Shown here: positions 1-64,000 of the stretch, in pieces
How positions within the stretch are numbered: position 1 is the stretch's first letter
Layout of the letters: every line of letters begins with the position of its first letter
Source: an uncultured Haloferula sp.
GTDB lineage: Bacteria > Verrucomicrobiota > Verrucomicrobiia > Verrucomicrobiales > Akkermansiaceae
Direction of reading: 5' to 3'
Assembly (NCBI GenBank): GCA_965652295.1
Contig: CBFGTS010000006.1
Location: 32,001 to 96,000, forward strand
Length of the DNA stretch: 64,000 bases
Made by a program: the position numbers and the translations under genes
Notes under the pieces: generated by a model
The model's database searches: none
Seen by the model: the letters and a program-made list of their open reading frames with translations, nothing else
Told to the model about the DNA's origin: nothing

Positions 1-318
1 GCCCTGTCCTACGGCTCCCGTGAGGAAATCACCGAAGCCGCCCGTTCCATGGTGCGGGACGCGGCGGAAGGGCGTCTCGCGCCGGACGATGTCACCCAGG
101 ATCTCTTCGCCTCCCGGTTGTTCACCGCCGGTCTCCCCGATCCCGACCTGCTGATCCGCACCTCCGGCGAGCTGCGCGTCTCCAACTTCCTGCTGTGGCA
201 GATCAGCTACGCGGAAATTGTCATCTTCAAGAAATACTGGCCGGACTTCAAACAGGCGGACCTCTTCGATGCCGTGACGGAATACCGCCGCCGGCACCGC
301 CGCTTCGGCGGCCTTTGA
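1..318 (+). CDS. uppS: Undecaprenyl diphosphate synthase (cis-prenyltransferase), 3' part; begins before the window
   Basis: Frame open from base 1: ALSYGSREEI...PDPDLLIRTSGELRVSNFLLWQISYAE...WPDF...RRFGG, the typical UppS C-terminal motifs. Confidence 0.95.
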   Translation, partial: ALSYGSREEITEAARSMVRDAAEGRLAPDDVTQDLFASRLFTAGLPDPDLLIRTSGELRVSNFLLWQISYAEIVIFKKYWPDFKQADLFDAVTEYRRRHRRFGGL

Positions 319-445
319 GCGGGGAAACCTGCGGGTATCCCTACTCCCTCTCAGGGAAATTAGCCCTTTTCATGAGCCTGTTTCATGCCTGCTTGAGTCC
401 TTGCCTTGTGGGTCCCGGCGCGGCAGCCTTCCTCCGCCCCTGCCC

Positions 446-1819
<1,374 letters not shown>

Positions 1820-1868
1820 CGCAGTTGTCGCGGTTGCCACCCGGCGGCCGTCCACCCTAGCTTCCGTC

Positions 1869-4421
1869 ATGCGCTCGAAACGCCTCGCGATCCTCCTGTC
1901 GACCGCCGTCCTCGTCGGACGCGCGCTGGCGGCGGGGCCCGAGGAAATCCCCGCCTACCGCCAAGGGATCGACGCGCTCGCGGGCGAACTGTGGAGCGTC
2001 GCCGCCGATCGTTTCGAGGAAGCGCTGGCAACGCCCGAGCTGGAACCGGAGACGAAGCAAACCCTGTTGCTACGGCTTGCCGAGTCCCTGGTTCGCGGCG
2101 ACCAAGGCGCCCGGGCCCTCCAGGTGCTCGCCGATCCGCTGCTCGCCGGATCCCCCGACCGGTCGTTTTGGAGCGGCCAGGCGCAGGTCGCGGCCGGGCG
2201 GTTTGGCGAAGCCATCGAAGAGCTGGCCGGGATACCGGAGAAGAGTCCTTTTTATCAGGAAGCCCAGCTCACCCTGGCTTTGGTGCATCGCGCGCTGGGC
2301 GACCTCGATCACGCCCTCGAAGCCTTCGACCGGCTTGGCCGCGAAAGGAACGCGCCGACCCGGGCCCTGCTGCTCAAGGCGGAGACGCTGCTCGAAGCCG
2401 GCCACGCCGAACGCGCCCTCGCCGCCCTTCCCACCACCGACGGGCTTCCCCAGACCGCCGCCAAACGCGTGCTCCTCCTCCGCGGCGAAGCCCTTCTGGC
2501 ATTGGAAAAGCCCGCCGAAGCCGAAGCGATTTTCGCCCAGCTCGCCTCCGAGCCGGAAGGCCAGAACCTGCGGGATTTTCACCAGGCCTCCATCGATCTC
2601 GCCCGCGCGCGCCTCGCCCAAGGGGCGGTGCAGACCGCAGCGGACGGTCTGCTCGCCTTCATCCAACAGAACCCCGAGTCGCCGCTGCTCGACGAGGCGT
2701 TTTCCACCCTCCTCCGCTGTCTCCCGGCCCAGCCGACACCGAACGATCCGATTCTCGCCCGCCTCCGCGAGTGGGCCCCCGATCCCCTGCCGCGCTCGCC
2801 GGCCCTGCTGCCGAGCGACTCCGGGTCGACGGGGTCGTGGCCGACGCTGCCCGGTTCCAAGTCCGAATCGCTCGGAGCCGAAGCCCTCTATCATCTCGCT
2901 CTCGCCACCCGCCGCCTGGCCGCCCCGGATGCTGCGCTGCAAGCCCGCCGCTTGCTGGTGAGGCTGCGCAAGGAGTTTCCAGGCCACCCACTGGTCGCGC
3001 GGTCCCTGCTCGAACTCGGCCGCTGGGACCTCGATGCGGGCCGCAAGGAACAGGCCGCCGCCCATTTCACCCTGCTGGAGAAACTCGGCAGCAACTCCCC
3101 GAACGAACTCCGCGCCGAAGGCCTCGCCCTCGAAGCCCGCTCCCGGTTCAGCGACGGCGACTTCGCCACCGCCGCCCGGCTTTTCGACCAGGCCTCCGCT
3201 TTGCTTGAAGACGAGCGCCGGCTCGCCGCCCGCCAGAACGCCGCCGTTTCGCTTCTCGCTGCGGGCGAGTTGAAAACCTTCGACGAACTCGCGGAGAAAA
3301 CAGCGGAGCCCGATCTGGCCGCCCACCTGACGCTGGAGCGCGGCATCTATCTCGCGTCAAAGCGCGACCCGGCCGCCTTGCCGACCCTGCTGTCATTCAT
3401 CGGGAATCATCCCGATCATCCGCGGCTCGCCGAAGCCCGCCTCCACGCCGCGCTGGCCGCCGTCAACACGGTGCCCGCCCTCACGGAGGAAGCCGCCAGC
3501 CAACTCGCAGCGATCCCCGAAGAGCAACGCTCGAAGCTGCGCGCCTCCACCCTCGCGGTGGTCGAGATCCGGCTCCACGAGGCCCGGGGCGCCTGGGCCG
3601 CCGCCGCGGCCCGCGCCCAAGAGTTTCTCGACCAGTATCCCGCCGACCCCGCCCGGCCGATGATCCTCTACGAACGCGGACGCGCGCTTTACCAGAACAA
3701 GGATTTCAACGAAGCCGGCATCGTCCTCCGCACGCTCGCCACCGAGTTTCCCGATCACCCGGACACGCCCGCCGCCCTCCTTCTCTCCGCCCGCGCCGCA
3801 GCCGAGGGGGCCACCCCGCAGTCACGGAAGGAGAGCATCGAACTCTTCCAACAGCTCGCCGCCAAGGACTCACCGTTCCAGGATTTCGCGCGGCTCGAAC
3901 TCGCCGATCTCTACATCCTCCGCTCGCAGCTCGATGAGGCCATCGCCTTGCTCGAGCCGTGGTTCCAGCAACTGGAAAAAGCCGACCCCTTGCTGGTCGA
4001 TGTGGGTCTCAAGCTCGGCGAAGCCCTCTACGCACGCGCTCAGGAAAATCCCGCCTACCTTGAGCGTGCCCTCAAGGTTCAAGACCGGCTTCTCTCCCTG
4101 CTGCCCGAAAAGTCCACCTCGCGGCAGGCGATCCTCTATCAAAAAGGTCTCACCCTCGAGCAGTTCGGCGACCGCGACGACGACGCCCTGAGCGCCTACA
4201 TGGAGGTCGTTCAGGAGGCGGCCGAGATGCCGGAGGGAGATTGGAACGCCATCGAACGCTGCGGTTTCAGCGCCCTGCGGATCCTGGAAAAACGCGAGCA
4301 ATGGTCCGCCGCCAAAAAGCTCGCCGAGCGCATCCGCGATCTCAACGGACCCCGCTCCGCCGAAGCCGCCGAACGCGCCAAGAACCTCGGCTTGGAGCAC
4401 ATGATCTGGGACGAGGAATAA
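1869..4421 (+). CDS. Large exported TPR/helical-repeat protein
   Basis: Signal peptide MRSKRLAILLSTAVLVGRALA; repeated TPR-like Ala/Leu helices (A..L...FP.HP); ATG at 1869. Confidence 0.8.
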   Translation: MRSKRLAILLSTAVLVGRALAAGPEEIPAYRQGIDALAGELWSVAADRFEEALATPELEPETKQTLLLRLAESLVRGDQGARALQVLADPLLAGSPDRSFWSGQAQVAAGRFGEAIEELAGIPEKSPFYQEAQLTLALVHRALGDLDHALEAFDRLGRERNAPTRALLLKAETLLEAGHAERALAALPTTDGLPQTAAKRVLLLRGEALLALEKPAEAEAIFAQLASEPEGQNLRDFHQASIDLARARLAQGAVQTAADGLLAFIQQNPESPLLDEAFSTLLRCLPAQPTPNDPILARLREWAPDPLPRSPALLPSDSGSTGSWPTLPGSKSESLGAEALYHLALATRRLAAPDAALQARRLLVRLRKEFPGHPLVARSLLELGRWDLDAGRKEQAAAHFTLLEKLGSNSPNELRAEGLALEARSRFSDGDFATAARLFDQASALLEDERRLAARQNAAVSLLAAGELKTFDELAEKTAEPDLAAHLTLERGIYLASKRDPAALPTLLSFIGNHPDHPRLAEARLHAALAAVNTVPALTEEAASQLAAIPEEQRSKLRASTLAVVEIRLHEARGAWAAAAARAQEFLDQYPADPARPMILYERGRALYQNKDFNEAGIVLRTLATEFPDHPDTPAALLLSARAAAEGATPQSRKESIELFQQLAAKDSPFQDFARLELADLYILRSQLDEAIALLEPWFQQLEKADPLLVDVGLKLGEALYARAQENPAYLERALKVQDRLLSLLPEKSTSRQAILYQKGLTLEQFGDRDDDALSAYMEVVQEAAEMPEGDWNAIERCGFSALRILEKREQWSAAKKLAERIRDLNGPRSAEAAERAKNLGLEHMIWDEE

Positions 4422-4423
4422 CC

Positions 4424-6013
4424 CTACTTCCCCGTCAATTCATCGATCAGCAGCGGCTCGCCGGTCTGCATCTCCACCACGCCGAAGCCGACTTTCCACT
4501 CCCACCAGCACCACGGGACCCCGAGCTTTTCCGCCGCCTCACGCATCTGCCGCGCATAGCGCTTCCGCGAGTCGGCGTCCGCATTCCGCACGCAGCCGAA
4601 CTCCCCCAGATGCACCGGCCGACCGAAGACCTGCGACCACTCCGCCGCCTTCCGCAGGAGCCGCAAGGGCGAATGAATCGACGAGGGATTCGGATCGGAC
4701 CCGGGATCGCTGTAGGCATCGAACCAATTTCTCAAGCCCTCCTGTTCCGGCGGCGCGGAGGCGGGCTCCAGCGGCGGGCCGGGGAAGCGTACGTCCTTCA
4801 CCTCCTCGTAGCCCACCCACCCCGCCTTCTGATGGGTGAAGGGGAACGGATCGTAGCAATGGAAGCTCACCATCACCCGGTTCTCCTTCTCCGGGATCCA
4901 TAGTAGCCCGAGCTGGTCCGCCACCGCCCAGCGGCCGGGGTTGATGACGATGATCCTCTCCGGATCGATCCCGCGGATCGCCGCGAGCGTCTCCGCGTGC
5001 AACGCGTTCAACCTCTCACCATGGAGCTTCGCCGTCGGCTCATTCAGCAACTCAAGCGCGAGGTCCGGCGACCAATCCTTGAAATGCCCCGCGATCACCT
5101 TCCAGCCCTCGATGAAGCGCGCTTCATGAGCTTCCGGGTTTTCCTCCAACTCGCGGAAGGCATGCCAATCGAGCAGCACCCGCAGCCCGCGATCCAGCGC
5201 ACGGCGCATCACCGGCTCCAGCTCGGAAAGCAACTCGGACGAGATCCCCCCGCCGTCCATCCGGTGATGCCAGCCCACCGGCACGCGGACGTGGTCAAAG
5301 CCCGCATCCGCGATCCGATCGATGTCCTCCGGCCCGTACGGCACCCCCCATGAGCCGACCGGCGCTTCCCAGCAGTTGCCCAGATTCACCCCGCGGCGCA
5401 GCTTCGCAGCAAAGCGATGGGCCGGCGAATCCACCGCGCCTTTCGGCATCACACGAAATCCTTCAGGCACCGCCGCCCGCGCCTTGAACCGTAGCGCGAC
5501 TCGTTGGTCCTTCGTCACCCGCAGCGTCTGGACGAGCGGCCTGCCCAACCACGAGGCGCCTGCTTCCATCCCCTCCAACGGCCATTCCTTTTCATCGGGA
5601 AACGGCATCCAGGGCGAACTCCAACCCTCGATGCCGGTGGCGAAGCTGCCGTTTTCCACCTCACTGCCCGCCGCACTCACATCATCCCACAGCACTTCCT
5701 GCCGCCATACCTCACCCGGCTTCTTCTCCTCCCACGGTCCGATCAAAAACAACTCCACGCCGCCGCCACCCGTCGGGGTGAAACTCAACGTGGCGTCCGT
5801 CCAGCGCCAGTGATCGATGGGAAACGTCAGATCCCGCATCGCACCCTCCGCGCTTCCCGGGTCCATCCACGCACCGCCCACCGTCAGTGCCACGTCCAGC
5901 AGCTCGACTCCTTCAGCAGGCTTCAACTGCAACCTCGCCTGCTCGGCGAGCTTCACGGGAACCTCCGCCGCCCATGCGACCGACACCGTCCAAATCACCA
6001 TTAACCATTTCAC
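4424..6013 (-). CDS. Secreted glycoside hydrolase family 5 with N-terminal CBM-like region
   Basis: RGVNLGN, GFDHVRVPVGW, catalytic LLNEP, FHCYDP, nucleophile HLGEFG; signal peptide. Confidence 0.88.
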   Translation of the reverse strand: MKWLMVIWTVSVAWAAEVPVKLAEQARLQLKPAEGVELLDVALTVGGAWMDPGSAEGAMRDLTFPIDHWRWTDATLSFTPTGGGGVELFLIGPWEEKKPGEVWRQEVLWDDVSAAGSEVENGSFATGIEGWSSPWMPFPDEKEWPLEGMEAGASWLGRPLVQTLRVTKDQRVALRFKARAAVPEGFRVMPKGAVDSPAHRFAAKLRRGVNLGNCWEAPVGSWGVPYGPEDIDRIADAGFDHVRVPVGWHHRMDGGGISSELLSELEPVMRRALDRGLRVLLDWHAFRELEENPEAHEARFIEGWKVIAGHFKDWSPDLALELLNEPTAKLHGERLNALHAETLAAIRGIDPERIIVINPGRWAVADQLGLLWIPEKENRVMVSFHCYDPFPFTHQKAGWVGYEEVKDVRFPGPPLEPASAPPEQEGLRNWFDAYSDPGSDPNPSSIHSPLRLLRKAAEWSQVFGRPVHLGEFGCVRNADADSRKRYARQMREAAEKLGVPWCWWEWKVGFGVVEMQTGEPLLIDELTGK

Positions 6014-6074
6014 ACTCCGTCCTTACTCCCCACCGTGCTTGCCGTCACTCCCGGACTTCGCTTGGCTCTGCGGC

Positions 6075-6380
6075 ATGGAACACCACGTCTATTTCTGGCT
6101 GAAAGAAGAGCACCTCAACGAGTCCGACCGCGCCGCGTTCGAAGCCGGGCTCGACACGCTTTTCACCATCCCCGGTTGCACCGGCGGCTTTTGGGGCCGC
6201 CCCGCTCCGGTGATGCCGCGGCCGGTCATCGATTCATCCTGGCACTACGGCACCTCGATGCATTTCCCCGATGTCGAGGCTCAGGACACCTACCAGATCC
6301 ACCCCACCCACACCGCCTTCATCGAGCGCTTCGCCTCGTGGTGGGAAAAAGTCGAGGTCAAGGATCTCGCCAAAGGCTGA
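6075..6380 (+). CDS. Dabb family (stress-responsive A/B barrel) protein
   Basis: MEHHVYFWLK...YQIHPTHTAFI...WEKVEVKD pattern; ATG 6075. Confidence 0.85.
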   Translation: MEHHVYFWLKEEHLNESDRAAFEAGLDTLFTIPGCTGGFWGRPAPVMPRPVIDSSWHYGTSMHFPDVEAQDTYQIHPTHTAFIERFASWWEKVEVKDLAKG

Positions 6381-6390
6381 GGAGACAAGC

Positions 6391-8526
6391 TCACTTCCAC
6401 ACTGATCCCAAGGTGTGGATGTTCAGCTCCTCAAAGCTCACCCCGCCCCCTTCCGCCACCAGCCCGGCCGCCGGACCCTTTTGGCGGAGGTAGCGGGCGA
6501 TGTAGGTGCCGTTCACGAACACCTCCACGCTCCCCACATCCGAGAACGCGCGGATCCGCACCTTGCCGCCATCGACCACCTGCGCGCCTTCCGCTCCGCT
6601 GAAGGTCCGCGTCGCCGCGGTCCAAACGAACGGCTCACCGAAAAGCCGCAGACCGAATTTCTCCGCGGTCGTCCCGCCAACGTCGATCGTCGCTTCGATT
6701 TCAAACATCCGTCCCTGGACCTCCGTCAGCGGATCCTCTGCTCCGGCAGAATAGGTGAAGGGCCCCTGGACCTTGCTCTCCGTTCTCAGCTCTTCGAGTT
6801 CCGGCGAAGGCTCGATCCATAACCGCGCTTTGCCATCGAAGCTCCGCAGGCGGAAATCCATCGGCAATGACATCTGCATGCTGAACGGCGCACCCTCGAA
6901 CATCGCGATGTCCCCCCTCATCCAGCCAAAGTGGACCCGCCTGCCATCCGGCGCGTTGTCATAACTCTGCCCGGCATAAACATTCCCCCAATAGTGCCGT
7001 TGCGGCTCCCCGGCAGGCTCAAAGGTCCGGCCATCGAATGCGCCCAGCACATACACCCCGTTCGCCCCCCACGCCACCCAGCGGACGTCACCCTCCTCGC
7101 CATCGACCGCCAGCTCGAACAGATCCGGGCATTCCGAATCTCCCGGGATCCGGTACGTCGAGGTCTGCTCCCATTCCACCAGATCCGGGGAAACGTGAAT
7201 CCCGTACTCGTCCCGGTCGTGATAGAGCGCCATCACCCAGCGCTTCGTCGGCTCATGCCAGAAGACCTTCGGGTCGCGGTTGCCAGCGTCGATGTGCCCG
7301 ACCACCGGGTTGTCCTGGAACTTGGTGAATGTACGACCCCCATCGTTGCTGTATGCCATGGCCTGCGTCGCCTTCTTTCCCGGGACGATGCTCTCCTCGC
7401 CCCACGCGGTGTAGGCGAACCCGAGCCCGGTCGGCCCCGTCAGCGGCAACGCGGTGCGCCCACGCGGCACGACAAAGCCCGAGCCCGAGAACATCACCCC
7501 GTCCGGCCCGGGCCACAGCGCCGGCGGCCGCTCCTCCCAGTGGAGCAGGTCCCTGCTCACCGCGTGACCCCATGTCATGTTGTCCCAGAAAACATTGTAG
7601 GGATTGTGCTGGTAGCAAAGGTGCCAGCGACCGTCGGCATGAACCAGCCCGTTCGGGTCGTTGATCCAGCCGCGGCGGCTCGTGAAATGATACTGCGGAC
7701 GCCGTACTTCTTCGTAGACCTCCCCTTCCCCGGGATAGGTATCCGAAAGCCCGACCTTCTTCCATGCTTCTTCCAGCGCAGCGGGAATCCTTCCGGTGAT
7801 CCGCAAGGTCTTCCCTCGCAGGTTCGCGAGATCGGTGAAAACCCACTGATCCGGCCGCTCGCTCAGGGCGATGTTCGCATAAGTCATCAACTCCTCGTCC
7901 GACCGGAAAACGAACTTCTGCCGCAGGCTCTCATCGTTCACCACCGGCCACAGCAGGTAGCGTTTATCCACCACCAACACCTTTTCGACCTCCAGAATTC
8001 TCGCCCGGTCACTCTGGTGGATCTCATCGACGCTGATGTGCCCCCAGCCGCCGCGCCGTTGGTCGAGGACCTCCACCCTCACCTTCGCTCCGTCGAGTTC
8101 CGCCACATCCCAGGTTTCCCAAGTCAGCCGCTCGCTGCCGCCGGAACGCAGGTTCGGTCCGGTCGCCGTGCGCAGCACTTCCCCCTTCTCCGACACCAGA
8201 TTGATGCAAGTTTCCCCCTCGAAACCACCGCCCCCGACGAGGAAATTGAGATGACTGCGCTGGATTTCGAACCAAGGGGATACGGCCTTGCCCGTCGCGT
8301 CGTCGCCACCACGGAAGCTGCTGAGATACCCACCACCTTCGTAGCCGCTGACCTCCATCTGCTCCGGCAGCGTGCCCTGCGCCGGTCCCCTTCCGAAAGC
8401 CTCTCCCGTCACGCTCCAAGCTCCAAAGTCATCGCGATTGAAATCGCCCACAGCGAGGTCTTCGGCCGCCACGCCATACCACATCAGGGCGAGCGTGCAC
8501 CCGAGGACCGATCGGAAAATCATCAT
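6391..8526 (-). CDS. Secreted glycoside hydrolase family 32 (levanase/beta-fructosidase-like)
   Basis: Catalytic motifs WINDPNG, RDPKV, ECPDLF; WGHAVSRDL; signal peptide. Confidence 0.92.
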   Translation of the reverse strand: MMIFRSVLGCTLALMWYGVAAEDLAVGDFNRDDFGAWSVTGEAFGRGPAQGTLPEQMEVSGYEGGGYLSSFRGGDDATGKAVSPWFEIQRSHLNFLVGGGGFEGETCINLVSEKGEVLRTATGPNLRSGGSERLTWETWDVAELDGAKVRVEVLDQRRGGWGHISVDEIHQSDRARILEVEKVLVVDKRYLLWPVVNDESLRQKFVFRSDEELMTYANIALSERPDQWVFTDLANLRGKTLRITGRIPAALEEAWKKVGLSDTYPGEGEVYEEVRRPQYHFTSRRGWINDPNGLVHADGRWHLCYQHNPYNVFWDNMTWGHAVSRDLLHWEERPPALWPGPDGVMFSGSGFVVPRGRTALPLTGPTGLGFAYTAWGEESIVPGKKATQAMAYSNDGGRTFTKFQDNPVVGHIDAGNRDPKVFWHEPTKRWVMALYHDRDEYGIHVSPDLVEWEQTSTYRIPGDSECPDLFELAVDGEEGDVRWVAWGANGVYVLGAFDGRTFEPAGEPQRHYWGNVYAGQSYDNAPDGRRVHFGWMRGDIAMFEGAPFSMQMSLPMDFRLRSFDGKARLWIEPSPELEELRTESKVQGPFTYSAGAEDPLTEVQGRMFEIEATIDVGGTTAEKFGLRLFGEPFVWTAATRTFSGAEGAQVVDGGKVRIRAFSDVGSVEVFVNGTYIARYLRQKGPAAGLVAEGGGVSFEELNIHTLGSVWK

Positions 8527-8561
8527 GGCGCGTGACTACGCGTCCTCCGACGATCCGCCTT

Positions 8562-11500
8562 TCACCGATCTCCCCAGCCCTGCTGCAGGATCTTCTCGCT
8601 CACCTTCCCCGCCACCGGCACATCCGGGGCGAAGAGTGACACGCGGAACTCCTCCAGCAGCCAGCCATACTCCCACAAGGCCGGGTCTTCCGGCCGCGCC
8701 ATCCACTCGGCGAACCACGGCTCCCACAGCTCCCGCACGCGGTCCATCTTTTCGAGGTCCTTGCCGATAGGCAGGCTCTTCAGTCGACCGAGGCGTGACT
8801 GGATCGCCCGCAGATGCCGGCCGTATCCCAGCGCTCGGGGATAGCCCGCCTTCCAAGGGAAATCCCGGCGGAACAGCCAACTGAGTTCCTCCTCCAAATC
8901 CTCCGCGATCTCCCCCAGGTTGCGGTCACCCTTCATCCCAGCGATCGCCTCCCTCACCGGTTGCAAGCCTTCCAGCGCTTCATCCAGCGATTCGCCCAGC
9001 GCCATTGCGCACCGCCACCACTCGCCCCGCGCCCGCTCGGCGCGCCGTTCGAACTCATCCGCCGTCGCCATCCGCTCCTTACCCAACGCTCCCTCCGCCA
9101 CCACCGGAATCAGCGTCTCCAACGGGCAGCCCATCCGCGGCAGCTCGAACTTCGTCATCAGGCCCACCGGCAGCTTCTTCTTCAAATACGCCACCTGGTC
9201 CGGCTGCTTCAGCATCAACAACCGCACCGTGCCCGCGCGATGCGATTCATCCGCATCCTGCCTGCGGGAAAACGCCCGCGTCCCCACGCTCGTCCGTTCG
9301 TCCACCAGCGCCGGGAACGCCACGCCCGCCGCCGTCTCCGCGCTCGCCGGGATCTCAAAGTCCGGCCACTCCACGTGACCCGTCGTTTCCCACGCCTCGT
9401 TCGCCGCATCCTCGAAGCGACCCGCGATCATGCCGCCGAGCTTCTCCTTCAAAACCGCCGCATCCGTGCCGAACGCCACCTCCGCGCCGTCATCGTCGCA
9501 GATCCAGATCTTCGTCACCAGCTCCGCAGGCAGCCGTGAGCCATCGAAATCCTCCTCCCGTACCCTGAATCCCGAGATCCTGCTCAAATACTGCGCCAGC
9601 CGTACTTCCAGCGGGCCGTCCTTTCCGCGGTCGTGCCACTCGTCGGCAAAGGCGGCGGCATTCTCCGCGACCGGCTGACACATCCGCCGCAGATCCTTCG
9701 GCAGCGATCGGATCAGCCATTCTACCCGCTCCGCGAGGTGCCCCGGCACGCCCCAGCCCGCGAGCCAGTCGGGGAAATACGGAAGCTGGTCGATGTGCAC
9801 GCCCAGCGTCACCCCGTCGTCGCGCGCACCGGGATCGCACTGGTAGTAAACCGCATACTCCTGCCCGCCGTGTCCGAGCCAGTCGGGAAAACCGGAAAGA
9901 TCCAGCGCATCCAGATCCTCCAGCACCACATCGTCCGGCTCCGGCAGGTTCGCCTCCTCATGGTCCTTGCGCCAGCGGTGAAACGCCTTCGCCGTGCTCA
10001 AGCCCTCCGGCAGGCGGTTTTCGTAGAACTCCACCACCGCTTCCTCGCTCCACAGCCCGTCACGGCGACGCAGCTTGCGCTCCATGTCGGCGATCTCCTC
10101 GCGCAGCTCCTTCAACCGCTCGACGATGCGCGATTGACCCTTCACTCCGCCCTGCATCAGCCCGTCACGGATGAAAATCTTCCGCGCGCCTTTCGGATCG
10201 ATGCGGCCGAAGTGAACGCGCCGCCCGCTGATCACCGGCAGACCGCCACAGATCACCGTCTCCTTGGCGTAGACCGCTCCCTGACCCTCCTCCCAATGCC
10301 CGTCGGAATACCGGCTGCGGCAGAGGTGCGGCGCGACCTGTTCGACCCACTCCGGATCGACCCGCGCCAACCGCCGTGCCCACAAGCGCGTCGTCTCGAC
10401 CAGCTCCATCCCCATCACCCATTCCCAGCGTTTCCCGCCGAAAAGCCCTGAGCCCGGAAACACCGCGAAGAAGCCGCCGCTCGCCGAGCGGTAGGCCTTT
10501 TCCTCCCGATCCCACAACCCGAACTGCCGCGGCACGCCCGCCAGCAGCGCCCGGTGAAACGAGGGGTAGTCCGGAAGCTTGTCTCCCAAGGCTGCCGCTC
10601 CCTTCAAACCGGCGTCGCGCTTCACCAACTGCGCCAGCTCATCGTGCACGTTCGCCCACTCCTGAAGCCGGCGGAAATTGAGAAAACTTTCCCGACAGAA
10701 TTTCCTCAACCGGTTGCCATGCCACCCGCGGCCCCTGCGGAATTCCTGAAGCGCCTTCCACAGGATCAGCATCGAGAGGAAGTCGCTCTCCTCGTGCTTC
10801 CACTTCGCATGCGCCTTGTCCGCCTCCTTCTGCTTCTCCTGCGGACGCTCGCGCGGGTCCTGCGTCTCCAGACCCGCGACCACCGGCAACACCTCCGCCA
10901 ACACGCCCTCATGCGCCGCCTCGATCAGCATCCGCGCCAGCCGCGGATCCACCGGCATGCGCGCCATCGTCCGGCCGGATTCGGTCAGGTTCCGGTTCTT
11001 GTCGAGCGCTCCCACATCGCGCAAAGTACGATACCCTTCGGAGATCGCCTTCGGGGCCGGAGGATCCAGAAACGGAAAGTCCTCGATATCCGGAAGACCG
11101 AGCGACTTCATCCGCAGGATCACTCCCGCCAGCGAGCTGCGCCGGATTTCCGGGTCGGTGAACTCCGGCCGCGCCTCCAGGTTCTCCTCTTCGTAAAGCC
11201 GCACGCAGATTCCCTCACGCACCCGCCCGCATCGACCCTTCCGCTGCCGGGCGCTGGCCTGACTGACCTCCTCGATCTGCAATCGCTGCACGCCCCGGCC
11301 CGGGCTCCAGCGGCTCACCCGCGCCAGACCGGAATCCACCACGCAGACGATCCGGGGAATGGTCAGCGAGGTTTCCGCCACGTTCGTCGCCAGCACGATC
11401 CGCCGCTTTGGCCCCGGATGGAAAACCCTCTGCTGATCGCCGAGGCCCATCCGCGCGAACAGCGGCAGCACTTCGGTATTCCGATACCGCCGACCTTCCA

Positions 11501-12257
11501 GCGCGTCCGCGCAGTCACGGATCTCCCTTTCCCCCGGCAGGAACACCAGCACGTCACCCTGCTCGCCGGTATCCGTCAGCCAGTCGACGGCTCGAACTAC
11601 GGCATCCGCCGTATCTTCGTTCTCGTCAGCCGGCAGGAAGACCTCGTCCACCGGGAACGTCCGCCCCTCCGCCTCGATCACCGGGCAGCCTCCGAAAAAA
11701 CTCGCGAACGCCCCCGCGTCCAAGGTGGCCGAGGAAATCACCAGCTTCAGGTCCTTCCTCCGCTCCAGCAGTCGTTTCAGATAACCCAGCAGGAAATCGA
11801 TGTTCAGCGAACGCTCGTGAGCTTCATCGAGAATCAGCGCGTCGTACCGACGCAGATCCGGATCCCCCTGCGACTCCGCCAGGAGAATTCCGTCGGTCAT
11901 GAACTTGATCCGCGTCTCCTTCGAAGTCCGGTCCTCGAACCGCACCTGATAGCCTACGAATCCCCCCAGCGGCGACTTCAACTCCTCCGCCACCCGCTCC
12001 GCCACACTCGAGGCAGCGATCCGCCGCGGCTGCGTGCAGCCGATCCAACGCATTCTCCCGTTCCGCGCTCCGCATTCCGCGTTCCGCGCTTCCAAGGCCT
12101 CCGCCACCATCTTCGGCAACTGCGTCGTCTTGCCCGATCCGGTTTCCGAAACGATCACCACCACCTGGTGACTCCGGATCGCCTCCACGATCTCCCTACG
12201 ACGCGCCACCACCGGCAGCGCCTCAGGGTAATTCAATGCCGGCAACCCGTCTCGCAT
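8562..12257 (-). CDS. hrpA: ATP-dependent RNA helicase HrpA (DEAH box)
   Basis: ETGSGKTTQLP, TQPRRIAA, DEAHER, SAT, ATNVAETSLT, QRKGRCGR; C-terminal LEEFRVSLFA. Confidence 0.95.
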   Translation of the reverse strand: MRDGLPALNYPEALPVVARRREIVEAIRSHQVVVIVSETGSGKTTQLPKMVAEALEARNAECGARNGRMRWIGCTQPRRIAASSVAERVAEELKSPLGGFVGYQVRFEDRTSKETRIKFMTDGILLAESQGDPDLRRYDALILDEAHERSLNIDFLLGYLKRLLERRKDLKLVISSATLDAGAFASFFGGCPVIEAEGRTFPVDEVFLPADENEDTADAVVRAVDWLTDTGEQGDVLVFLPGEREIRDCADALEGRRYRNTEVLPLFARMGLGDQQRVFHPGPKRRIVLATNVAETSLTIPRIVCVVDSGLARVSRWSPGRGVQRLQIEEVSQASARQRKGRCGRVREGICVRLYEEENLEARPEFTDPEIRRSSLAGVILRMKSLGLPDIEDFPFLDPPAPKAISEGYRTLRDVGALDKNRNLTESGRTMARMPVDPRLARMLIEAAHEGVLAEVLPVVAGLETQDPRERPQEKQKEADKAHAKWKHEESDFLSMLILWKALQEFRRGRGWHGNRLRKFCRESFLNFRRLQEWANVHDELAQLVKRDAGLKGAAALGDKLPDYPSFHRALLAGVPRQFGLWDREEKAYRSASGGFFAVFPGSGLFGGKRWEWVMGMELVETTRLWARRLARVDPEWVEQVAPHLCRSRYSDGHWEEGQGAVYAKETVICGGLPVISGRRVHFGRIDPKGARKIFIRDGLMQGGVKGQSRIVERLKELREEIADMERKLRRRDGLWSEEAVVEFYENRLPEGLSTAKAFHRWRKDHEEANLPEPDDVVLEDLDALDLSGFPDWLGHGGQEYAVYYQCDPGARDDGVTLGVHIDQLPYFPDWLAGWGVPGHLAERVEWLIRSLPKDLRRMCQPVAENAAAFADEWHDRGKDGPLEVRLAQYLSRISGFRVREEDFDGSRLPAELVTKIWICDDDGAEVAFGTDAAVLKEKLGGMIAGRFEDAANEAWETTGHVEWPDFEIPASAETAAGVAFPALVDERTSVGTRAFSRRQDADESHRAGTVRLLMLKQPDQVAYLKKKLPVGLMTKFELPRMGCPLETLIPVVAEGALGKERMATADEFERRAERARGEWWRCAMALGESLDEALEGLQPVREAIAGMKGDRNLGEIAEDLEEELSWLFRRDFPWKAGYPRALGYGRHLRAIQSRLGRLKSLPIGKDLEKMDRVRELWEPWFAEWMARPEDPALWEYGWLLEEFRVSLFAPDVPVAGKVSEKILQQGWGDR
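12061..12088. repeat. Four tandem 7-bp units (YTCCGCR) inside hrpA
   Basis: ttccgcg ctccgca ttccgcg ttccgcg; encodes RNAECGARN on the coding strand. Confidence 0.85.
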
Positions 12258-12291
12258 CGCGTCGGGGGCTTAGCCCATGGGCAGCCCGACC

Positions 12292-12840
12292 TCAACCCCC
12301 GTTCCGCACCGCCGCCATCAGCCGGTCCACCACCCCGCCCTCGTGGTCGGGTTGACTGGAAGGCGTCACGCCCCGGACCACCCGCTCGCGTGGAAAACCC
12401 AGCCAGCCATCGAGTTGATCGGCGTCGAAGCCGGGATTCCGGTCCGAACCGTGATACTGAAGACCGAACGGCCGATCGAGCAGCTCGAAACCCTCGCGGC
12501 GGACGCTTTCACCCAGAACCATCAACCGATCCCAACCCGCCTGGAGCCGATCCGGCTCGACATCCATCACGAACAGCACGGCGTCCGCCTCGCGGACCGC
12601 GAGATCATAGGCAGCCGGATGATCCTCCTCCACCAGTCCGCGCAGCAGGCAGGGAACGCCGCGATCATCGCTCCAGCCGACGCGGGCGACGAGAATCCCG
12701 CCGATCCGCGTCATTTCCGGGGGGGCTCCGCTGCGCCGCGCCGCCGCAGCCGCCAACATCTCGCTGACGACCCCCGGATGAGTACCGAAAACGGCGACCC
12801 GAATGGGGCCGCCGTCGGCGCGCTGCGGAGTCGCGTTCAT
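12292..12840 (-). CDS. Degenerate MglA-like small GTPase
   Basis: ADAVLFVMD...LGESVRREGFELLDRPFGLQYHGSD resembles MglA VDGVVFVAD...NLAEQGYDLNKIPYVIQYNKRD (recalled); P-loop GKT and NKxD are absent. Confidence 0.65.
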   Translation of the reverse strand: MNATPQRADGGPIRVAVFGTHPGVVSEMLAAAAARRSGAPPEMTRIGGILVARVGWSDDRGVPCLLRGLVEEDHPAAYDLAVREADAVLFVMDVEPDRLQAGWDRLMVLGESVRREGFELLDRPFGLQYHGSDRNPGFDADQLDGWLGFPRERVVRGVTPSSQPDHEGGVVDRLMAAVRNGG

Positions 12841-12862
12841 CAAAATAACAGCCGGGCAGCGA

Positions 12863-13681
12863 TCAGCTCATCCGGCTCAGTTCACGTGCAACGATCATGA
12901 GCGTTTCACGAACGCCCGGAGCGAAGCCGCCATCGGTTTGCACGGCCAGGAGGACGTCGCCCTCCCGCACGAATTCGACCGGCGAATTGCCGCAGTAAAG
13001 CTTCACCTGACCATCACCGAAGCCGATGCTGGAAAGAACGCGTTTGATGGCATCGATGGCACCGGTGTCGGACGAAGCCACACGGGCGAGCTGACGGATG
13101 CCTGGAAGAGAACGCGAGCGTTGCAGGATCTCGCCTTCGTTGAGCTCGCGATCCACCCCGAAAATGGCGCGCAACTCCAGCTGCCGGATGCCGGCGGATT
13201 CCGAGGGGTAGGTCGGAGCTGCAGCTTGGGCAGGGACGGGTTCCTCCTTGGGAGCAGGAGCGGGAGCCGGCGCGGATTCCGCTTTCGGTTGCTCGGCCGG
13301 GTGGCCGAAAGGACTGGCGGCACCGGCCTTGCGTGGTTCCTCCACCACAGCCTGGCCGAAGGGCGAGGAGGACTCCGCCGGTTTGGCGGGTGTCCCGAAG
13401 GGAGACGCGGATGCCGGGGTGGGCTCGGCGGCAAAAGGGGATGCGGAGGACGCCGGGACACCGAAGGGCGAAACGGGCTTCGACTCCGGCGAGACCCCGA
13501 ACGGGCTGGCAGGAGGAGCAGGAGCCCGGCCTTCGCCGGCCACGGCGAAGGGAGAACTGGGAGCCCCGGAGCCGGAATCTCCGGCAAATGGGTTATTCGG
13601 CGTCTCGTCGGTCGCGAACGGGCTCTTGGGAGGAGTGGCAAAGCCTTCTTGGGGCTCGAAAATACCTTTGTTGTTGCTCAT
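12863..13681 (-). CDS. Pro/Ala/Ser-rich protein with nine [SN]PF[AG] repeats and a compact C-terminal domain (possibly roadblock/MglB-like)
   Basis: Low-complexity N-terminus; ~110 aa alpha/beta C-terminus; 22 nt upstream of the MglA-like gene. Confidence 0.7.
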   Translation of the reverse strand: MSNNKGIFEPQEGFATPPKSPFATDETPNNPFAGDSGSGAPSSPFAVAGEGRAPAPPASPFGVSPESKPVSPFGVPASSASPFAAEPTPASASPFGTPAKPAESSSPFGQAVVEEPRKAGAASPFGHPAEQPKAESAPAPAPAPKEEPVPAQAAAPTYPSESAGIRQLELRAIFGVDRELNEGEILQRSRSLPGIRQLARVASSDTGAIDAIKRVLSSIGFGDGQVKLYCGNSPVEFVREGDVLLAVQTDGGFAPGVRETLMIVARELSRMS

Positions 13682-13704
13682 GGTTCAGCTGGAGTTCGAC
13701 CGGG

Positions 13705-13710
13705 ATTATA
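13705..13710 (-). promoter_or_regulatory. Putative -10 box (TATAAT) for the SPF-repeat/MglA-like pair
   Basis: Perfect TATAAT on the minus strand, 23 nt upstream of ATG 13681, in GC-rich DNA; no clear -35. Confidence 0.4.
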
Positions 13711-13787
13711 GAGAGCCGCCGCCGGTGCGGAATGGCGTCATCGTGTTGTGTTGATTAAGAAAAGTCGAGCATTCAATCCTGCAACTC

Positions 13788-14330
13788 CTAATCCAAGAGC
13801 CGCTTCAGCTTACCCTTGAGCCGGACCTTCGCCGCAGGCGAAACACGGTCGATGAACAGCACGCCATTGAGGTGATCCGTTTCATGCTGGATCGCCCGTG
13901 CCAGCAAACCGTCGGTTTCCACGACCAGCTCGCTGCCATCAAGCTGCGGCAGCCGCGCCTTGACCTCGGCGGGCCGGCTGACATCAGCCCTGATGTCGGC
14001 GATACTGAGGCAGCCTTCGGTGTCCTTCTCCTTGCGAGTGCCGAACTCCAGCTCCGGATTGATGAATACCAGCGGCATGATGTCTTCCAACTTCGCTTCC
14101 TCACCATTCACGCGAAGATAGGTGATGCAATCCGGATCATGGGATACATCGATCACCGCGAGCCGGATCGGCACGCCGATCTGGGGCGCTGCCAAGCCGA
14201 CGCCGTGAGCGTCGTGCATCGTTTCCAGCATCGAATCCACCAGCGCCTTCAGCTTGTCGTCCACCTTCTCCACCGGCGCACAGCGGTCGCGCAGGACCGG
14301 ATGACCGTATTGTACGATTTCCAAAATCAT
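13788..14330 (-). CDS. def: Peptide deformylase
   Basis: GVGLAAPQIG, EGCLS, QHETDHLNG. Confidence 0.96.
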   Translation of the reverse strand: MILEIVQYGHPVLRDRCAPVEKVDDKLKALVDSMLETMHDAHGVGLAAPQIGVPIRLAVIDVSHDPDCITYLRVNGEEAKLEDIMPLVFINPELEFGTRKEKDTEGCLSIADIRADVSRPAEVKARLPQLDGSELVVETDGLLARAIQHETDHLNGVLFIDRVSPAAKVRLKGKLKRLLD

Positions 14331-14758
14331 TCTTCGTTTTCGACCGGCAGTTCCGTCCGGACCGGAACGTCCTTAATATCCAGTCCGGCCTTGGTCAACG
14401 CATCGCGGATGCCGAAAAGCTGCTCCAGAGAGACGCCCTTGTCGGCCTCGAGTTCGAGCTTCCGACCGGGGTTTTTTTTCACGAATGCCTGCAAGTAGGC
14501 GTCGAGCAGCGCGATGTCCGGCACGATCAACTCGTCGAGCCGCACGGTGCCCTCGGCGGTCACCGCCAGCACCGAGCGCTCGTCGGCCACCAGATCGGCG
14601 GGTACCTCGTGCGAGGTCGGGAGTTGGATCTGCACGACCGGGCGCTTGGTTTTGAATTCGGAGGAGACGATGAAGAAAATCAGCACGATGAACAGGATGT
14701 CGATCATCGAGACGATCGGCAGCTGGCGCGCACGGGGTGCTGGTTTTTCGAAAATCAT
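14327..14758 (-). CDS. ExbD/TolR family protein
   Basis: IVSMIDILFIVLIFFIVS TM helix with conserved Asp; LEADK; 4-nt overlap with def; ATG 14758. Confidence 0.9.
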   Translation of the reverse strand: MIFEKPAPRARQLPIVSMIDILFIVLIFFIVSSEFKTKRPVVQIQLPTSHEVPADLVADERSVLAVTAEGTVRLDELIVPDIALLDAYLQAFVKKNPGRKLELEADKGVSLEQLFGIRDALTKAGLDIKDVPVRTELPVENEE

Positions 14759-14763
14759 CGGCT

Positions 14764-15450
14764 TCAGGCATCGCGGACCACGCCGGGGCGCGGCGTGCGT
14801 TCGCAGACGTGGGCGAGCTGGGTGAGCAGCACTTCCAGCCGCGCGGCGAAGGTTTCGATCTTCCGCGAGAAATACCCCTGGGCGATGATCGCCGGCACCG
14901 CGATGGCCATGCCGACGATGGTCGTCTTCAGCGCCCGGCCGATGCCCGCGGAGATGGCAAGCCAATCGGCATCCGACTGGAGGCCGGAAAACACCAACAC
15001 CAGCCCGGAGGCGGTGCCCAGCAGGCCGAGCAACGGAGCGACGCTGATCACCACATCGATCACGGTCATTCCCGCTTGGAGCCGCACGATTTCCGCCCGG
15101 GCCATCGATTGCACCGCTTCGGCGATCTCCGACTGCGCGCGGCCGCGGTGACGGATGACTTCCGAACAAAGGCGGGCGAGCGTACTTTCGCCGCGCTCGA
15201 ATTCCTCGAGGATCGGCTCGACCTGCTCGGTGCGGACGACGTCCTCGAAGCGGGCGATCTTCGAAGCCAGCGAGTCCGGCAAAATCCGGGCCTTCGACAG
15301 CGAAAGAAACTTGAAGAGAATGGCGGCGAGAGCGACCACCGAAGTAATCGCCAGCAGCACCATGAAGGTGCCACCCTCGTCGAAGAACTCGGAAACCAGC
15401 GACACCACTCCGTCGTCGGTCTGCGCCAGGATCATCGTTACCGTCAGCAT
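14764..15450 (-). CDS. MotA/TolQ/ExbB proton channel family protein
   Basis: APLLGLLGT...GIGRALKTTIVGMAIAVPA. Confidence 0.92.
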   Translation of the reverse strand: MLTVTMILAQTDDGVVSLVSEFFDEGGTFMVLLAITSVVALAAILFKFLSLSKARILPDSLASKIARFEDVVRTEQVEPILEEFERGESTLARLCSEVIRHRGRAQSEIAEAVQSMARAEIVRLQAGMTVIDVVISVAPLLGLLGTASGLVLVFSGLQSDADWLAISAGIGRALKTTIVGMAIAVPAIIAQGYFSRKIETFAARLEVLLTQLAHVCERTPRPGVVRDA

Positions 15451-15467
15451 GCGCAGCTCACTCGAAC

Positions 15468-16568
15468 CTAAAAGATGAAGTTGTAAAGCAGTTCCAGCGG
15501 CTCGCCGTTCAGCTCGCGACGGACTTCCTCGGGCATCGGCGGCAGCTCGGCGTCACGGATCGAGGAAAAGGTGAATCCGCGCTGGATGGTGGTCACGCCG
15601 ACCTCGTCGACCATGCCCACGGAGCGAACCGCGCCCTTGCCATCCAGCACCACCTGGACACGCAGCACACCGGGCGTGATGAAATCGCGGTTCTTCACCG
15701 CCGCACGTTGCCAACTCTTCTCGATCGCCCGGCTCAGGGCGGCGTGGTAGCGCCCGAGCGGGCCCGAATTGACGTCGAGCGCGGGTCGGCCGGAGCGGGA
15801 GATCGCCCCGCTCAACCGGACCCGCTGCTGGTTCCCGCGAAATCCCGGAGCGTCTTCTGCCGGCGGCTTCGGCTTGGGCTTCACCTCCTCGCGCGGCACC
15901 TCGGCGATTTTCTCCTTGGGCATCTCCTCGGCCTCCATCCTTTCCTCCGCCTGCCGGGCTTCCCGGGCGGCCACATCCACCGGATCCGGCCCCGCGGCGA
16001 GTCGTTCGGCTGATCGTTCCGGCGAGGCCGCAACGGGTGCCGCGGCTTCCGAGGGTTCCAGATCCTCCGGGGCCGGTGCCTCCATCGGAGCTGGCTCGGC
16101 GAGGGCTTCGGCGGTCTCCTGATGGGCCAGATCGCCGTCCTGATAATCACTCCGCGTTGTCTCGATTTCCTGCGCGCGGGGTTCGGGGCCCTCCTGGCTG
16201 GCCAATAACGGGTTCGCCCGGGGATCAGCCGGCAGATCGCCCGCCGCACGTGTGTCGTGCTCCCCGATGAAAGCCGCATTCTCCGGAGCCGGACCGGCCT
16301 GTTCCGGGTTGGTTCTCGTAAAACGCCGCGGCGGAGCCGGTTCGGGCGAGGCCGTCCGGGCCTGCGGCACCACCGGGATCAGGATCAACGGGGCCTCAGC
16401 CTCCGGCACCACCGGAGCGGCCGGCGGTGGCGGCGGCGTGATCCATTGCTGGATCACCGCGATCACGAAGAACGCCAATGCCACCAGATGGACGAGCAGC
16501 GCCATCAAGGCGGAGGCCATCCACAGGCCCGCGTCCCGGGGGTTTCGCGCTACGATCGCCGGATTCAT
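15468..16568 (-). CDS. TonB/TolA-like energy transducer
   Basis: N-terminal TM with His (ALLVHLVAL), Pro/Glu-rich linker, TonB-C-like end (VQVVLDGKGAV...LPPMP); upstream of exbB/exbD. Confidence 0.75.
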   Translation of the reverse strand: MNPAIVARNPRDAGLWMASALMALLVHLVALAFFVIAVIQQWITPPPPPAAPVVPEAEAPLILIPVVPQARTASPEPAPPRRFTRTNPEQAGPAPENAAFIGEHDTRAAGDLPADPRANPLLASQEGPEPRAQEIETTRSDYQDGDLAHQETAEALAEPAPMEAPAPEDLEPSEAAAPVAASPERSAERLAAGPDPVDVAAREARQAEERMEAEEMPKEKIAEVPREEVKPKPKPPAEDAPGFRGNQQRVRLSGAISRSGRPALDVNSGPLGRYHAALSRAIEKSWQRAAVKNRDFITPGVLRVQVVLDGKGAVRSVGMVDEVGVTTIQRGFTFSSIRDAELPPMPEEVRRELNGEPLELLYNFIF

Positions 16569-16620
16569 GAGACGCCGGGAAGAATCGATCCAAGCCCGCC
16601 TGCTTGCAACGCCTCAATTT

Positions 16621-17955
16621 TCACCGCCGCCCGCGCGCCAGCTTCCAGCATTCGGTGAAGCCGCTGGCGAAATCCTCCGGTCGCGATTCCACCCAGGCAT
16701 CGATTTCCTCCGCCGGCAGCCACAACACCGCGTCCACTTCCGCGCAGGGAAACACAGGCCTGCCCTCCCAGCGGACCTGGTACAGCACCACGTGCTCCCA
16801 GCCGGTTTCCTCGCAGGGCGCGATTTTCCCCACCTCCCGGGGCTCCACCTCCGTGATCCCCATCTCCTCCTCCATCTCCCGCACGGCTGCGGAAAGGTAG
16901 TCTTCGCCGGCATCGAGATGCCCGGCGGCGCTCGAATCCCACACCCCCGGATGCTTGTCCTTCAGCAGCGAACGCCGTTGCAGCAGCAGCTCGCCGCGGC
17001 GGTTGATCGCGAAAATGTGGACCGCCCGGTGCAGCAGGTCCTGCTCGTGAACCTCCTTGCGCGTCGCCTGGCCGATGACCTCGTCGGCCTCGTTCACCAC
17101 GTCGAAAATCTCGTCATCCTTCTGCGGGATGTCGGCCAGCGGGTGCTCATCGTAGCAGCGGGAAAGCGCGATCCACTGCCGCAGATCCAGCTCCTCCGCA
17201 CGTGCGCTTTCGGCCACGCCGAGCTTCGCCGCGACCTCTTCCCACGGTGGCGATTCCGGGAGGTGTTTGCGCACCTGCTTGCGGCGTTGGGAAAACCCGC
17301 GGCGCACGAGTTCATCGAACCTCCGTGCGTCGAACGCCCCCAATCCGCCAGCAATCGGCTCCAGCACCGCCACCGAAGAATCAATCTGCGGCCGCGGATG
17401 AAACGCATCCGGCGGCACCGTCATCACCGAGCGCACCTGCCACTCGCTGCTCACCCGCAGCGTCAGGACCCCGTATTCCTTCGTCCGCGGCGGCGCGCCC
17501 AGGCGATCGATCACCTCTTTCTGAAGCATGATCACCGCCCGCGAGAACGGGAACGGCCGGGTGAGGAAATTCTTCAGAATCGCTCCGCCCGAAGAATAGG
17601 GCAGGTTGCCCAGAAACTTCACCGGCCGGTATTTCCACAGCACCCGCGGGTCGAAGCGCGCGCCGTCCTCGTGATGCACCTCCACCTCCGGATGATCCGC
17701 GAAACGCTCTTTCAAATAAGCCGCCAGCCGCGAGTCGAACTCGATCAGCACCAGCCGCCTCACCCGGCCCACCAACCATTCCGTCAGCGCGCCGGTCCCG
17801 GGGCCGACCTCCACGATCGTATCCTCCGGCTGCGGGTCGAGTTGGTCGCCGATCCATTTGGCCACATCCGCATCGCACAGGAAATTCTGACCCAGCTGGC
17901 GGTTCGGGCGCACCCCCGCCCCTTCAAGTACATCACGAATTTCCTTGCCGGTCAC
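16621..17955 (-). CDS. rsmA: 16S rRNA adenine dimethyltransferase RsmA fused to a C-terminal Nudix hydrolase
   Basis: LGQNFL, VEVGPGTGALT, GNLPY, MLQKEV; then Nudix box GHLDAGEDYLSAAVREMEEEMGI. Confidence 0.92.
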   Translation of the reverse strand: MTGKEIRDVLEGAGVRPNRQLGQNFLCDADVAKWIGDQLDPQPEDTIVEVGPGTGALTEWLVGRVRRLVLIEFDSRLAAYLKERFADHPEVEVHHEDGARFDPRVLWKYRPVKFLGNLPYSSGGAILKNFLTRPFPFSRAVIMLQKEVIDRLGAPPRTKEYGVLTLRVSSEWQVRSVMTVPPDAFHPRPQIDSSVAVLEPIAGGLGAFDARRFDELVRRGFSQRRKQVRKHLPESPPWEEVAAKLGVAESARAEELDLRQWIALSRCYDEHPLADIPQKDDEIFDVVNEADEVIGQATRKEVHEQDLLHRAVHIFAINRRGELLLQRRSLLKDKHPGVWDSSAAGHLDAGEDYLSAAVREMEEEMGITEVEPREVGKIAPCEETGWEHVVLYQVRWEGRPVFPCAEVDAVLWLPAEEIDAWVESRPEDFASGFTECWKLARGRR

Positions 17956-18160
17956 ACGGACATCCCATGCGGCCCGCCCGGTTCCGGCAAGCGGTCATCC
18001 ACCACTCCGGCCGGAAATTTTTCCTCCGGAAAGTTTGAACGACGCGCCACCGCAGGGGTCTTACCCCATTGAAAACCGCGCTTGCGCAGTTTTCATGTAA
18101 GGGTGAACAGCAGTTGTCAGTCCACCGTGCCCTCCGGGGCTGGAGGATGGGCAACTCTCC

Positions 18161-18200
18161 GCCGCCAGGGAGTGGGTGCTCCCTGGCGGCAACTTTTTTT
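18161..18200 (+). terminator. Perfect 12-bp hairpin followed by AAC and T7 (orphan terminator-like or REP-derived)
   Basis: gccgccagggag-tgggtg-ctccctggcggc-aac-ttttttt. Confidence 0.5.
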
Positions 18201-18442
18201 GAAGTGCCTGCCTCCGATTTGCCGAGGCGTTGAACGCCCGCTCAGGGAGGCATCGGAGCTTGCGCAGCCCTCGGACGGATGGACATCCCGCCACCCCATC
18301 CCTTCCGTCCTGAAAATCCCGTCCTTCCAGCCCTCATTCTCCCGGTAGCCCTCCTCCGCAATCACCCGCCGACATAAGGGTTGATGCCCCGCCCGCGGCT
18401 CCCTTTACTTTCCGCCCGCGCGCAAAGACGCGCCTCTTTCGC

Positions 18443-20107
18443 ATGATCGAAAACATCCGCAAATACACCGGACTGCTCGTGGTCGTCATCGTCCTCCTGC
18501 TCCTCGGGTTCATCCTCATGGACACCCGGAATTTCTTCGACCGCTCGGTCGGCGGAGGAGCCACGGTGGTGACCGTCGATGGCGTCGGCTACAGCCAGGC
18601 CGACCTCATCAACCGCGGCTCCGCCCCGCTGCGTCTGGCCTCGGCGCTCCGCAGCTTCGATGTCAATGGGCTGGAGATCATGCGCTTCGCCAACACCCTC
18701 GTCGGCTCCGCCGAGAAGGAGGAAAACGCGGAGATCAACTTCTTCGCCGGCCGCCAGATCCTCCGGCAGGCCGCGGAGGACTTCGGCATCCACCCCTCGG
18801 AGGATGAGGTGAACGAGTTCATCCGCTCGCTTTCCGCCTTCCAGGAACGCCCGCCGATCGGTGCCGCACCCGGCACCACCGGCGAATTCTCCCAGGACCA
18901 ATACAACACCTTCGCCCAGAAACAGCTCCAATACATGGGACTCAGCGAGAAAGACTTCCGCGACCTGGTCCGGGACGTCATCGCCTTCCGCGAGCTGCGC
19001 TCGATCGTCGGCGGCGGCCTTACCGGCAGCCGTCAGGTCGCCGAAGCCATGGCGGTCGTGAACGCGCAGAAAGTCGGCGTGGACGTCGCCTCGATCGATA
19101 TCGCCAAGCTGAAGGAAACCATCCAGCCGACCGAAGAAGAACTGAAAGCCTACTGGGAGCCGCTCAAGGAAGCCTACCAGACCGAGCAGCGCATTAAGGT
19201 CAGCTACGCGATCGTCAGCCCGAAGTATCCCGAGGAACTCGCAGGCGAACCCGCGAAAGCGCCCGAGGGCGAAACCGACGAGCAACGCAAGGAACGCGAA
19301 GCCGCGGAAACCAAGCGCCAAGAGGACCGCAAGCAGGTCGAAAAGCAGCTCGCCGAGGCCGTCAGCCAGTTCAATGACGCGGTCGATGCTTCCGAGGGCG
19401 CGGACTTCGAAAAGCTCGCCAAGGAAAACGAATGGGAACTCGAAACCACCGAGTGGGTCACCCGCTCCACCCTTCCCGAGGATCTCAAGATTTCGACCCG
19501 TGGCGTGTCTGCTTCGAAAACGATCGCCGATGAACTCTTCAGCCTGAGCATGGGACCCGATCCCCTCGCTCCCTTCCCGCTGCCGCTGCCGGTCGGGGAG
19601 AACCAGTGGTTCATCGCCCGCCTCGATGCCATCGAGGAGCCCCGCGAGAAAACCTTTGAGGAAGCCAAGGACGAGGTCACCGAAGGCTACATCGCCAAAA
19701 TGGCCGGCGAAGCCGCACAGAAACTGGTCGAGGAGAAGCTCGCCGCGATGAAGAAGGACATCGAAGCCGGCAAAACCTTCGCCGAGGCCGCCGAGGCCCA
19801 GGGCCTTGAGGCGAAATCCTACGAGCCTTTCGCCGTGTCCGACACGCTCGATGACGAGCCCGCCGCCCGCGAGATCTTTACCCAGGCCGCGACCGTGAAA
19901 CCCGGCGAATTCGCCGAGCCGCTGTTCCTCGACGACCGCGCCCTGATCATCCGCGTCAACACCCGCGAGGTCGTGAAGGACGACAACCGCGGCGCGCAGG
20001 TCGACAACAACGCCTCGAATCTGGAAGTGCAGAACGAAAACGCCGCCTTCCAAGCCTGGCTCACCGACCGCATTGAGGAGGCTGGCATCACCACGCCGAA
20101 CAACTGA
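18443..20107 (+). CDS. Membrane-anchored periplasmic chaperone, SurA-N/PpiD-like
   Basis: MIENIRKY plus TM anchor; GIHPSEDEV; FEKLAKE; KTFEEAKDEV patterns typical of PpiD-like proteins. Confidence 0.75.
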   Translation: MIENIRKYTGLLVVVIVLLLLGFILMDTRNFFDRSVGGGATVVTVDGVGYSQADLINRGSAPLRLASALRSFDVNGLEIMRFANTLVGSAEKEENAEINFFAGRQILRQAAEDFGIHPSEDEVNEFIRSLSAFQERPPIGAAPGTTGEFSQDQYNTFAQKQLQYMGLSEKDFRDLVRDVIAFRELRSIVGGGLTGSRQVAEAMAVVNAQKVGVDVASIDIAKLKETIQPTEEELKAYWEPLKEAYQTEQRIKVSYAIVSPKYPEELAGEPAKAPEGETDEQRKEREAAETKRQEDRKQVEKQLAEAVSQFNDAVDASEGADFEKLAKENEWELETTEWVTRSTLPEDLKISTRGVSASKTIADELFSLSMGPDPLAPFPLPLPVGENQWFIARLDAIEEPREKTFEEAKDEVTEGYIAKMAGEAAQKLVEEKLAAMKKDIEAGKTFAEAAEAQGLEAKSYEPFAVSDTLDDEPAAREIFTQAATVKPGEFAEPLFLDDRALIIRVNTREVVKDDNRGAQVDNNASNLEVQNENAAFQAWLTDRIEEAGITTPNN

Positions 20108-20109
20108 AC

Positions 20110-20448
20110 ATGGTCGACCGCGACGAGCTCTTCGATGAAGCCAACGGCCACCTCGCTCTTGGCGAGCTCGACGAGGCCGCGTCGCTCTACCGCCGTTGCC
20201 TTGAAGCCGACCCCGAGTTTTTCGACGGCTGGCACGCCCTCGGCATGGCCCTGCTGAAGCTCGGCCAGACCAAGGAAGCCATCGGCTGCGGCCTCAAGGC
20301 CGTCACCCTCCGCCCCAACGACCTCCTCGCCTGGACCGGCCTTTCCCAGATGTATGTCCGGGATGGCAACATCCCCGAAGCCGAGTCCGCCAAAGCCAAC
20401 GCCCGCATCCTTTCCCTCGGCGGAAAAGTCGATCGCTCCGCTCCCTGA
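20110..20448 (+). CDS. Small TPR protein
   Basis: Three TPR-like repeats (DPEFFDGWHALGMAL, PNDLLAWTGLS). Confidence 0.85.
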   Translation: MVDRDELFDEANGHLALGELDEAASLYRRCLEADPEFFDGWHALGMALLKLGQTKEAIGCGLKAVTLRPNDLLAWTGLSQMYVRDGNIPEAESAKANARILSLGGKVDRSAP

Positions 20449-20476
20449 CTTTCGCCTGATCACGTCCCACTTCCGC

Positions 20477-22048
20477 ATGCTCCTCACCACCGCCATCGAC
20501 TACACCAACGGGGCCCCACACATCGGTCACGCCTACGAGAAGGTCCTCGCCGACGTCCTCGCCCGCTATCTCCGCCTGCGCGGCGACGAGTGCTATTTCC
20601 TCACCGGCGTCGACCAGCACGGCCAGAAGGTCCAGCAGACCGCGGAAAAGGAAGGCATCCACCCCGCCACCTTCGCCAAGAAGAAGACGAAGCTTTTCCT
20701 CAATCTCTGGAAAAAGCTCGGCGTCGAATACGATGGCTGGGCCGAGACCACTGACGATCGCCACAAGGCCTGCGTCCAGCAGATCCTCACCGACCTCAAG
20801 GAGAAGGGCGAACTCTACAAAAAGGGCTACAAGGGGTTCTACTCCGTCCGCCAGGAGCAGTTCCTCACCGATCGCGACCGCAACGAAGCCGGCGAGTTCG
20901 GCCCCGAGTGGGGCGAGGTCGTCGAAATCGAGGAGGAAAACTGGTACTTCCGCCTTTCCGACCACGTCGAGTGGCTGAAAAACTACGTCTCTAGTAACGA
21001 AGGCTGCGTCATTCCCTCCTTCCGCCGCAACGAACTGCTCGGCGCCCTTGAGCGCTCCGGCGATCAGGACCTCTGCATTTCCCGCCCGAAGGAGCGCCTG
21101 CGCTGGGGCATCGAGATTCCCTTCGACCCCGACTTCGTCACCTACGTCTGGTTCGACGCGCTCATCAACTACGCCTCCTTCGCCGGCTACCTGGCCGATG
21201 AAAAAGCCGGCCTGCCGGAGTTCGCCAAGCTCTGGCCCGCCGACGGCTCGCCGACACCCGTCCACATCATCGGCAAGGACATCCTCGTCCCCGCCCACGG
21301 CATCTACTGGCTCTGCATGCTCCACGCCATGGGCTTCCCCGATGAGCAGATCCCCCGCCTGCTCGTCCACGGTTGGTGGAACATCAAGGGCGAGAAAATG
21401 TCCAAGTCGCTTGGCAACGTCGTCGATCCCGACGAACTCGCCGACCGTTTCGGTCCCGATGCCATCCGCTACTACCTCGTGCGCGACATCGTCACCGGCC
21501 GCGACGCCGATTTCGACCCCGAACGGCTGGTCATGCTCTACAACCAGGAGCTGGCCAATGAACTCGGCAACCTCTGCAACCGCGCCCTCAACATGACGGC
21601 GCGCTTCACCGACGGCATCTGTCGTACTTCGCACCAGCCCGGTGACGCCGAGGCCGCCCTGCGCCAGTCGCTCACCGAGGCCACCGCCGCCTACCGCGCC
21701 GCCATGGACGGGTGGGACACCACCGCCGCGCTCAAGGCCATCAACGCCCACGTCACCCACTGCAACGCCTATACCGAGCAGAACAAGCCGTGGGAACTTG
21801 CCAAGGATCCGGAGAGCAAGCCGCGCCTCGAAACGGTGCTTTCCCACCTGGTCGAAAGCCTCGCCCACCTCACCGTCCTGCTTTCCCCGATGCTCCCAGA
21901 GCCCGCCGCGCGTCTCGCCCACCAGCTCCGCAAGGAAGACCTGCTCACACTCAAGCTCGACGACCTCCGGTGGGGTCTCATCGAAGACGGCCACGAAACC
22001 GGCAAGCCCAAGCCCGTTTTCCCAAGGATCGTCATTGAAGAGGAGTGA
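20477..22048 (+). CDS. metG: Methionine--tRNA ligase (short form)
   Basis: TTAIDYTNGAPHIGH, YVWFDALINY, IGKDI, KMSKS, LANELGNL; ATG 20477. Confidence 0.96.
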   Translation: MLLTTAIDYTNGAPHIGHAYEKVLADVLARYLRLRGDECYFLTGVDQHGQKVQQTAEKEGIHPATFAKKKTKLFLNLWKKLGVEYDGWAETTDDRHKACVQQILTDLKEKGELYKKGYKGFYSVRQEQFLTDRDRNEAGEFGPEWGEVVEIEEENWYFRLSDHVEWLKNYVSSNEGCVIPSFRRNELLGALERSGDQDLCISRPKERLRWGIEIPFDPDFVTYVWFDALINYASFAGYLADEKAGLPEFAKLWPADGSPTPVHIIGKDILVPAHGIYWLCMLHAMGFPDEQIPRLLVHGWWNIKGEKMSKSLGNVVDPDELADRFGPDAIRYYLVRDIVTGRDADFDPERLVMLYNQELANELGNLCNRALNMTARFTDGICRTSHQPGDAEAALRQSLTEATAAYRAAMDGWDTTAALKAINAHVTHCNAYTEQNKPWELAKDPESKPRLETVLSHLVESLAHLTVLLSPMLPEPAARLAHQLRKEDLLTLKLDDLRWGLIEDGHETGKPKPVFPRIVIEEE

Positions 22049-22064
22049 AGGCTGTCTCCCCTAC

Positions 22065-22179
22065 CAGTGGCATGACCGTCCCGGTCATGAAAGGATAAGG
22101 CCGCAACGACTTGGCAGCCGACAGGAACTCCTCCGGCGTGAGAATTCCTACGTTCACGACCGGGACGGTCGTGCCACTG
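22065..22179. repeat. REP doublet (REPIN-like): two inverted GTGG+hairpin units
   Basis: CAGTGG-CATGACCG-TCC-CGGTCATG (22065-22089) and the inverted copy CAGTGG-CACGACCG-TCC-CGGTCGTG (22155-22179), between convergent genes. Confidence 0.88.
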
Positions 22180-22194
22180 ACAGGCTGCCACGTC

Positions 22195-22506
22195 CTACTC
22201 CCCGAAGTCCCACTCCTTCGGTCGCTTCGGCTTGAAGCGCGTGCGTCCGCTCGCAGCCTGCCTCAGCGGATTGAAGACCGGATCCATGCCGTTCGCTTTC
22301 AGCTCCCACACCCATTCCATCAGCTCGCCGAGCCGACCCTTCGGAAAGCCGCGCTCCTTGAAATAGGTCAGGTATTCCGTGGGCAGATCGTAAATCGGAT
22401 AACCGCGCGGCGGGTGCTCCTTCGGCCCGTATTTCCCAAATGGCATCCGCGTCCGGCCGATCTCATTCAGCAGGTTCCGGAAGTCCTCACGGTCAATCTC
22501 GTTCAC
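22195..22506 (-). CDS. DUF3820-like small protein
   Basis: MPFGKY...DLPTEYLTYF...GFPKGRLGELM...ELKANG; GTG start 22506 inferred. Confidence 0.8.
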   Translation of the reverse strand: MNEIDREDFRNLLNEIGRTRMPFGKYGPKEHPPRGYPIYDLPTEYLTYFKERGFPKGRLGELMEWVWELKANGMDPVFNPLRQAASGRTRFKPKRPKEWDFGE

Positions 22507-22628
22507 GGTGCGATCATCCCCCAGTTGCCGGGAATGTCGAACCGCAGATAACCGTGACCGCCGGCAGGTGTCCGAACGACGAATGAAGACGCATTCCATC
22601 CATCTGCGTCCATCGCCGTTCTTCCCCC

Positions 22629-24248
22629 TCACTCCGAGGGCGGCGGGAACGGCACCTCGCTGACTTCCCACTTCTCGTTTTTCTCGGTGAACGTCTGCAA
22701 GGTCCACGGGCTCGGGATCAACGCCACCAGATGCCCGTGCTGGTCGCGCACGAGGCGCACGTCCATCGATAGCTCCGGCCGGTCGTCCTTGGTCGTCTCT
22801 CCCTCTTTCAGCCGCAGCCAGCGGGCGATCGTCCAATGCGCGGGCTCGATCCGCGTCTCGGCATCATACTCGCCCTGCAGACGATGCTGCATGACCTCGA
22901 ACTGCAACGGTCCCACCGCCCCGAGCAGCGGCGTGTAAACCCCGTCGTTCTCCAGCGGCGTGAATTCGCTCACCACACCCTCTTTCAACATCTGCTCCAG
23001 CCCCGCCCGGAAGCGCTTGAACTTCGCCGTGCTCGCATTGTGCAGCCACGCGAAACACTCCGGCACGAAGCGCGGAATCTCATCGAAACTCAGACTCTTC
23101 TTCGAGCTCAGCGTGTCACCGATCAGAAAGTCGTGGTTGCCCACCAAACCCGCGACATCCCCGGCAAAGGCATCGTCAACCGTCTCCCGGTCCTGGCCGA
23201 ACAGCGTCATGGAATTCGACAGGCGGACCTTGTCGCCGGTGCGCGTGTGAAAGACGTTCATATCCCGCTCGAACTTGCCACTGACGATCCGGATGAAGCT
23301 CACCCGGTCGCGGTGCTTCGGGTTCATGTTCGCCTGGATCTTGAAAACGAACGCCGAGAATTCCTCCGACTCCGGCTCGATTTCCTCGTCGCCCGCCCGG
23401 CGGCCGGAGGGCGTCGGCGCGAGTTCGATGAAGCGATCCAGCAGCATCTGCACGCCGAAGTTGTTCGCCGCACTGCCGAAGAACACCGGTGTCAGCTCAC
23501 CCGCTTCCACGGCCGGAACATCGAAGTCCGCGCCCGCGCCATCCAGCAGCTCCAGCTCATCGGTCACCTGCTCATACACCCCGGTGTCGAGCTTCTCGCG
23601 CACCACCGGGTCGCTGATGTCGCTCACCGCCACGGCGGCCTTGAAGGCACCGCCCGGTGTCCGCTCGAAAAGGTGGACCTGCTTCTTTTCCCGATCGAAC
23701 ACGCCCTTGAACCGAGGCCCGTCACCGAGCGGCCAGTTCAGGGGAAACGCCTGGATTCCCAGCACGCTTTCCAGCTCGTCGAGCAGCTCCAGCGGCGGCT
23801 TCGCCGGCCGGTCGAGCTTGTTCATGAAGGTGAAGATCGGCACGCCGCGGCGACGGCAGACCTCGAACAACTTCCGCGTCTGGCTCTCGATGCCCTTGCC
23901 CGCGTCCACCACCATCACCGCCGCGTCCACCGCCGTCAGCACCCGGTAGGTGTCCTCCGAGAAATCCTTGTGCCCCGGGGTGTCGAGGATGTTCACCACG
24001 TAGTCCTTGTATTCGAACTGCAGGACCGTCGAGCTGATCGAAATCCCCCGCTGCTTCTCCAGCTCCATCCAGTCCGAGGTCGTCGCCCGCTGGTTTTTCC
24101 GCGCCGTCACGCTGCCGGCGAGGTTCAGCGCACCCCCGTAGAGCAGGAACTTCTCCGTAAGCGTCGTCTTCCCGGCGTCCGGGTGCGAGATGATCGCGAA
24201 CGTGCGGCGGCGCGCGACCTCGCGCTGGATTTCATTCGATACGGACAT
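22629..24248 (-). CDS. prfC: Peptide chain release factor 3
   Basis: RRTFAIISHPDAGKTTLTEK, SDWMELEKQRGISI, DTPGHKDFSEDTYR, GAVGPLQFEV. Confidence 0.97.
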   Translation of the reverse strand: MSVSNEIQREVARRRTFAIISHPDAGKTTLTEKFLLYGGALNLAGSVTARKNQRATTSDWMELEKQRGISISSTVLQFEYKDYVVNILDTPGHKDFSEDTYRVLTAVDAAVMVVDAGKGIESQTRKLFEVCRRRGVPIFTFMNKLDRPAKPPLELLDELESVLGIQAFPLNWPLGDGPRFKGVFDREKKQVHLFERTPGGAFKAAVAVSDISDPVVREKLDTGVYEQVTDELELLDGAGADFDVPAVEAGELTPVFFGSAANNFGVQMLLDRFIELAPTPSGRRAGDEEIEPESEEFSAFVFKIQANMNPKHRDRVSFIRIVSGKFERDMNVFHTRTGDKVRLSNSMTLFGQDRETVDDAFAGDVAGLVGNHDFLIGDTLSSKKSLSFDEIPRFVPECFAWLHNASTAKFKRFRAGLEQMLKEGVVSEFTPLENDGVYTPLLGAVGPLQFEVMQHRLQGEYDAETRIEPAHWTIARWLRLKEGETTKDDRPELSMDVRLVRDQHGHLVALIPSPWTLQTFTEKNEKWEVSEVPFPPPSE

Positions 24249-24356
24249 GCGGCCCGCAGGGGCTAACCCCGCAGGGCACCGGCATCAAGCGGATTGGAAC
24301 GCCAGCTTCGGCTCGCCCGGCCCGTCTGCGAGATCAAGCTCGCGTTTCCATGCTCC

Positions 24357-25304
24357 TCAATTGTTCTCGGCCCCCTCCTCGATCCAGCGCTTGATCGCGG
24401 CGAACTCTTCCTCGGTCACCTGCTTCTTCCCTTCCGGCGGCATGTGCTCTTCGTCGTCGAGAGGGAGTTCCATGCGGAAAAGGATGTTGCTGTCCGGATC
24501 GCCGGGCTCGAAGCCTTCCCCCTCCTTGCCACCCGCCAAGGTCAGCTCATAGCTGTCCATCCGCAGCTTGCCCTTCGACTTGTCGGGTCCGTGACACGAG
24601 ACGCATTTCGCATCGAAGATCGGCTGGATGTGCCGGGAGTAGCTCAGCTTTCCCGTTGCTGGAATGGGCGCGGGCTCACGAGCGGGCGGCTCCGCGGTGG
24701 CTGGCTCCGCATCCACCAGCCATCGCTTGATCGGCCCGGGTACCTCGTCCACGAGAAACGTCCGCCCGTGGGTCAGTGAGCCGCCATCGTGACTCGCGAC
24801 GGTCATCACCCCGCCCGACGCCAGCAGCAGGAAAAAATACAACCCGCTTCCCCTTCCCACCGCATCCACCCAGGCCTTCACCATCAGCGTCACAACCGCC
24901 ACGCCAGCAAATCCCACCCCCCACAGCAGGTGGCTCTGCAAAAGCTCGCCGGAATAGTCCTCCGGGTGCGTCTGCCACAGCAGATAGCCGAAGACCGCCG
25001 CGACCACCGCTGCGAGTGCCGTGAAAAACATCGGCCACAGCGTCGAGGCACCGGAGCGACGGAACCAGCGCCCGCACTCCATCAGGATCACCAGCGCCAG
25101 CATGCCGATCGGCAGGTGCAGCACCACCGGATGCAGGTGACCGAGGAAACGGAACCACGACGGCACCGGGTTCTCCTTTCCAAACAACGGCACCCCCAGC
25201 AGTGTGACCAAACCCGCGATCACCCCCAATCCGCCAAGCGTGATCAGCGAGGCAAGAAAGGCGGGACGTCGGGAAGGCTTCGAGTTGGGCATCGGCGCGG
25301 GCAT
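24357..25304 (-). CDS. Membrane protein (His-containing TM region) with C-terminal Planctomycete-type cytochrome c domain
   Basis: GHLHPVVLHLPIG; IQPIFDAKCVSCHG; HMPPEGK...WIEEGA. Confidence 0.85.
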   Translation of the reverse strand: MPAPMPNSKPSRRPAFLASLITLGGLGVIAGLVTLLGVPLFGKENPVPSWFRFLGHLHPVVLHLPIGMLALVILMECGRWFRRSGASTLWPMFFTALAAVVAAVFGYLLWQTHPEDYSGELLQSHLLWGVGFAGVAVVTLMVKAWVDAVGRGSGLYFFLLLASGGVMTVASHDGGSLTHGRTFLVDEVPGPIKRWLVDAEPATAEPPAREPAPIPATGKLSYSRHIQPIFDAKCVSCHGPDKSKGKLRMDSYELTLAGGKEGEGFEPGDPDSNILFRMELPLDDEEHMPPEGKKQVTEEEFAAIKRWIEEGAENN

Positions 25305-25418
25305 GCTAACACCCTTACGAGCCCGACAAGTTGATTCTTATTCCTCAAGCCAGGAAGTCCACAGCGCCCACACCTTCAGCCGACGCTCCGGAAATCTTCC
25401 CCCAATCTCTCCTCCAGA

Positions 25419-25661
25419 TCAGATATCCACCACCGGACCGTCTTTGCTCTTCTTCTTTCCCTCCGGTTTCTTTCCTGCCTTCATGAAAGGAATGAAGCGG
25501 CTGATGTCGATGCCGAGCGACTGAAGGGATTTCACGAAAATGAGAAGAGCCGTGGCCTCGTCGATGATCGGAATTGGGTCGAGAGGTCCGACCATCGGTC
25601 CCCAGATCAAGAGGTAGAGACCCGAGAGGAGCGCGAAAAGGAGAGCAAAAGCCTTTTTCAT
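25419..25661 (-). CDS. Small membrane protein, DUF1232/YkvA-like
   Basis: Hydrophobic N-terminus, PLDPIPIIDEA motif; ATG 25661. Confidence 0.65.
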   Translation of the reverse strand: MKKAFALLFALLSGLYLLIWGPMVGPLDPIPIIDEATALLIFVKSLQSLGIDISRFIPFMKAGKKPEGKKKSKDGPVVDI

Positions 25662-25714
25662 GGCGCGTACCCTACGCCACCCCTCCCTCGAATCAATCGC
25701 CCCCTCGTTCCAAT

Positions 25715-26296
25715 CTACCGGGCGGATTCCAAGTCTTCGATCCCGATGTCCTTGAACTCCACCTTCATCGCGACCCCGGGATGCACCTGAAATCCGATCG
25801 GTCCACTCTTCGCGGCGGTCTCGGAGCGGTAGCTCAGGACCTCTTTCCCTTGCAGAAACACGACGTATTCCGGCCCGCGCGCCTCGATCCGCATCCGGTT
25901 CCACTCACCTTCCTTCAGCAGCTTGGCGACACCCTCCGCCTCCACCGGATATGCCCGCTTCGAGGCAATGTAGGGGGAGCCGGTCATGTCGCGCTTCAAC
26001 GAGCCACTGATGCCGATCTGGATCTGGTCGTTCTCCTTGCGCAGAAAGACCCCCGAATCGATCGGTCCGGAAAACCGGAACTGGAACTCGATCGCGAAAT
26101 CCTCATAGGCATCCGGCGTCCAAAGGATCGAGCCCGTCTTTTTCTCGTCGCTCTCACCCGTCAAAACGCCGTCCTTCAACGACCAATCGGCCGAGCCTTC
26201 GACCTTCCAACCATCAAGCGAACCGCCACCGAGCAGCGGCTTGGGAGCGGCGAGCGCGATGGTACCAACGACCAAAAGAAAGAACAGCGGGTTCAT
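25715..26296 (-). CDS. DUF1080 (3-keto-disaccharide hydrolase-like) secreted protein
   Basis: LDGWK, DSGVFLR, GEWNRMRI, GPIGFQVH, VEFKDI; ATGA overlap with the cimA stop. Confidence 0.88.
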   Translation of the reverse strand: MNPLFFLLVVGTIALAAPKPLLGGGSLDGWKVEGSADWSLKDGVLTGESDEKKTGSILWTPDAYEDFAIEFQFRFSGPIDSGVFLRKENDQIQIGISGSLKRDMTGSPYIASKRAYPVEAEGVAKLLKEGEWNRMRIEARGPEYVVFLQGKEVLSYRSETAAKSGPIGFQVHPGVAMKVEFKDIGIEDLESAR

Positions 26297-27885
26297 ACGA
26301 CAAGCTTGGTTTGGGCAGCCGATTGATGGCTGCGTTGCAGGAAGAGGTCGATGGCGTCGACGATCGCGATCCATGAAGCCTCGATGATGTTCTCGGACAC
26401 GCCCACCGTGCCCCAGGTCGATTTGCCATCGCCGCTGACCACCAGCACCCGCGTCTTGGCGGCGGTGGCGTCGTGGCTGTCGATGATCCGCACCTTGTAA
26501 TCGAGCAGCGAGACCTCCGCGATCTCCGGGTAGAACGGCAGCAGCGCCTTGCGCAGGGCCTTGTCGAGCGCGTTCACCACTCCATGGCCCTCGGCCACCG
26601 TGTACTCCGCTTCGTCGCCCACGTGGACCTTCACCGTCGCCTCGCAGACCGGGTCGTGACCGTCACGATACAGCCGGTAGGAGGTGTGGAATTCCTTCAG
26701 CTCGAAGGGTTTTCCATAGCCTCCCATTTCCTTGCGGATCAGCAATTCCAGCGAACCTCCGGCCGCCTCGAACGAGTAGCCTTCGTGTTCGAGATCCTTG
26801 ATGCGTGCCAGCACCGCTTTGGCTTCCGGCGATCCCTTTTCCAGACCCAGGCCGAGTGCCTCCGCCTTGAGAAGGATGTTCGACTGGCCGCTTAGTTCGG
26901 AAACCAGGATCTGCTGCGAGTTGCCAACCGAGCCCGGCTCGATGTGCTCATAGCTACGGGCGAGCTTCTGGACGGCGTTGACGTGCATCCCCCCCTTGTG
27001 GGCGAAAGCCGTGCGGCCCACGAACGGCGCGCGAGCGAAGTGCGGGTTGTTGGAAACGTCGTCAACGAAGTACGAGAGATCCTTGAGTTGCGTCAGGTCC
27101 GGCACGACTTCGATTCCCATCTTCAGCTGGAGAATCGGGATGACCGAGGTCAGGTTGCAGTTTCCGGTGCGCTCGCCGTAGCCGTTGATCGTCCCCTGCA
27201 CCTGGATGCCGCCGGCCCTCACCGCGGCGATCGCGTTGGCGACCGCCAGCTCGCAGTCGTTGTGGGTGTGGATGCCGAAGGCGGTACCGGGAACGGCCTC
27301 GGCCACCGCCTTGCAGATCACCATCACCTCACTCGGCAGCGTGCCGCCATTCGTATCGCACAATACCAGCACGTCCGCGCCCCCCTCGGCAGCGGCCTTC
27401 AGGGTCGCCAGCGCGTGCTCCGGCGAGGCTTTGTAGCCATCGAAAAAGTGCTCGGCATCGTAGACCACTTCGCGGTCGTTCTCCTTCAGGTGGCGGACCG
27501 TGTCGCGGATCATTGCCTGGTTTTCCTCAACCGTCGTGCGCAGCACCTCGGTCACGTGAAGGTCCCAGCTTTTTCCGAAAATCGTCACCACCGGCGTCTC
27601 CGCCTCCAGCAGTAAACGGACCTGCGGATCGTCCTCCACCTTCACGTCCGCGCGGCGGGTCGAGCCGAACGCCGCCAGCTTCGCGTGGCCCAGCTTCAGC
27701 TTCTTCGCCTCCTGGAAAAACTCGATGTCCTTCGGGTTCGATCCCGGCCAGCCGCCTTCGATGTAATCCACGCCGAAGGCGTCGAGCCGTTGCGCGATCC
27801 GCAGCTTGTCGAGCATCGATAGCTGGAAGCCCTCGCCCTGCGTGCCGTCACGCAGTGTGGTGTCGTAGAGTTGAACGGATTTCAT
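26293..27885 (-). CDS. cimA: Citramalate synthase (LeuA/CimA family)
   Basis: YDTTLRDGTQGE, IEGGWPGSNPKD, YDAEHFFDG, HTHND, AFAHKGGMH, WGTVGVSENII; ATG 27885. Confidence 0.92.
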   Translation of the reverse strand: MKSVQLYDTTLRDGTQGEGFQLSMLDKLRIAQRLDAFGVDYIEGGWPGSNPKDIEFFQEAKKLKLGHAKLAAFGSTRRADVKVEDDPQVRLLLEAETPVVTIFGKSWDLHVTEVLRTTVEENQAMIRDTVRHLKENDREVVYDAEHFFDGYKASPEHALATLKAAAEGGADVLVLCDTNGGTLPSEVMVICKAVAEAVPGTAFGIHTHNDCELAVANAIAAVRAGGIQVQGTINGYGERTGNCNLTSVIPILQLKMGIEVVPDLTQLKDLSYFVDDVSNNPHFARAPFVGRTAFAHKGGMHVNAVQKLARSYEHIEPGSVGNSQQILVSELSGQSNILLKAEALGLGLEKGSPEAKAVLARIKDLEHEGYSFEAAGGSLELLIRKEMGGYGKPFELKEFHTSYRLYRDGHDPVCEATVKVHVGDEAEYTVAEGHGVVNALDKALRKALLPFYPEIAEVSLLDYKVRIIDSHDATAAKTRVLVVSGDGKSTWGTVGVSENIIEASWIAIVDAIDLFLQRSHQSAAQTKLVV

Positions 27886-27977
27886 GGATTCTGCCGGGAG
27901 GCCGGGATGTAGCAGCCTCCACCCCGCCCGGCAACCCACGATGCAGCCAGCCTGTGGATCGCCCACCCCGACGGAAA

Positions 27978-28016
27978 ACGATGAAGCCCGCCCCGGAACG
28001 AATTCCGGGACGGGCT
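27978..28016 (-). terminator. Probable intrinsic terminator of ECF cassette 1
   Basis: Minus strand agcccgtcccggaa-ttcg-ttccggggcgggct followed by tcatcgtttt, ~27 nt after the PDZ gene stop. Confidence 0.65.
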
Positions 28017-28042
28017 CTTGTCTTGCCTCCCTGAGAAATCCG

Positions 28043-29104
28043 TCAATCGCCCGCCGGCGCGTCCTCCGCGGGTGCGGGCGGGGCTACCTCCGGCGCGACT
28101 TCGCCCGCGTCGCGGAAACGTCCGCCTTGGAATCGCAGCCGGATGCCGCCGTCACCGAAGCTTTCCAGCGAACTGCCGAAATCGAGGCTGTCGATCCGCT
28201 GCCGCACGTCTTCCGGCGCGGCCGCCTTGTCTTCCTCGGTCTCGTAGGGGCCTTCCCACACGACCTTGCCGTCCGGACCGAAAACCTTGGCCTGCTTGCC
28301 GGAGCCATCGTTGTTGAGCTCCACGCTGCCGTTTTCATCCATCAACCGGATCGAGGATCCCATGCCATCCGACCGGAACTGCATGCCTTCCGAGCCCATG
28401 CTCATCTGGCGGCGCAAACGCTCCATCATGTGGTTGGGAAACGCCTGATCGATGTCAGGCATCGTCTCATCGAACTGGTCGAGCAACTGGAGGTTGCGCT
28501 GCAAGGCGTCGCGCAGCAGGTCGGCGTGGCGGTCCGGCAGCGAATTCAAGCCGCGGTCGGCCATCCCAAAGCCGGGATCCCGCAAGGGTGCCACGTCCGG
28601 AGCCTGCGGCCGCGGGCCGAGCACCACCTTGAATTCCCGGCGCTCGCCACCTTGGATGGCCTCGATGACCACTTCGTCACCGACGGCGCGGCCGGCAGTG
28701 ATGTCGCTGATGTCCTGGCGCGCACCGATGGGCTTGCCATCGAGTTTGAGAATGATGTCGTTCTTTTCGAGACCCGCCGTCGCGGCAGGTCCTCCTTCGA
28801 GAATCTGGCCGATGATCACCCCTTGGCCGTTCTCCAGCTTCAGGTGCTCGGCGAGAAACTCGGGAACGTTCTCCAGCACCACACCGAGATACGGCTTGCC
28901 TGCTTGGAGAGCTTCCGGCTCGGCCACTTCCACCGCCCGCGGGGCGGCCTGAACGCGGCGCGGCGGGGCATTCTCGATCGTCGCCGGCGGCTGCTGCGGC
29001 GGGATCGGAGCGCGGTCGACCGGGGGCTCGATCGCCATGGCCGGGACCGTCGCCACGGATAGGGCGAGGATCGGGAAAAGCTTTGTCGTCATCTTCGGGT
29101 TCAT
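28043..29104 (-). CDS. Secreted PDZ-domain protein without protease domain (cassette 1)
   Basis: Signal peptide; YLGV...GVIIGQILEGGPAATAGLEKNDIILKLDG; no trypsin-type GxSGG; C-terminal VVWEGPY domain. Confidence 0.85.
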   Translation of the reverse strand: MNPKMTTKLFPILALSVATVPAMAIEPPVDRAPIPPQQPPATIENAPPRRVQAAPRAVEVAEPEALQAGKPYLGVVLENVPEFLAEHLKLENGQGVIIGQILEGGPAATAGLEKNDIILKLDGKPIGARQDISDITAGRAVGDEVVIEAIQGGERREFKVVLGPRPQAPDVAPLRDPGFGMADRGLNSLPDRHADLLRDALQRNLQLLDQFDETMPDIDQAFPNHMMERLRRQMSMGSEGMQFRSDGMGSSIRLMDENGSVELNNDGSGKQAKVFGPDGKVVWEGPYETEEDKAAAPEDVRQRIDSLDFGSSLESFGDGGIRLRFQGGRFRDAGEVAPEVAPPAPAEDAPAGD

Positions 29105-29159
29105 CGTGTTCACTACTATAAGCGCAGTACCTCAGGATTCTCGTCTGCGCATGATTCCG

Positions 29160-29795
29160 TCAGTCCACCTGCTCGGGCAGCACCACGTATTCGACCCGTG
29201 GCACGGTCGTCTCGATCACCTGCCCCTGCTCGTTGAGCAGCTTCATGCGATCCAGAAAAGTCACTTTCACCACCCGCATCGGCTTGGCCTGGCGGTTGTA
29301 GCGCACGCCGAGGTCCTCGGTGCGGCGCACGGCGCTATCGATCGAGGCCGGCTGGAAATGACCCGCTGCCGGGAGCGCTGGCGTGGCCACCGACATCTCG
29401 CTGCGCACCGCCAGCGGAGTCTTGGTGTCCTGGCTGGCTCCGGGGCTCATCTTCACCGCCGTCCATGCGCCTGCCAGCGCCACTGCCGCCGCCGCGGCAA
29501 GCCACGGAAAACGGCTCGTCCCCGAACGTTCCACGGCCGCTGCCACGGGAAAGGGCACGGTTTTCGCCTCCGGCTGAAACGGTACCCGCTCCAGTGTGGC
29601 GGCCAGTTTTTCAGAAAGTGCCGCACTCGGCCGGTTCGGGCGCATCTGCCTCAGCCGCTCCTCGGTTCCTTCCGCCACCGTCTCATCGCCCATCGCCACC
29701 GCGAGGCAATCCAGCAGCACCGGATCGAGACGCCGGGGAACCAGCGATTTCAGCTCGTCTTCGAGGCGTTGGAGTTCGGGTTCCATGGCTTTCAT
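29160..29795 (-). CDS. Putative single-pass anti-sigma factor (cassette 1)
   Basis: TGATG coupling to the sigma stop; TM WLAAAAAVALAGAW; C-terminal beta-rich tail ...VPRVEYVVLP. Confidence 0.75.
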   Translation of the reverse strand: MKAMEPELQRLEDELKSLVPRRLDPVLLDCLAVAMGDETVAEGTEERLRQMRPNRPSAALSEKLAATLERVPFQPEAKTVPFPVAAAVERSGTSRFPWLAAAAAVALAGAWTAVKMSPGASQDTKTPLAVRSEMSVATPALPAAGHFQPASIDSAVRRTEDLGVRYNRQAKPMRVVKVTFLDRMKLLNEQGQVIETTVPRVEYVVLPEQVD

Positions 29796-30391
29796 CAAAT
29801 CGAGAGGTCGCCCTTGCGTCGGGCACCGGAGAGCTTCTTCTTGAGGGCTTCAAGACCGTAGCGATACCGCGAGGCCGCAGTGTTTGGGGAAATATCGAGC
29901 GCTTCTCCGATTTCCGCGAAAGTCCGCTCGCCCCAGACTTTCATCACGATGACCTCGGCAAACTTCTTCGGCAGGTCCTTCAAGCCGCTCTCCAGCAGTT
30001 TCCGCGTCTCGTCGTCCGAGCCGTCGCCGTCGAACCAAGGATGGAACTCATCCTGCAGCTGCACGATCGAGTCCCCCACCACCTGATCCTCGCGGCGTCT
30101 GCGGCGGTCGTCCTTGCGGCCCAGATCGATCGCGAGCCGGCGCAGCGCCGTGTAAAGGTAGGGCATCCACGCCTCCTGGCCGCCGGAGAATTCGTTGGCT
30201 TCGATCTTATCGACCAGCTTCACCAGGGCATCCTGCAGGATGTCCTCGGCGTCTTGCTGGGAGCGCGTCTGCTGGCGGGCGAAAAGCAACAGCTTCGGGC
30301 CGTGCACGGAGAGCCACTCCCGCCAACTTGTCGGGGTGGTGTTGGAAATCATGGCAGGTTGAGGCGTCACCTGTAGTTCGGGAGGGTTCAT
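29795..30391 (-). CDS. ECF sigma-70 family factor (cassette 1)
   Basis: Region 2 DAEDILQDALVKL; region 4 TFAEIGEALDISPNTAASRYRYGL. Confidence 0.93.
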   Translation of the reverse strand: MNPPELQVTPQPAMISNTTPTSWREWLSVHGPKLLLFARQQTRSQQDAEDILQDALVKLVDKIEANEFSGGQEAWMPYLYTALRRLAIDLGRKDDRRRRREDQVVGDSIVQLQDEFHPWFDGDGSDDETRKLLESGLKDLPKKFAEVIVMKVWGERTFAEIGEALDISPNTAASRYRYGLEALKKKLSGARRKGDLSI

Positions 30392-30400
30392 GGCTCAAGC

Positions 30401-30423
30401 GACGCCTTTTTTGCGGATTGTCT
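30401..30423 (-). promoter_or_regulatory. Putative ECF promoter AGACAA-N11-GGCGTC
   Basis: Ends 9 nt before the sigma ATG; same motif and spacing upstream of the paralogous sigma (52342-52364). Confidence 0.5.
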
Positions 30424-30548
30424 AATTCTCCGGACCGCCGGGTATGAAACCGGCATCCATTCTTCCACACACTTCCGTTTCCGAAGCCACCACACAGCAA
30501 TCCCGCTTCCAGCCCTCTCGATAGGGCGATGCCGATTTCACCCTCGCC

Positions 30549-33377
30549 TCACCTCCCGGCCAACGCCCGGCCGGTCGGCGAATCGGGATTCGCCGCGAGT
30601 TCCGCGGGCGTGCCTACCGCCACCACCCGGCCGCCGCGCTTCCCGCCGCCGGGGCCCAGATCGATGACGTGATCGGCCGCGCGGACGACGTCGAGCTGGT
30701 GCTCCACCACCAGCACTGTGTGGCCCGCCTCGCGCAGGCCGCGGAAGGCTTTCAGCAGCCGTTCCACGTCACCGAAATGCAGGCCGGTCGTCGGTTCATC
30801 GAAAAAGTAAAACGTGTGCGGGGCTGCTGGTTTCGCCAGCTCCACCGAGAGCTTCAGCCGCTGCGCCTCGCCGCCGGAAAGCGTGTCCGCCGCCTGACCC
30901 AGCCGCAGGTAGCCGAGCCCCAGGTCCTCGATCACTCCCAGCAGCGGCGCGAGCTTCGGCACCACCGCGAACACTTGCCGTGCCTCGGAAACGGACAGCT
31001 CCAGCACATCGGCGATGCTCAGGCCCTTGAACGCCACCTCCAGCGTTTCGCGGTTGAAACGCCTCCCCCCGCAGGCCCCGCACGGCACCCAGGCATCGGG
31101 CAGGAAATGCATCTCGATCCTCAGCCGGCCCGCGCCCTCGCAGCGCTCGCAGCGGCCGCCACGCGTATTGAAGCTGAACCGGCCGGGACCATACCCGCGT
31201 TGGCGGGAAAGCGGCAGTTTCGCGAACATCGCGCGGATCAGGTCGAATGCTCCGGTGAATGTCGCCGGGTTCGAGCGCGGACTTCGGCCGATCGGCGACT
31301 GGTCCACGATCACCGCCTTTCCGATGTATTCGAAGCCATCGATGCCGTCGTGCTCGCCCGGCCGGTCCGTCGCGCCGTGGAAATGACGCCGCATCGCCCG
31401 CATCAGGATGTCGTCCGCCAGTGTCGATTTTCCACTACCGCTCGGCCCGCACAGGCAGGTGATCGTCCCCAGCGGGATCCTCACATCCACGTTCTTCAGG
31501 TTGTGCTCCCGCGCCCCCCGGATCACCAGGTCATTGCCCCAGTCCAGACTGCTCTTCACTCCCCGCTCCGCACTCCGCGTTCCGCACTCCAACCACGCCT
31601 TCGTCGGCGATCCCTCCACCTCCGCCATCGGTCCGTTCGCCAGCAAAAATCCGCCCTCCCTCCCCGCGCCCGGCCCCAGCTCCACCAGCCAGTCCGCCGC
31701 GCGGATCACCGCCTCGTCGTGTTCGACGACCACCACCGTGTTTCCCCGGTCGCGCAGCTCCTCCAGCGCCCCGATCAGCCGCCCGGTATCTTCCGCGTGG
31801 AGGCCGATGCTCGGTTCGTCCAAAACATACAGCACCCCCGTCAGCCCGCTGCCCAGCTGCGTCGCCAGCCGGATCCGCTGCGCCTCGCCGCCGGAAAGCG
31901 TGCCGCTCGCCCGGTCCAGTCCCAGATACCCCAGCCCCACGCGTTCCAAAAACGAGAGCCGCTCCTCCAGCTCGCTGACCAACCGTCCGCACACCTCCGC
32001 CCGATCCTGCGGCACCTGCACCCCCTGCAACCACACCAGCGCCTCTTCCACCGGCAAGCCGCAGAAATCCTGCACCCCGAGCCAACCGCCAGTCCCCTCG
32101 ATCCTCACCGCCAGCACTTCCGGCTTCAGCCGTTTTCCAGCGCACACCCGGCACGGCCGGTCCGCCATCACCCGCGCGACCCGTCGCCGCACCGCCTCAC
32201 TCGCCGCCGACCAGTACTTCCGCTCCGCCTCCACGCACAGGCCCTCGTATTTCTTCAACTGCGGTTTTTTCTCCGCGCCCATCTTCCACCCCGTCTCCAG
32301 TGTCCCGCCGGAGAAAAGCAACTCCTTCAGCTCCACCGGAAGCCCGGCGAACGCCACCCCTTCCACCCCGAACATCCGCTCCATCGCCTCCGCCTCCCGG
32401 GCGAACATCTTCTCCCGCTGCGACTTCGGCTTCCACCATCCTCGCACCGCCTCCGCCAACGGCTTTTCCGGATCGTCCACCAGCAGCGTCGGATCACAAA
32501 AACGCTCCGTGCCCAGCCCCTCGCACGCCGGACACGCCCCCAGATGCGAGTTGAACGAAAAATGCCGCGGGCTCAGCTCCCCGATCGTGAAGCCCGTCTT
32601 CGGATTCCGGTAGCTCGTCTGAAACGACCGCGCCTCCCACTCCGCCGACTCCGGTCGCTGGACGAGCACCCGCGACTCACTGCCGCAGATCCGCAGCGCC
32701 GTTTCCACCGAGTCCGCGATCCGCGACTCCGCTCCGCCGCGCACCACCAGCCGATCGACCACGATCTCCACCTCCCGCACCCGCTCCGGCCAGGCCGCCT
32801 CCACCTCATCCAGGTCCAGCATTTCCCCATCCACCCGGATCCGCACGAATCCCTGCCGCTTCAAATCCGCCACCAGCCGTGCCACCTCCGCCGCCTCCTC
32901 CCGCGGCACCGGAGCCAGCACCACCACCTTCGTCCCCTCCGGCTCCGCCGAAAGCGCCGCGACGATGTCCCCCGCACCCATCTTCTCCAGCCGCTCGCCC
33001 GTCGCCGGGTCATGCGGCGTCCCCGCCGCCGCCCACAGCACCCGCAGGTGCTCGTAGATCTCCGTCGCCGTCGCTACCGTCGATCGCGGATTCAGCCCGC
33101 CGCTCCGCTGCTCGATCGCGATTGCCGGGCTCAACCCCTCGATCGCATCCACGTCCGGCTTTTCCAGCTGATCGAGGAACTGCCGCGCATACGCCGAGAG
33201 CGACTCCACGAACCGCCGCTGCCCCTCCGCGAACAGCGTGTGAAACGCCAGCGACGATTTTCCGCTCCCGCTCGGCCCCGTCACCACCACCAGCTTCTCC
33301 CGCGGAATCTCCAGATCGAGGTTCCTCAAATTGTGCTGCCTCGCCCCACGAATCCGGATCACGGAAACGAGCTTCAA
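30549..33377 (-). CDS. uvrA: Excinuclease ABC subunit A
   Basis: [35 protein letters not shown], second [12 protein letters not shown], Zn-finger CxxC motifs; start is TTG 33377 or GTG 33362. Confidence 0.96.
31559..31590. repeat. Tandem 7-bp units (YTCCGCR) inside uvrA
   Basis: ctccccg ctccgca ctccgcg ttccgca ctcc; encodes [10 protein letters not shown]. Confidence 0.8.
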
Positions 33378-33446
33378 GTTTCACGCGGGCAGTTTCAAGT
33401 GATGAGGTGGCGGGCTTGAAACTTGAATCTTGAACCTCGAAGCTTG
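33373..33446. repeat. Inverted array of 7-bp units (CTTGAAN) in the uvrA/trpF divergent gap
   Basis: Left arm ttcaagtttca...agtttcaagt; right arm cttgaaa cttgaat cttgaac ctcgaag cttg. Confidence 0.8.
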
Positions 33447-33450
33447 CCCC

Positions 33451-34083
33451 GTGCTCGCCCGATTCCTCGATCCCTCATTCTGCTCGCTGAAGATCTGCGG
33501 CGTCACCCTCGCCTCCGATGCGGAACAGCTCGCCGAACTCGGCGTCGATGCCCTCGGTGCCAATTTCTGGCCGCAATCGAAACGCTACCTCGATCCCGGA
33601 CACGCGGCCTTCTTGAAGGACCTCGCCGGCCGCATCCTCCGCGTCGGCGTCTTCGTCAACTCCGGGCCCGACCAGCCCCGCCGGCTTTTCGAGGACGGCT
33701 ACATCGACGCCGTCCAACTCCACGGCGATGAACCGGAAACCGACCTCCGTGCCCTCGCAGGGTCCGGCGTTCCCCTCATCCGCTCCGCCACCCTCGCCAA
33801 CGCCCACGTCCCCGAGGTCCCCGCCGCACTACTGCTCGATGCCCACGCTCCCGGTATTTACGGCGGCACCGGCCAGACCATCGATTGGACTGCCGCCGCC
33901 GACTTCATCCGCCAGCACCCCCGCCTCTCCGTGATCCTCGCCGGCGGCATCGTCCCCGCCAACGCCGCCGAAGCCATCCGCCTCGTCCGCCCCTGCGCCA
34001 TCGACACCGCCTCCGGAGCCGAGTCCTCCCCCGGCATCAAGGATTTCGAAAAAGTCCGCGCTCTTCAAAAGGCACTTTCCTGA
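33451..34083 (+). CDS. trpF: Phosphoribosylanthranilate isomerase
   Basis: LKICGV, VGVFVN, VQLHGDE, LLDA, GGTGQTIDW, LAGG, DTASGAESSPGIKD; start uncertain (GTG 33451). Confidence 0.93.
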   Translation: MLARFLDPSFCSLKICGVTLASDAEQLAELGVDALGANFWPQSKRYLDPGHAAFLKDLAGRILRVGVFVNSGPDQPRRLFEDGYIDAVQLHGDEPETDLRALAGSGVPLIRSATLANAHVPEVPAALLLDAHAPGIYGGTGQTIDWTAAADFIRQHPRLSVILAGGIVPANAAEAIRLVRPCAIDTASGAESSPGIKDFEKVRALQKALS

Positions 34084-34171
34084 TTTGGAACGCGAGCTTC
34101 AGAGGCTGCTGAAACCGCAATCCGCTTGCATCTACAGCCAAGAGGCGTTTGATTTCCCGCGCCACTCCTTC

Positions 34172-34597
34172 ATGCGCGGTTCTCCCATTTTTCGCACGTT
34201 CTTCCTCGTCCTCGGGCTCGCCCTCGCGGCCTTCGGCGTGCGTGAACTCACCCGCCCGGCCGCACCCGCTCCCCTCCGGGAAACTCCGGAGAAGGCTGCA
34301 GCCCCGGATCGGATTGAGATCCCCTTCGAGCTGACCCTCTCCGCTCCGGCCCGGGAAATCCTCATCGAATCTTCCGGCGACGCCCAATCGCTCGCCCCCG
34401 ACCGCCAGGTCCTCACCGGCACCCTTTTCGCCGAGGACGACCATCCCGCCATTTTCGTGACGATCCGCTGGGCGGAAAACGATGGCAGCCCGCGTTTCGC
34501 CAAGCTCCGTCTCGAACCGCCCGGCTCCGCCACCCGAACCAAAATCTTCGACGCCACCGGCGATCTCGAAGACGTCTGGGAACCCCACCTCCACTGA
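34172..34597 (+). CDS. Hypothetical membrane-anchored protein
   Basis: N-terminal TM helix, beta-rich domain, ends WEPHLH; 2 nt before the ABC ATPase. Confidence 0.7.
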   Translation: MRGSPIFRTFFLVLGLALAAFGVRELTRPAAPAPLRETPEKAAAPDRIEIPFELTLSAPAREILIESSGDAQSLAPDRQVLTGTLFAEDDHPAIFVTIRWAENDGSPRFAKLRLEPPGSATRTKIFDATGDLEDVWEPHLH

Positions 34598-34599
34598 TC

Positions 34600-35367
34600 T
34601 TGGCTTCCGACCCCCACGAGTGCTGCAAGCATCACGACCACCACCACGAGCTGGTCGTCACGGATCTCTGCGTCCGCTACCGCCGCGTCACCGCGCTCAA
34701 GGACGTGAACCTCGCCACCTCCTGTGGCACCCGCGTCGCCCTCATCGGGGCCAATGGTGCCGGCAAGTCCACCCTCATCAAGGCCATCGCCGGCCTCGTC
34801 CCCCGTGCGTCCGGCAGCATCCGGTGGCGCGGCACCGCCGTCCGCCGTTGGTCGCGCGAGTTCGCCTACCTGCCCCAGCGCGAGGAGGTCGATTGGTCGT
34901 TCCCCATCACCGTCCGCGGCCTCGTCGAGATGGGCCGCTACCCCCAGACCGGCATGTGGGGCCGTTTCACGGAAAAGGACGACGACGCCGTCGAGCAGGC
35001 CCTCGCCACGCTCGACCTGCTCGACCTCGCCGACCGCCAGATCCGGGAACTCTCCGGCGGTCAGCAGCAGCGCGCCTTCCTCGCCCGCTCGATCGCCCAG
35101 GAAGCCCACGTCCTCCTGCTCGACGAACCCTTCACCGGCCTCGACCGTCGCGCCTCGCTCCAGCTCGGAGAGACCCTCCGCGACCTCGCCCGCGAAGGTC
35201 GGCTCATCATCGCTTCCCACCACGACCTCAACACCGCCCGGCAGCTCTTCGACCAAGCCCTGCTTCTCGCCACCCGCCCCATCGCCTTCGGCCCCGCCGC
35301 GGAGGTCCTGACGGAGGAAAACCTCGCCCTCACCTTCGACGGGCCCTCTTCCCTGCCAGTGGCATGA
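34600..35367 (+). CDS. Zn/Mn ABC transporter ATP-binding protein (ZnuC-like)
   Basis: GANGAGKST, YLPQREEVDWSFPITV, LSGGQQQR, LLLDEP; His/Cys-rich N-terminus. Confidence 0.92.
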   Translation: MASDPHECCKHHDHHHELVVTDLCVRYRRVTALKDVNLATSCGTRVALIGANGAGKSTLIKAIAGLVPRASGSIRWRGTAVRRWSREFAYLPQREEVDWSFPITVRGLVEMGRYPQTGMWGRFTEKDDDAVEQALATLDLLDLADRQIRELSGGQQQRAFLARSIAQEAHVLLLDEPFTGLDRRASLQLGETLRDLAREGRLIIASHHDLNTARQLFDQALLLATRPIAFGPAAEVLTEENLALTFDGPSSLPVA

Positions 35368-35389
35368 CCAGAAGCCGCTCCATCTCCAC

Positions 35390-36226
35390 GTGAGCATTGA
35401 ACTACTAGACTCCCCGTTTTTCCAGCGCGCCCTCGCCGCCGCGCTCGTCATCGGCTTCGCGAATGGCTTCTTCAGCGGCTTCGTCGTGCTGCGCAAACAC
35501 GCCCTCTCCGTCAGCGCCCTTTCCCACACGATGCTTCCCGGGATCACGCTCGGTATCGTCGTCGCCGGCGCGCTCACCCAGGCCAGCGCCTTTCTCGGCG
35601 CGCTTTTCGCCGCCCTCATCGTCGGTCTCGGCTCCGTCGCCGTCGCCCGCGGAAACCGGATTTCCCAAGGAACCGCGCTCGCCGTCATCTACACCAGCGC
35701 CTTCGCCGCCGGCGTCGCCATCCTTCCCCGGCTCGATACCCGCCACGAGCTGGAGCACTGGCTTTTCGGCGATATCCTCGCCGTCGGCACCGGCGACCTG
35801 TGGATCGCCCTCGGCATCGGCGGCACCATGCTTCTCACCGCCAACCTCCTGATGCGGCCGCTGCTGCTCACCCTCTTCGAACCGAACGTCGCCGCCGCCC
35901 AGGGCGTCCCGGTACGAACCATGCAGTACTTGGTCTTCGGCCTGCTCGTCCTCTCGCTCGTCGCCTCGCTCCAAGCCGTCGGCTGCGTGCTCTCCGTCGG
36001 CCTGCTCGTCGCTCCCGCCGCCACCGTTTCGCTGCTGACCGATCGCACCTCGCTGCTCTTCTGGGGCGGCGGCCTGCTGGGAGCTTCGGGGGCCGTCGGC
36101 GGCGTCCTCCTCGCCGCCTCCACCAACCTCGCGCCCGGTCCCGTCATCGTCATGGTGCTCGGAGCCTGTTTCCTCCTCGCCTGGCTTTTCAGCCCCAAAT
36201 ACGGGGCCGCGTTGCGCAAGCGCTGA
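35390..36226 (+). CDS. Zn/Mn ABC transporter permease (ZnuB-like)
   Basis: ALSHTMLPG, LFGDIL, LQAVG..L...LLVAPAAT; multiple TM helices. Confidence 0.92.
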   Translation: MSIELLDSPFFQRALAAALVIGFANGFFSGFVVLRKHALSVSALSHTMLPGITLGIVVAGALTQASAFLGALFAALIVGLGSVAVARGNRISQGTALAVIYTSAFAAGVAILPRLDTRHELEHWLFGDILAVGTGDLWIALGIGGTMLLTANLLMRPLLLTLFEPNVAAAQGVPVRTMQYLVFGLLVLSLVASLQAVGCVLSVGLLVAPAATVSLLTDRTSLLFWGGGLLGASGAVGGVLLAASTNLAPGPVIVMVLGACFLLAWLFSPKYGAALRKR

Positions 36227-36303
36227 CCGCGGAACTGCGCATCAGCGGGCAGGTTTTCGGGCTTTCCATGGTCCGCACCTTCGGCGAAGTTCCCCGGCCG
36301 TTC

Positions 36304-36582
36304 ATGAAGCCCGCCCTCTTTTTCCTGCCGCTCGTCCTCGTTGCCTGTGCATCGAAGGAGGCCGTTGTGGAAGAGCCCGCTCCGGCCCCCACCCCGTCGG
36401 AGGAAATTACTCCAGCGGTCGTCGACGAAGCGCCGCAGGAGCCTCTTCCCGCTCCGGGCGAGGACTTGGGCCTGCTGGAGCCCGAGGAGCTGACCGCCAT
36501 GCCCGAAGACCGCGACATGCGCCCGACGGTCAATCCCGGCGAGGCAAACCCGATCATCGCCACGCCACCGGCCGGGCGGTGA
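36304..36582 (+). CDS. Small Pro/Glu-rich lipoprotein
   Basis: MKPALFFLPLVLVAC lipobox. Confidence 0.65.
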   Translation: MKPALFFLPLVLVACASKEAVVEEPAPAPTPSEEITPAVVDEAPQEPLPAPGEDLGLLEPEELTAMPEDRDMRPTVNPGEANPIIATPPAGR

Positions 36583-36939
36583 TCCGGCGGACCTGATCGA
36601 CCCACTCCGCGAAAACGTAATCGCCGGAATATCAAATTAGGTTAAATATTCACCTGCTTTCACGAATCAGCCCCCGAACCGATTCACGAAAGCGTCCGCA
36701 GGTCCGCCCGCGTTCTGCCAAACCTGTTCCCACAGGCCGCATTCCTCGTTTTGTTCCCACAGATCATTCGGCACCCCGCTTCCGGAAAACCTCTCCTCGA
36801 GGCCCAGGAGCGGGGTTCGATGTTTCAGCGTCTCACGTTTCCCGGAAACGCCTCGCCGATCACCGCAGCTCCCCCTCGATCAGGAGCCGCCGGGCGTGGC
36901 GGAAGCAAGATCAGGAATCGATCCGCGTATGCGTGAGGG

Positions 36940-39366
36940 ATGTCGAGTAGGTCCATCATCGTCACCCATGTCTCCCTGATCGCCGGTGCCCTGACCGCAG
37001 CGGGCGAGGAGAAGGTGTCCTATGACGACCACATTTTCCCTCTTTTCGAACAGTCGTGCCTGAACTGCCACAACCCGGACAAGACCAAGGGCGGACTCGA
37101 TCTTTCCTCCTACAGCGGTGCGATGAAGGGCGGCTCGGGCGGAAAGATCGCCGAGGCGGGCGACCTGGACTCGAAACTCCTCGTCGTGGTCAGGCAGACC
37201 TCCGAACCGAAAATGCCGCCGGAAGGTGACAAGCTCGGCGACGACAAGATCGCCCTGCTGAAATCGTGGATCGAGGGCGGCCTGCTGGAAAACCAGTCGT
37301 CCACGGCGAAGAAGCCCTCGAAACCGAAGTTCGACCTCGCCATGTCCGCCGATCCGACGGCCAAACCGGACGGCCCACCGCCGATGCCGCAGCATGTCCT
37401 GCTGGAGCCGGAAGTCGTCGCCGATCGCGCCGCCGCCGTGCAAGCGATGGCGACCTCGCCATGGGCACCGCTGCTCGCCGTCACGGGACAAAGGCAGGTG
37501 CTGCTGTTTGATACTGGAGGCCTCGTACTAGCCGGCGTGCTGCCGTTTCCGGAAGGCGATCCAACCTCGCTCGCCTTCACTTCCAACGGTCGCTATCTCA
37601 TCGTCGGCGGTGGCATCCCGGGAAAATCCGGCCTCACGGCGACCTTCGACGTCACCACCGGGGAGCGCCTGATGACCATCGCCAAGGAGTTCGATACCAT
37701 CCTCGCCTGCGATCTGCGGCCGGAACTCGACGCTGTGGCCACCGGATCGCCTTCGCGCCGTATCAAATTCTGGAAAACCGACGACGGCTCGCAAGTCACC
37801 TCCATCAAGAAGCACACCGACTGGGTGACCGCGCTCGACTTCTCTCCGGATGGCGTGCTGCTGGCTACCGGCGACCGCAATGGCGGCGTGTGGGCCTGGG
37901 AGGCCGCGACCGGCAACGAATTCCACACCCTGCGCGCGCACCAGGCCGGGATCACCGCGGTGGCCTTCCGTGCGGACTCGAACGTGCTCGCCTCCGCCTC
38001 GGAGGACGGCACGGTGCGTTTTTGGGAAATGAACAACGGCGGGGAAATCCGGAAGATCGACGCCCACCCCGGCGGTGCGCTCGGTTTCTCCTGGGCGCGC
38101 GATGGCTCCTTCGCCACCTGCGGGCGGGATGGAAAAGCGAAGCTGTGGAAGCCGGATTTCAATCATCGCCGCGACATCGGCGAACTGCCCGATCTACCGG
38201 TGACCATCGCACTGGCTGCCGATGGCAAACGCGCCTTCATCGCCTGCTACAACGGCCAGGTGCTGGTGCACGACGTGGAGAGCGGGAACAGGATCGGCGG
38301 TTTCGACTCGAATCCTCCAGCGATCGAAACCCGCCTGATCGCCCTGCGCGAGGACCTCGACCAGCAGCCCCAGCGGATTGCCGAAGCCACCCGGGCGCGG
38401 GACGAAGCCCGGCGGTTGGCGGATGAAGCGCGCTTGTCGCTGGCAGCCCTGGAACAGAGGAGAACCAAATCCGATGCAAAAGCCGCGGAAGCCGACCGGC
38501 TGCATCAGGAGAAACGGGCGGAACTCGATACCCGTCAGGCCGAACTCGAACCGCTGGCCAAGGAACACGACGCCCTCTCGCAAGCCGTCGCCGAGGCCGG
38601 CCGCCAGTCGGACGAAAAGCGGGCTGCGCTTGCTTCCCTAATGACTTCTCTTGAGGACGCACGCATACGCGTGACCGCCACAGAGCAGGACACTCCGGAG
38701 TTCGATGTTTCCCAGCAGGAGCTTTCCGACCTTGAGCGGCAACATCGCGAAACGTCCGAACAGCTCGCCTCCTTGGAAGCCCGGCGTCAGGCTTCGCAAC
38801 AGCAGCTCGGCGAGCTGAACCCGCGAATCACCGGCCTGGAGGCACAGCTTGACACGACGAAGCAGTCGGTGGACGAGAGTCATCGGGCGCTGGAAGCCTC
38901 CAAGACGGAAGCGGAGGACACTCGGAAGGAGCTGGAGGCAAAAAGCAACGAATTCGAGCAGCGGCGAAAATCACTGGAGGAGCAGGAAGCCAGGCTCACC
39001 TCGGAAACGAAACGCCTCGAAGCGCTGCGCCGCGACCAAGCTCGCTGGGCGTCGGCCGCGATCAGCACGCAAGCCCTCCGGACCCGGGCCGAAGCAGCCA
39101 CTGCCATGACCGCCGCGGAAGATCTCGCCCGACAATTCGATGCCGCCCAATCCGGGTTCCAAGCCTTGGTGACGTCGCTTCAAGCCGCGCGCGCCGCGGG
39201 CGAGGCGGAGGTTCACAGACGGGAAGAGGGGCTCCGGCAGGCGGAGTCCGATCTGATGAAACTGGGCAAACGCGTCGGCGAGGCGCTTTCCGAGGCCGAT
39301 CGTCTCCAGCGGGAGGCCGACCGTTTGCAATCCGAATACCGAGCCTCGCTGGGACGACCGGAATAG
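36940..39366 (+). CDS. Planctomycete-type cytochrome c + WD40 repeats + long coiled coil
   Basis: CLNCHN, KMPP, WIEGG; WD40 repeats (HTDWVTALDFSPDG, LASASEDGTVRFW); ~350 aa heptad-rich C-terminus. Confidence 0.85.
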   Translation: MSSRSIIVTHVSLIAGALTAAGEEKVSYDDHIFPLFEQSCLNCHNPDKTKGGLDLSSYSGAMKGGSGGKIAEAGDLDSKLLVVVRQTSEPKMPPEGDKLGDDKIALLKSWIEGGLLENQSSTAKKPSKPKFDLAMSADPTAKPDGPPPMPQHVLLEPEVVADRAAAVQAMATSPWAPLLAVTGQRQVLLFDTGGLVLAGVLPFPEGDPTSLAFTSNGRYLIVGGGIPGKSGLTATFDVTTGERLMTIAKEFDTILACDLRPELDAVATGSPSRRIKFWKTDDGSQVTSIKKHTDWVTALDFSPDGVLLATGDRNGGVWAWEAATGNEFHTLRAHQAGITAVAFRADSNVLASASEDGTVRFWEMNNGGEIRKIDAHPGGALGFSWARDGSFATCGRDGKAKLWKPDFNHRRDIGELPDLPVTIALAADGKRAFIACYNGQVLVHDVESGNRIGGFDSNPPAIETRLIALREDLDQQPQRIAEATRARDEARRLADEARLSLAALEQRRTKSDAKAAEADRLHQEKRAELDTRQAELEPLAKEHDALSQAVAEAGRQSDEKRAALASLMTSLEDARIRVTATEQDTPEFDVSQQELSDLERQHRETSEQLASLEARRQASQQQLGELNPRITGLEAQLDTTKQSVDESHRALEASKTEAEDTRKELEAKSNEFEQRRKSLEEQEARLTSETKRLEALRRDQARWASAAISTQALRTRAEAATAMTAAEDLARQFDAAQSGFQALVTSLQAARAAGEAEVHRREEGLRQAESDLMKLGKRVGEALSEADRLQREADRLQSEYRASLGRPE

Positions 39367-39374
39367 CCGCCGCT

Positions 39375-40046
39375 TCAAGCGCCTTGGGGCGACGGAGTAA
39401 CCGGCTCGTCGATGGCCCGGTAAGTGACCTTTCCGGTTTCCGGATTCACAAAGAAAAAGATATACGAGCGGATGCCCTTGTCGATCGGCCAGCGGGTTTT
39501 GCTGATCGTGCGGTCCCCGGTTTCCTCGCGGACCCCGAAGCCGACGTTGTAGTATTTCCCGTTCACCGGACCCTTGGGTCTCAGGAACGTGCCCTTTCCC
39601 GGAAGGAGGGCGAAGCGGGCGTCACCCACATATCCCATCACGCCTTTGTTCGAGTGGTTGTGGAAATACACATCTCCGATTTTGAATTTCTCGTTCACCG
39701 CGGGGATCACCACGGATTCGTAACCGCCTTCTTTGGACGGGAGGAGGAGAACGATGAACTGATCTCCCTCTTCGGGGAGTTCCACTTTCGCCAGCTCAGT
39801 GGCGGCGTCCGCCGGCTTCAGTCCGAAGCTTCGCGCGGGAGCCTTGATCGGTTCGCTCACATGATTGACCGGAAGCACGAAAGGATCGCTCGTCTTTTCA
39901 CCCGCCACCAACACCACCGCTCCCAGGTCCTTCGGAGTGCGTTCGGCCAACAGCCTTACCTGGAGCCCTTTCCCGCCCGCTGTCTGAGCACTCAGGGGCG
40001 TGGTCAACAATGCGGAAAACAACAAGGCGAAGAGGAATCGGAACAT
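39375..40046 (-). CDS. Secreted hypothetical protein downstream of the PilX-like gene
   Basis: Signal peptide MFRFLFALLFSALLTTPLSA; 17 nt after the upstream stop. Confidence 0.75.
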   Translation of the reverse strand: MFRFLFALLFSALLTTPLSAQTAGGKGLQVRLLAERTPKDLGAVVLVAGEKTSDPFVLPVNHVSEPIKAPARSFGLKPADAATELAKVELPEEGDQFIVLLLPSKEGGYESVVIPAVNEKFKIGDVYFHNHSNKGVMGYVGDARFALLPGKGTFLRPKGPVNGKYYNVGFGVREETGDRTISKTRWPIDKGIRSYIFFFVNPETGKVTYRAIDEPVTPSPQGA

Positions 40047-40063
40047 GATTTGGGAATCTAGGC

Positions 40064-43000
40064 TCAAACTTCGTCGGGATGCAACCAGCGGAACGAGGTC
40101 ATCGTGAATCGACGCCCGAAGTCCTTGCTGGCCTCGCCGCGGAGGTCATCGAGCTCGGTCTCCGGCTCATCCGTCGGATCAAGGTAGTCCTTCTGCCGTT
40201 CGACGGTCGCCTCACACCATGCACGGGCGACCACTTTTCCGTTTTTCGCCAACGATTCCCCGTAGGCGCGGATGACGAACGTGTCCGAGCGCACGGAAAG
40301 CAACGGCGCGATCGGCGTCAGAATGTCAGCCTGTTTGACGAGCCCCGGTGCGCCGAAGGCCTTCGGTCCTTCCTCCGCCTCCGAGAAGGCGAACACGCTT
40401 GCCGCCGAACGATCGACCGAGCGTGAGCCACGGTTGAAACCGCTGTTGATGCCGACTTCGTCCGAGTCGAGCGCGCTTTGGATGGCACCGCAGCGCGCGA
40501 AATCCTCATCGCTTCCCGGCCTCCGATTCACGAAGTCCGCGAGGCTGAGAAAAGGACCGCGTTTCCTGACCTCTCTCACGATGGCGTAGGCGAGGCTCTC
40601 GATCTCGTCCTCCGACAACTCGCGACGCCCCACCCACTGGCTCGGCTCCGTCAGGTCGAGGTTGTTCGAGCCATCACACAGCTCGTCCTGAGGCGTTAAC
40701 AAGCCGGAAACGGGCACCTCCTCTCCAGCCGTCACCCGCTCCTTGCCGTCCATGTCCTGCACCACCACCGGCTGTTCCCGGAGCCCGCCCAACAGGGATT
40801 TCCAGGCCTCGACCGAGGTCGAGTTGACATTGAACATGCCATCCACCTTGAGCAGGCTGGCGACCAGAAAAGTGGCATCATCGTTCGGCTGGGTGCCGCT
40901 GATAAGGTCGCCGACCACGGACGTGGCATCCTCGTTTCCGAGGTTGGGCCGGTACCGGACCACCGGCAGGTTGGCATCACCACTGAAGAATTCTTCCGCT
41001 ACTTCACGTTGAGAACGGGACCCGGCAAAGCCCGGCCCGGTCTGGGGCGCGATGCCCGAAAAGAACCATTCGTCCCACAGGGCCAGATTCGCGAGATACG
41101 AATGGTCGGCCATCGGGCGGCCGCCGGGAAGGCTGCCCTCGGTCTCGCTCGAATCCATCATCGGAGGAGCCATCGAGTTGCCGATCGCGTGAGCGATCTG
41201 TGGCAGGAGCGGTTCGCGAGCGCTGAGGGCCGCATAGCCATACGGCGGACGCTGGGTGATGAAGCCGTTCGCGAAAGAATGCTGGAGTGCTCCCAGGGAA
41301 ACGATCGGCTCGCGGGGCACCGAATGAGTAATGATCGTGTTGGTTCCCGTCTCGGCGGTGAGGCCCCCGCCGTAGTAACTCCGACCCTGCTCATCCACTT
41401 CGATCTTCCCCTCCTTCCAGCTGATGATCGGCTGGACCCGGTACTCATACGGCAGGATGGCCCGCTCCTGCTCGGACATGTCATAAAAATCGACATGATG
41501 CGCCTTGGGATTGAACCGCGACAAGATGCGCGTGCCCATTTGCGCGTCCACCTCGGTCTTGGCTTCGAATGAAAAGACCATGAAGGGTGCCTTGTCGGAC
41601 AGCAGCTGGCTCAGACTCAACGGCCTTGCCTGCCCGGCGGTGAGCGGCGGGAAGACATCGGGAAGGCGGTTGGCGTAAAGCCGTTCCCTTGGGTTCTTGG
41701 TGCCGGGAGTTCCCTCTCCCCGGGTCTGTCGTCGCGCCGCTCTCTTGTTCCCGAAATCGTAGTCGATATAGATCCCACCCACGCCAAGGCTGTTGGCTCC
41801 TCGATCTTCGCCCATATAGAACTCGTGGTGCGTCATCGAGAAATGGCGAGTATGGGCCGGGCCTCCGGCAAGGGATCGACCGCTCCGGCTCGTCGCTCCA
41901 GCCGTCAGATCGTTAGCCCGCGCGGTGTAACGGACCACCGAGTTGCCGGCGAGATCAATGGGATTCCCATTCAGATCCCGCAGCGGAAGGGAGACCCCTC
42001 CCTCGTAGTGGAATCCCGCCCCGGCGAGCAGGTTGTGGTTGGTCTGATTGTTGGCATTCACGATCGTCGGGCGATTCTGGGAAAACCTCACCACCTCTCC
42101 CGGCTTCATGACAAGTTGCTCGCTGCGACCAATCACCAAGGACAGGTAGTTGTTGTCACTGTTGGCGGTGATTTTCCCCCCGGAAAGGGTGGAAATCAGG
42201 GGACATCGCCGGGGAGCGCCGGCACCCACCTCAAGATAGAGATCGTAGGGAACCTGCCAGTATTTCACGGAGAAGATGTTATTCCTCGGCAATACCACCG
42301 GCACATCGAGCGGATTCCAGAGAGTGATGACCGGATCTCCGACGAGATGCAGCCGGTTCACAGTCTGGCCATTGGAAGCCGTCACCCGCCGCGCTTCGAA
42401 GGAGAGGATCAACTGGTAGCTGAGCACCACGGGCTGCTTGAAATAGTAGAAATCGTCGCGCTGAGCCTGGGCGGCGTTGACCGGCAACTGGAGGTACGGA
42501 GTGTCGGCTCCGATACGTCCGCCCGTGGTATACTGCGGCCCCGGCCCCTCACTCAGGTCGCTGTGAAGTTGATAGAAAGCCGTGAGTTCCTCGAAGTTCA
42601 CGCCGTCCTCCCTGTTAACCTCATAAAGAGCTTCTTTCGACGACGCACCGACCGAGCGTTCCAGCTCCATCGAGAGATCCTTGCGGAAGCCCCCACGCCG
42701 GACATCCACCAGCAGCCCCGTCGAGTGTCCCGCGAGGTCGTGAAAAAGCGGACCGGCTTCCGCAGGCGATGACGCCAGCAGCCCCGCCTGTTTCCAGCCG
42801 GTCACCTTCGCCAGCCGCGGATCATAGGGAGCGAGGTCCGAAAAAGGCTGCTCTCCGATCGCCTCTGCGAGTTCCACCGCATCCCGCGGAGTTCCCTGCA
42901 GCTGGTTGCGAGCCAGTGACTTCACCTCCGGCCGCTCCGTTTCCGGTGCGGTGACCGACGCTTTCAGGCCTTGATCGCCCACCCACCAGGCGATGCGGGG

Positions 43001-43582
43001 TCCCTCCGCTCCGTCCAATCTCACCGTGGGCACTTCGACCCGCGCCTCCCGCCGGTCTCCGATCGTTCCTTCCCCCACCAATTCGATGCCCTCCTCCGCT
43101 GCCCCATCAGGAGACTCCTCATCCTCGACTGCCAGCGTTTCCCCGGAAACCAGCCACGAACGGAAGTCCGGGTCAGGGCGCTGCGCGAACTCGTCTCCCC
43201 AGGAATCGTAGACCCCCGTCCAGTGACGTCGACCTTCCACCGCCGAAGGAGAATCCCCGTCGGCCGAGTCGGAGCGCTGGTCGGAGGAAACCGTGATCCG
43301 TCGATCGGGGCCGACATGCTTTTGAAGTTGCCCGATCGCCATCATCAATGCCATTCGCGCATTTGATCTGGCCTCGGCCAAATCCCCGTTCGCACTCGAG
43401 TTCCGCAGGGAAATGGTGGACAGAGACAGCAGCCCCACACCGAGAAGGGTGAGGAGAACGGTCAACGAAATCACGATGATCAAGGCAAATCCTCGGGCCG
43501 CGTATGGACGCGCCGTCCTTGGGTCAGCAGGCTTCGCCCCGGGCGCACCGATGGCGGGTGATTCGGGTTTTTTCGCTATCAT
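40064..43582 (-). CDS. Large PilX/GspK-like (Verru_Chthon cassette protein A-like) protein
   Basis: RG|FALIIVISLTVLLTLLGVGLL without Glu5; ARSNARMALMMAIGQLQK; WWVGDQG; RGPFLSLADFVNR; RSDTFVIRAYG; GRRF...FRWLHPDEV. Confidence 0.8.
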   Translation of the reverse strand: MIAKKPESPAIGAPGAKPADPRTARPYAARGFALIIVISLTVLLTLLGVGLLSLSTISLRNSSANGDLAEARSNARMALMMAIGQLQKHVGPDRRITVSSDQRSDSADGDSPSAVEGRRHWTGVYDSWGDEFAQRPDPDFRSWLVSGETLAVEDEESPDGAAEEGIELVGEGTIGDRREARVEVPTVRLDGAEGPRIAWWVGDQGLKASVTAPETERPEVKSLARNQLQGTPRDAVELAEAIGEQPFSDLAPYDPRLAKVTGWKQAGLLASSPAEAGPLFHDLAGHSTGLLVDVRRGGFRKDLSMELERSVGASSKEALYEVNREDGVNFEELTAFYQLHSDLSEGPGPQYTTGGRIGADTPYLQLPVNAAQAQRDDFYYFKQPVVLSYQLILSFEARRVTASNGQTVNRLHLVGDPVITLWNPLDVPVVLPRNNIFSVKYWQVPYDLYLEVGAGAPRRCPLISTLSGGKITANSDNNYLSLVIGRSEQLVMKPGEVVRFSQNRPTIVNANNQTNHNLLAGAGFHYEGGVSLPLRDLNGNPIDLAGNSVVRYTARANDLTAGATSRSGRSLAGGPAHTRHFSMTHHEFYMGEDRGANSLGVGGIYIDYDFGNKRAARRQTRGEGTPGTKNPRERLYANRLPDVFPPLTAGQARPLSLSQLLSDKAPFMVFSFEAKTEVDAQMGTRILSRFNPKAHHVDFYDMSEQERAILPYEYRVQPIISWKEGKIEVDEQGRSYYGGGLTAETGTNTIITHSVPREPIVSLGALQHSFANGFITQRPPYGYAALSAREPLLPQIAHAIGNSMAPPMMDSSETEGSLPGGRPMADHSYLANLALWDEWFFSGIAPQTGPGFAGSRSQREVAEEFFSGDANLPVVRYRPNLGNEDATSVVGDLISGTQPNDDATFLVASLLKVDGMFNVNSTSVEAWKSLLGGLREQPVVVQDMDGKERVTAGEEVPVSGLLTPQDELCDGSNNLDLTEPSQWVGRRELSEDEIESLAYAIVREVRKRGPFLSLADFVNRRPGSDEDFARCGAIQSALDSDEVGINSGFNRGSRSVDRSAASVFAFSEAEEGPKAFGAPGLVKQADILTPIAPLLSVRSDTFVIRAYGESLAKNGKVVARAWCEATVERQKDYLDPTDEPETELDDLRGEASKDFGRRFTMTSFRWLHPDEV

Positions 43583-43874
43583 GGGTTTTACGCGAGGTTA
43601 CCGGGAACTCGCGCCGATCCCCCGCGGGCTACGGGAGACGAACGCGAACGATCCGACCACTAGTCGTATCATGGCACTTAAGGGAACATCCGGTGCCCTT
43701 CACAACCATCCTCGTGCGTATAGTTTATTCTGATTTGCGCAGTTCCTTGTCGCAGCAGGGAAAAAGCCGACATACGAAGTAAAGACATCTCCAGGAGCCA
43801 AGCGACCCACTCGAAGAGGCCGATCTTCTCCGACACCTTGACTTCCCCCACCTCCCCGTCACTATTCCCCGAAA

Positions 43875-46085
<2,211 letters not shown>

Positions 46086-46098
46086 CAATGATCATTTG

Positions 46099-46358
46099 AT
46101 GGTTTTCGACCGCCTTTTGCTCTCCCATGGACGGCGACGGCATTCTCGGGCAAAGGCGTCCGGAAATGCGGCGGTCGCTGGAATTCGCCCGGAACCCATA
46201 GAAAACGGGTGGCTGGACCGTGGGCAGTCGCTCGTTCTCCGCGTCCCCTCGGGCTCGCTCCCGAGGAGCCGAATTACGTTCTGAACCCCCAGCATCCGGA
46301 TTTTTCCAAGCTCGTTCTTGGCGAGGGCAAGGTGTTCCATTTCGATTCCCGGCTCTGA
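46099..46358 (+). pseudogene. RES-domain toxin remnant (frameshifted, internally deleted)
   Basis: Motifs in successive frames: WTATAFSGKGVRKCGGRWNSPG; WLDRGQSLVLRVPS; LAPEEPNYVLNPQHPDF...FHFDSRL*. Confidence 0.8.
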
Positions 46359-46361
46359 ACC

Positions 46362-46820
46362 ATGTCAGCCAAAGCCCATCTCATCCGGCACGTGCGCGAG
46401 GCGCTGGCCGAGCGCTTCGCGAAAATGGAAGCCGCCGCCCGCGACGCCCACGCCGCAGCCAGCGATCCGGACTCCAAGGCGGAATCGAAGTACGACACCC
46501 GTAGTTTGGAGGCCTCCTATCTTGCCGCCGGCCAGGCCCAGCAAGTGAGCGAGATGGCGGGAGCGGTCGCGCGCTTCAGTAATTTCGAAGCCCGGGATTT
46601 CGATCTGACCGATGCCATCGAAACCGGTGCCCTCGTCGAGGTGACCGGTGAGGAGGATTCCGCCTGGTATCTGCTCGCTCCGGCGGCCGGGGGACTGACC
46701 GTGGACTACGATGGCCTCGAAATCACCGTCCTGACACCGGCGAGTCGGCTCTATCAGGCCTTGCTCGGCAAGACCCTCGGCGACGAGGTGGACGAAGGAT
46801 TCGTCACCGAGCTGCGGTGA
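46362..46820 (+). CDS. GreA/GreB-fold protein with atypical tip
   Basis: N-terminal coiled coil with KAESKYDTRSLEASYLAAGQ; C-terminal GALVEV...ITVLTPASRLYQALLGK..GDEV. Confidence 0.8.
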   Translation: MSAKAHLIRHVREALAERFAKMEAAARDAHAAASDPDSKAESKYDTRSLEASYLAAGQAQQVSEMAGAVARFSNFEARDFDLTDAIETGALVEVTGEEDSAWYLLAPAAGGLTVDYDGLEITVLTPASRLYQALLGKTLGDEVDEGFVTELR

Positions 46821-46823
46821 ACC

Positions 46824-47147
46824 TCAGGGGTTCACCTTCTTCACGAAGCAGGCCTTCAGGGCGATGGCCATGTTGTCCATGCGGCAGGAAATCTCGTGGT
46901 CGCCCTCGACGAGGCGGATCGGCTTGGATTTGGTGCCGCTTTTCAAAACCTCAGAGGAGCCCTTGAGTTTCAGGTCCTTGATCATTGCGACGATGTCTCC
47001 ATCGGCCAGCACGTTGCCATAGGCGTCTTTCACCACCCGCGCCTCTTCGGGCTTCTCCCACTCGTGGCCGCAGGTCAGGCATTCGAACTTGTTCTCGTGC
47101 GCGATGACTTCATCCATCGTGCAAAGCGGGCATGCGGGGTGACTCAT
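46824..47147 (-). CDS. PhnA/YjdM zinc-ribbon protein
   Basis: CPLC...CLTCGHEW; VKDAYGNVLADGD; IKDLKLKGSS; LKACFVKK; ATG 47147. Confidence 0.9.
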   Translation of the reverse strand: MSHPACPLCTMDEVIAHENKFECLTCGHEWEKPEEARVVKDAYGNVLADGDIVAMIKDLKLKGSSEVLKSGTKSKPIRLVEGDHEISCRMDNMAIALKACFVKKVNP

Positions 47148-47197
47148 GGGCAGGAAGAAGAGGGAAAGATCCCACCCATGGCAAGAGCCCGCATCCG

Positions 47198-47230
47198 CTG
47201 TCAGTGGCATGATCGTCCCGATCATGAACG
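47198..47230 (+). repeat. Single REP unit of the 22065-22179 family
   Basis: ctgtcaGTGG-CATGATCG-TCC-CGATCATG-aacg. Confidence 0.85.
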
Positions 47231-47335
47231 AACGGGCATGAACCATGCCTTGAGCAGTTCGACTCTTCGACAAGAACCGACACTCCGGACCCCGCCGGCC
47301 GCGGGACCACCGATAGGCGATCCACAACCGCCACG

Positions 47336-47363
47336 AAAAAGGCGGGGCATGCGCCCCGCCTTT
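47336..47363 (-). terminator. Intrinsic terminator of eno
   Basis: Minus strand ggcggggc-gcat-gccccgcc-ttttt, ~25 nt after the eno stop. Confidence 0.85.
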
Positions 47364-47387
47364 GAAAAGCAGTGTTGCGGCCGCGGC

Positions 47388-50538
<3,151 letters not shown>

Positions 50539-50612
50539 CGCGGGAGAACGTGAGAAGACCGCCCGCAAAACGCAAGGCCCTTCCCATCGAAAGCTCCCGG
50601 GGCGTGTCAGCG

Positions 50613-51359
50613 CTACTCGCGGGCAGCGGGCACGACCACCCGCGGACGCGGTCGGCGGCTCCAGTGACGGTCTTCGGTGCGGTTGAGCCCGCGGATCAGA
50701 GCCTCCACCGAGGAGCGCCAGGCGGGTGGTACGGCCGCACCCTCGCCACGAACAGGGCCTTCGTAAATAACGTGGGCGTCGGCATCCCGGATCACCACCA
50801 CGAATCCTTCCTCTTCCTTCGTCAGCCGCGCGGTGCTTCCATCCTCGCGCGAAACCTCTGCCACGCTCGACTGCGGATAAACGACCGTCTTCGGCATCCC
50901 GGGCACACCCGGAGGGACCAGCGTGACATCCATCGGGGAAACAGGAGCTTCGAGCTGCATTTCCGGCATTTCCTCCAACGTCAGCTCCAGCGTCACCTTC
51001 TCGCCGGAACGCATCACCGCGAGCTTCACCGTGTCGCTTTTCCCATACATCCGCAGCAAGGTCGCGAACTGCGCCTCGTTCACCAGCAGCTGGTCATCGA
51101 GCATCCACACGATGTCATACGGCTTCACGCCGGCTTCCGCCGCGGGACCGCCCGGGAAAACCTTCTCGACCAAAAATCCGATGCCCTCCGGCAGCCCGGG
51201 CGCGTGCGCACGCATCTCCGGAGCCAGCGGGCTCACGGAAAAACCGACCCACACGTGACGAGCCGGCTGCGCCGGCGCGGCCTCCTTCTCCTCGGCGGAG
51301 ACAGGAGCCACGGCGATCAGCGCGACGATAGGAAGAAGAAGGTGGAAAAGCGTCTTCAT
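50613..51359 (-). CDS. Secreted PDZ-domain protein without protease domain (cassette 2)
   Basis: Signal peptide MKTLFHLLLPIVALIAVAPVSA; WVGF...GFLVEKVFPGGPAAEAGVKPYDIV; C-terminal VIYEGPV domain; ATG 51359. Confidence 0.85.
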   Translation of the reverse strand: MKTLFHLLLPIVALIAVAPVSAEEKEAAPAQPARHVWVGFSVSPLAPEMRAHAPGLPEGIGFLVEKVFPGGPAAEAGVKPYDIVWMLDDQLLVNEAQFATLLRMYGKSDTVKLAVMRSGEKVTLELTLEEMPEMQLEAPVSPMDVTLVPPGVPGMPKTVVYPQSSVAEVSREDGSTARLTKEEEGFVVVIRDADAHVIYEGPVRGEGAAVPPAWRSSVEALIRGLNRTEDRHWSRRPRPRVVVPAARE

Positions 51360-51361
51360 CG

Positions 51362-51811
51362 TCAAAACGTGTTCACCGGCAACATCACCCACTCCTCGCG
51401 CGGGTGCAGCACCCTCACGGTCTGCCCCGTGGCTTCGTCGTGAAAGCGTTCCTCGTTCACCACCTTCACGTGCCACCCTTGGAGGAGCGAGCCGTTCTCG
51501 TCCAACCACTCACCATCCCGCTCGGCGGAAACCACGCCTTCGCTGGAGGAAACCAGCTGCATGGCAGGAACCACCGCCCGATCCGCCACCTCCGGCGCAT
51601 CCGGCTCCGGCAAGGTATGCCAGGCCAATGCCGCCGCACCCGTGACCGCGGCGGCCATTCCCGAAATCCTCCACCACGGCCACCTTCTCGTCTCCTCCAC
51701 CCCGGCCAGGGAGTCGATCATGGCGTCCATTTCCCGAGCACCGCGGTCGGTGAAACCGCGGGGAACCAGCGATTCGCGGAGCATTTGCTCGATACGATCC
51801 ACCTCATCCAT
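51362..51811 (-). CDS. Putative single-pass anti-sigma factor (cassette 2)
   Basis: 8-nt overlap with the sigma gene; SLVPR; TM MAAAVTGAAALAW; ...HPREEWVMLP. Confidence 0.75.
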   Translation of the reverse strand: MDEVDRIEQMLRESLVPRGFTDRGAREMDAMIDSLAGVEETRRWPWWRISGMAAAVTGAAALAWHTLPEPDAPEVADRAVVPAMQLVSSSEGVVSAERDGEWLDENGSLLQGWHVKVVNEERFHDEATGQTVRVLHPREEWVMLPVNTF

Positions 51812-52328
51812 GGCCGGCCTCCTTCGTGCGTTGCATTTTTTGCGCGAGCTGCTCCAGCGCGTAGCGGTAGCGCGAGGCGGCCGTGTTCGGCGAAATCGCC
51901 AGAGCTTCCGAGATTTCCGCAAAGGTCAGGCCGCCCCAGATCTTCATTGTCACCACCTCGCGCAGCTTGTCGCTGAGCTTCGCCACCTCGTCGCGCAGGT
52001 GCTTCGCGTCCTCGTCGTCCTCCAGCGCGGGGTCGAGCCAGACGTCGTCAAAATCGTTGAGGTAGACCACCGACTCCTCGCGCTTGCGGCGACGCGTTTC
52101 CGAACGATGCCGGTTCAGCCCCGCAAAGCGGATCGTGGAAAACGCCAGTGGCAGGTCCGGCGGACGTCCGCCCTTTTCCTCCTGCACGGTCCACAACCGC
52201 ATCACCGCCTCCTGCACCAGGTCCTCCGCGTCCGCCTGGCAAGGAGCCCAAGACCGCGCGAAGGCGAGCAGCCGGTGACCGTTGTCGGCCATCCACTGCT
52301 TCCATTCGCGGGCGCGCTGCTTCCTCAT
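51804..52328 (-). CDS. ECF sigma-70 family factor (cassette 2)
   Basis: DAEDLVQEAVMRLW; TFAEISEALAISPNTAASRYRYAL; ATG 52328. Confidence 0.93.
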   Translation of the reverse strand: MRKQRAREWKQWMADNGHRLLAFARSWAPCQADAEDLVQEAVMRLWTVQEEKGGRPPDLPLAFSTIRFAGLNRHRSETRRRKREESVVYLNDFDDVWLDPALEDDEDAKHLRDEVAKLSDKLREVVTMKIWGGLTFAEISEALAISPNTAASRYRYALEQLAQKMQRTKEAGHG

Positions 52329-52341
52329 TCGTAGGGAAAAT

Positions 52342-52364
52342 GCCGCCCGGACGTCCGTTTGTCT
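52342..52364 (-). promoter_or_regulatory. Putative ECF promoter AGACAA-N11-GGCGGC
   Basis: Ends 13 nt before the sigma ATG; mirrors 30401-30423. Confidence 0.5.
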
Positions 52365-52455
52365 GCAAAATCTTTCGCCCCCCACCGGGGCAAATAAGCG
52401 CCGCCGGAAGGACCTTCCGACGGCGCTTGGATTTGGATTCCGGAAAAACCGCAAA

Positions 52456-55400
52456 TCACTCCACGAGGATCACCCTGAAGAACACCCGTGGCTGACCGTC
52501 GAATTCCTCGAATGCCGTCAGATCGATGTCCACGGCGGTCGTTCCTCCCGCCGCCACGATGTTCGGCTCAACCGGGATCCAGGTTTGCAGATCGACCGAG
52601 GCTTCCACCGTGTAGGTTTCACCAGAGGTGGACGAGAAGCTGAAGCTCGCGTTCGTGATCGGACTCCCCGTCAGCGCGAAGGCGGAGATGCGGAAGTCTG
52701 GATCGGTCGGAACCACTCCTCCTTGCTCCACCAGAGGAATACCACTCGTCGTCGACACCGTCGTCCCGGAGCCCTTGGTAAGGAGCGGGTAGTTGAAGGT
52801 GCGGTCGGCGGCCGATGCGCCGATCACTTCCCAGAACGATCCACCTCCGCCTTCATAGACGAGAGTCTGGATGCGATACTGACCCACTTCCAGATCCACG
52901 CTGACCAAAGTCCGGCTATTGCCGGTGCCCGTCTCGACTCTCACCGCATTGTTCACCGTGCTTCCCGGCGCCGTGGTCAGGGCGGCGATCGCGGGTAGGG
53001 CGGTGAATACAATCGAATCGATCGTCGGGTCCGTGGTTCCATTGTGACCGTAGATATACATGTAGCCCCCGTCGTCACCTTGGAAGCCGAGGTGATAGGT
53101 CCCAGCCTGCGTGATATCCAGGATCCCTGTTGCCCGCATCGCGTAGTCATTGTCTCCGGCAGGGGTGTTCAGCGGCCAGGGATTGGTCGGGGTGAACGAG
53201 CCCTCAGGTCCGTCCTCGGGATCCCGGAAGTCGAGGAAATCCCAAGTGCTGATCGCATTAGCTGGCTGGGGATCCATCGCAAGCGTCGCGTCGATTCGAG
53301 CCTCCGCACCAGCGATGGTGAAATCGAAGGTTCCTGAACTCGGCAGAGAACTTTCGACCGTCCAGCCCGGTTCGGCGATGCCTGGAACCAGCACCGTTCC
53401 CGGCGCTTGGTAGCCCACCAGTTGGAATCCGCCCGGGGGAGTGGTGGCATTGAGCCATATGCCGGGAGCGGCAGCGATTTCATAGTAGAACCACCCTCCA
53501 CCTTCCTGGTGGACGAATTCCACATCATACGAACCCACCTCGAGCTGCATGACGCCGCGTCCCTCGAAGGCACCGACCCCGTCGTTGTAGATCTCATTGA
53601 GATTCGACATCTGGAAGGTCACCGCGCCGGAGGCCGAGACCGCCGTCGGATCAGCAAGGCCATCGACACCCTTGAAGCGGAGCAGGAAGCCATCATCCCC
53701 CGCATAAGTAAAGGTGTAGGGACCCGCGCTCGTGATCTGGATGCGGCCTTTCGCCACTGTCACGACGTTGTCTTCCACCGCCGTCGTGTTTCCGGGAAAT
53801 GGCAGGTCACCCCCGACGAGTCCGAGGTTTCCGCCCCCTTCGGGATCCCGGTGGTTCAAGTAGGGTTCCTGGGAGTCGACCGTCAGCCCGTCCCCATCCG
53901 CCGGCGTGCGGGTGGTGGTCGTGAGAAAGGTGATCGCCTGCGGGAAATTTCCAACCAGAACGTCGCCGTTCTGCGCTTGGCGGTAGGTTCTCATGCCGAA
54001 CGCTCCATCCGTTCCCATGGGACCCGGAAACTCCGTGGCGAAGCGCGGGCGAAACTCCGGGACGCTCGGATCGTCGGGATCGCCAACGAGCTCCCAGGTA
54101 TTCGTTTGCTTGTCCTCGGTAAAGGTGCCTTCCGCCCACGCGACTTCATAGAAGCCGCCGCTCCCTCCATCCCAGCCGAGGTAGACGATGTCGTAGGTGC
54201 CCGCCGCGTCGAATTCATACGTGCCGCGGGAATTGGAATCACCGGTCCCGCCATCGCGGAAAAGCGTCTGCGGCTCCACCGGATCAATGTTGCCGTCGCC
54301 ACCGGTGGAAATGAAACGCCCGCCGCCCGCTCCGGAGACGCGCATCGCGAAGCCATCGTCGCTGTGGACGGAGAACGTGTAGGTCCCGGGCGCCGGAACC
54401 GACACCTGCGTTTTGCCGACCACCACGAAGTCCTCTCCCGTGCCCTGGACGTCGGTCAGGATCGGAAACTCATTGTTGAAATTGCCCACGGCATTCGCCC
54501 CATTGGTGTCGCCATCGGCGTGATTGAACACCGGCGCGCTGCCACTGACAGGCGGATCCACCGTCACCGTCGTGCCATTGACGACGTCAATCGCGTCCGC
54601 GATGTTCTGAGTGCCCGGAACCAGCCATTCCCGGATGCCCCAGGTCCCGACCGAGCCCGGCTCGCCATCGACTACGGACGGCAAGCGGTGACTCACGAAA
54701 CTCCCCGTAAGAAAGGCGGTAGCCCCGCCGCCGCTCCTCGGCACTTCGAGGTCATACAGATACTCGTTCGAAGGCAGCAGATCGACGTCGACCGTCACCA
54801 CCACCGTTCCCGCGTCGTCCGTCACGGTGATATCCCCTGGATCCACGGTGAAGAACGCCGCGGTTTCCGGATAGAGATCGATGACGAACTCACCGGCCGT
54901 ATCGATTGCGAAGCCGGGCGTGCTCTGCAGCCTGAACTCGATCTGGTTCGGCGAAAGGGCTTTCGCGGAATCCAGCACCGGGTCCTCGGCGTACGCCGTC
55001 AGCAGCTCCTCGGTGATGGTCGTCACATTGGCCGATTCGTCCGTATTGTAGAGCCGGATCTCGCCAATCCGTCCCGTCAGCCCGGCGTGGCCTTCGGTCG
55101 GAATCCTGCCGAATGCGATTTCCGCGCCGTTGCGCGCCGCGGTGCTGGCGGAAAGATCCTCGGCAACCTTCACTCCATTGACGTAGATCCTCTGCTCACC
55201 TGCGTTGTTCCAGGTAAAGACCGCAACCTGCAACTGGTTGAGCGGATAATCGCCACTGAAGATCGTCCGGTCGGGGCTGCCCGTGCCTGCATTGACCCGG
55301 GTGCCGTTCCAACCCAACGCCCAGTCAGGAACCGTCCCGCCCTGCTCCATGGTCACCAGACCGGACGAATTCCAAAAGTTCGCCCCGCTGGCTCCCGCGG

Positions 55401-55728
55401 CCGTCGGGATGAACGCCGTGACCACGGTCAAGGCCGTGGCCCCACCCAGAGGGTTGTCCGCTGGCGCGACCACGAAATGATCGCCGGCAGCAAAGTCCAC
55501 CGAGTTGTGCCCGTTGAACAAATCACTCTCCAGAAAAGGAAGGCCGCCCGCGATCGTGGCGGGAATGGCATCTCCCTCGGAAAGCCAGGTTTCACCTTCG
55601 ACATAGCTGTCGCCGATCCACCGGCCGACAAGATCGGCGCGGCTGGGTTGAGTCAATGCACAAGCAAGACACGTCGATACATACAAGAAATGTCGGCTAC
55701 TCCGACATTTCATGAGTGGGTTTCTCAT
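52456..55728 (-). CDS. Large secreted protein: LamG-like + three PA14-like domains + C-terminal beta domain
   Basis: Signal ...QPSRA|DLVGRW; QRIYVNG...GRIGEIRLY; YTFSVHSDDG, YTFTYAGDDG, YHLGFQGDDG; YTVEASVDLQTW...RVFFRV; start 55728 or 55713. Confidence 0.8.
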   Translation of the reverse strand: MRNPLMKCRSSRHFLYVSTCLACALTQPSRADLVGRWIGDSYVEGETWLSEGDAIPATIAGGLPFLESDLFNGHNSVDFAAGDHFVVAPADNPLGGATALTVVTAFIPTAAGASGANFWNSSGLVTMEQGGTVPDWALGWNGTRVNAGTGSPDRTIFSGDYPLNQLQVAVFTWNNAGEQRIYVNGVKVAEDLSASTAARNGAEIAFGRIPTEGHAGLTGRIGEIRLYNTDESANVTTITEELLTAYAEDPVLDSAKALSPNQIEFRLQSTPGFAIDTAGEFVIDLYPETAAFFTVDPGDITVTDDAGTVVVTVDVDLLPSNEYLYDLEVPRSGGGATAFLTGSFVSHRLPSVVDGEPGSVGTWGIREWLVPGTQNIADAIDVVNGTTVTVDPPVSGSAPVFNHADGDTNGANAVGNFNNEFPILTDVQGTGEDFVVVGKTQVSVPAPGTYTFSVHSDDGFAMRVSGAGGGRFISTGGDGNIDPVEPQTLFRDGGTGDSNSRGTYEFDAAGTYDIVYLGWDGGSGGFYEVAWAEGTFTEDKQTNTWELVGDPDDPSVPEFRPRFATEFPGPMGTDGAFGMRTYRQAQNGDVLVGNFPQAITFLTTTTRTPADGDGLTVDSQEPYLNHRDPEGGGNLGLVGGDLPFPGNTTAVEDNVVTVAKGRIQITSAGPYTFTYAGDDGFLLRFKGVDGLADPTAVSASGAVTFQMSNLNEIYNDGVGAFEGRGVMQLEVGSYDVEFVHQEGGGWFYYEIAAAPGIWLNATTPPGGFQLVGYQAPGTVLVPGIAEPGWTVESSLPSSGTFDFTIAGAEARIDATLAMDPQPANAISTWDFLDFRDPEDGPEGSFTPTNPWPLNTPAGDNDYAMRATGILDITQAGTYHLGFQGDDGGYMYIYGHNGTTDPTIDSIVFTALPAIAALTTAPGSTVNNAVRVETGTGNSRTLVSVDLEVGQYRIQTLVYEGGGGSFWEVIGASAADRTFNYPLLTKGSGTTVSTTSGIPLVEQGGVVPTDPDFRISAFALTGSPITNASFSFSSTSGETYTVEASVDLQTWIPVEPNIVAAGGTTAVDIDLTAFEEFDGQPRVFFRVILVE

Positions 55729-56009
55729 GGGTTTTTGGGTTGATTTTGGGTTGTAAATATCTCGCCCGGCTTCTCGCAAAAAGAAGGAGCCAGGCCAGAT
55801 AGATTTCAGCATCCGAGCTTGAATGACGCTTCCTCGTCAAGCCGGAACTTCCCGCCCCAAAAAAAGCAGAATCAGCTCCACCCCGGACCCGGCCTCCTCG
55901 ACCTCTCCACCATTTCATACAGGAAAGGTTTCCTTTGCGGCAACGGTTCCGTCATCATCCAGATGTCAACTCCGCCCGCTACAGTATCGTGGGTCGCTTG
56001 CTTGTTCGA

Positions 56010-56459
56010 ATGATGATCACCCGTCTTCTCGCCATGATCCTCGCGCCCGCGGCCGCTCTGTGGTCGCGGGTCCGGGAAACCGGAATCCTGCGGCGGGGAA
56101 AGCCCCTTCCCACGGAGGCGCTCGCCTTCGCCCGGATGCTTGGAATTGCCTCCCCGGAGACGATCCGGGTCGAGGTGGTCGACGAAGTCCCACTGCCTCT
56201 CCCGCGCTTCCTGGCGCGGGCGGCGCGCGCCGTCGGCCTTCCCGTAATGACAGCCGCCGGCATGTCTCTCGGCCGGGGCATCTGCGTGCGATCGCTCGAT
56301 CCCCGGCTTCTCCGGCATGAACTCGTGCACGCCCTTCAATACCAGCGCCTCGGCGGCCACCGGGCCTTCATGCGCCGGTACGTGGCGGAGTGTCTCTCCC
56401 ACGGCTACGACGCCGCGCCGCTGGAAATCGAGGCCCGTGAGAAGTCGGCGGCTCCATAG
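56010..56459 (+). CDS. Small HEXXH putative metallopeptidase-like protein (DUF4157-like)
   Basis: GMSLGRGI...LLRHELVHALQYQRLGG...YDAAPLEIEA. Confidence 0.7.
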   Translation: MMITRLLAMILAPAAALWSRVRETGILRRGKPLPTEALAFARMLGIASPETIRVEVVDEVPLPLPRFLARAARAVGLPVMTAAGMSLGRGICVRSLDPRLLRHELVHALQYQRLGGHRAFMRRYVAECLSHGYDAAPLEIEAREKSAAP

Positions 56460-56578
56460 AGAGCCCTCTTCATCCCGGCCGCGCAACCTTCCTCCGCCGC
56501 ACGGGTTGCATGTCCCAGAAGCGTGCGGCCGCCGTCTTCGGAATCACAAATATCGAAACGGACACAACTCTGACCACC

Positions 56579-57076
56579 ATGAAAACCATTCCATTCCTCA
56601 CCACCCTCACCCTCCTCACGGCGGGTACCGCCCTCTGCCAAGCGCAGGATACCCCACCCGACGGTCCCCGCGGAGGCGGAGAGCGCCGCGGCGTGCCACC
56701 CCAGGTCCTGGAACGCTTTGATACCGACGGTGACGGCAAACTCAGCCAGGACGAACGCAAGGCCATGCGCGAGGAGCGCCAGGCCCAGCGCAAGAAGATG
56801 ATGGAGAAATACGACACCGACGGTGACGGCAAGCTCAGCGAGGACGAGCGCAAGGCATTTCGTGAAGACATGCAGAAACGTCACAATGAACTCCTTGAGA
56901 AATACGATGCCGACAAGGACGGCCGCCTGAGCCCGGAAGAGCGCAAGGCCGCCGCGGATGCCGGTGAAGAACTGCCGATGTTCCGCCGTGGACCACGCGG
57001 TGGCGATCGCCCCGGTCCCCGGCCGGATCGCGAAGGCCCGCCACCCGCTCCGGAAGACGAAGCCGGCGACGAATAA
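56579..57076 (+). CDS. Secreted EF-hand protein (three EF loops)
   Basis: Signal peptide; DTDGDGKLSQDE, DTDGDGKLSEDE, DADKDGRLSPEE. Confidence 0.88.
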   Translation: MKTIPFLTTLTLLTAGTALCQAQDTPPDGPRGGGERRGVPPQVLERFDTDGDGKLSQDERKAMREERQAQRKKMMEKYDTDGDGKLSEDERKAFREDMQKRHNELLEKYDADKDGRLSPEERKAAADAGEELPMFRRGPRGGDRPGPRPDREGPPPAPEDEAGDE

Positions 57077-57103
57077 GGCGCCCCTTCATCACCCGATTTC
57101 CCC

Positions 57104-57137
57104 ACGGCCCGGTTTTACCACCGGGCCGTTTCGCGTT
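57104..57137 (+). terminator. Hairpin terminator between convergent genes
   Basis: acggcccggt-tttacc-accgggccgt followed by ttcgcgtt. Confidence 0.65.
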
Positions 57138-58799
57138 TCACTCCCACTCCTGCTCTACCGCCCGCAGTTGCAGGTGGAGCCGGTTCCACACCTCGGTGCG
57201 CGGCGCGAGCTTCGACTGCCGGTCCGCCAACCGGCGCCGCACGCCGATCAGGCCGCGGCCATAAATCTCAAAAACCTCGCGGATGGCCTCCGCATGGCAC
57301 TCCTTCAAGGGCCCGGAAAAGCGCCCGCTGGCATCCCCGAAATGATCCCTCAAACGGGCAACCAATCGACGCCGGGAAAGCCAGGCAGCCGCCACCCACA
57401 CCAGTCCAAGAGCCGCCGTCAGTGCCCCCGTCACCTTCACCGCCTGCTCGATCCCCAAAGTCCCGGCCACGCCCATCGCGATCACCAGGCAAAGCCAAAG
57501 GGCGAACCAGCCCTTCAGCTTCCGAGCCCGATCGCGGATCGGCCCGTCGAGGGTCGCCCGGATCCGCAGCGAGGAGAGCACCCCCGGCAGCGCACGGCTC
57601 ACATGGGCGGCAAATCTCTCCTCCAGGGTCTCACGGAACTCCAGCACCGTACTCTTCTCGCCGGGCTCCAGATTCATCCGCTCCACCACCCGGGGCCTCA
57701 CCTCGGACCAGTGCCCCTCGCACTCGGAGGTGATCCGTTCGAAATCCCGTTTCGCAAATGCCTCGACGTGCGTCTTCAACCGCTCGGCAAAGCCCGTCTC
57801 CAAGGTCGCGCCCACCGAATCGCCGAACAGCAGCGCCCGCACCGTCCGCAGCACGCCGAGCCGCTGCTGGACGCGTCCCATCAGACGCAGAATCTCACCC
57901 TCGTAAACCGCCCGCTCGCCCGCCAGCACCTTGTCGGAATGCTGGATCAGCAAGTCGCAGAGTTCCCGCGATTCCCGCTCGAGATTCGTCAGGAACCAAT
58001 TGTCGTCGGCCATTCGCCGGCCTTGGCCATCCAGCCCGGCCTCGATTTCACGCAGCCGTCGCAGTGTCTCGTGGAACGCCCGCTCCATCAGGTGACGTCG
58101 ACCGGCAGAGCGGCAGAAGCGCGCTTCGAAATGATCCTCCAAGGCCTCCAGTGCCGGGGCACCCGATGCGGGACGCGCTGCCACGGCCACGATCGGCAAC
58201 TCGCGACCCACTCTCTTCAAACAAAGCTCCCTCATGTGCCCCCGGATCACCCGCAGGTCTTCGGTGCTTTTCTGGTCCGACCGCTGGACGATCAGCGACG
58301 TCCGTTCCAGCGCGTCATCGCTGAGATGGCTCACGAATTCCCAGCTCGCCGCCGTCCACGTGTTTTCCGCGGGGAAAACCACCAGCAGCAGGTCCGCGTG
58401 CTCAAACGCTTCCAGGCTGGCGAAAACCTCGTCGCGCGAGGGGCCGTTGATCCCCGGCGTATCGACCCACTCCAGCTCGGCCAGGGCTTCGGCGGACGAG
58501 TGCTCCACCGCCCAACCGGCACCGGCCGCATCCTTCACGCCGGTATAAAGCGTCGTCTCCTTCGTCGTCGGCAGGCGCCCGGAGGGGGCGATCGCCTCGC
58601 CTACCACGGCGTTGATCAACGCGGATTTCCCCGCGTTCACTTCGCCGACCACCACCACCCGCCGAGGCCGCAGCAATTCAGCCAGGGCCTCACCCGTCAC
58701 AGGACGCGGTTCCAGCCTCACGTCCGCTGCCAGACCTTCGATCCGGCGGCAGCATTCTAACAAACGATCCCGCGTCCGGTGGAAACGCTCACCCCACAT
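57138..58799 (-). CDS. Dynamin-like/Era-like GTPase with C-terminal TM hairpin
   Basis: G1 GEVNAGKS, G2 LPTT, G3 DTPG, G4-like QRSD; helical stalk; two hydrophobic helices followed by a coiled coil. Confidence 0.75.
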   Translation of the reverse strand: MWGERFHRTRDRLLECCRRIEGLAADVRLEPRPVTGEALAELLRPRRVVVVGEVNAGKSALINAVVGEAIAPSGRLPTTKETTLYTGVKDAAGAGWAVEHSSAEALAELEWVDTPGINGPSRDEVFASLEAFEHADLLLVVFPAENTWTAASWEFVSHLSDDALERTSLIVQRSDQKSTEDLRVIRGHMRELCLKRVGRELPIVAVAARPASGAPALEALEDHFEARFCRSAGRRHLMERAFHETLRRLREIEAGLDGQGRRMADDNWFLTNLERESRELCDLLIQHSDKVLAGERAVYEGEILRLMGRVQQRLGVLRTVRALLFGDSVGATLETGFAERLKTHVEAFAKRDFERITSECEGHWSEVRPRVVERMNLEPGEKSTVLEFRETLEERFAAHVSRALPGVLSSLRIRATLDGPIRDRARKLKGWFALWLCLVIAMGVAGTLGIEQAVKVTGALTAALGLVWVAAAWLSRRRLVARLRDHFGDASGRFSGPLKECHAEAIREVFEIYGRGLIGVRRRLADRQSKLAPRTEVWNRLHLQLRAVEQEWE

Positions 58800-58825
58800 G
58801 GCGGCGGACGCGTGGAGGGTTCCGA

Positions 58826-59683
58826 TTACTGGGCTTCCGCGTTGGCGGCCTGCGAGGGAGCCTCGGAAGGCTTCATCGCCAGCAGCTGCGACACGGTCAC
58901 GAACTTGTATCCCTTGCGCAGCAGCCCGTCCAAAGTGGCGGGCATGGCATCCACCGTCGGCGCGTGCAAATCGTGCGCCAGGATGATCGCGCCCGGCGTG
59001 GTGCCGCTGATGATGCGCGAGGTGACCACCGAAGGCCCCGGACGCTGCCAGTCACGCGGATCGACCGACCACATGATGGTGGGGTAGTTGAACTCCGAGC
59101 GGATCCACTCGCGTTGCGTTTGCAAAAGCGCGCCATACGGCGGCCGGAGCGTCCGCGGCTGCACCCCGGTGGCCCGGACAATCGCCTCACGCGTCTTTAC
59201 CAGCTCCGAGCGCACAGCGTCGTTGCTGAGCTTCGTCATGTTGCGGTGCGTGTAGGTGTGGTTGCCGATCTCGTGACCTTCGGCGACGATCCGACGGGTG
59301 ATCGCCGGGTAGAGGTCCACGTTGCGGCCGATCACATAAAACGTTGCCTTGATGTTGCGGTCGCGCAGCATGTCGAGCAGCCGCGGCGTATTCTGCGGGT
59401 GCGGGCCGTCGTCGTAGGTCATCGCGATATACGGCTGCGTGGTGGAGACGCGGGAAAAGGTCACCCCCTCGCGACCGAAACGGGACGGCAGGTTGATGTC
59501 CGGATTCTTCGGCACCGGGCCCGACGTCCGCGGCGTCGAGTAGGCGCGGTTCGACGGGCTTTTCACCGGAGCGGCGGCCTCGGATTGGGCGGCTTCGTTC
59601 CCGGCGGTTTTGTCCGCGTTCGAGCAGCTTCCCAGCGTGGTGCCGAGAAGCCAGCAAGCGAGGAGACGGGAGGCGAACTTCAT
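58826..59683 (-). CDS. Polysaccharide deacetylase (CE4/NodB), lipoprotein
   Basis: Lipobox LGSC; TYDDGP, HEIGNHTYTH, RPPYG, WSVDPRDW, IILAHD. Confidence 0.92.
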   Translation of the reverse strand: MKFASRLLACWLLGTTLGSCSNADKTAGNEAAQSEAAAPVKSPSNRAYSTPRTSGPVPKNPDINLPSRFGREGVTFSRVSTTQPYIAMTYDDGPHPQNTPRLLDMLRDRNIKATFYVIGRNVDLYPAITRRIVAEGHEIGNHTYTHRNMTKLSNDAVRSELVKTREAIVRATGVQPRTLRPPYGALLQTQREWIRSEFNYPTIMWSVDPRDWQRPGPSVVTSRIISGTTPGAIILAHDLHAPTVDAMPATLDGLLRKGYKFVTVSQLLAMKPSEAPSQAANAEAQ

Positions 59684-59772
59684 GAGGAAAGACAGGTTGG
59701 TGCGAGGCATCAGAGTAGGCGGATCATGCCCTTTGCCGGGCATATGTCACGCATCCATTTCCCGGGAACCCT

Positions 59773-60633
59773 TCAAATCCAGCGCCCTAGAAGCGGCCTC
59801 AGCATCTCGACCCGCTCCGCTGGCCACAGCTCGCGCGGAGTCATGATCGCCCCCTCCAGCGCCCGGTGCTCCGGCCAATCCGCCTCCGCCGGAATCTCGG
59901 GAATCGCCGCGGCCAAGACCCGCTTCGCCAGGGAAACGTTGGCCTTGAGGTGCGACATCACCGCCTCGGCCGTGACCGGCACCTCCTCGACCTTCCAGCA
60001 ATCGTAGTCGGTGATCATCGCCAGCGTCGCCAGGGCGATCTCCGCCTCCCGCGCCAGCTTGGCCTCCGGCAGATTGGTCATCCCGATGACGTCGAAGCCC
60101 AGCTTCCGGTTCGCCTCGCTCTCCGCCCGCGTGGAAAACGCCGGCCCGTCCATGTTCACATAGGTGCCGCCATCGTGGACCACCGCTCCGTTCGCCGCCG
60201 CGGCATTCCGCAGAATTCCGCGCAGTCCCCCGCTCACCGGCTCCCCGAACGATACGTGCCCGGCGATCCCGCCACCGAAAAAGGTATGGTGCTCCCGCTG
60301 GCTCGTCCGATCGAAATACTGGTCCGGCAGGACCACGTGGCGTGGCTCGTATTCCTCCCGCAGACTCCCCACCGCCGTCACGCAGATCAAAAACCGCACG
60401 TCCAGCGAACGCAACGCCCAGATATTGGCGCGGTGGTTGATCTCGTGCGGCAGGATGCGATGGCCGCGCCCGTGTCGCGGCAGGAACCACACTTGGCGAC
60501 CCGCCAAGGTCCCGCCCACCAAAGTATCCGAAGGCTCCCCAAAAGGCGTCTCGATCCGTCGTTCCTCCGATTTCTCGAAACCCTCGATTTCGTAAAGCCC
60601 GCTTCCTCCAATGATCCCGATCGCCGCTGACAT
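59773..60633 (-). CDS. mtnP: S-methyl-5'-thioadenosine phosphorylase
   Basis: IGIIGGSG, TPFGEPSD, RHGRGH, GPAFSTRAES, IGMTNLPE, TDYDCW; ATG 60633. Confidence 0.93.
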   Translation of the reverse strand: MSAAIGIIGGSGLYEIEGFEKSEERRIETPFGEPSDTLVGGTLAGRQVWFLPRHGRGHRILPHEINHRANIWALRSLDVRFLICVTAVGSLREEYEPRHVVLPDQYFDRTSQREHHTFFGGGIAGHVSFGEPVSGGLRGILRNAAAANGAVVHDGGTYVNMDGPAFSTRAESEANRKLGFDVIGMTNLPEAKLAREAEIALATLAMITDYDCWKVEEVPVTAEAVMSHLKANVSLAKRVLAAAIPEIPAEADWPEHRALEGAIMTPRELWPAERVEMLRPLLGRWI

Positions 60634-60800
60634 GCCTGCCCCTCTCACAGCAGCAGCCCGTCCATCAATCACGAAAGCTCGCGAGGCCTCCCAGGGCGAT
60701 GAAGCCAGGGAGGATGATGGGCACCCGCCCTTCCGATTTCCCGCAGATGAACGCGGGTGCAGGCATCCAAGTCCCAAGTTACCTTTTTCCATCACAAGAG

Positions 60801-60868
60801 ACGGAGATATACGGAGATCACGGAGAAAGGCAGAGATCTCCCGGCTCTGCGGCCTCCGTACCTCCGTG
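60801..60868. repeat. Inverted array of ~9-bp units (ACGGAGA / CTCCGT)
   Basis: acggagatat acggagatc acggaga ... ctctgcggc ctccgtac ctccgtg. Confidence 0.75.
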
Positions 60869-61092
60869 CCCGGAAGAATGCCTGTCCCACCGGAAACCTC
60901 CTCGAAGCCTTCGGACGACGACCGGTGAATGCAGCTCAAATCAGCGACCCTTTTCCAACCACCATCCCCCCGCCACTTTTTCCTTTTTCCTCGTCACTCC
61001 CCACTCCTGCCAGGCGCCCGCCCAATCCTTTTCCGGGCTTGATCGTCCTTTCAACCAATCCTCCCCTCGGCAACGCTTCGTTGGAGATCACC

Positions 61093-62835
61093 GTGTCCGA
61101 GCCATCCCGCGAAATCCCCGGCCGCCTGCAGGCCGTCCTTTTCCATGCCAAAACCCGCGCCTTCCAGCTCCGGCGGGTCGTGGCGGACTCGGGCCGCCGC
61201 CCGCTCCGGCATTGCCGCGGCGAGCTCCTGCGCGATGCCCCAGTGGTCGCGGAAGTCCGCACCCTGCTCTGGAACAAGCTCTCACCCGAGGAATTCCCGC
61301 TCACCGCCGGAAAAATCCACAATCTCCGCCTCGCCGCCCGCGCCCTCGACGGAATCGAAATCCCCGCCGGAGAAGTCTTCAGCTTTTGGCGGCAGCTCGG
61401 CCGCACCACCCGCCGACGCGGTTTCACCGCCGGCCGCGAACTGCGCGAAGGCTGCCTGGTGCCCTCCGTCGGCGGAGGGCTCTGCCAACTCACCGGCCCA
61501 CTTTATCAGGTCGCGCTTATCGCTGGCTTCACCATCGTCGAGCGCCATGCCCATTCGAGGGTGATCGCCGGTTCGTCGGCCGAGGCCGGACTCGATGCCA
61601 CGGTGTTCTGGAACTACGTCGATCTCCGCTTCCGCTCCGACCACCTGTGGCGGCTGGAAGTCACTCTGGATGCCAGCGATTTGATCGTCCGCATCCGCAG
61701 CCTCGTCCCGGGCGAAACCCTGCCACCGCGAACCCCGCGACCGACGAACCCGCCCCGGCCGGCCGCGCAGGGCGATTGCCTTACCTGCGGCCAGACCGCC
61801 TGCTTCCGCCATCCCGCCGCCACCTCCGCCCATGCGCCGGCGCTGGGGCACTCGACCTATCTGCTCGATGCCTGGTGGCCCGAGTTCGACCGCTGGTGTG
61901 TGGAACACGCCCGTCCTGGGGATCGGTGGCTGACACCGCTCGACGGCTATCGCTGGAAAAAACCCAACTACGGCTGGTCGCTCACCTCTCATCACGAAGT
62001 CGGCCACGCCACGCTCACCACCCTGCTCCGGGCGTGGACCCAACGGCGACTTCCGGCCCAAGGTTCCCTCCGCCAGCAGGCTTTGCTCCGCGATGACCAA
62101 CGCCTCGCCGCCGCCCTCGCCCGCAGGATTTCTCCGGAATGCCGCCACCTCGTGGTCTCCCAAAACCTGCTGCCGCATCTCTGGCGGCTCGGGGTGCTCG
62201 GCGGGCGCACCTTCGATGTCCTGATGCTCCGCTGGCCCCTTGCGGAACTCCACCGGCAGCTCGATGAGGCCGCCGCCGCCCAGCCGGACTCGCCGACCCT
62301 CCCGGACTTCCGCGCGCCAGCCGATCTCGTCCGCGACGAGTCCGCCGCCCTCGATCGCGCCGCCCGCCTGATCACTCCGCACACCGCCCTCGCCGCCTGG
62401 GCCGGCGGGCGCGCCTGGGAGATCCCTTGGGAAATCCCGAACACCTCCGTCGTCCCGGCCGCCCCGAGATCCCGCGGCTTGAAACTTTTCCTCCCCTGCT
62501 CGCCGCTCGGCCGCAAAGGCATCCACGAACTCGCCGCGGCGCTCCGCGGACTCGATGCCGAACTCATCGTCCTCGGCAGTGCCCGCGAAGGCGGCCGCGA
62601 TCCGCTCGCCGGTCTGCGCTGGCGCTCCGGCACCGCCGCCGATCTCGCCGACTGCCACGCCCTCCTCCTCCCGGCCTGGATCGAGCACCAACCCCGCCTC
62701 GCCCTCCGCGCCCTCGCGATGGGGCTTCCGGTCATCGCCACCCGCGGCTGCGGCCTGCCCGATCATCCGCAGCTCATCGCCCTCTCCAAGCCCGACCCCG
62801 CCGCCATCACCCAAGCGCTGGCCCAGCTGCCATGA
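61093..62835 (+). CDS. VanW-domain protein fused to a glycosyltransferase (GT-B)-like C-terminal region
   Basis: NLRLAARALDG..PAGEVFSFW...GGGLCQL...ERHAHS...DATV..YVDLRF; CLTCGQTAC; GRKGIHEL...LPAWIEHQPRLALRALAMGLPVIAT; GTG start 61093 inferred. Confidence 0.8.
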   Translation: MSEPSREIPGRLQAVLFHAKTRAFQLRRVVADSGRRPLRHCRGELLRDAPVVAEVRTLLWNKLSPEEFPLTAGKIHNLRLAARALDGIEIPAGEVFSFWRQLGRTTRRRGFTAGRELREGCLVPSVGGGLCQLTGPLYQVALIAGFTIVERHAHSRVIAGSSAEAGLDATVFWNYVDLRFRSDHLWRLEVTLDASDLIVRIRSLVPGETLPPRTPRPTNPPRPAAQGDCLTCGQTACFRHPAATSAHAPALGHSTYLLDAWWPEFDRWCVEHARPGDRWLTPLDGYRWKKPNYGWSLTSHHEVGHATLTTLLRAWTQRRLPAQGSLRQQALLRDDQRLAAALARRISPECRHLVVSQNLLPHLWRLGVLGGRTFDVLMLRWPLAELHRQLDEAAAAQPDSPTLPDFRAPADLVRDESAALDRAARLITPHTALAAWAGGRAWEIPWEIPNTSVVPAAPRSRGLKLFLPCSPLGRKGIHELAAALRGLDAELIVLGSAREGGRDPLAGLRWRSGTAADLADCHALLLPAWIEHQPRLALRALAMGLPVIATRGCGLPDHPQLIALSKPDPAAITQALAQLP

Positions 62836-63584
62836 AACTTCTCCCCAGCCTCATGCTGCCGTTTCTCCTCCTGCCCGCCTGCCGGAAATCGGACGCATCT
62901 CCTGACTCCCGCATGCCAGACGCCCCCTCCCCCACCGCTCCAGGACCCGATCGCGCCCGCGCCGCCGCCGGGCGGGTGACGCCCGGATTGACCCGCGATC
63001 TCGCCGCCCGCGGCCTGCGCTTCGGCGATCCGGTGTTCCTCCGCGCCTTCAAGGAGGAACAGAAACTCGAAGTCTGGATCCGCGAACCCGGCCGGGAAAC
63101 CTTCGCCCATTTCCGCACCTACCCCATCGCCGCCGCGTCCGGCACCCCCGGCCCCAAGCTCGCCGAGGGCGACCGCCAGGTCCCCGAGGGCTTCTATTTC
63201 GTCGGTTCCTGCGCCATGAAGCCCGATTCCGATTTCCACCTCGCCTTCAACATCGGCTACCCCAACGCCTACGACCGCCACCACGGCCGTACCGGCAGCG
63301 CCATCATGGTCCACGGCAACCGCGTCTCCATCGGCTGCCTGGCGATGACCGATGAGAAAATCGAGGAAATTTACACCCTCTGCGCCGCCGCCCTGGAAGA
63401 GGGGCAGCCCTTTTTCCGCATCCACATTTTTCCCTTCCGCATGACCCCCGCCCGCATGGACCGCGCCGCGGAAAGCCCGTGGAGCGATTTCTGGCGCAAT
63501 CTCAAGGAAGGCTACGACGCCTTCGAGGAGCACAGCGTCCCGCCCGAGGTCACCGTTTCCGAAGGACGCTACCGGGTCAAATAA
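62832..63584 (+). CDS. YkuD/L,D-transpeptidase-family lipoprotein, YafK(DpaA)-like
   Basis: Lipobox LPAC; FKEEQKLEVW, GPKLAEGDRQVPEGFY, FNIGYPNAYD, IMVHGNRVSIGC, FPFRMT, FWRNLKEGY; ATGA overlap. Confidence 0.9.
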   Translation: MKLLPSLMLPFLLLPACRKSDASPDSRMPDAPSPTAPGPDRARAAAGRVTPGLTRDLAARGLRFGDPVFLRAFKEEQKLEVWIREPGRETFAHFRTYPIAAASGTPGPKLAEGDRQVPEGFYFVGSCAMKPDSDFHLAFNIGYPNAYDRHHGRTGSAIMVHGNRVSIGCLAMTDEKIEEIYTLCAAALEEGQPFFRIHIFPFRMTPARMDRAAESPWSDFWRNLKEGYDAFEEHSVPPEVTVSEGRYRVK

Positions 63585-64000
63585 GCGCCCGCCTGACCGT
63601 CGAAGAGCCCGCGCACCGAGGGCCGCTGCATCACCACGATCGTCATCACCCCGAGCGCCGTCCCGATCGGAATGTTGAGGCAGTTGAGGCACGCCACCAC
63701 GAACACAAAGGTCGGATGCCGCCGCTGCGACAGCGACCGCCCCGCAAGGAACACCATCACCGCCAACGTCCAGCCGATCACGATGATCAGGCTGCCGATC
63801 GCCACGAACAACCACCCGATCCGAGTCTCCGAGCCCCCGGGAGCCGCGGCAAATCTCCCCGACACCATCGCCAGGCCCATCACCACGTGGATCACCGGGA
63901 TTGACGCTCCGACCGCCACGATTCCCGCGTAAATGTAGTGGAAAATCACCAGCAACTTGATGTGCTCGGCGTCCCTTTGGCGGAGGAAGTAGTCCTCACC
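63569..64000 (-). CDS. Integral membrane hypothetical protein, 5' end outside the window
   Basis: Frame open to the window edge (GEDYFLRQRDAEHIKLLVIFHYI...); four hydrophobic segments; CLNIPIGTALG. Confidence 0.75.
   Translation of the reverse strand, partial: GEDYFLRQRDAEHIKLLVIFHYIYAGIVAVGASIPVIHVVMGLAMVSGRFAAAPGGSETRIGWLFVAIGSLIIVIGWTLAVMVFLAGRSLSQRRHPTFVFVVACLNCLNIPIGTALGVMTIVVMQRPSVRGLFDGQAGAYLTR

Follow-up and report, generated by a model that had tools for sequence, protein, structure and literature searches.

The 64,000-nucleotide stretch of an uncultured Haloferula sp. analyzed here (the window) carries two cassettes, termed A and B, that are true copies of a conserved and apparently unstudied Verrucomicrobia switch with a putative role in stress. 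Each consists of genes for an ECF sigma factor, a putative anti-sigma factor and a secreted PDZ protein devoid of a protease domain, and the best explanation for the evidence gathered below, to which we assign a probability of roughly 0.5, is that the secreted protein plugs onto the tail of the anti-sigma factor and completes a predicted sensor domain. The six reading frames are all located on the minus strand, where the initial annotation had placed them, and both cassettes are intact, with the following features:

28043..29113, minus strand: PDZ protein A, secreted; a signal-like N-terminus is followed by an HtrA-type PDZ (about 28900-28616), a long linker and, at the C-terminus, a beta domain or CTD (about 28363-28175)
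29121..29145, minus strand: internal A-type promoter motif before PDZ gene A, GACGA-N14-TGCGCT
29160..29798, minus strand: putative anti-sigma A; a helical repeat, present twice at the N-terminus, is followed by an Ala-rich TM (aa ~97-115) and a periplasmic beta domain (about 29357-29163) with PEQVD as its tail; the start is probably ATG 29795 or 29786
29795..30391, minus strand: ECF sigma factor A of 198 aa, with regions 2 and 4 and no others
30398..30422, minus strand: putative autoregulated promoter A, GACAA-N14-GTCGCT; 6 nt separate its end from the ATG
50613..51359, minus strand: PDZ protein B, secreted; a signal-like N-terminus is followed by a PDZ (about 51260-50967) and a CTD (about 50879-50688, modelled as five strands and a helix)
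51362..51811, minus strand: putative anti-sigma B; the N-terminus is short and helical and is followed by a weak Ala-rich TM (aa ~49-67) and a periplasmic beta domain (about 51559-51365) with PVNTF as its tail
51804..52328, minus strand: ECF sigma factor B; 174 aa
52339..52363, minus strand: putative autoregulated promoter B, GACAA-N14-GGCATT; 10 nt separate its end from the ATG

The coordinates bear out the repeated gene order and the overlap of sigma and anti-sigma genes (TGATG in cassette A, 8 nt in cassette B) that had been proposed from the sequence, and every motif quoted in that proposal is present in the translations. Paralogy of the two cassettes is likewise upheld by all three proteins: the sigma factors share 41% identity (E 6e-41), the PDZ proteins show significant similarity within the PDZ domain alone (27%, E 3e-8) and the anti-sigma factors, for which the pairwise alignment is weak (E 0.002), are both matched by a single profile at E<=6e-22. 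The proximity of the cassettes (20 kb) was discarded as meaningful, since in relatives they lie on separate contigs or from about 170 kb to several Mb apart. Conservation of the triad in other genomes is apparent in Verrucomicrobiota, where 128 of 159 loci present the full layout and 145 a PDZ gene behind the sigma gene, although these loci were hand-picked and are related, so that the counts are not independent.

Both sigma factors match Pfam regions 2 and 4 above cut-off and lack region 3, the composition that defines ECF (group 4) factors, and both exceed the cut-off of TIGR02937; among the best 25 of 77 NCBIfam matches, no subfamily reached its own cut-off. Following the approach of PMC7776599, we searched for shared upstream motifs and found a bipartite motif in 14 of 15 A loci (shuffles 0.04), in 53 of 58 B loci (shuffles 0.0) and, by a looser pattern, in 21 of 33 other loci. 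Hence, each paralogue has its own conserved predicted promoter motif of ECF type, which we infer to be read by the sigma factor of the same cassette. Promoter A ends 6 nt before the ATG, and its mRNA is therefore likely to be leaderless. Upstream of PDZ gene A lies a second, internal motif of type A, which is shared by 12 of the 15 other A loci and by none of 60 B loci. The A and B promoters share the same -35 element and differ in the -10, suggesting that sigma B is an insulated paralogue with an altered -10 element. A genome scan yielded no convincing targets for the sigma B regulon, a B-like site before moxR being visible in only 2 loci.

The A motif also precedes the HtrA operon in 30 of 30 loci of the genus, with a variable spacer (shuffles 0.08). 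Outside the genus the signal is weak (5 strict matches in 23), and these five include one match inside the htrA gene itself and one in a genome without the sigma factor. It is likely that sigma A recognizes the A motif and drives htrA, the gene of a periplasmic protease, and the motif common to cassette and HtrA operon backs the envelope role originally suggested for the system; degP, for its part, is a target of RpoE. Three further candidate targets were dropped for want of conservation of the motif: a LolA-like gene (2/28), the secreted protein C1:496116 (1/30) and tolQ-exbD (4/30).

The product of the middle gene is very probably an anti-sigma factor. For the four-helix, sigma-binding domain of class I anti-sigma factors, NCBIfam matches were weak (E 0.001-0.005), and no RskA, RseA or other anti-sigma Pfam family was detected among 37 of these proteins at E<=0.1. 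The Kyte-Doolittle maximum of the TM helix is 1.61 in anti-sigma A and a marginal 1.25 in anti-sigma B, and the window proteins contain 0-1 Cys. Their periplasmic portion, all-beta in the model of a fusion protein described below, is an unnamed domain that matches 1584 clusters at 50% identity, the best match of the anti-sigma alignment to solved structures having an E of 0.17. It ends in a tail of fixed length, with Pro exactly four residues before the last in 146 of the best 150 of these 1584 clusters. Type B tails (P-V-S/T-x-F) present a final F in 59 of 64 cases and S/T at -2 in 55 of 64, the window B tail having N at this position. Class I PDZ ligands carry an S/T-x-hydrophobic C-terminus and HtrA-type PDZ domains prefer a hydrophobic C-terminal residue, so that the type B tail looks, by its sequence, like a PDZ ligand. 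The type A tail, PE[KR][IV]D with a final D in 13 of 15, is not a canonical ligand by the same reasoning, and among tails of more remote members the last residue is Q, H or N in 27 of 55 cases; both observations speak against docking by the tail. At a Lentisphaerae locus without a PDZ gene the anti-sigma tail is extended by about 29 residues, which speaks in favor of it, and the neighboring gene may contain a CTD-like stretch (a weak match, E 0.018). Several family members with small genomes have a degenerate anti-sigma tail beside a retained PDZ and CTD, again a point against.

In the third genes, Pfam identifies PDZ alone, with no trypsin match at E<=1 and no GxSGG motif in either protein, in agreement with the initial annotation, which had described them as free of a protease domain. 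They therefore share with HtrA/S1C proteases the HtrA-type PDZ and lack their trypsin-like domain with GxSGG. A GxSGG-like word is found in one of 145 partner frames (GDSGS, L049), and at most 135 residues separate the anti-sigma stop from the PDZ in 124 triads. Some databases label these proteins, wrongly, as S1C family serine proteases. The PDZ is of HtrA/DegS type, its model superimposing on the AlgW and DegS domains with an rmsd of 1.7, and the Gly of the hydrophobic-Gly-hydrophobic binding loop is invariant in the 61 B and 16 A proteins compared. A second unnamed beta domain, the CTD, forms the C-terminal part of the protein; it is not universal, since about seven loci encode a partner without a recognizable one. 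Mean-field covariation over 126 paired rows gave a top inter-chain score of 0.91, little different from the 0.83 and 0.79 of two shuffles. Contact between partner and anti-sigma factor is a likely proposition, and in type B systems insertion of the tail into the PDZ is the somewhat favored route.

An indication on the role of the PDZ comes from natural fusions. Among 120 matches listed in a search with such a fusion, 49 clusters combine the N-terminus, TM and beta domain of the anti-sigma factor with the CTD and retain no more than a PDZ remnant; the remainder comprises 3 that join N-terminus and CTD and 68 ordinary PDZ and CTD proteins. The 49 clusters are 44-59% identical to their first member, and in five genome loci the fusion directly follows the sigma gene. 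At least two origins are forced by the sigma tree, on which they were counted, the CTD tree being poorly resolved. In the fusion model both beta domains have a pLDDT of about 90 (50-78 for the short N-terminal helices; pTM 0.55), and at least ten short structural matches (rmsd 1.8-2.9) span residue 94-99 to 210-216, crossing both domains. These alignment ranges, obtained on the fusion rather than on the window proteins, indirectly imply that the anti-sigma beta domain and the CTD form one sheet in the AlphaFold model. Foldseek returned nothing for this model at E<=0.001 (E>=0.25), an Atlas search retrieved unnamed Verrucomicrobiota clusters only, and the best comparison of the joint sheet with a polo-box fold (Z 8.1, rmsd 3.1, 87 residues, 7% identity) falls in the range of common arrangements. 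Because the fusions drop the PDZ and both beta domains would share a sheet in the model, a role as tether is more probable for the PDZ than one as sensor.

This bears on the earlier proposal that the PDZ itself is the sensor, in which case misfolded proteins of the outer membrane or periplasm would expose C-termini that displace the anti-sigma tail and so release the partner. The HtrA/DegS character of the domain, whose fold is nearest to the peptide-sensing AlgW and DegS domains, holds in its favor, as do the HtrA target and the final F of type B tails, in which outer-membrane protein termini resemble them, and the idea fits alongside a tether in unfused systems. As an essential sensor, however, the PDZ is weakened by a diversified family of at least 49 fusion clusters that persists without it and retains the CTD, and no separate B-type PDZ gene was found in the fusion genomes G539 and G466; we consider this explanation unlikely. 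It might also be argued that the PDZ protein is merely a co-regulated effector, such as a periplasmic holdase, that makes no contact with the anti-sigma factor, the fusions being tolerated deletions. The own promoter of the gene in A cassettes is compatible with this, the last five anti-sigma residues might be conserved for folding, and some fusions are eroded, with the greater part of the anti-sigma beta domain missing as well in four of them. Yet the recurrent in-frame fusions always retain the CTD and drop the PDZ, the tail length is fixed and the ranges on the model imply domain contact, all of which makes an effector the least probable of the alternatives.

A third possibility is that the partner acts as a positive adaptor, a split DegS that hands the anti-sigma factor to a separate HtrA or tail-specific protease and is required for activation. 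The partner does have an HtrA-type PDZ without a protease, five PDZ proteases with an intact GxSGG motif are encoded elsewhere in the genome and could act in trans, and among family members with small genomes an HtrA gene is present in 6 of 8 with the sigma factor versus 2 of 7 without it. The same idea has been put forward for ECF273, the authors of which propose unfolded-protein sensing coupled to anti-sigma degradation, according to the group description in PMC7826278. On the other hand, the extra sigma-type promoter before the partner gene would then create positive feedback, and a covalent fusion should degrade the anti-sigma factor constitutively, yet fusions are retained; an adaptor thus appears improbable, if slightly less so than an effector.

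The assertion that no such triad had been characterized holds for this family in the literature searched, but the gene order itself has been described bioinformatically: in the group descriptions of Casas-Pastor et al. 2021 (PMC7826278), ECF273 and ECF277s1 present, like the window cassettes, a one-TM anti-sigma factor at +1 and a PDZ protein at +2. The remaining features given there set these groups apart. ECF273 belongs to the Xanthomonadales (100% Proteobacteria), whereas the window cassettes belong to the Verrucomicrobiota; its anti-sigma factor is RskA-like, with an RskA match in 0 of 37 anti-sigma factors here; and its predicted promoter is AGTATAGG/CC, against GACAA/CGCT or CATT. ECF277s1, mostly from Acidobacteria, has a zinc-finger anti-sigma factor with HEAT repeats, unlike the Cys-poor window proteins with their all-beta periplasmic domain. 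With RpoE-RseA-RseB/DegS/RseP (ECF02) of E. coli and AlgU-MucA-MucB-AlgW of Pseudomonas (PMC8103513), the cassettes share a sigma factor, a one-TM anti-sigma factor and a periplasmic partner in one operon, together with an HtrA-type PDZ, an HtrA protease as likely target and RseP in trans. They differ in having a gene other than RseB at +2 and a PDZ unattached to a protease, no RseA or RseB Pfam match having been found in the window proteins.

Returning to a partner that plugs onto the anti-sigma tail, the PDZ would serve for docking, as a plug, and sensing and protection would fall to the joint beta sheet, in a manner akin to RseB or CpxP. CpxP, the periplasmic inhibitor of the Cpx two-component system, is upregulated by the very pathway on which it acts and is eliminated upon folding stress; it is helical and acts on a histidine kinase, so that the likeness is one of role and implies no homology. 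Misfolded periplasmic proteins might disturb or titrate the partner, whereupon an HtrA-type protease encoded elsewhere would cleave the anti-sigma factor, followed by RseP; an RseP-like protein, like the five PDZ proteases mentioned above, is encoded in the genome. The freed sigma A would then transcribe its own operon, the HtrA protease operon and, from the internal promoter, extra PDZ partner, which may constitute negative feedback. That the partner is inhibitory is a marginally preferred option. More tentatively, it may be postulated that this is a phylum-wide two-piece sensor, with three strands supplied by the anti-sigma factor and five by the secreted protein, in which the PDZ is only a plug, dispensable upon fusion, and whose place in the Verrucomicrobia would match that of sigma-E elsewhere, with HtrA under its control.

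No characterized envelope-stress sigma system for the Verrucomicrobia was found in the searchable literature. The cassettes supply a candidate for which a promoter motif has been defined and an HtrA target predicted, and they contain two domain families that lack a name, one of them with 1584 clusters. Since the A and B promoters share the -35 and differ in the -10, the paralogues offer an insulated pair for specificity tests, and the fusions represent a natural gene-fusion experiment on which parts are dispensable. If the two-piece sensor is true, it would define two new domain families and a PDZ employed for assembly instead of sensing or proteolysis; if confirmed, this would show bacterial PDZ domains in a new function, that of a tether by which a sensor is put together on an anti-sigma factor.

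All six open reading frames of the two cassettes (A and B) were found on the minus strand, with sigma and anti-sigma genes coupled in both, in agreement with the initial annotation:

29795-30391, minus strand, sigma factor of cassette A
29160-29798, minus strand, putative anti-sigma factor of cassette A
28043-29113, minus strand, secreted PDZ protein (partner) of cassette A
51804-52328, minus strand, sigma factor of cassette B
51362-51811, minus strand, putative anti-sigma factor of cassette B
50613-51359, minus strand, partner of cassette B
48703-50568, minus strand, 621-aa protein whose GreA domains are confined to the C-terminus, immediate downstream neighbor of cassette B
52456-55812, minus strand, 1118-aa protein with LamG and PA14 domain matches, upstream of cassette B

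By Pfam profiles, each first gene encodes sigma regions 2 and 4 and each third gene one PDZ domain, and neither middle gene matches a meaningful family. The two sigmas share 41% identity and belong to the only two copies found in this genome; the 20 kb separating the cassettes is unrelated sequence, and their closeness is not kept in relatives. A uvrA-like gene precedes cassette A in 14 of 15 loci; of the 39 loci with enough room, 26 have a GreA-domain gene right behind cassette B, and the nearest named relatives of partner B are Haloferula proteins (identity up to 66%).

The system is real, as had been proposed, and conserved: 128 of 159 selected loci, drawn from genomes related to each other and hence not independent samples, are full triads. 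The census started from 174 hand-picked loci (165 distinct), six of which were dropped for short flanks or low scores, 56 low-scoring members of other ECFs having been left out beforehand. The remaining loci present a partner without detected C-terminal beta domain (CTD; 13), a PDZ-CTD protein beside an unresolved anti-sigma (4), anti-sigma-CTD fusions (5), an anti-sigma only (6) or a sigma only (3). The sigma is present in 37 of 41 relatives, its type B form in 143 of 251 family genomes, and the sigma occurs in 44 of 301 genomes of the phylum, of which 42 belong to the same class; named loci include Akkermansiaceae, Luteolibacter, Lacunisphaera, Chthoniobacterales, Udaeobacter and one Lentisphaerae bin. 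Downstream of three orphan sigma copies (L031, L033, L077) no anti-sigma or PDZ gene was detected. In the small-genome family members of genus g15 (L151-L159; 2-3 Mb genomes) the sigma is kept, as are mostly the promoter motif and often PDZ and CTD, the anti-sigma tail is degenerate in several members, and L157 carries sigma/anti-sigma pairs in a tandem array.

The PDZ proteins had been described as protease-less, and no hidden protease domain was found in the partner: at most 135 residues precede its PDZ, and a word resembling the serine motif occurs in only 1 of 145 partners. Modelled at pLDDT 87, partner B comprises a PDZ, a linker and a CTD of five strands and a helix, and the PDZ is HtrA-type by sequence and by fold (nearest folds AlgW and DegS, rmsd 1.7). 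Five PDZ proteases that do carry GxSGG, and an RseP-like protein, are encoded elsewhere in the genome. At two further loci, L261 (G000:C6:181444-183648) and L272 (G000:C2:83517-85521), the gene after an intact HtrA (GNSGG) encodes an HtrA-like protein that matches trypsin and PDZ profiles but lacks GxSGG and may be a pseudoprotease partner.

In the middle protein, a short helical N-terminal part is followed by a weak Ala-rich membrane segment and then by a beta domain at the C-terminus, for which no Pfam family was found and whose profile matches 1584 clusters (50% identity). Proline stands four residues from the end in 146 of the 150 best of these clusters, and the final residues differ: F in 59 of 64 type B tails (S/T at -2 in 55), D in 13 of 15 type A tails, and mostly Y (20), Q (16), H (6) or N (5) in 55 others. 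Tail length is thus fixed and its chemistry variable, which fits the reading of a free C-terminus; the class I PDZ motif is matched only by type B tails, and by most of these. In a third cassette type (L042, L043, L049, L186-L189), with a PDZ, no recognisable CTD and often a terminal helical segment, Y ends six tails. In the Lentisphaerae bin (L080/L181) the tail is longer by about 29 residues, and the secreted protein encoded next lacks a PDZ but contains a weak CTD-like stretch (E 0.018).

Searching with L087, a natural anti-sigma-CTD fusion without PDZ, returned 130 proteins; among the 120 matches listed, 49 share its layout, three are also missing the anti-sigma beta domain and 68 turn out to be ordinary PDZ-CTD proteins. 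Some fusion junctions still hold a remnant of the PDZ, and at the other end of the range the two parts are joined directly; the sigma tree of the five fusion loci requires at least two origins. A search for a separate B-type PDZ gene found none in G539 or G466; in G023 the query matched nothing, so that even the fusion of that genome was missed. G535 carries fused and unfused type B cassettes (L226, L231), which could reflect duplication or bin contamination. In the fusion model (pTM 0.55), three long anti-sigma strands and the CTD are both confident; numerous short structural matches begin at residues 94-99 and run to 210-216, and the best match to a polo-box covers 122-288 (Z 8.1, rmsd 3.1, 87 residues). 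Since these matches cross both domains, the two adjoin in the model, and we read them as forming one predicted continuous sheet, an indirect reading that shows no homology.

Most simply, the PDZ would tether the CTD to the anti-sigma and become redundant once the two are fused; PDZ proteins without CTD in about seven loci count against this. Covariation between partner and anti-sigma, computed on 126 paired rows, reached a top inter-chain score of 0.91, compared with 0.83 and 0.79 in two shuffles. The PDZ had originally been cast as the sensor, and its likeness to AlgW and DegS agrees with that role, but the PDZ-less fusions favor a tether, and a sensing PDZ appears unlikely. We consider it somewhat less probable still that the partner is a positive adaptor, and least so that the PDZ protein is an unlinked effector.

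Upstream motifs differ between types: GACAA-N14-NNCGCT in 14 of 15 A loci and GACAA-N14-GGCATT in 53 of 58 B loci, where neither pattern matches the other type and both give shuffle means under 0.1. The sigmas also differ in region 2.4, which reads DLGR in A and mostly NxHR in B. Because about half of ECFs autoregulate, according to PMC7776599, these motifs are likely the cassettes' own promoters. The -10 motif is separated from the start codon by 6 nt in cassette A (30398-30391) and by 10 nt in cassette B (52339-52328), suggesting that sigma mRNAs may be leaderless across much of the genus. A genome scan revealed an A-like site upstream of an HtrA gene, kept, with variable spacer, in all 30 loci of the genus, the window's genome among them, under a -35 pattern loosened to [AG]AC[AG]A after that site had been seen. 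Outside the genus the strict htrA motif occurs in only 5 of 23 loci; a one-base-longer variant appears in three or four small-genome family members and is absent from two genomes without the sigma. Another A-like site lies ahead of the PDZ gene, both in the window and in 12 of 15 A loci. At three further candidate targets, which were dropped, the motif was kept in only 2/28, 1/30 and 4/30 loci.

The triad had also been thought uncharacterized. No study of such a system was found in the literature as searched, and the ten Verrucomicrobia mentions in the accessible part of the 2021 ECF classification supplement (PMC7826278) describe no PDZ neighbor, but the gene order itself is already known there for ECF273 and ECF277s1, whose other defining features, as far as that part gives them, are not found in the window. 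Judged by described features, the system lies outside every ECF group compared and is apparently unstudied so far.

We put at roughly 50% the probability that the partner acts as a docked inhibitor of sigma release. The cleavage steps and the sign of regulation are modelled on CpxP and on RpoE (PMC8103513), and the system would work much like sigma-E. The partner would plug onto the anti-sigma tail, its CTD completing the sensor sheet and shielding the anti-sigma; folding stress would take the shield away, and cleavage by an HtrA-type protease and RseP would free the sigma. Freed sigma A may then yield more HtrA and more partner.
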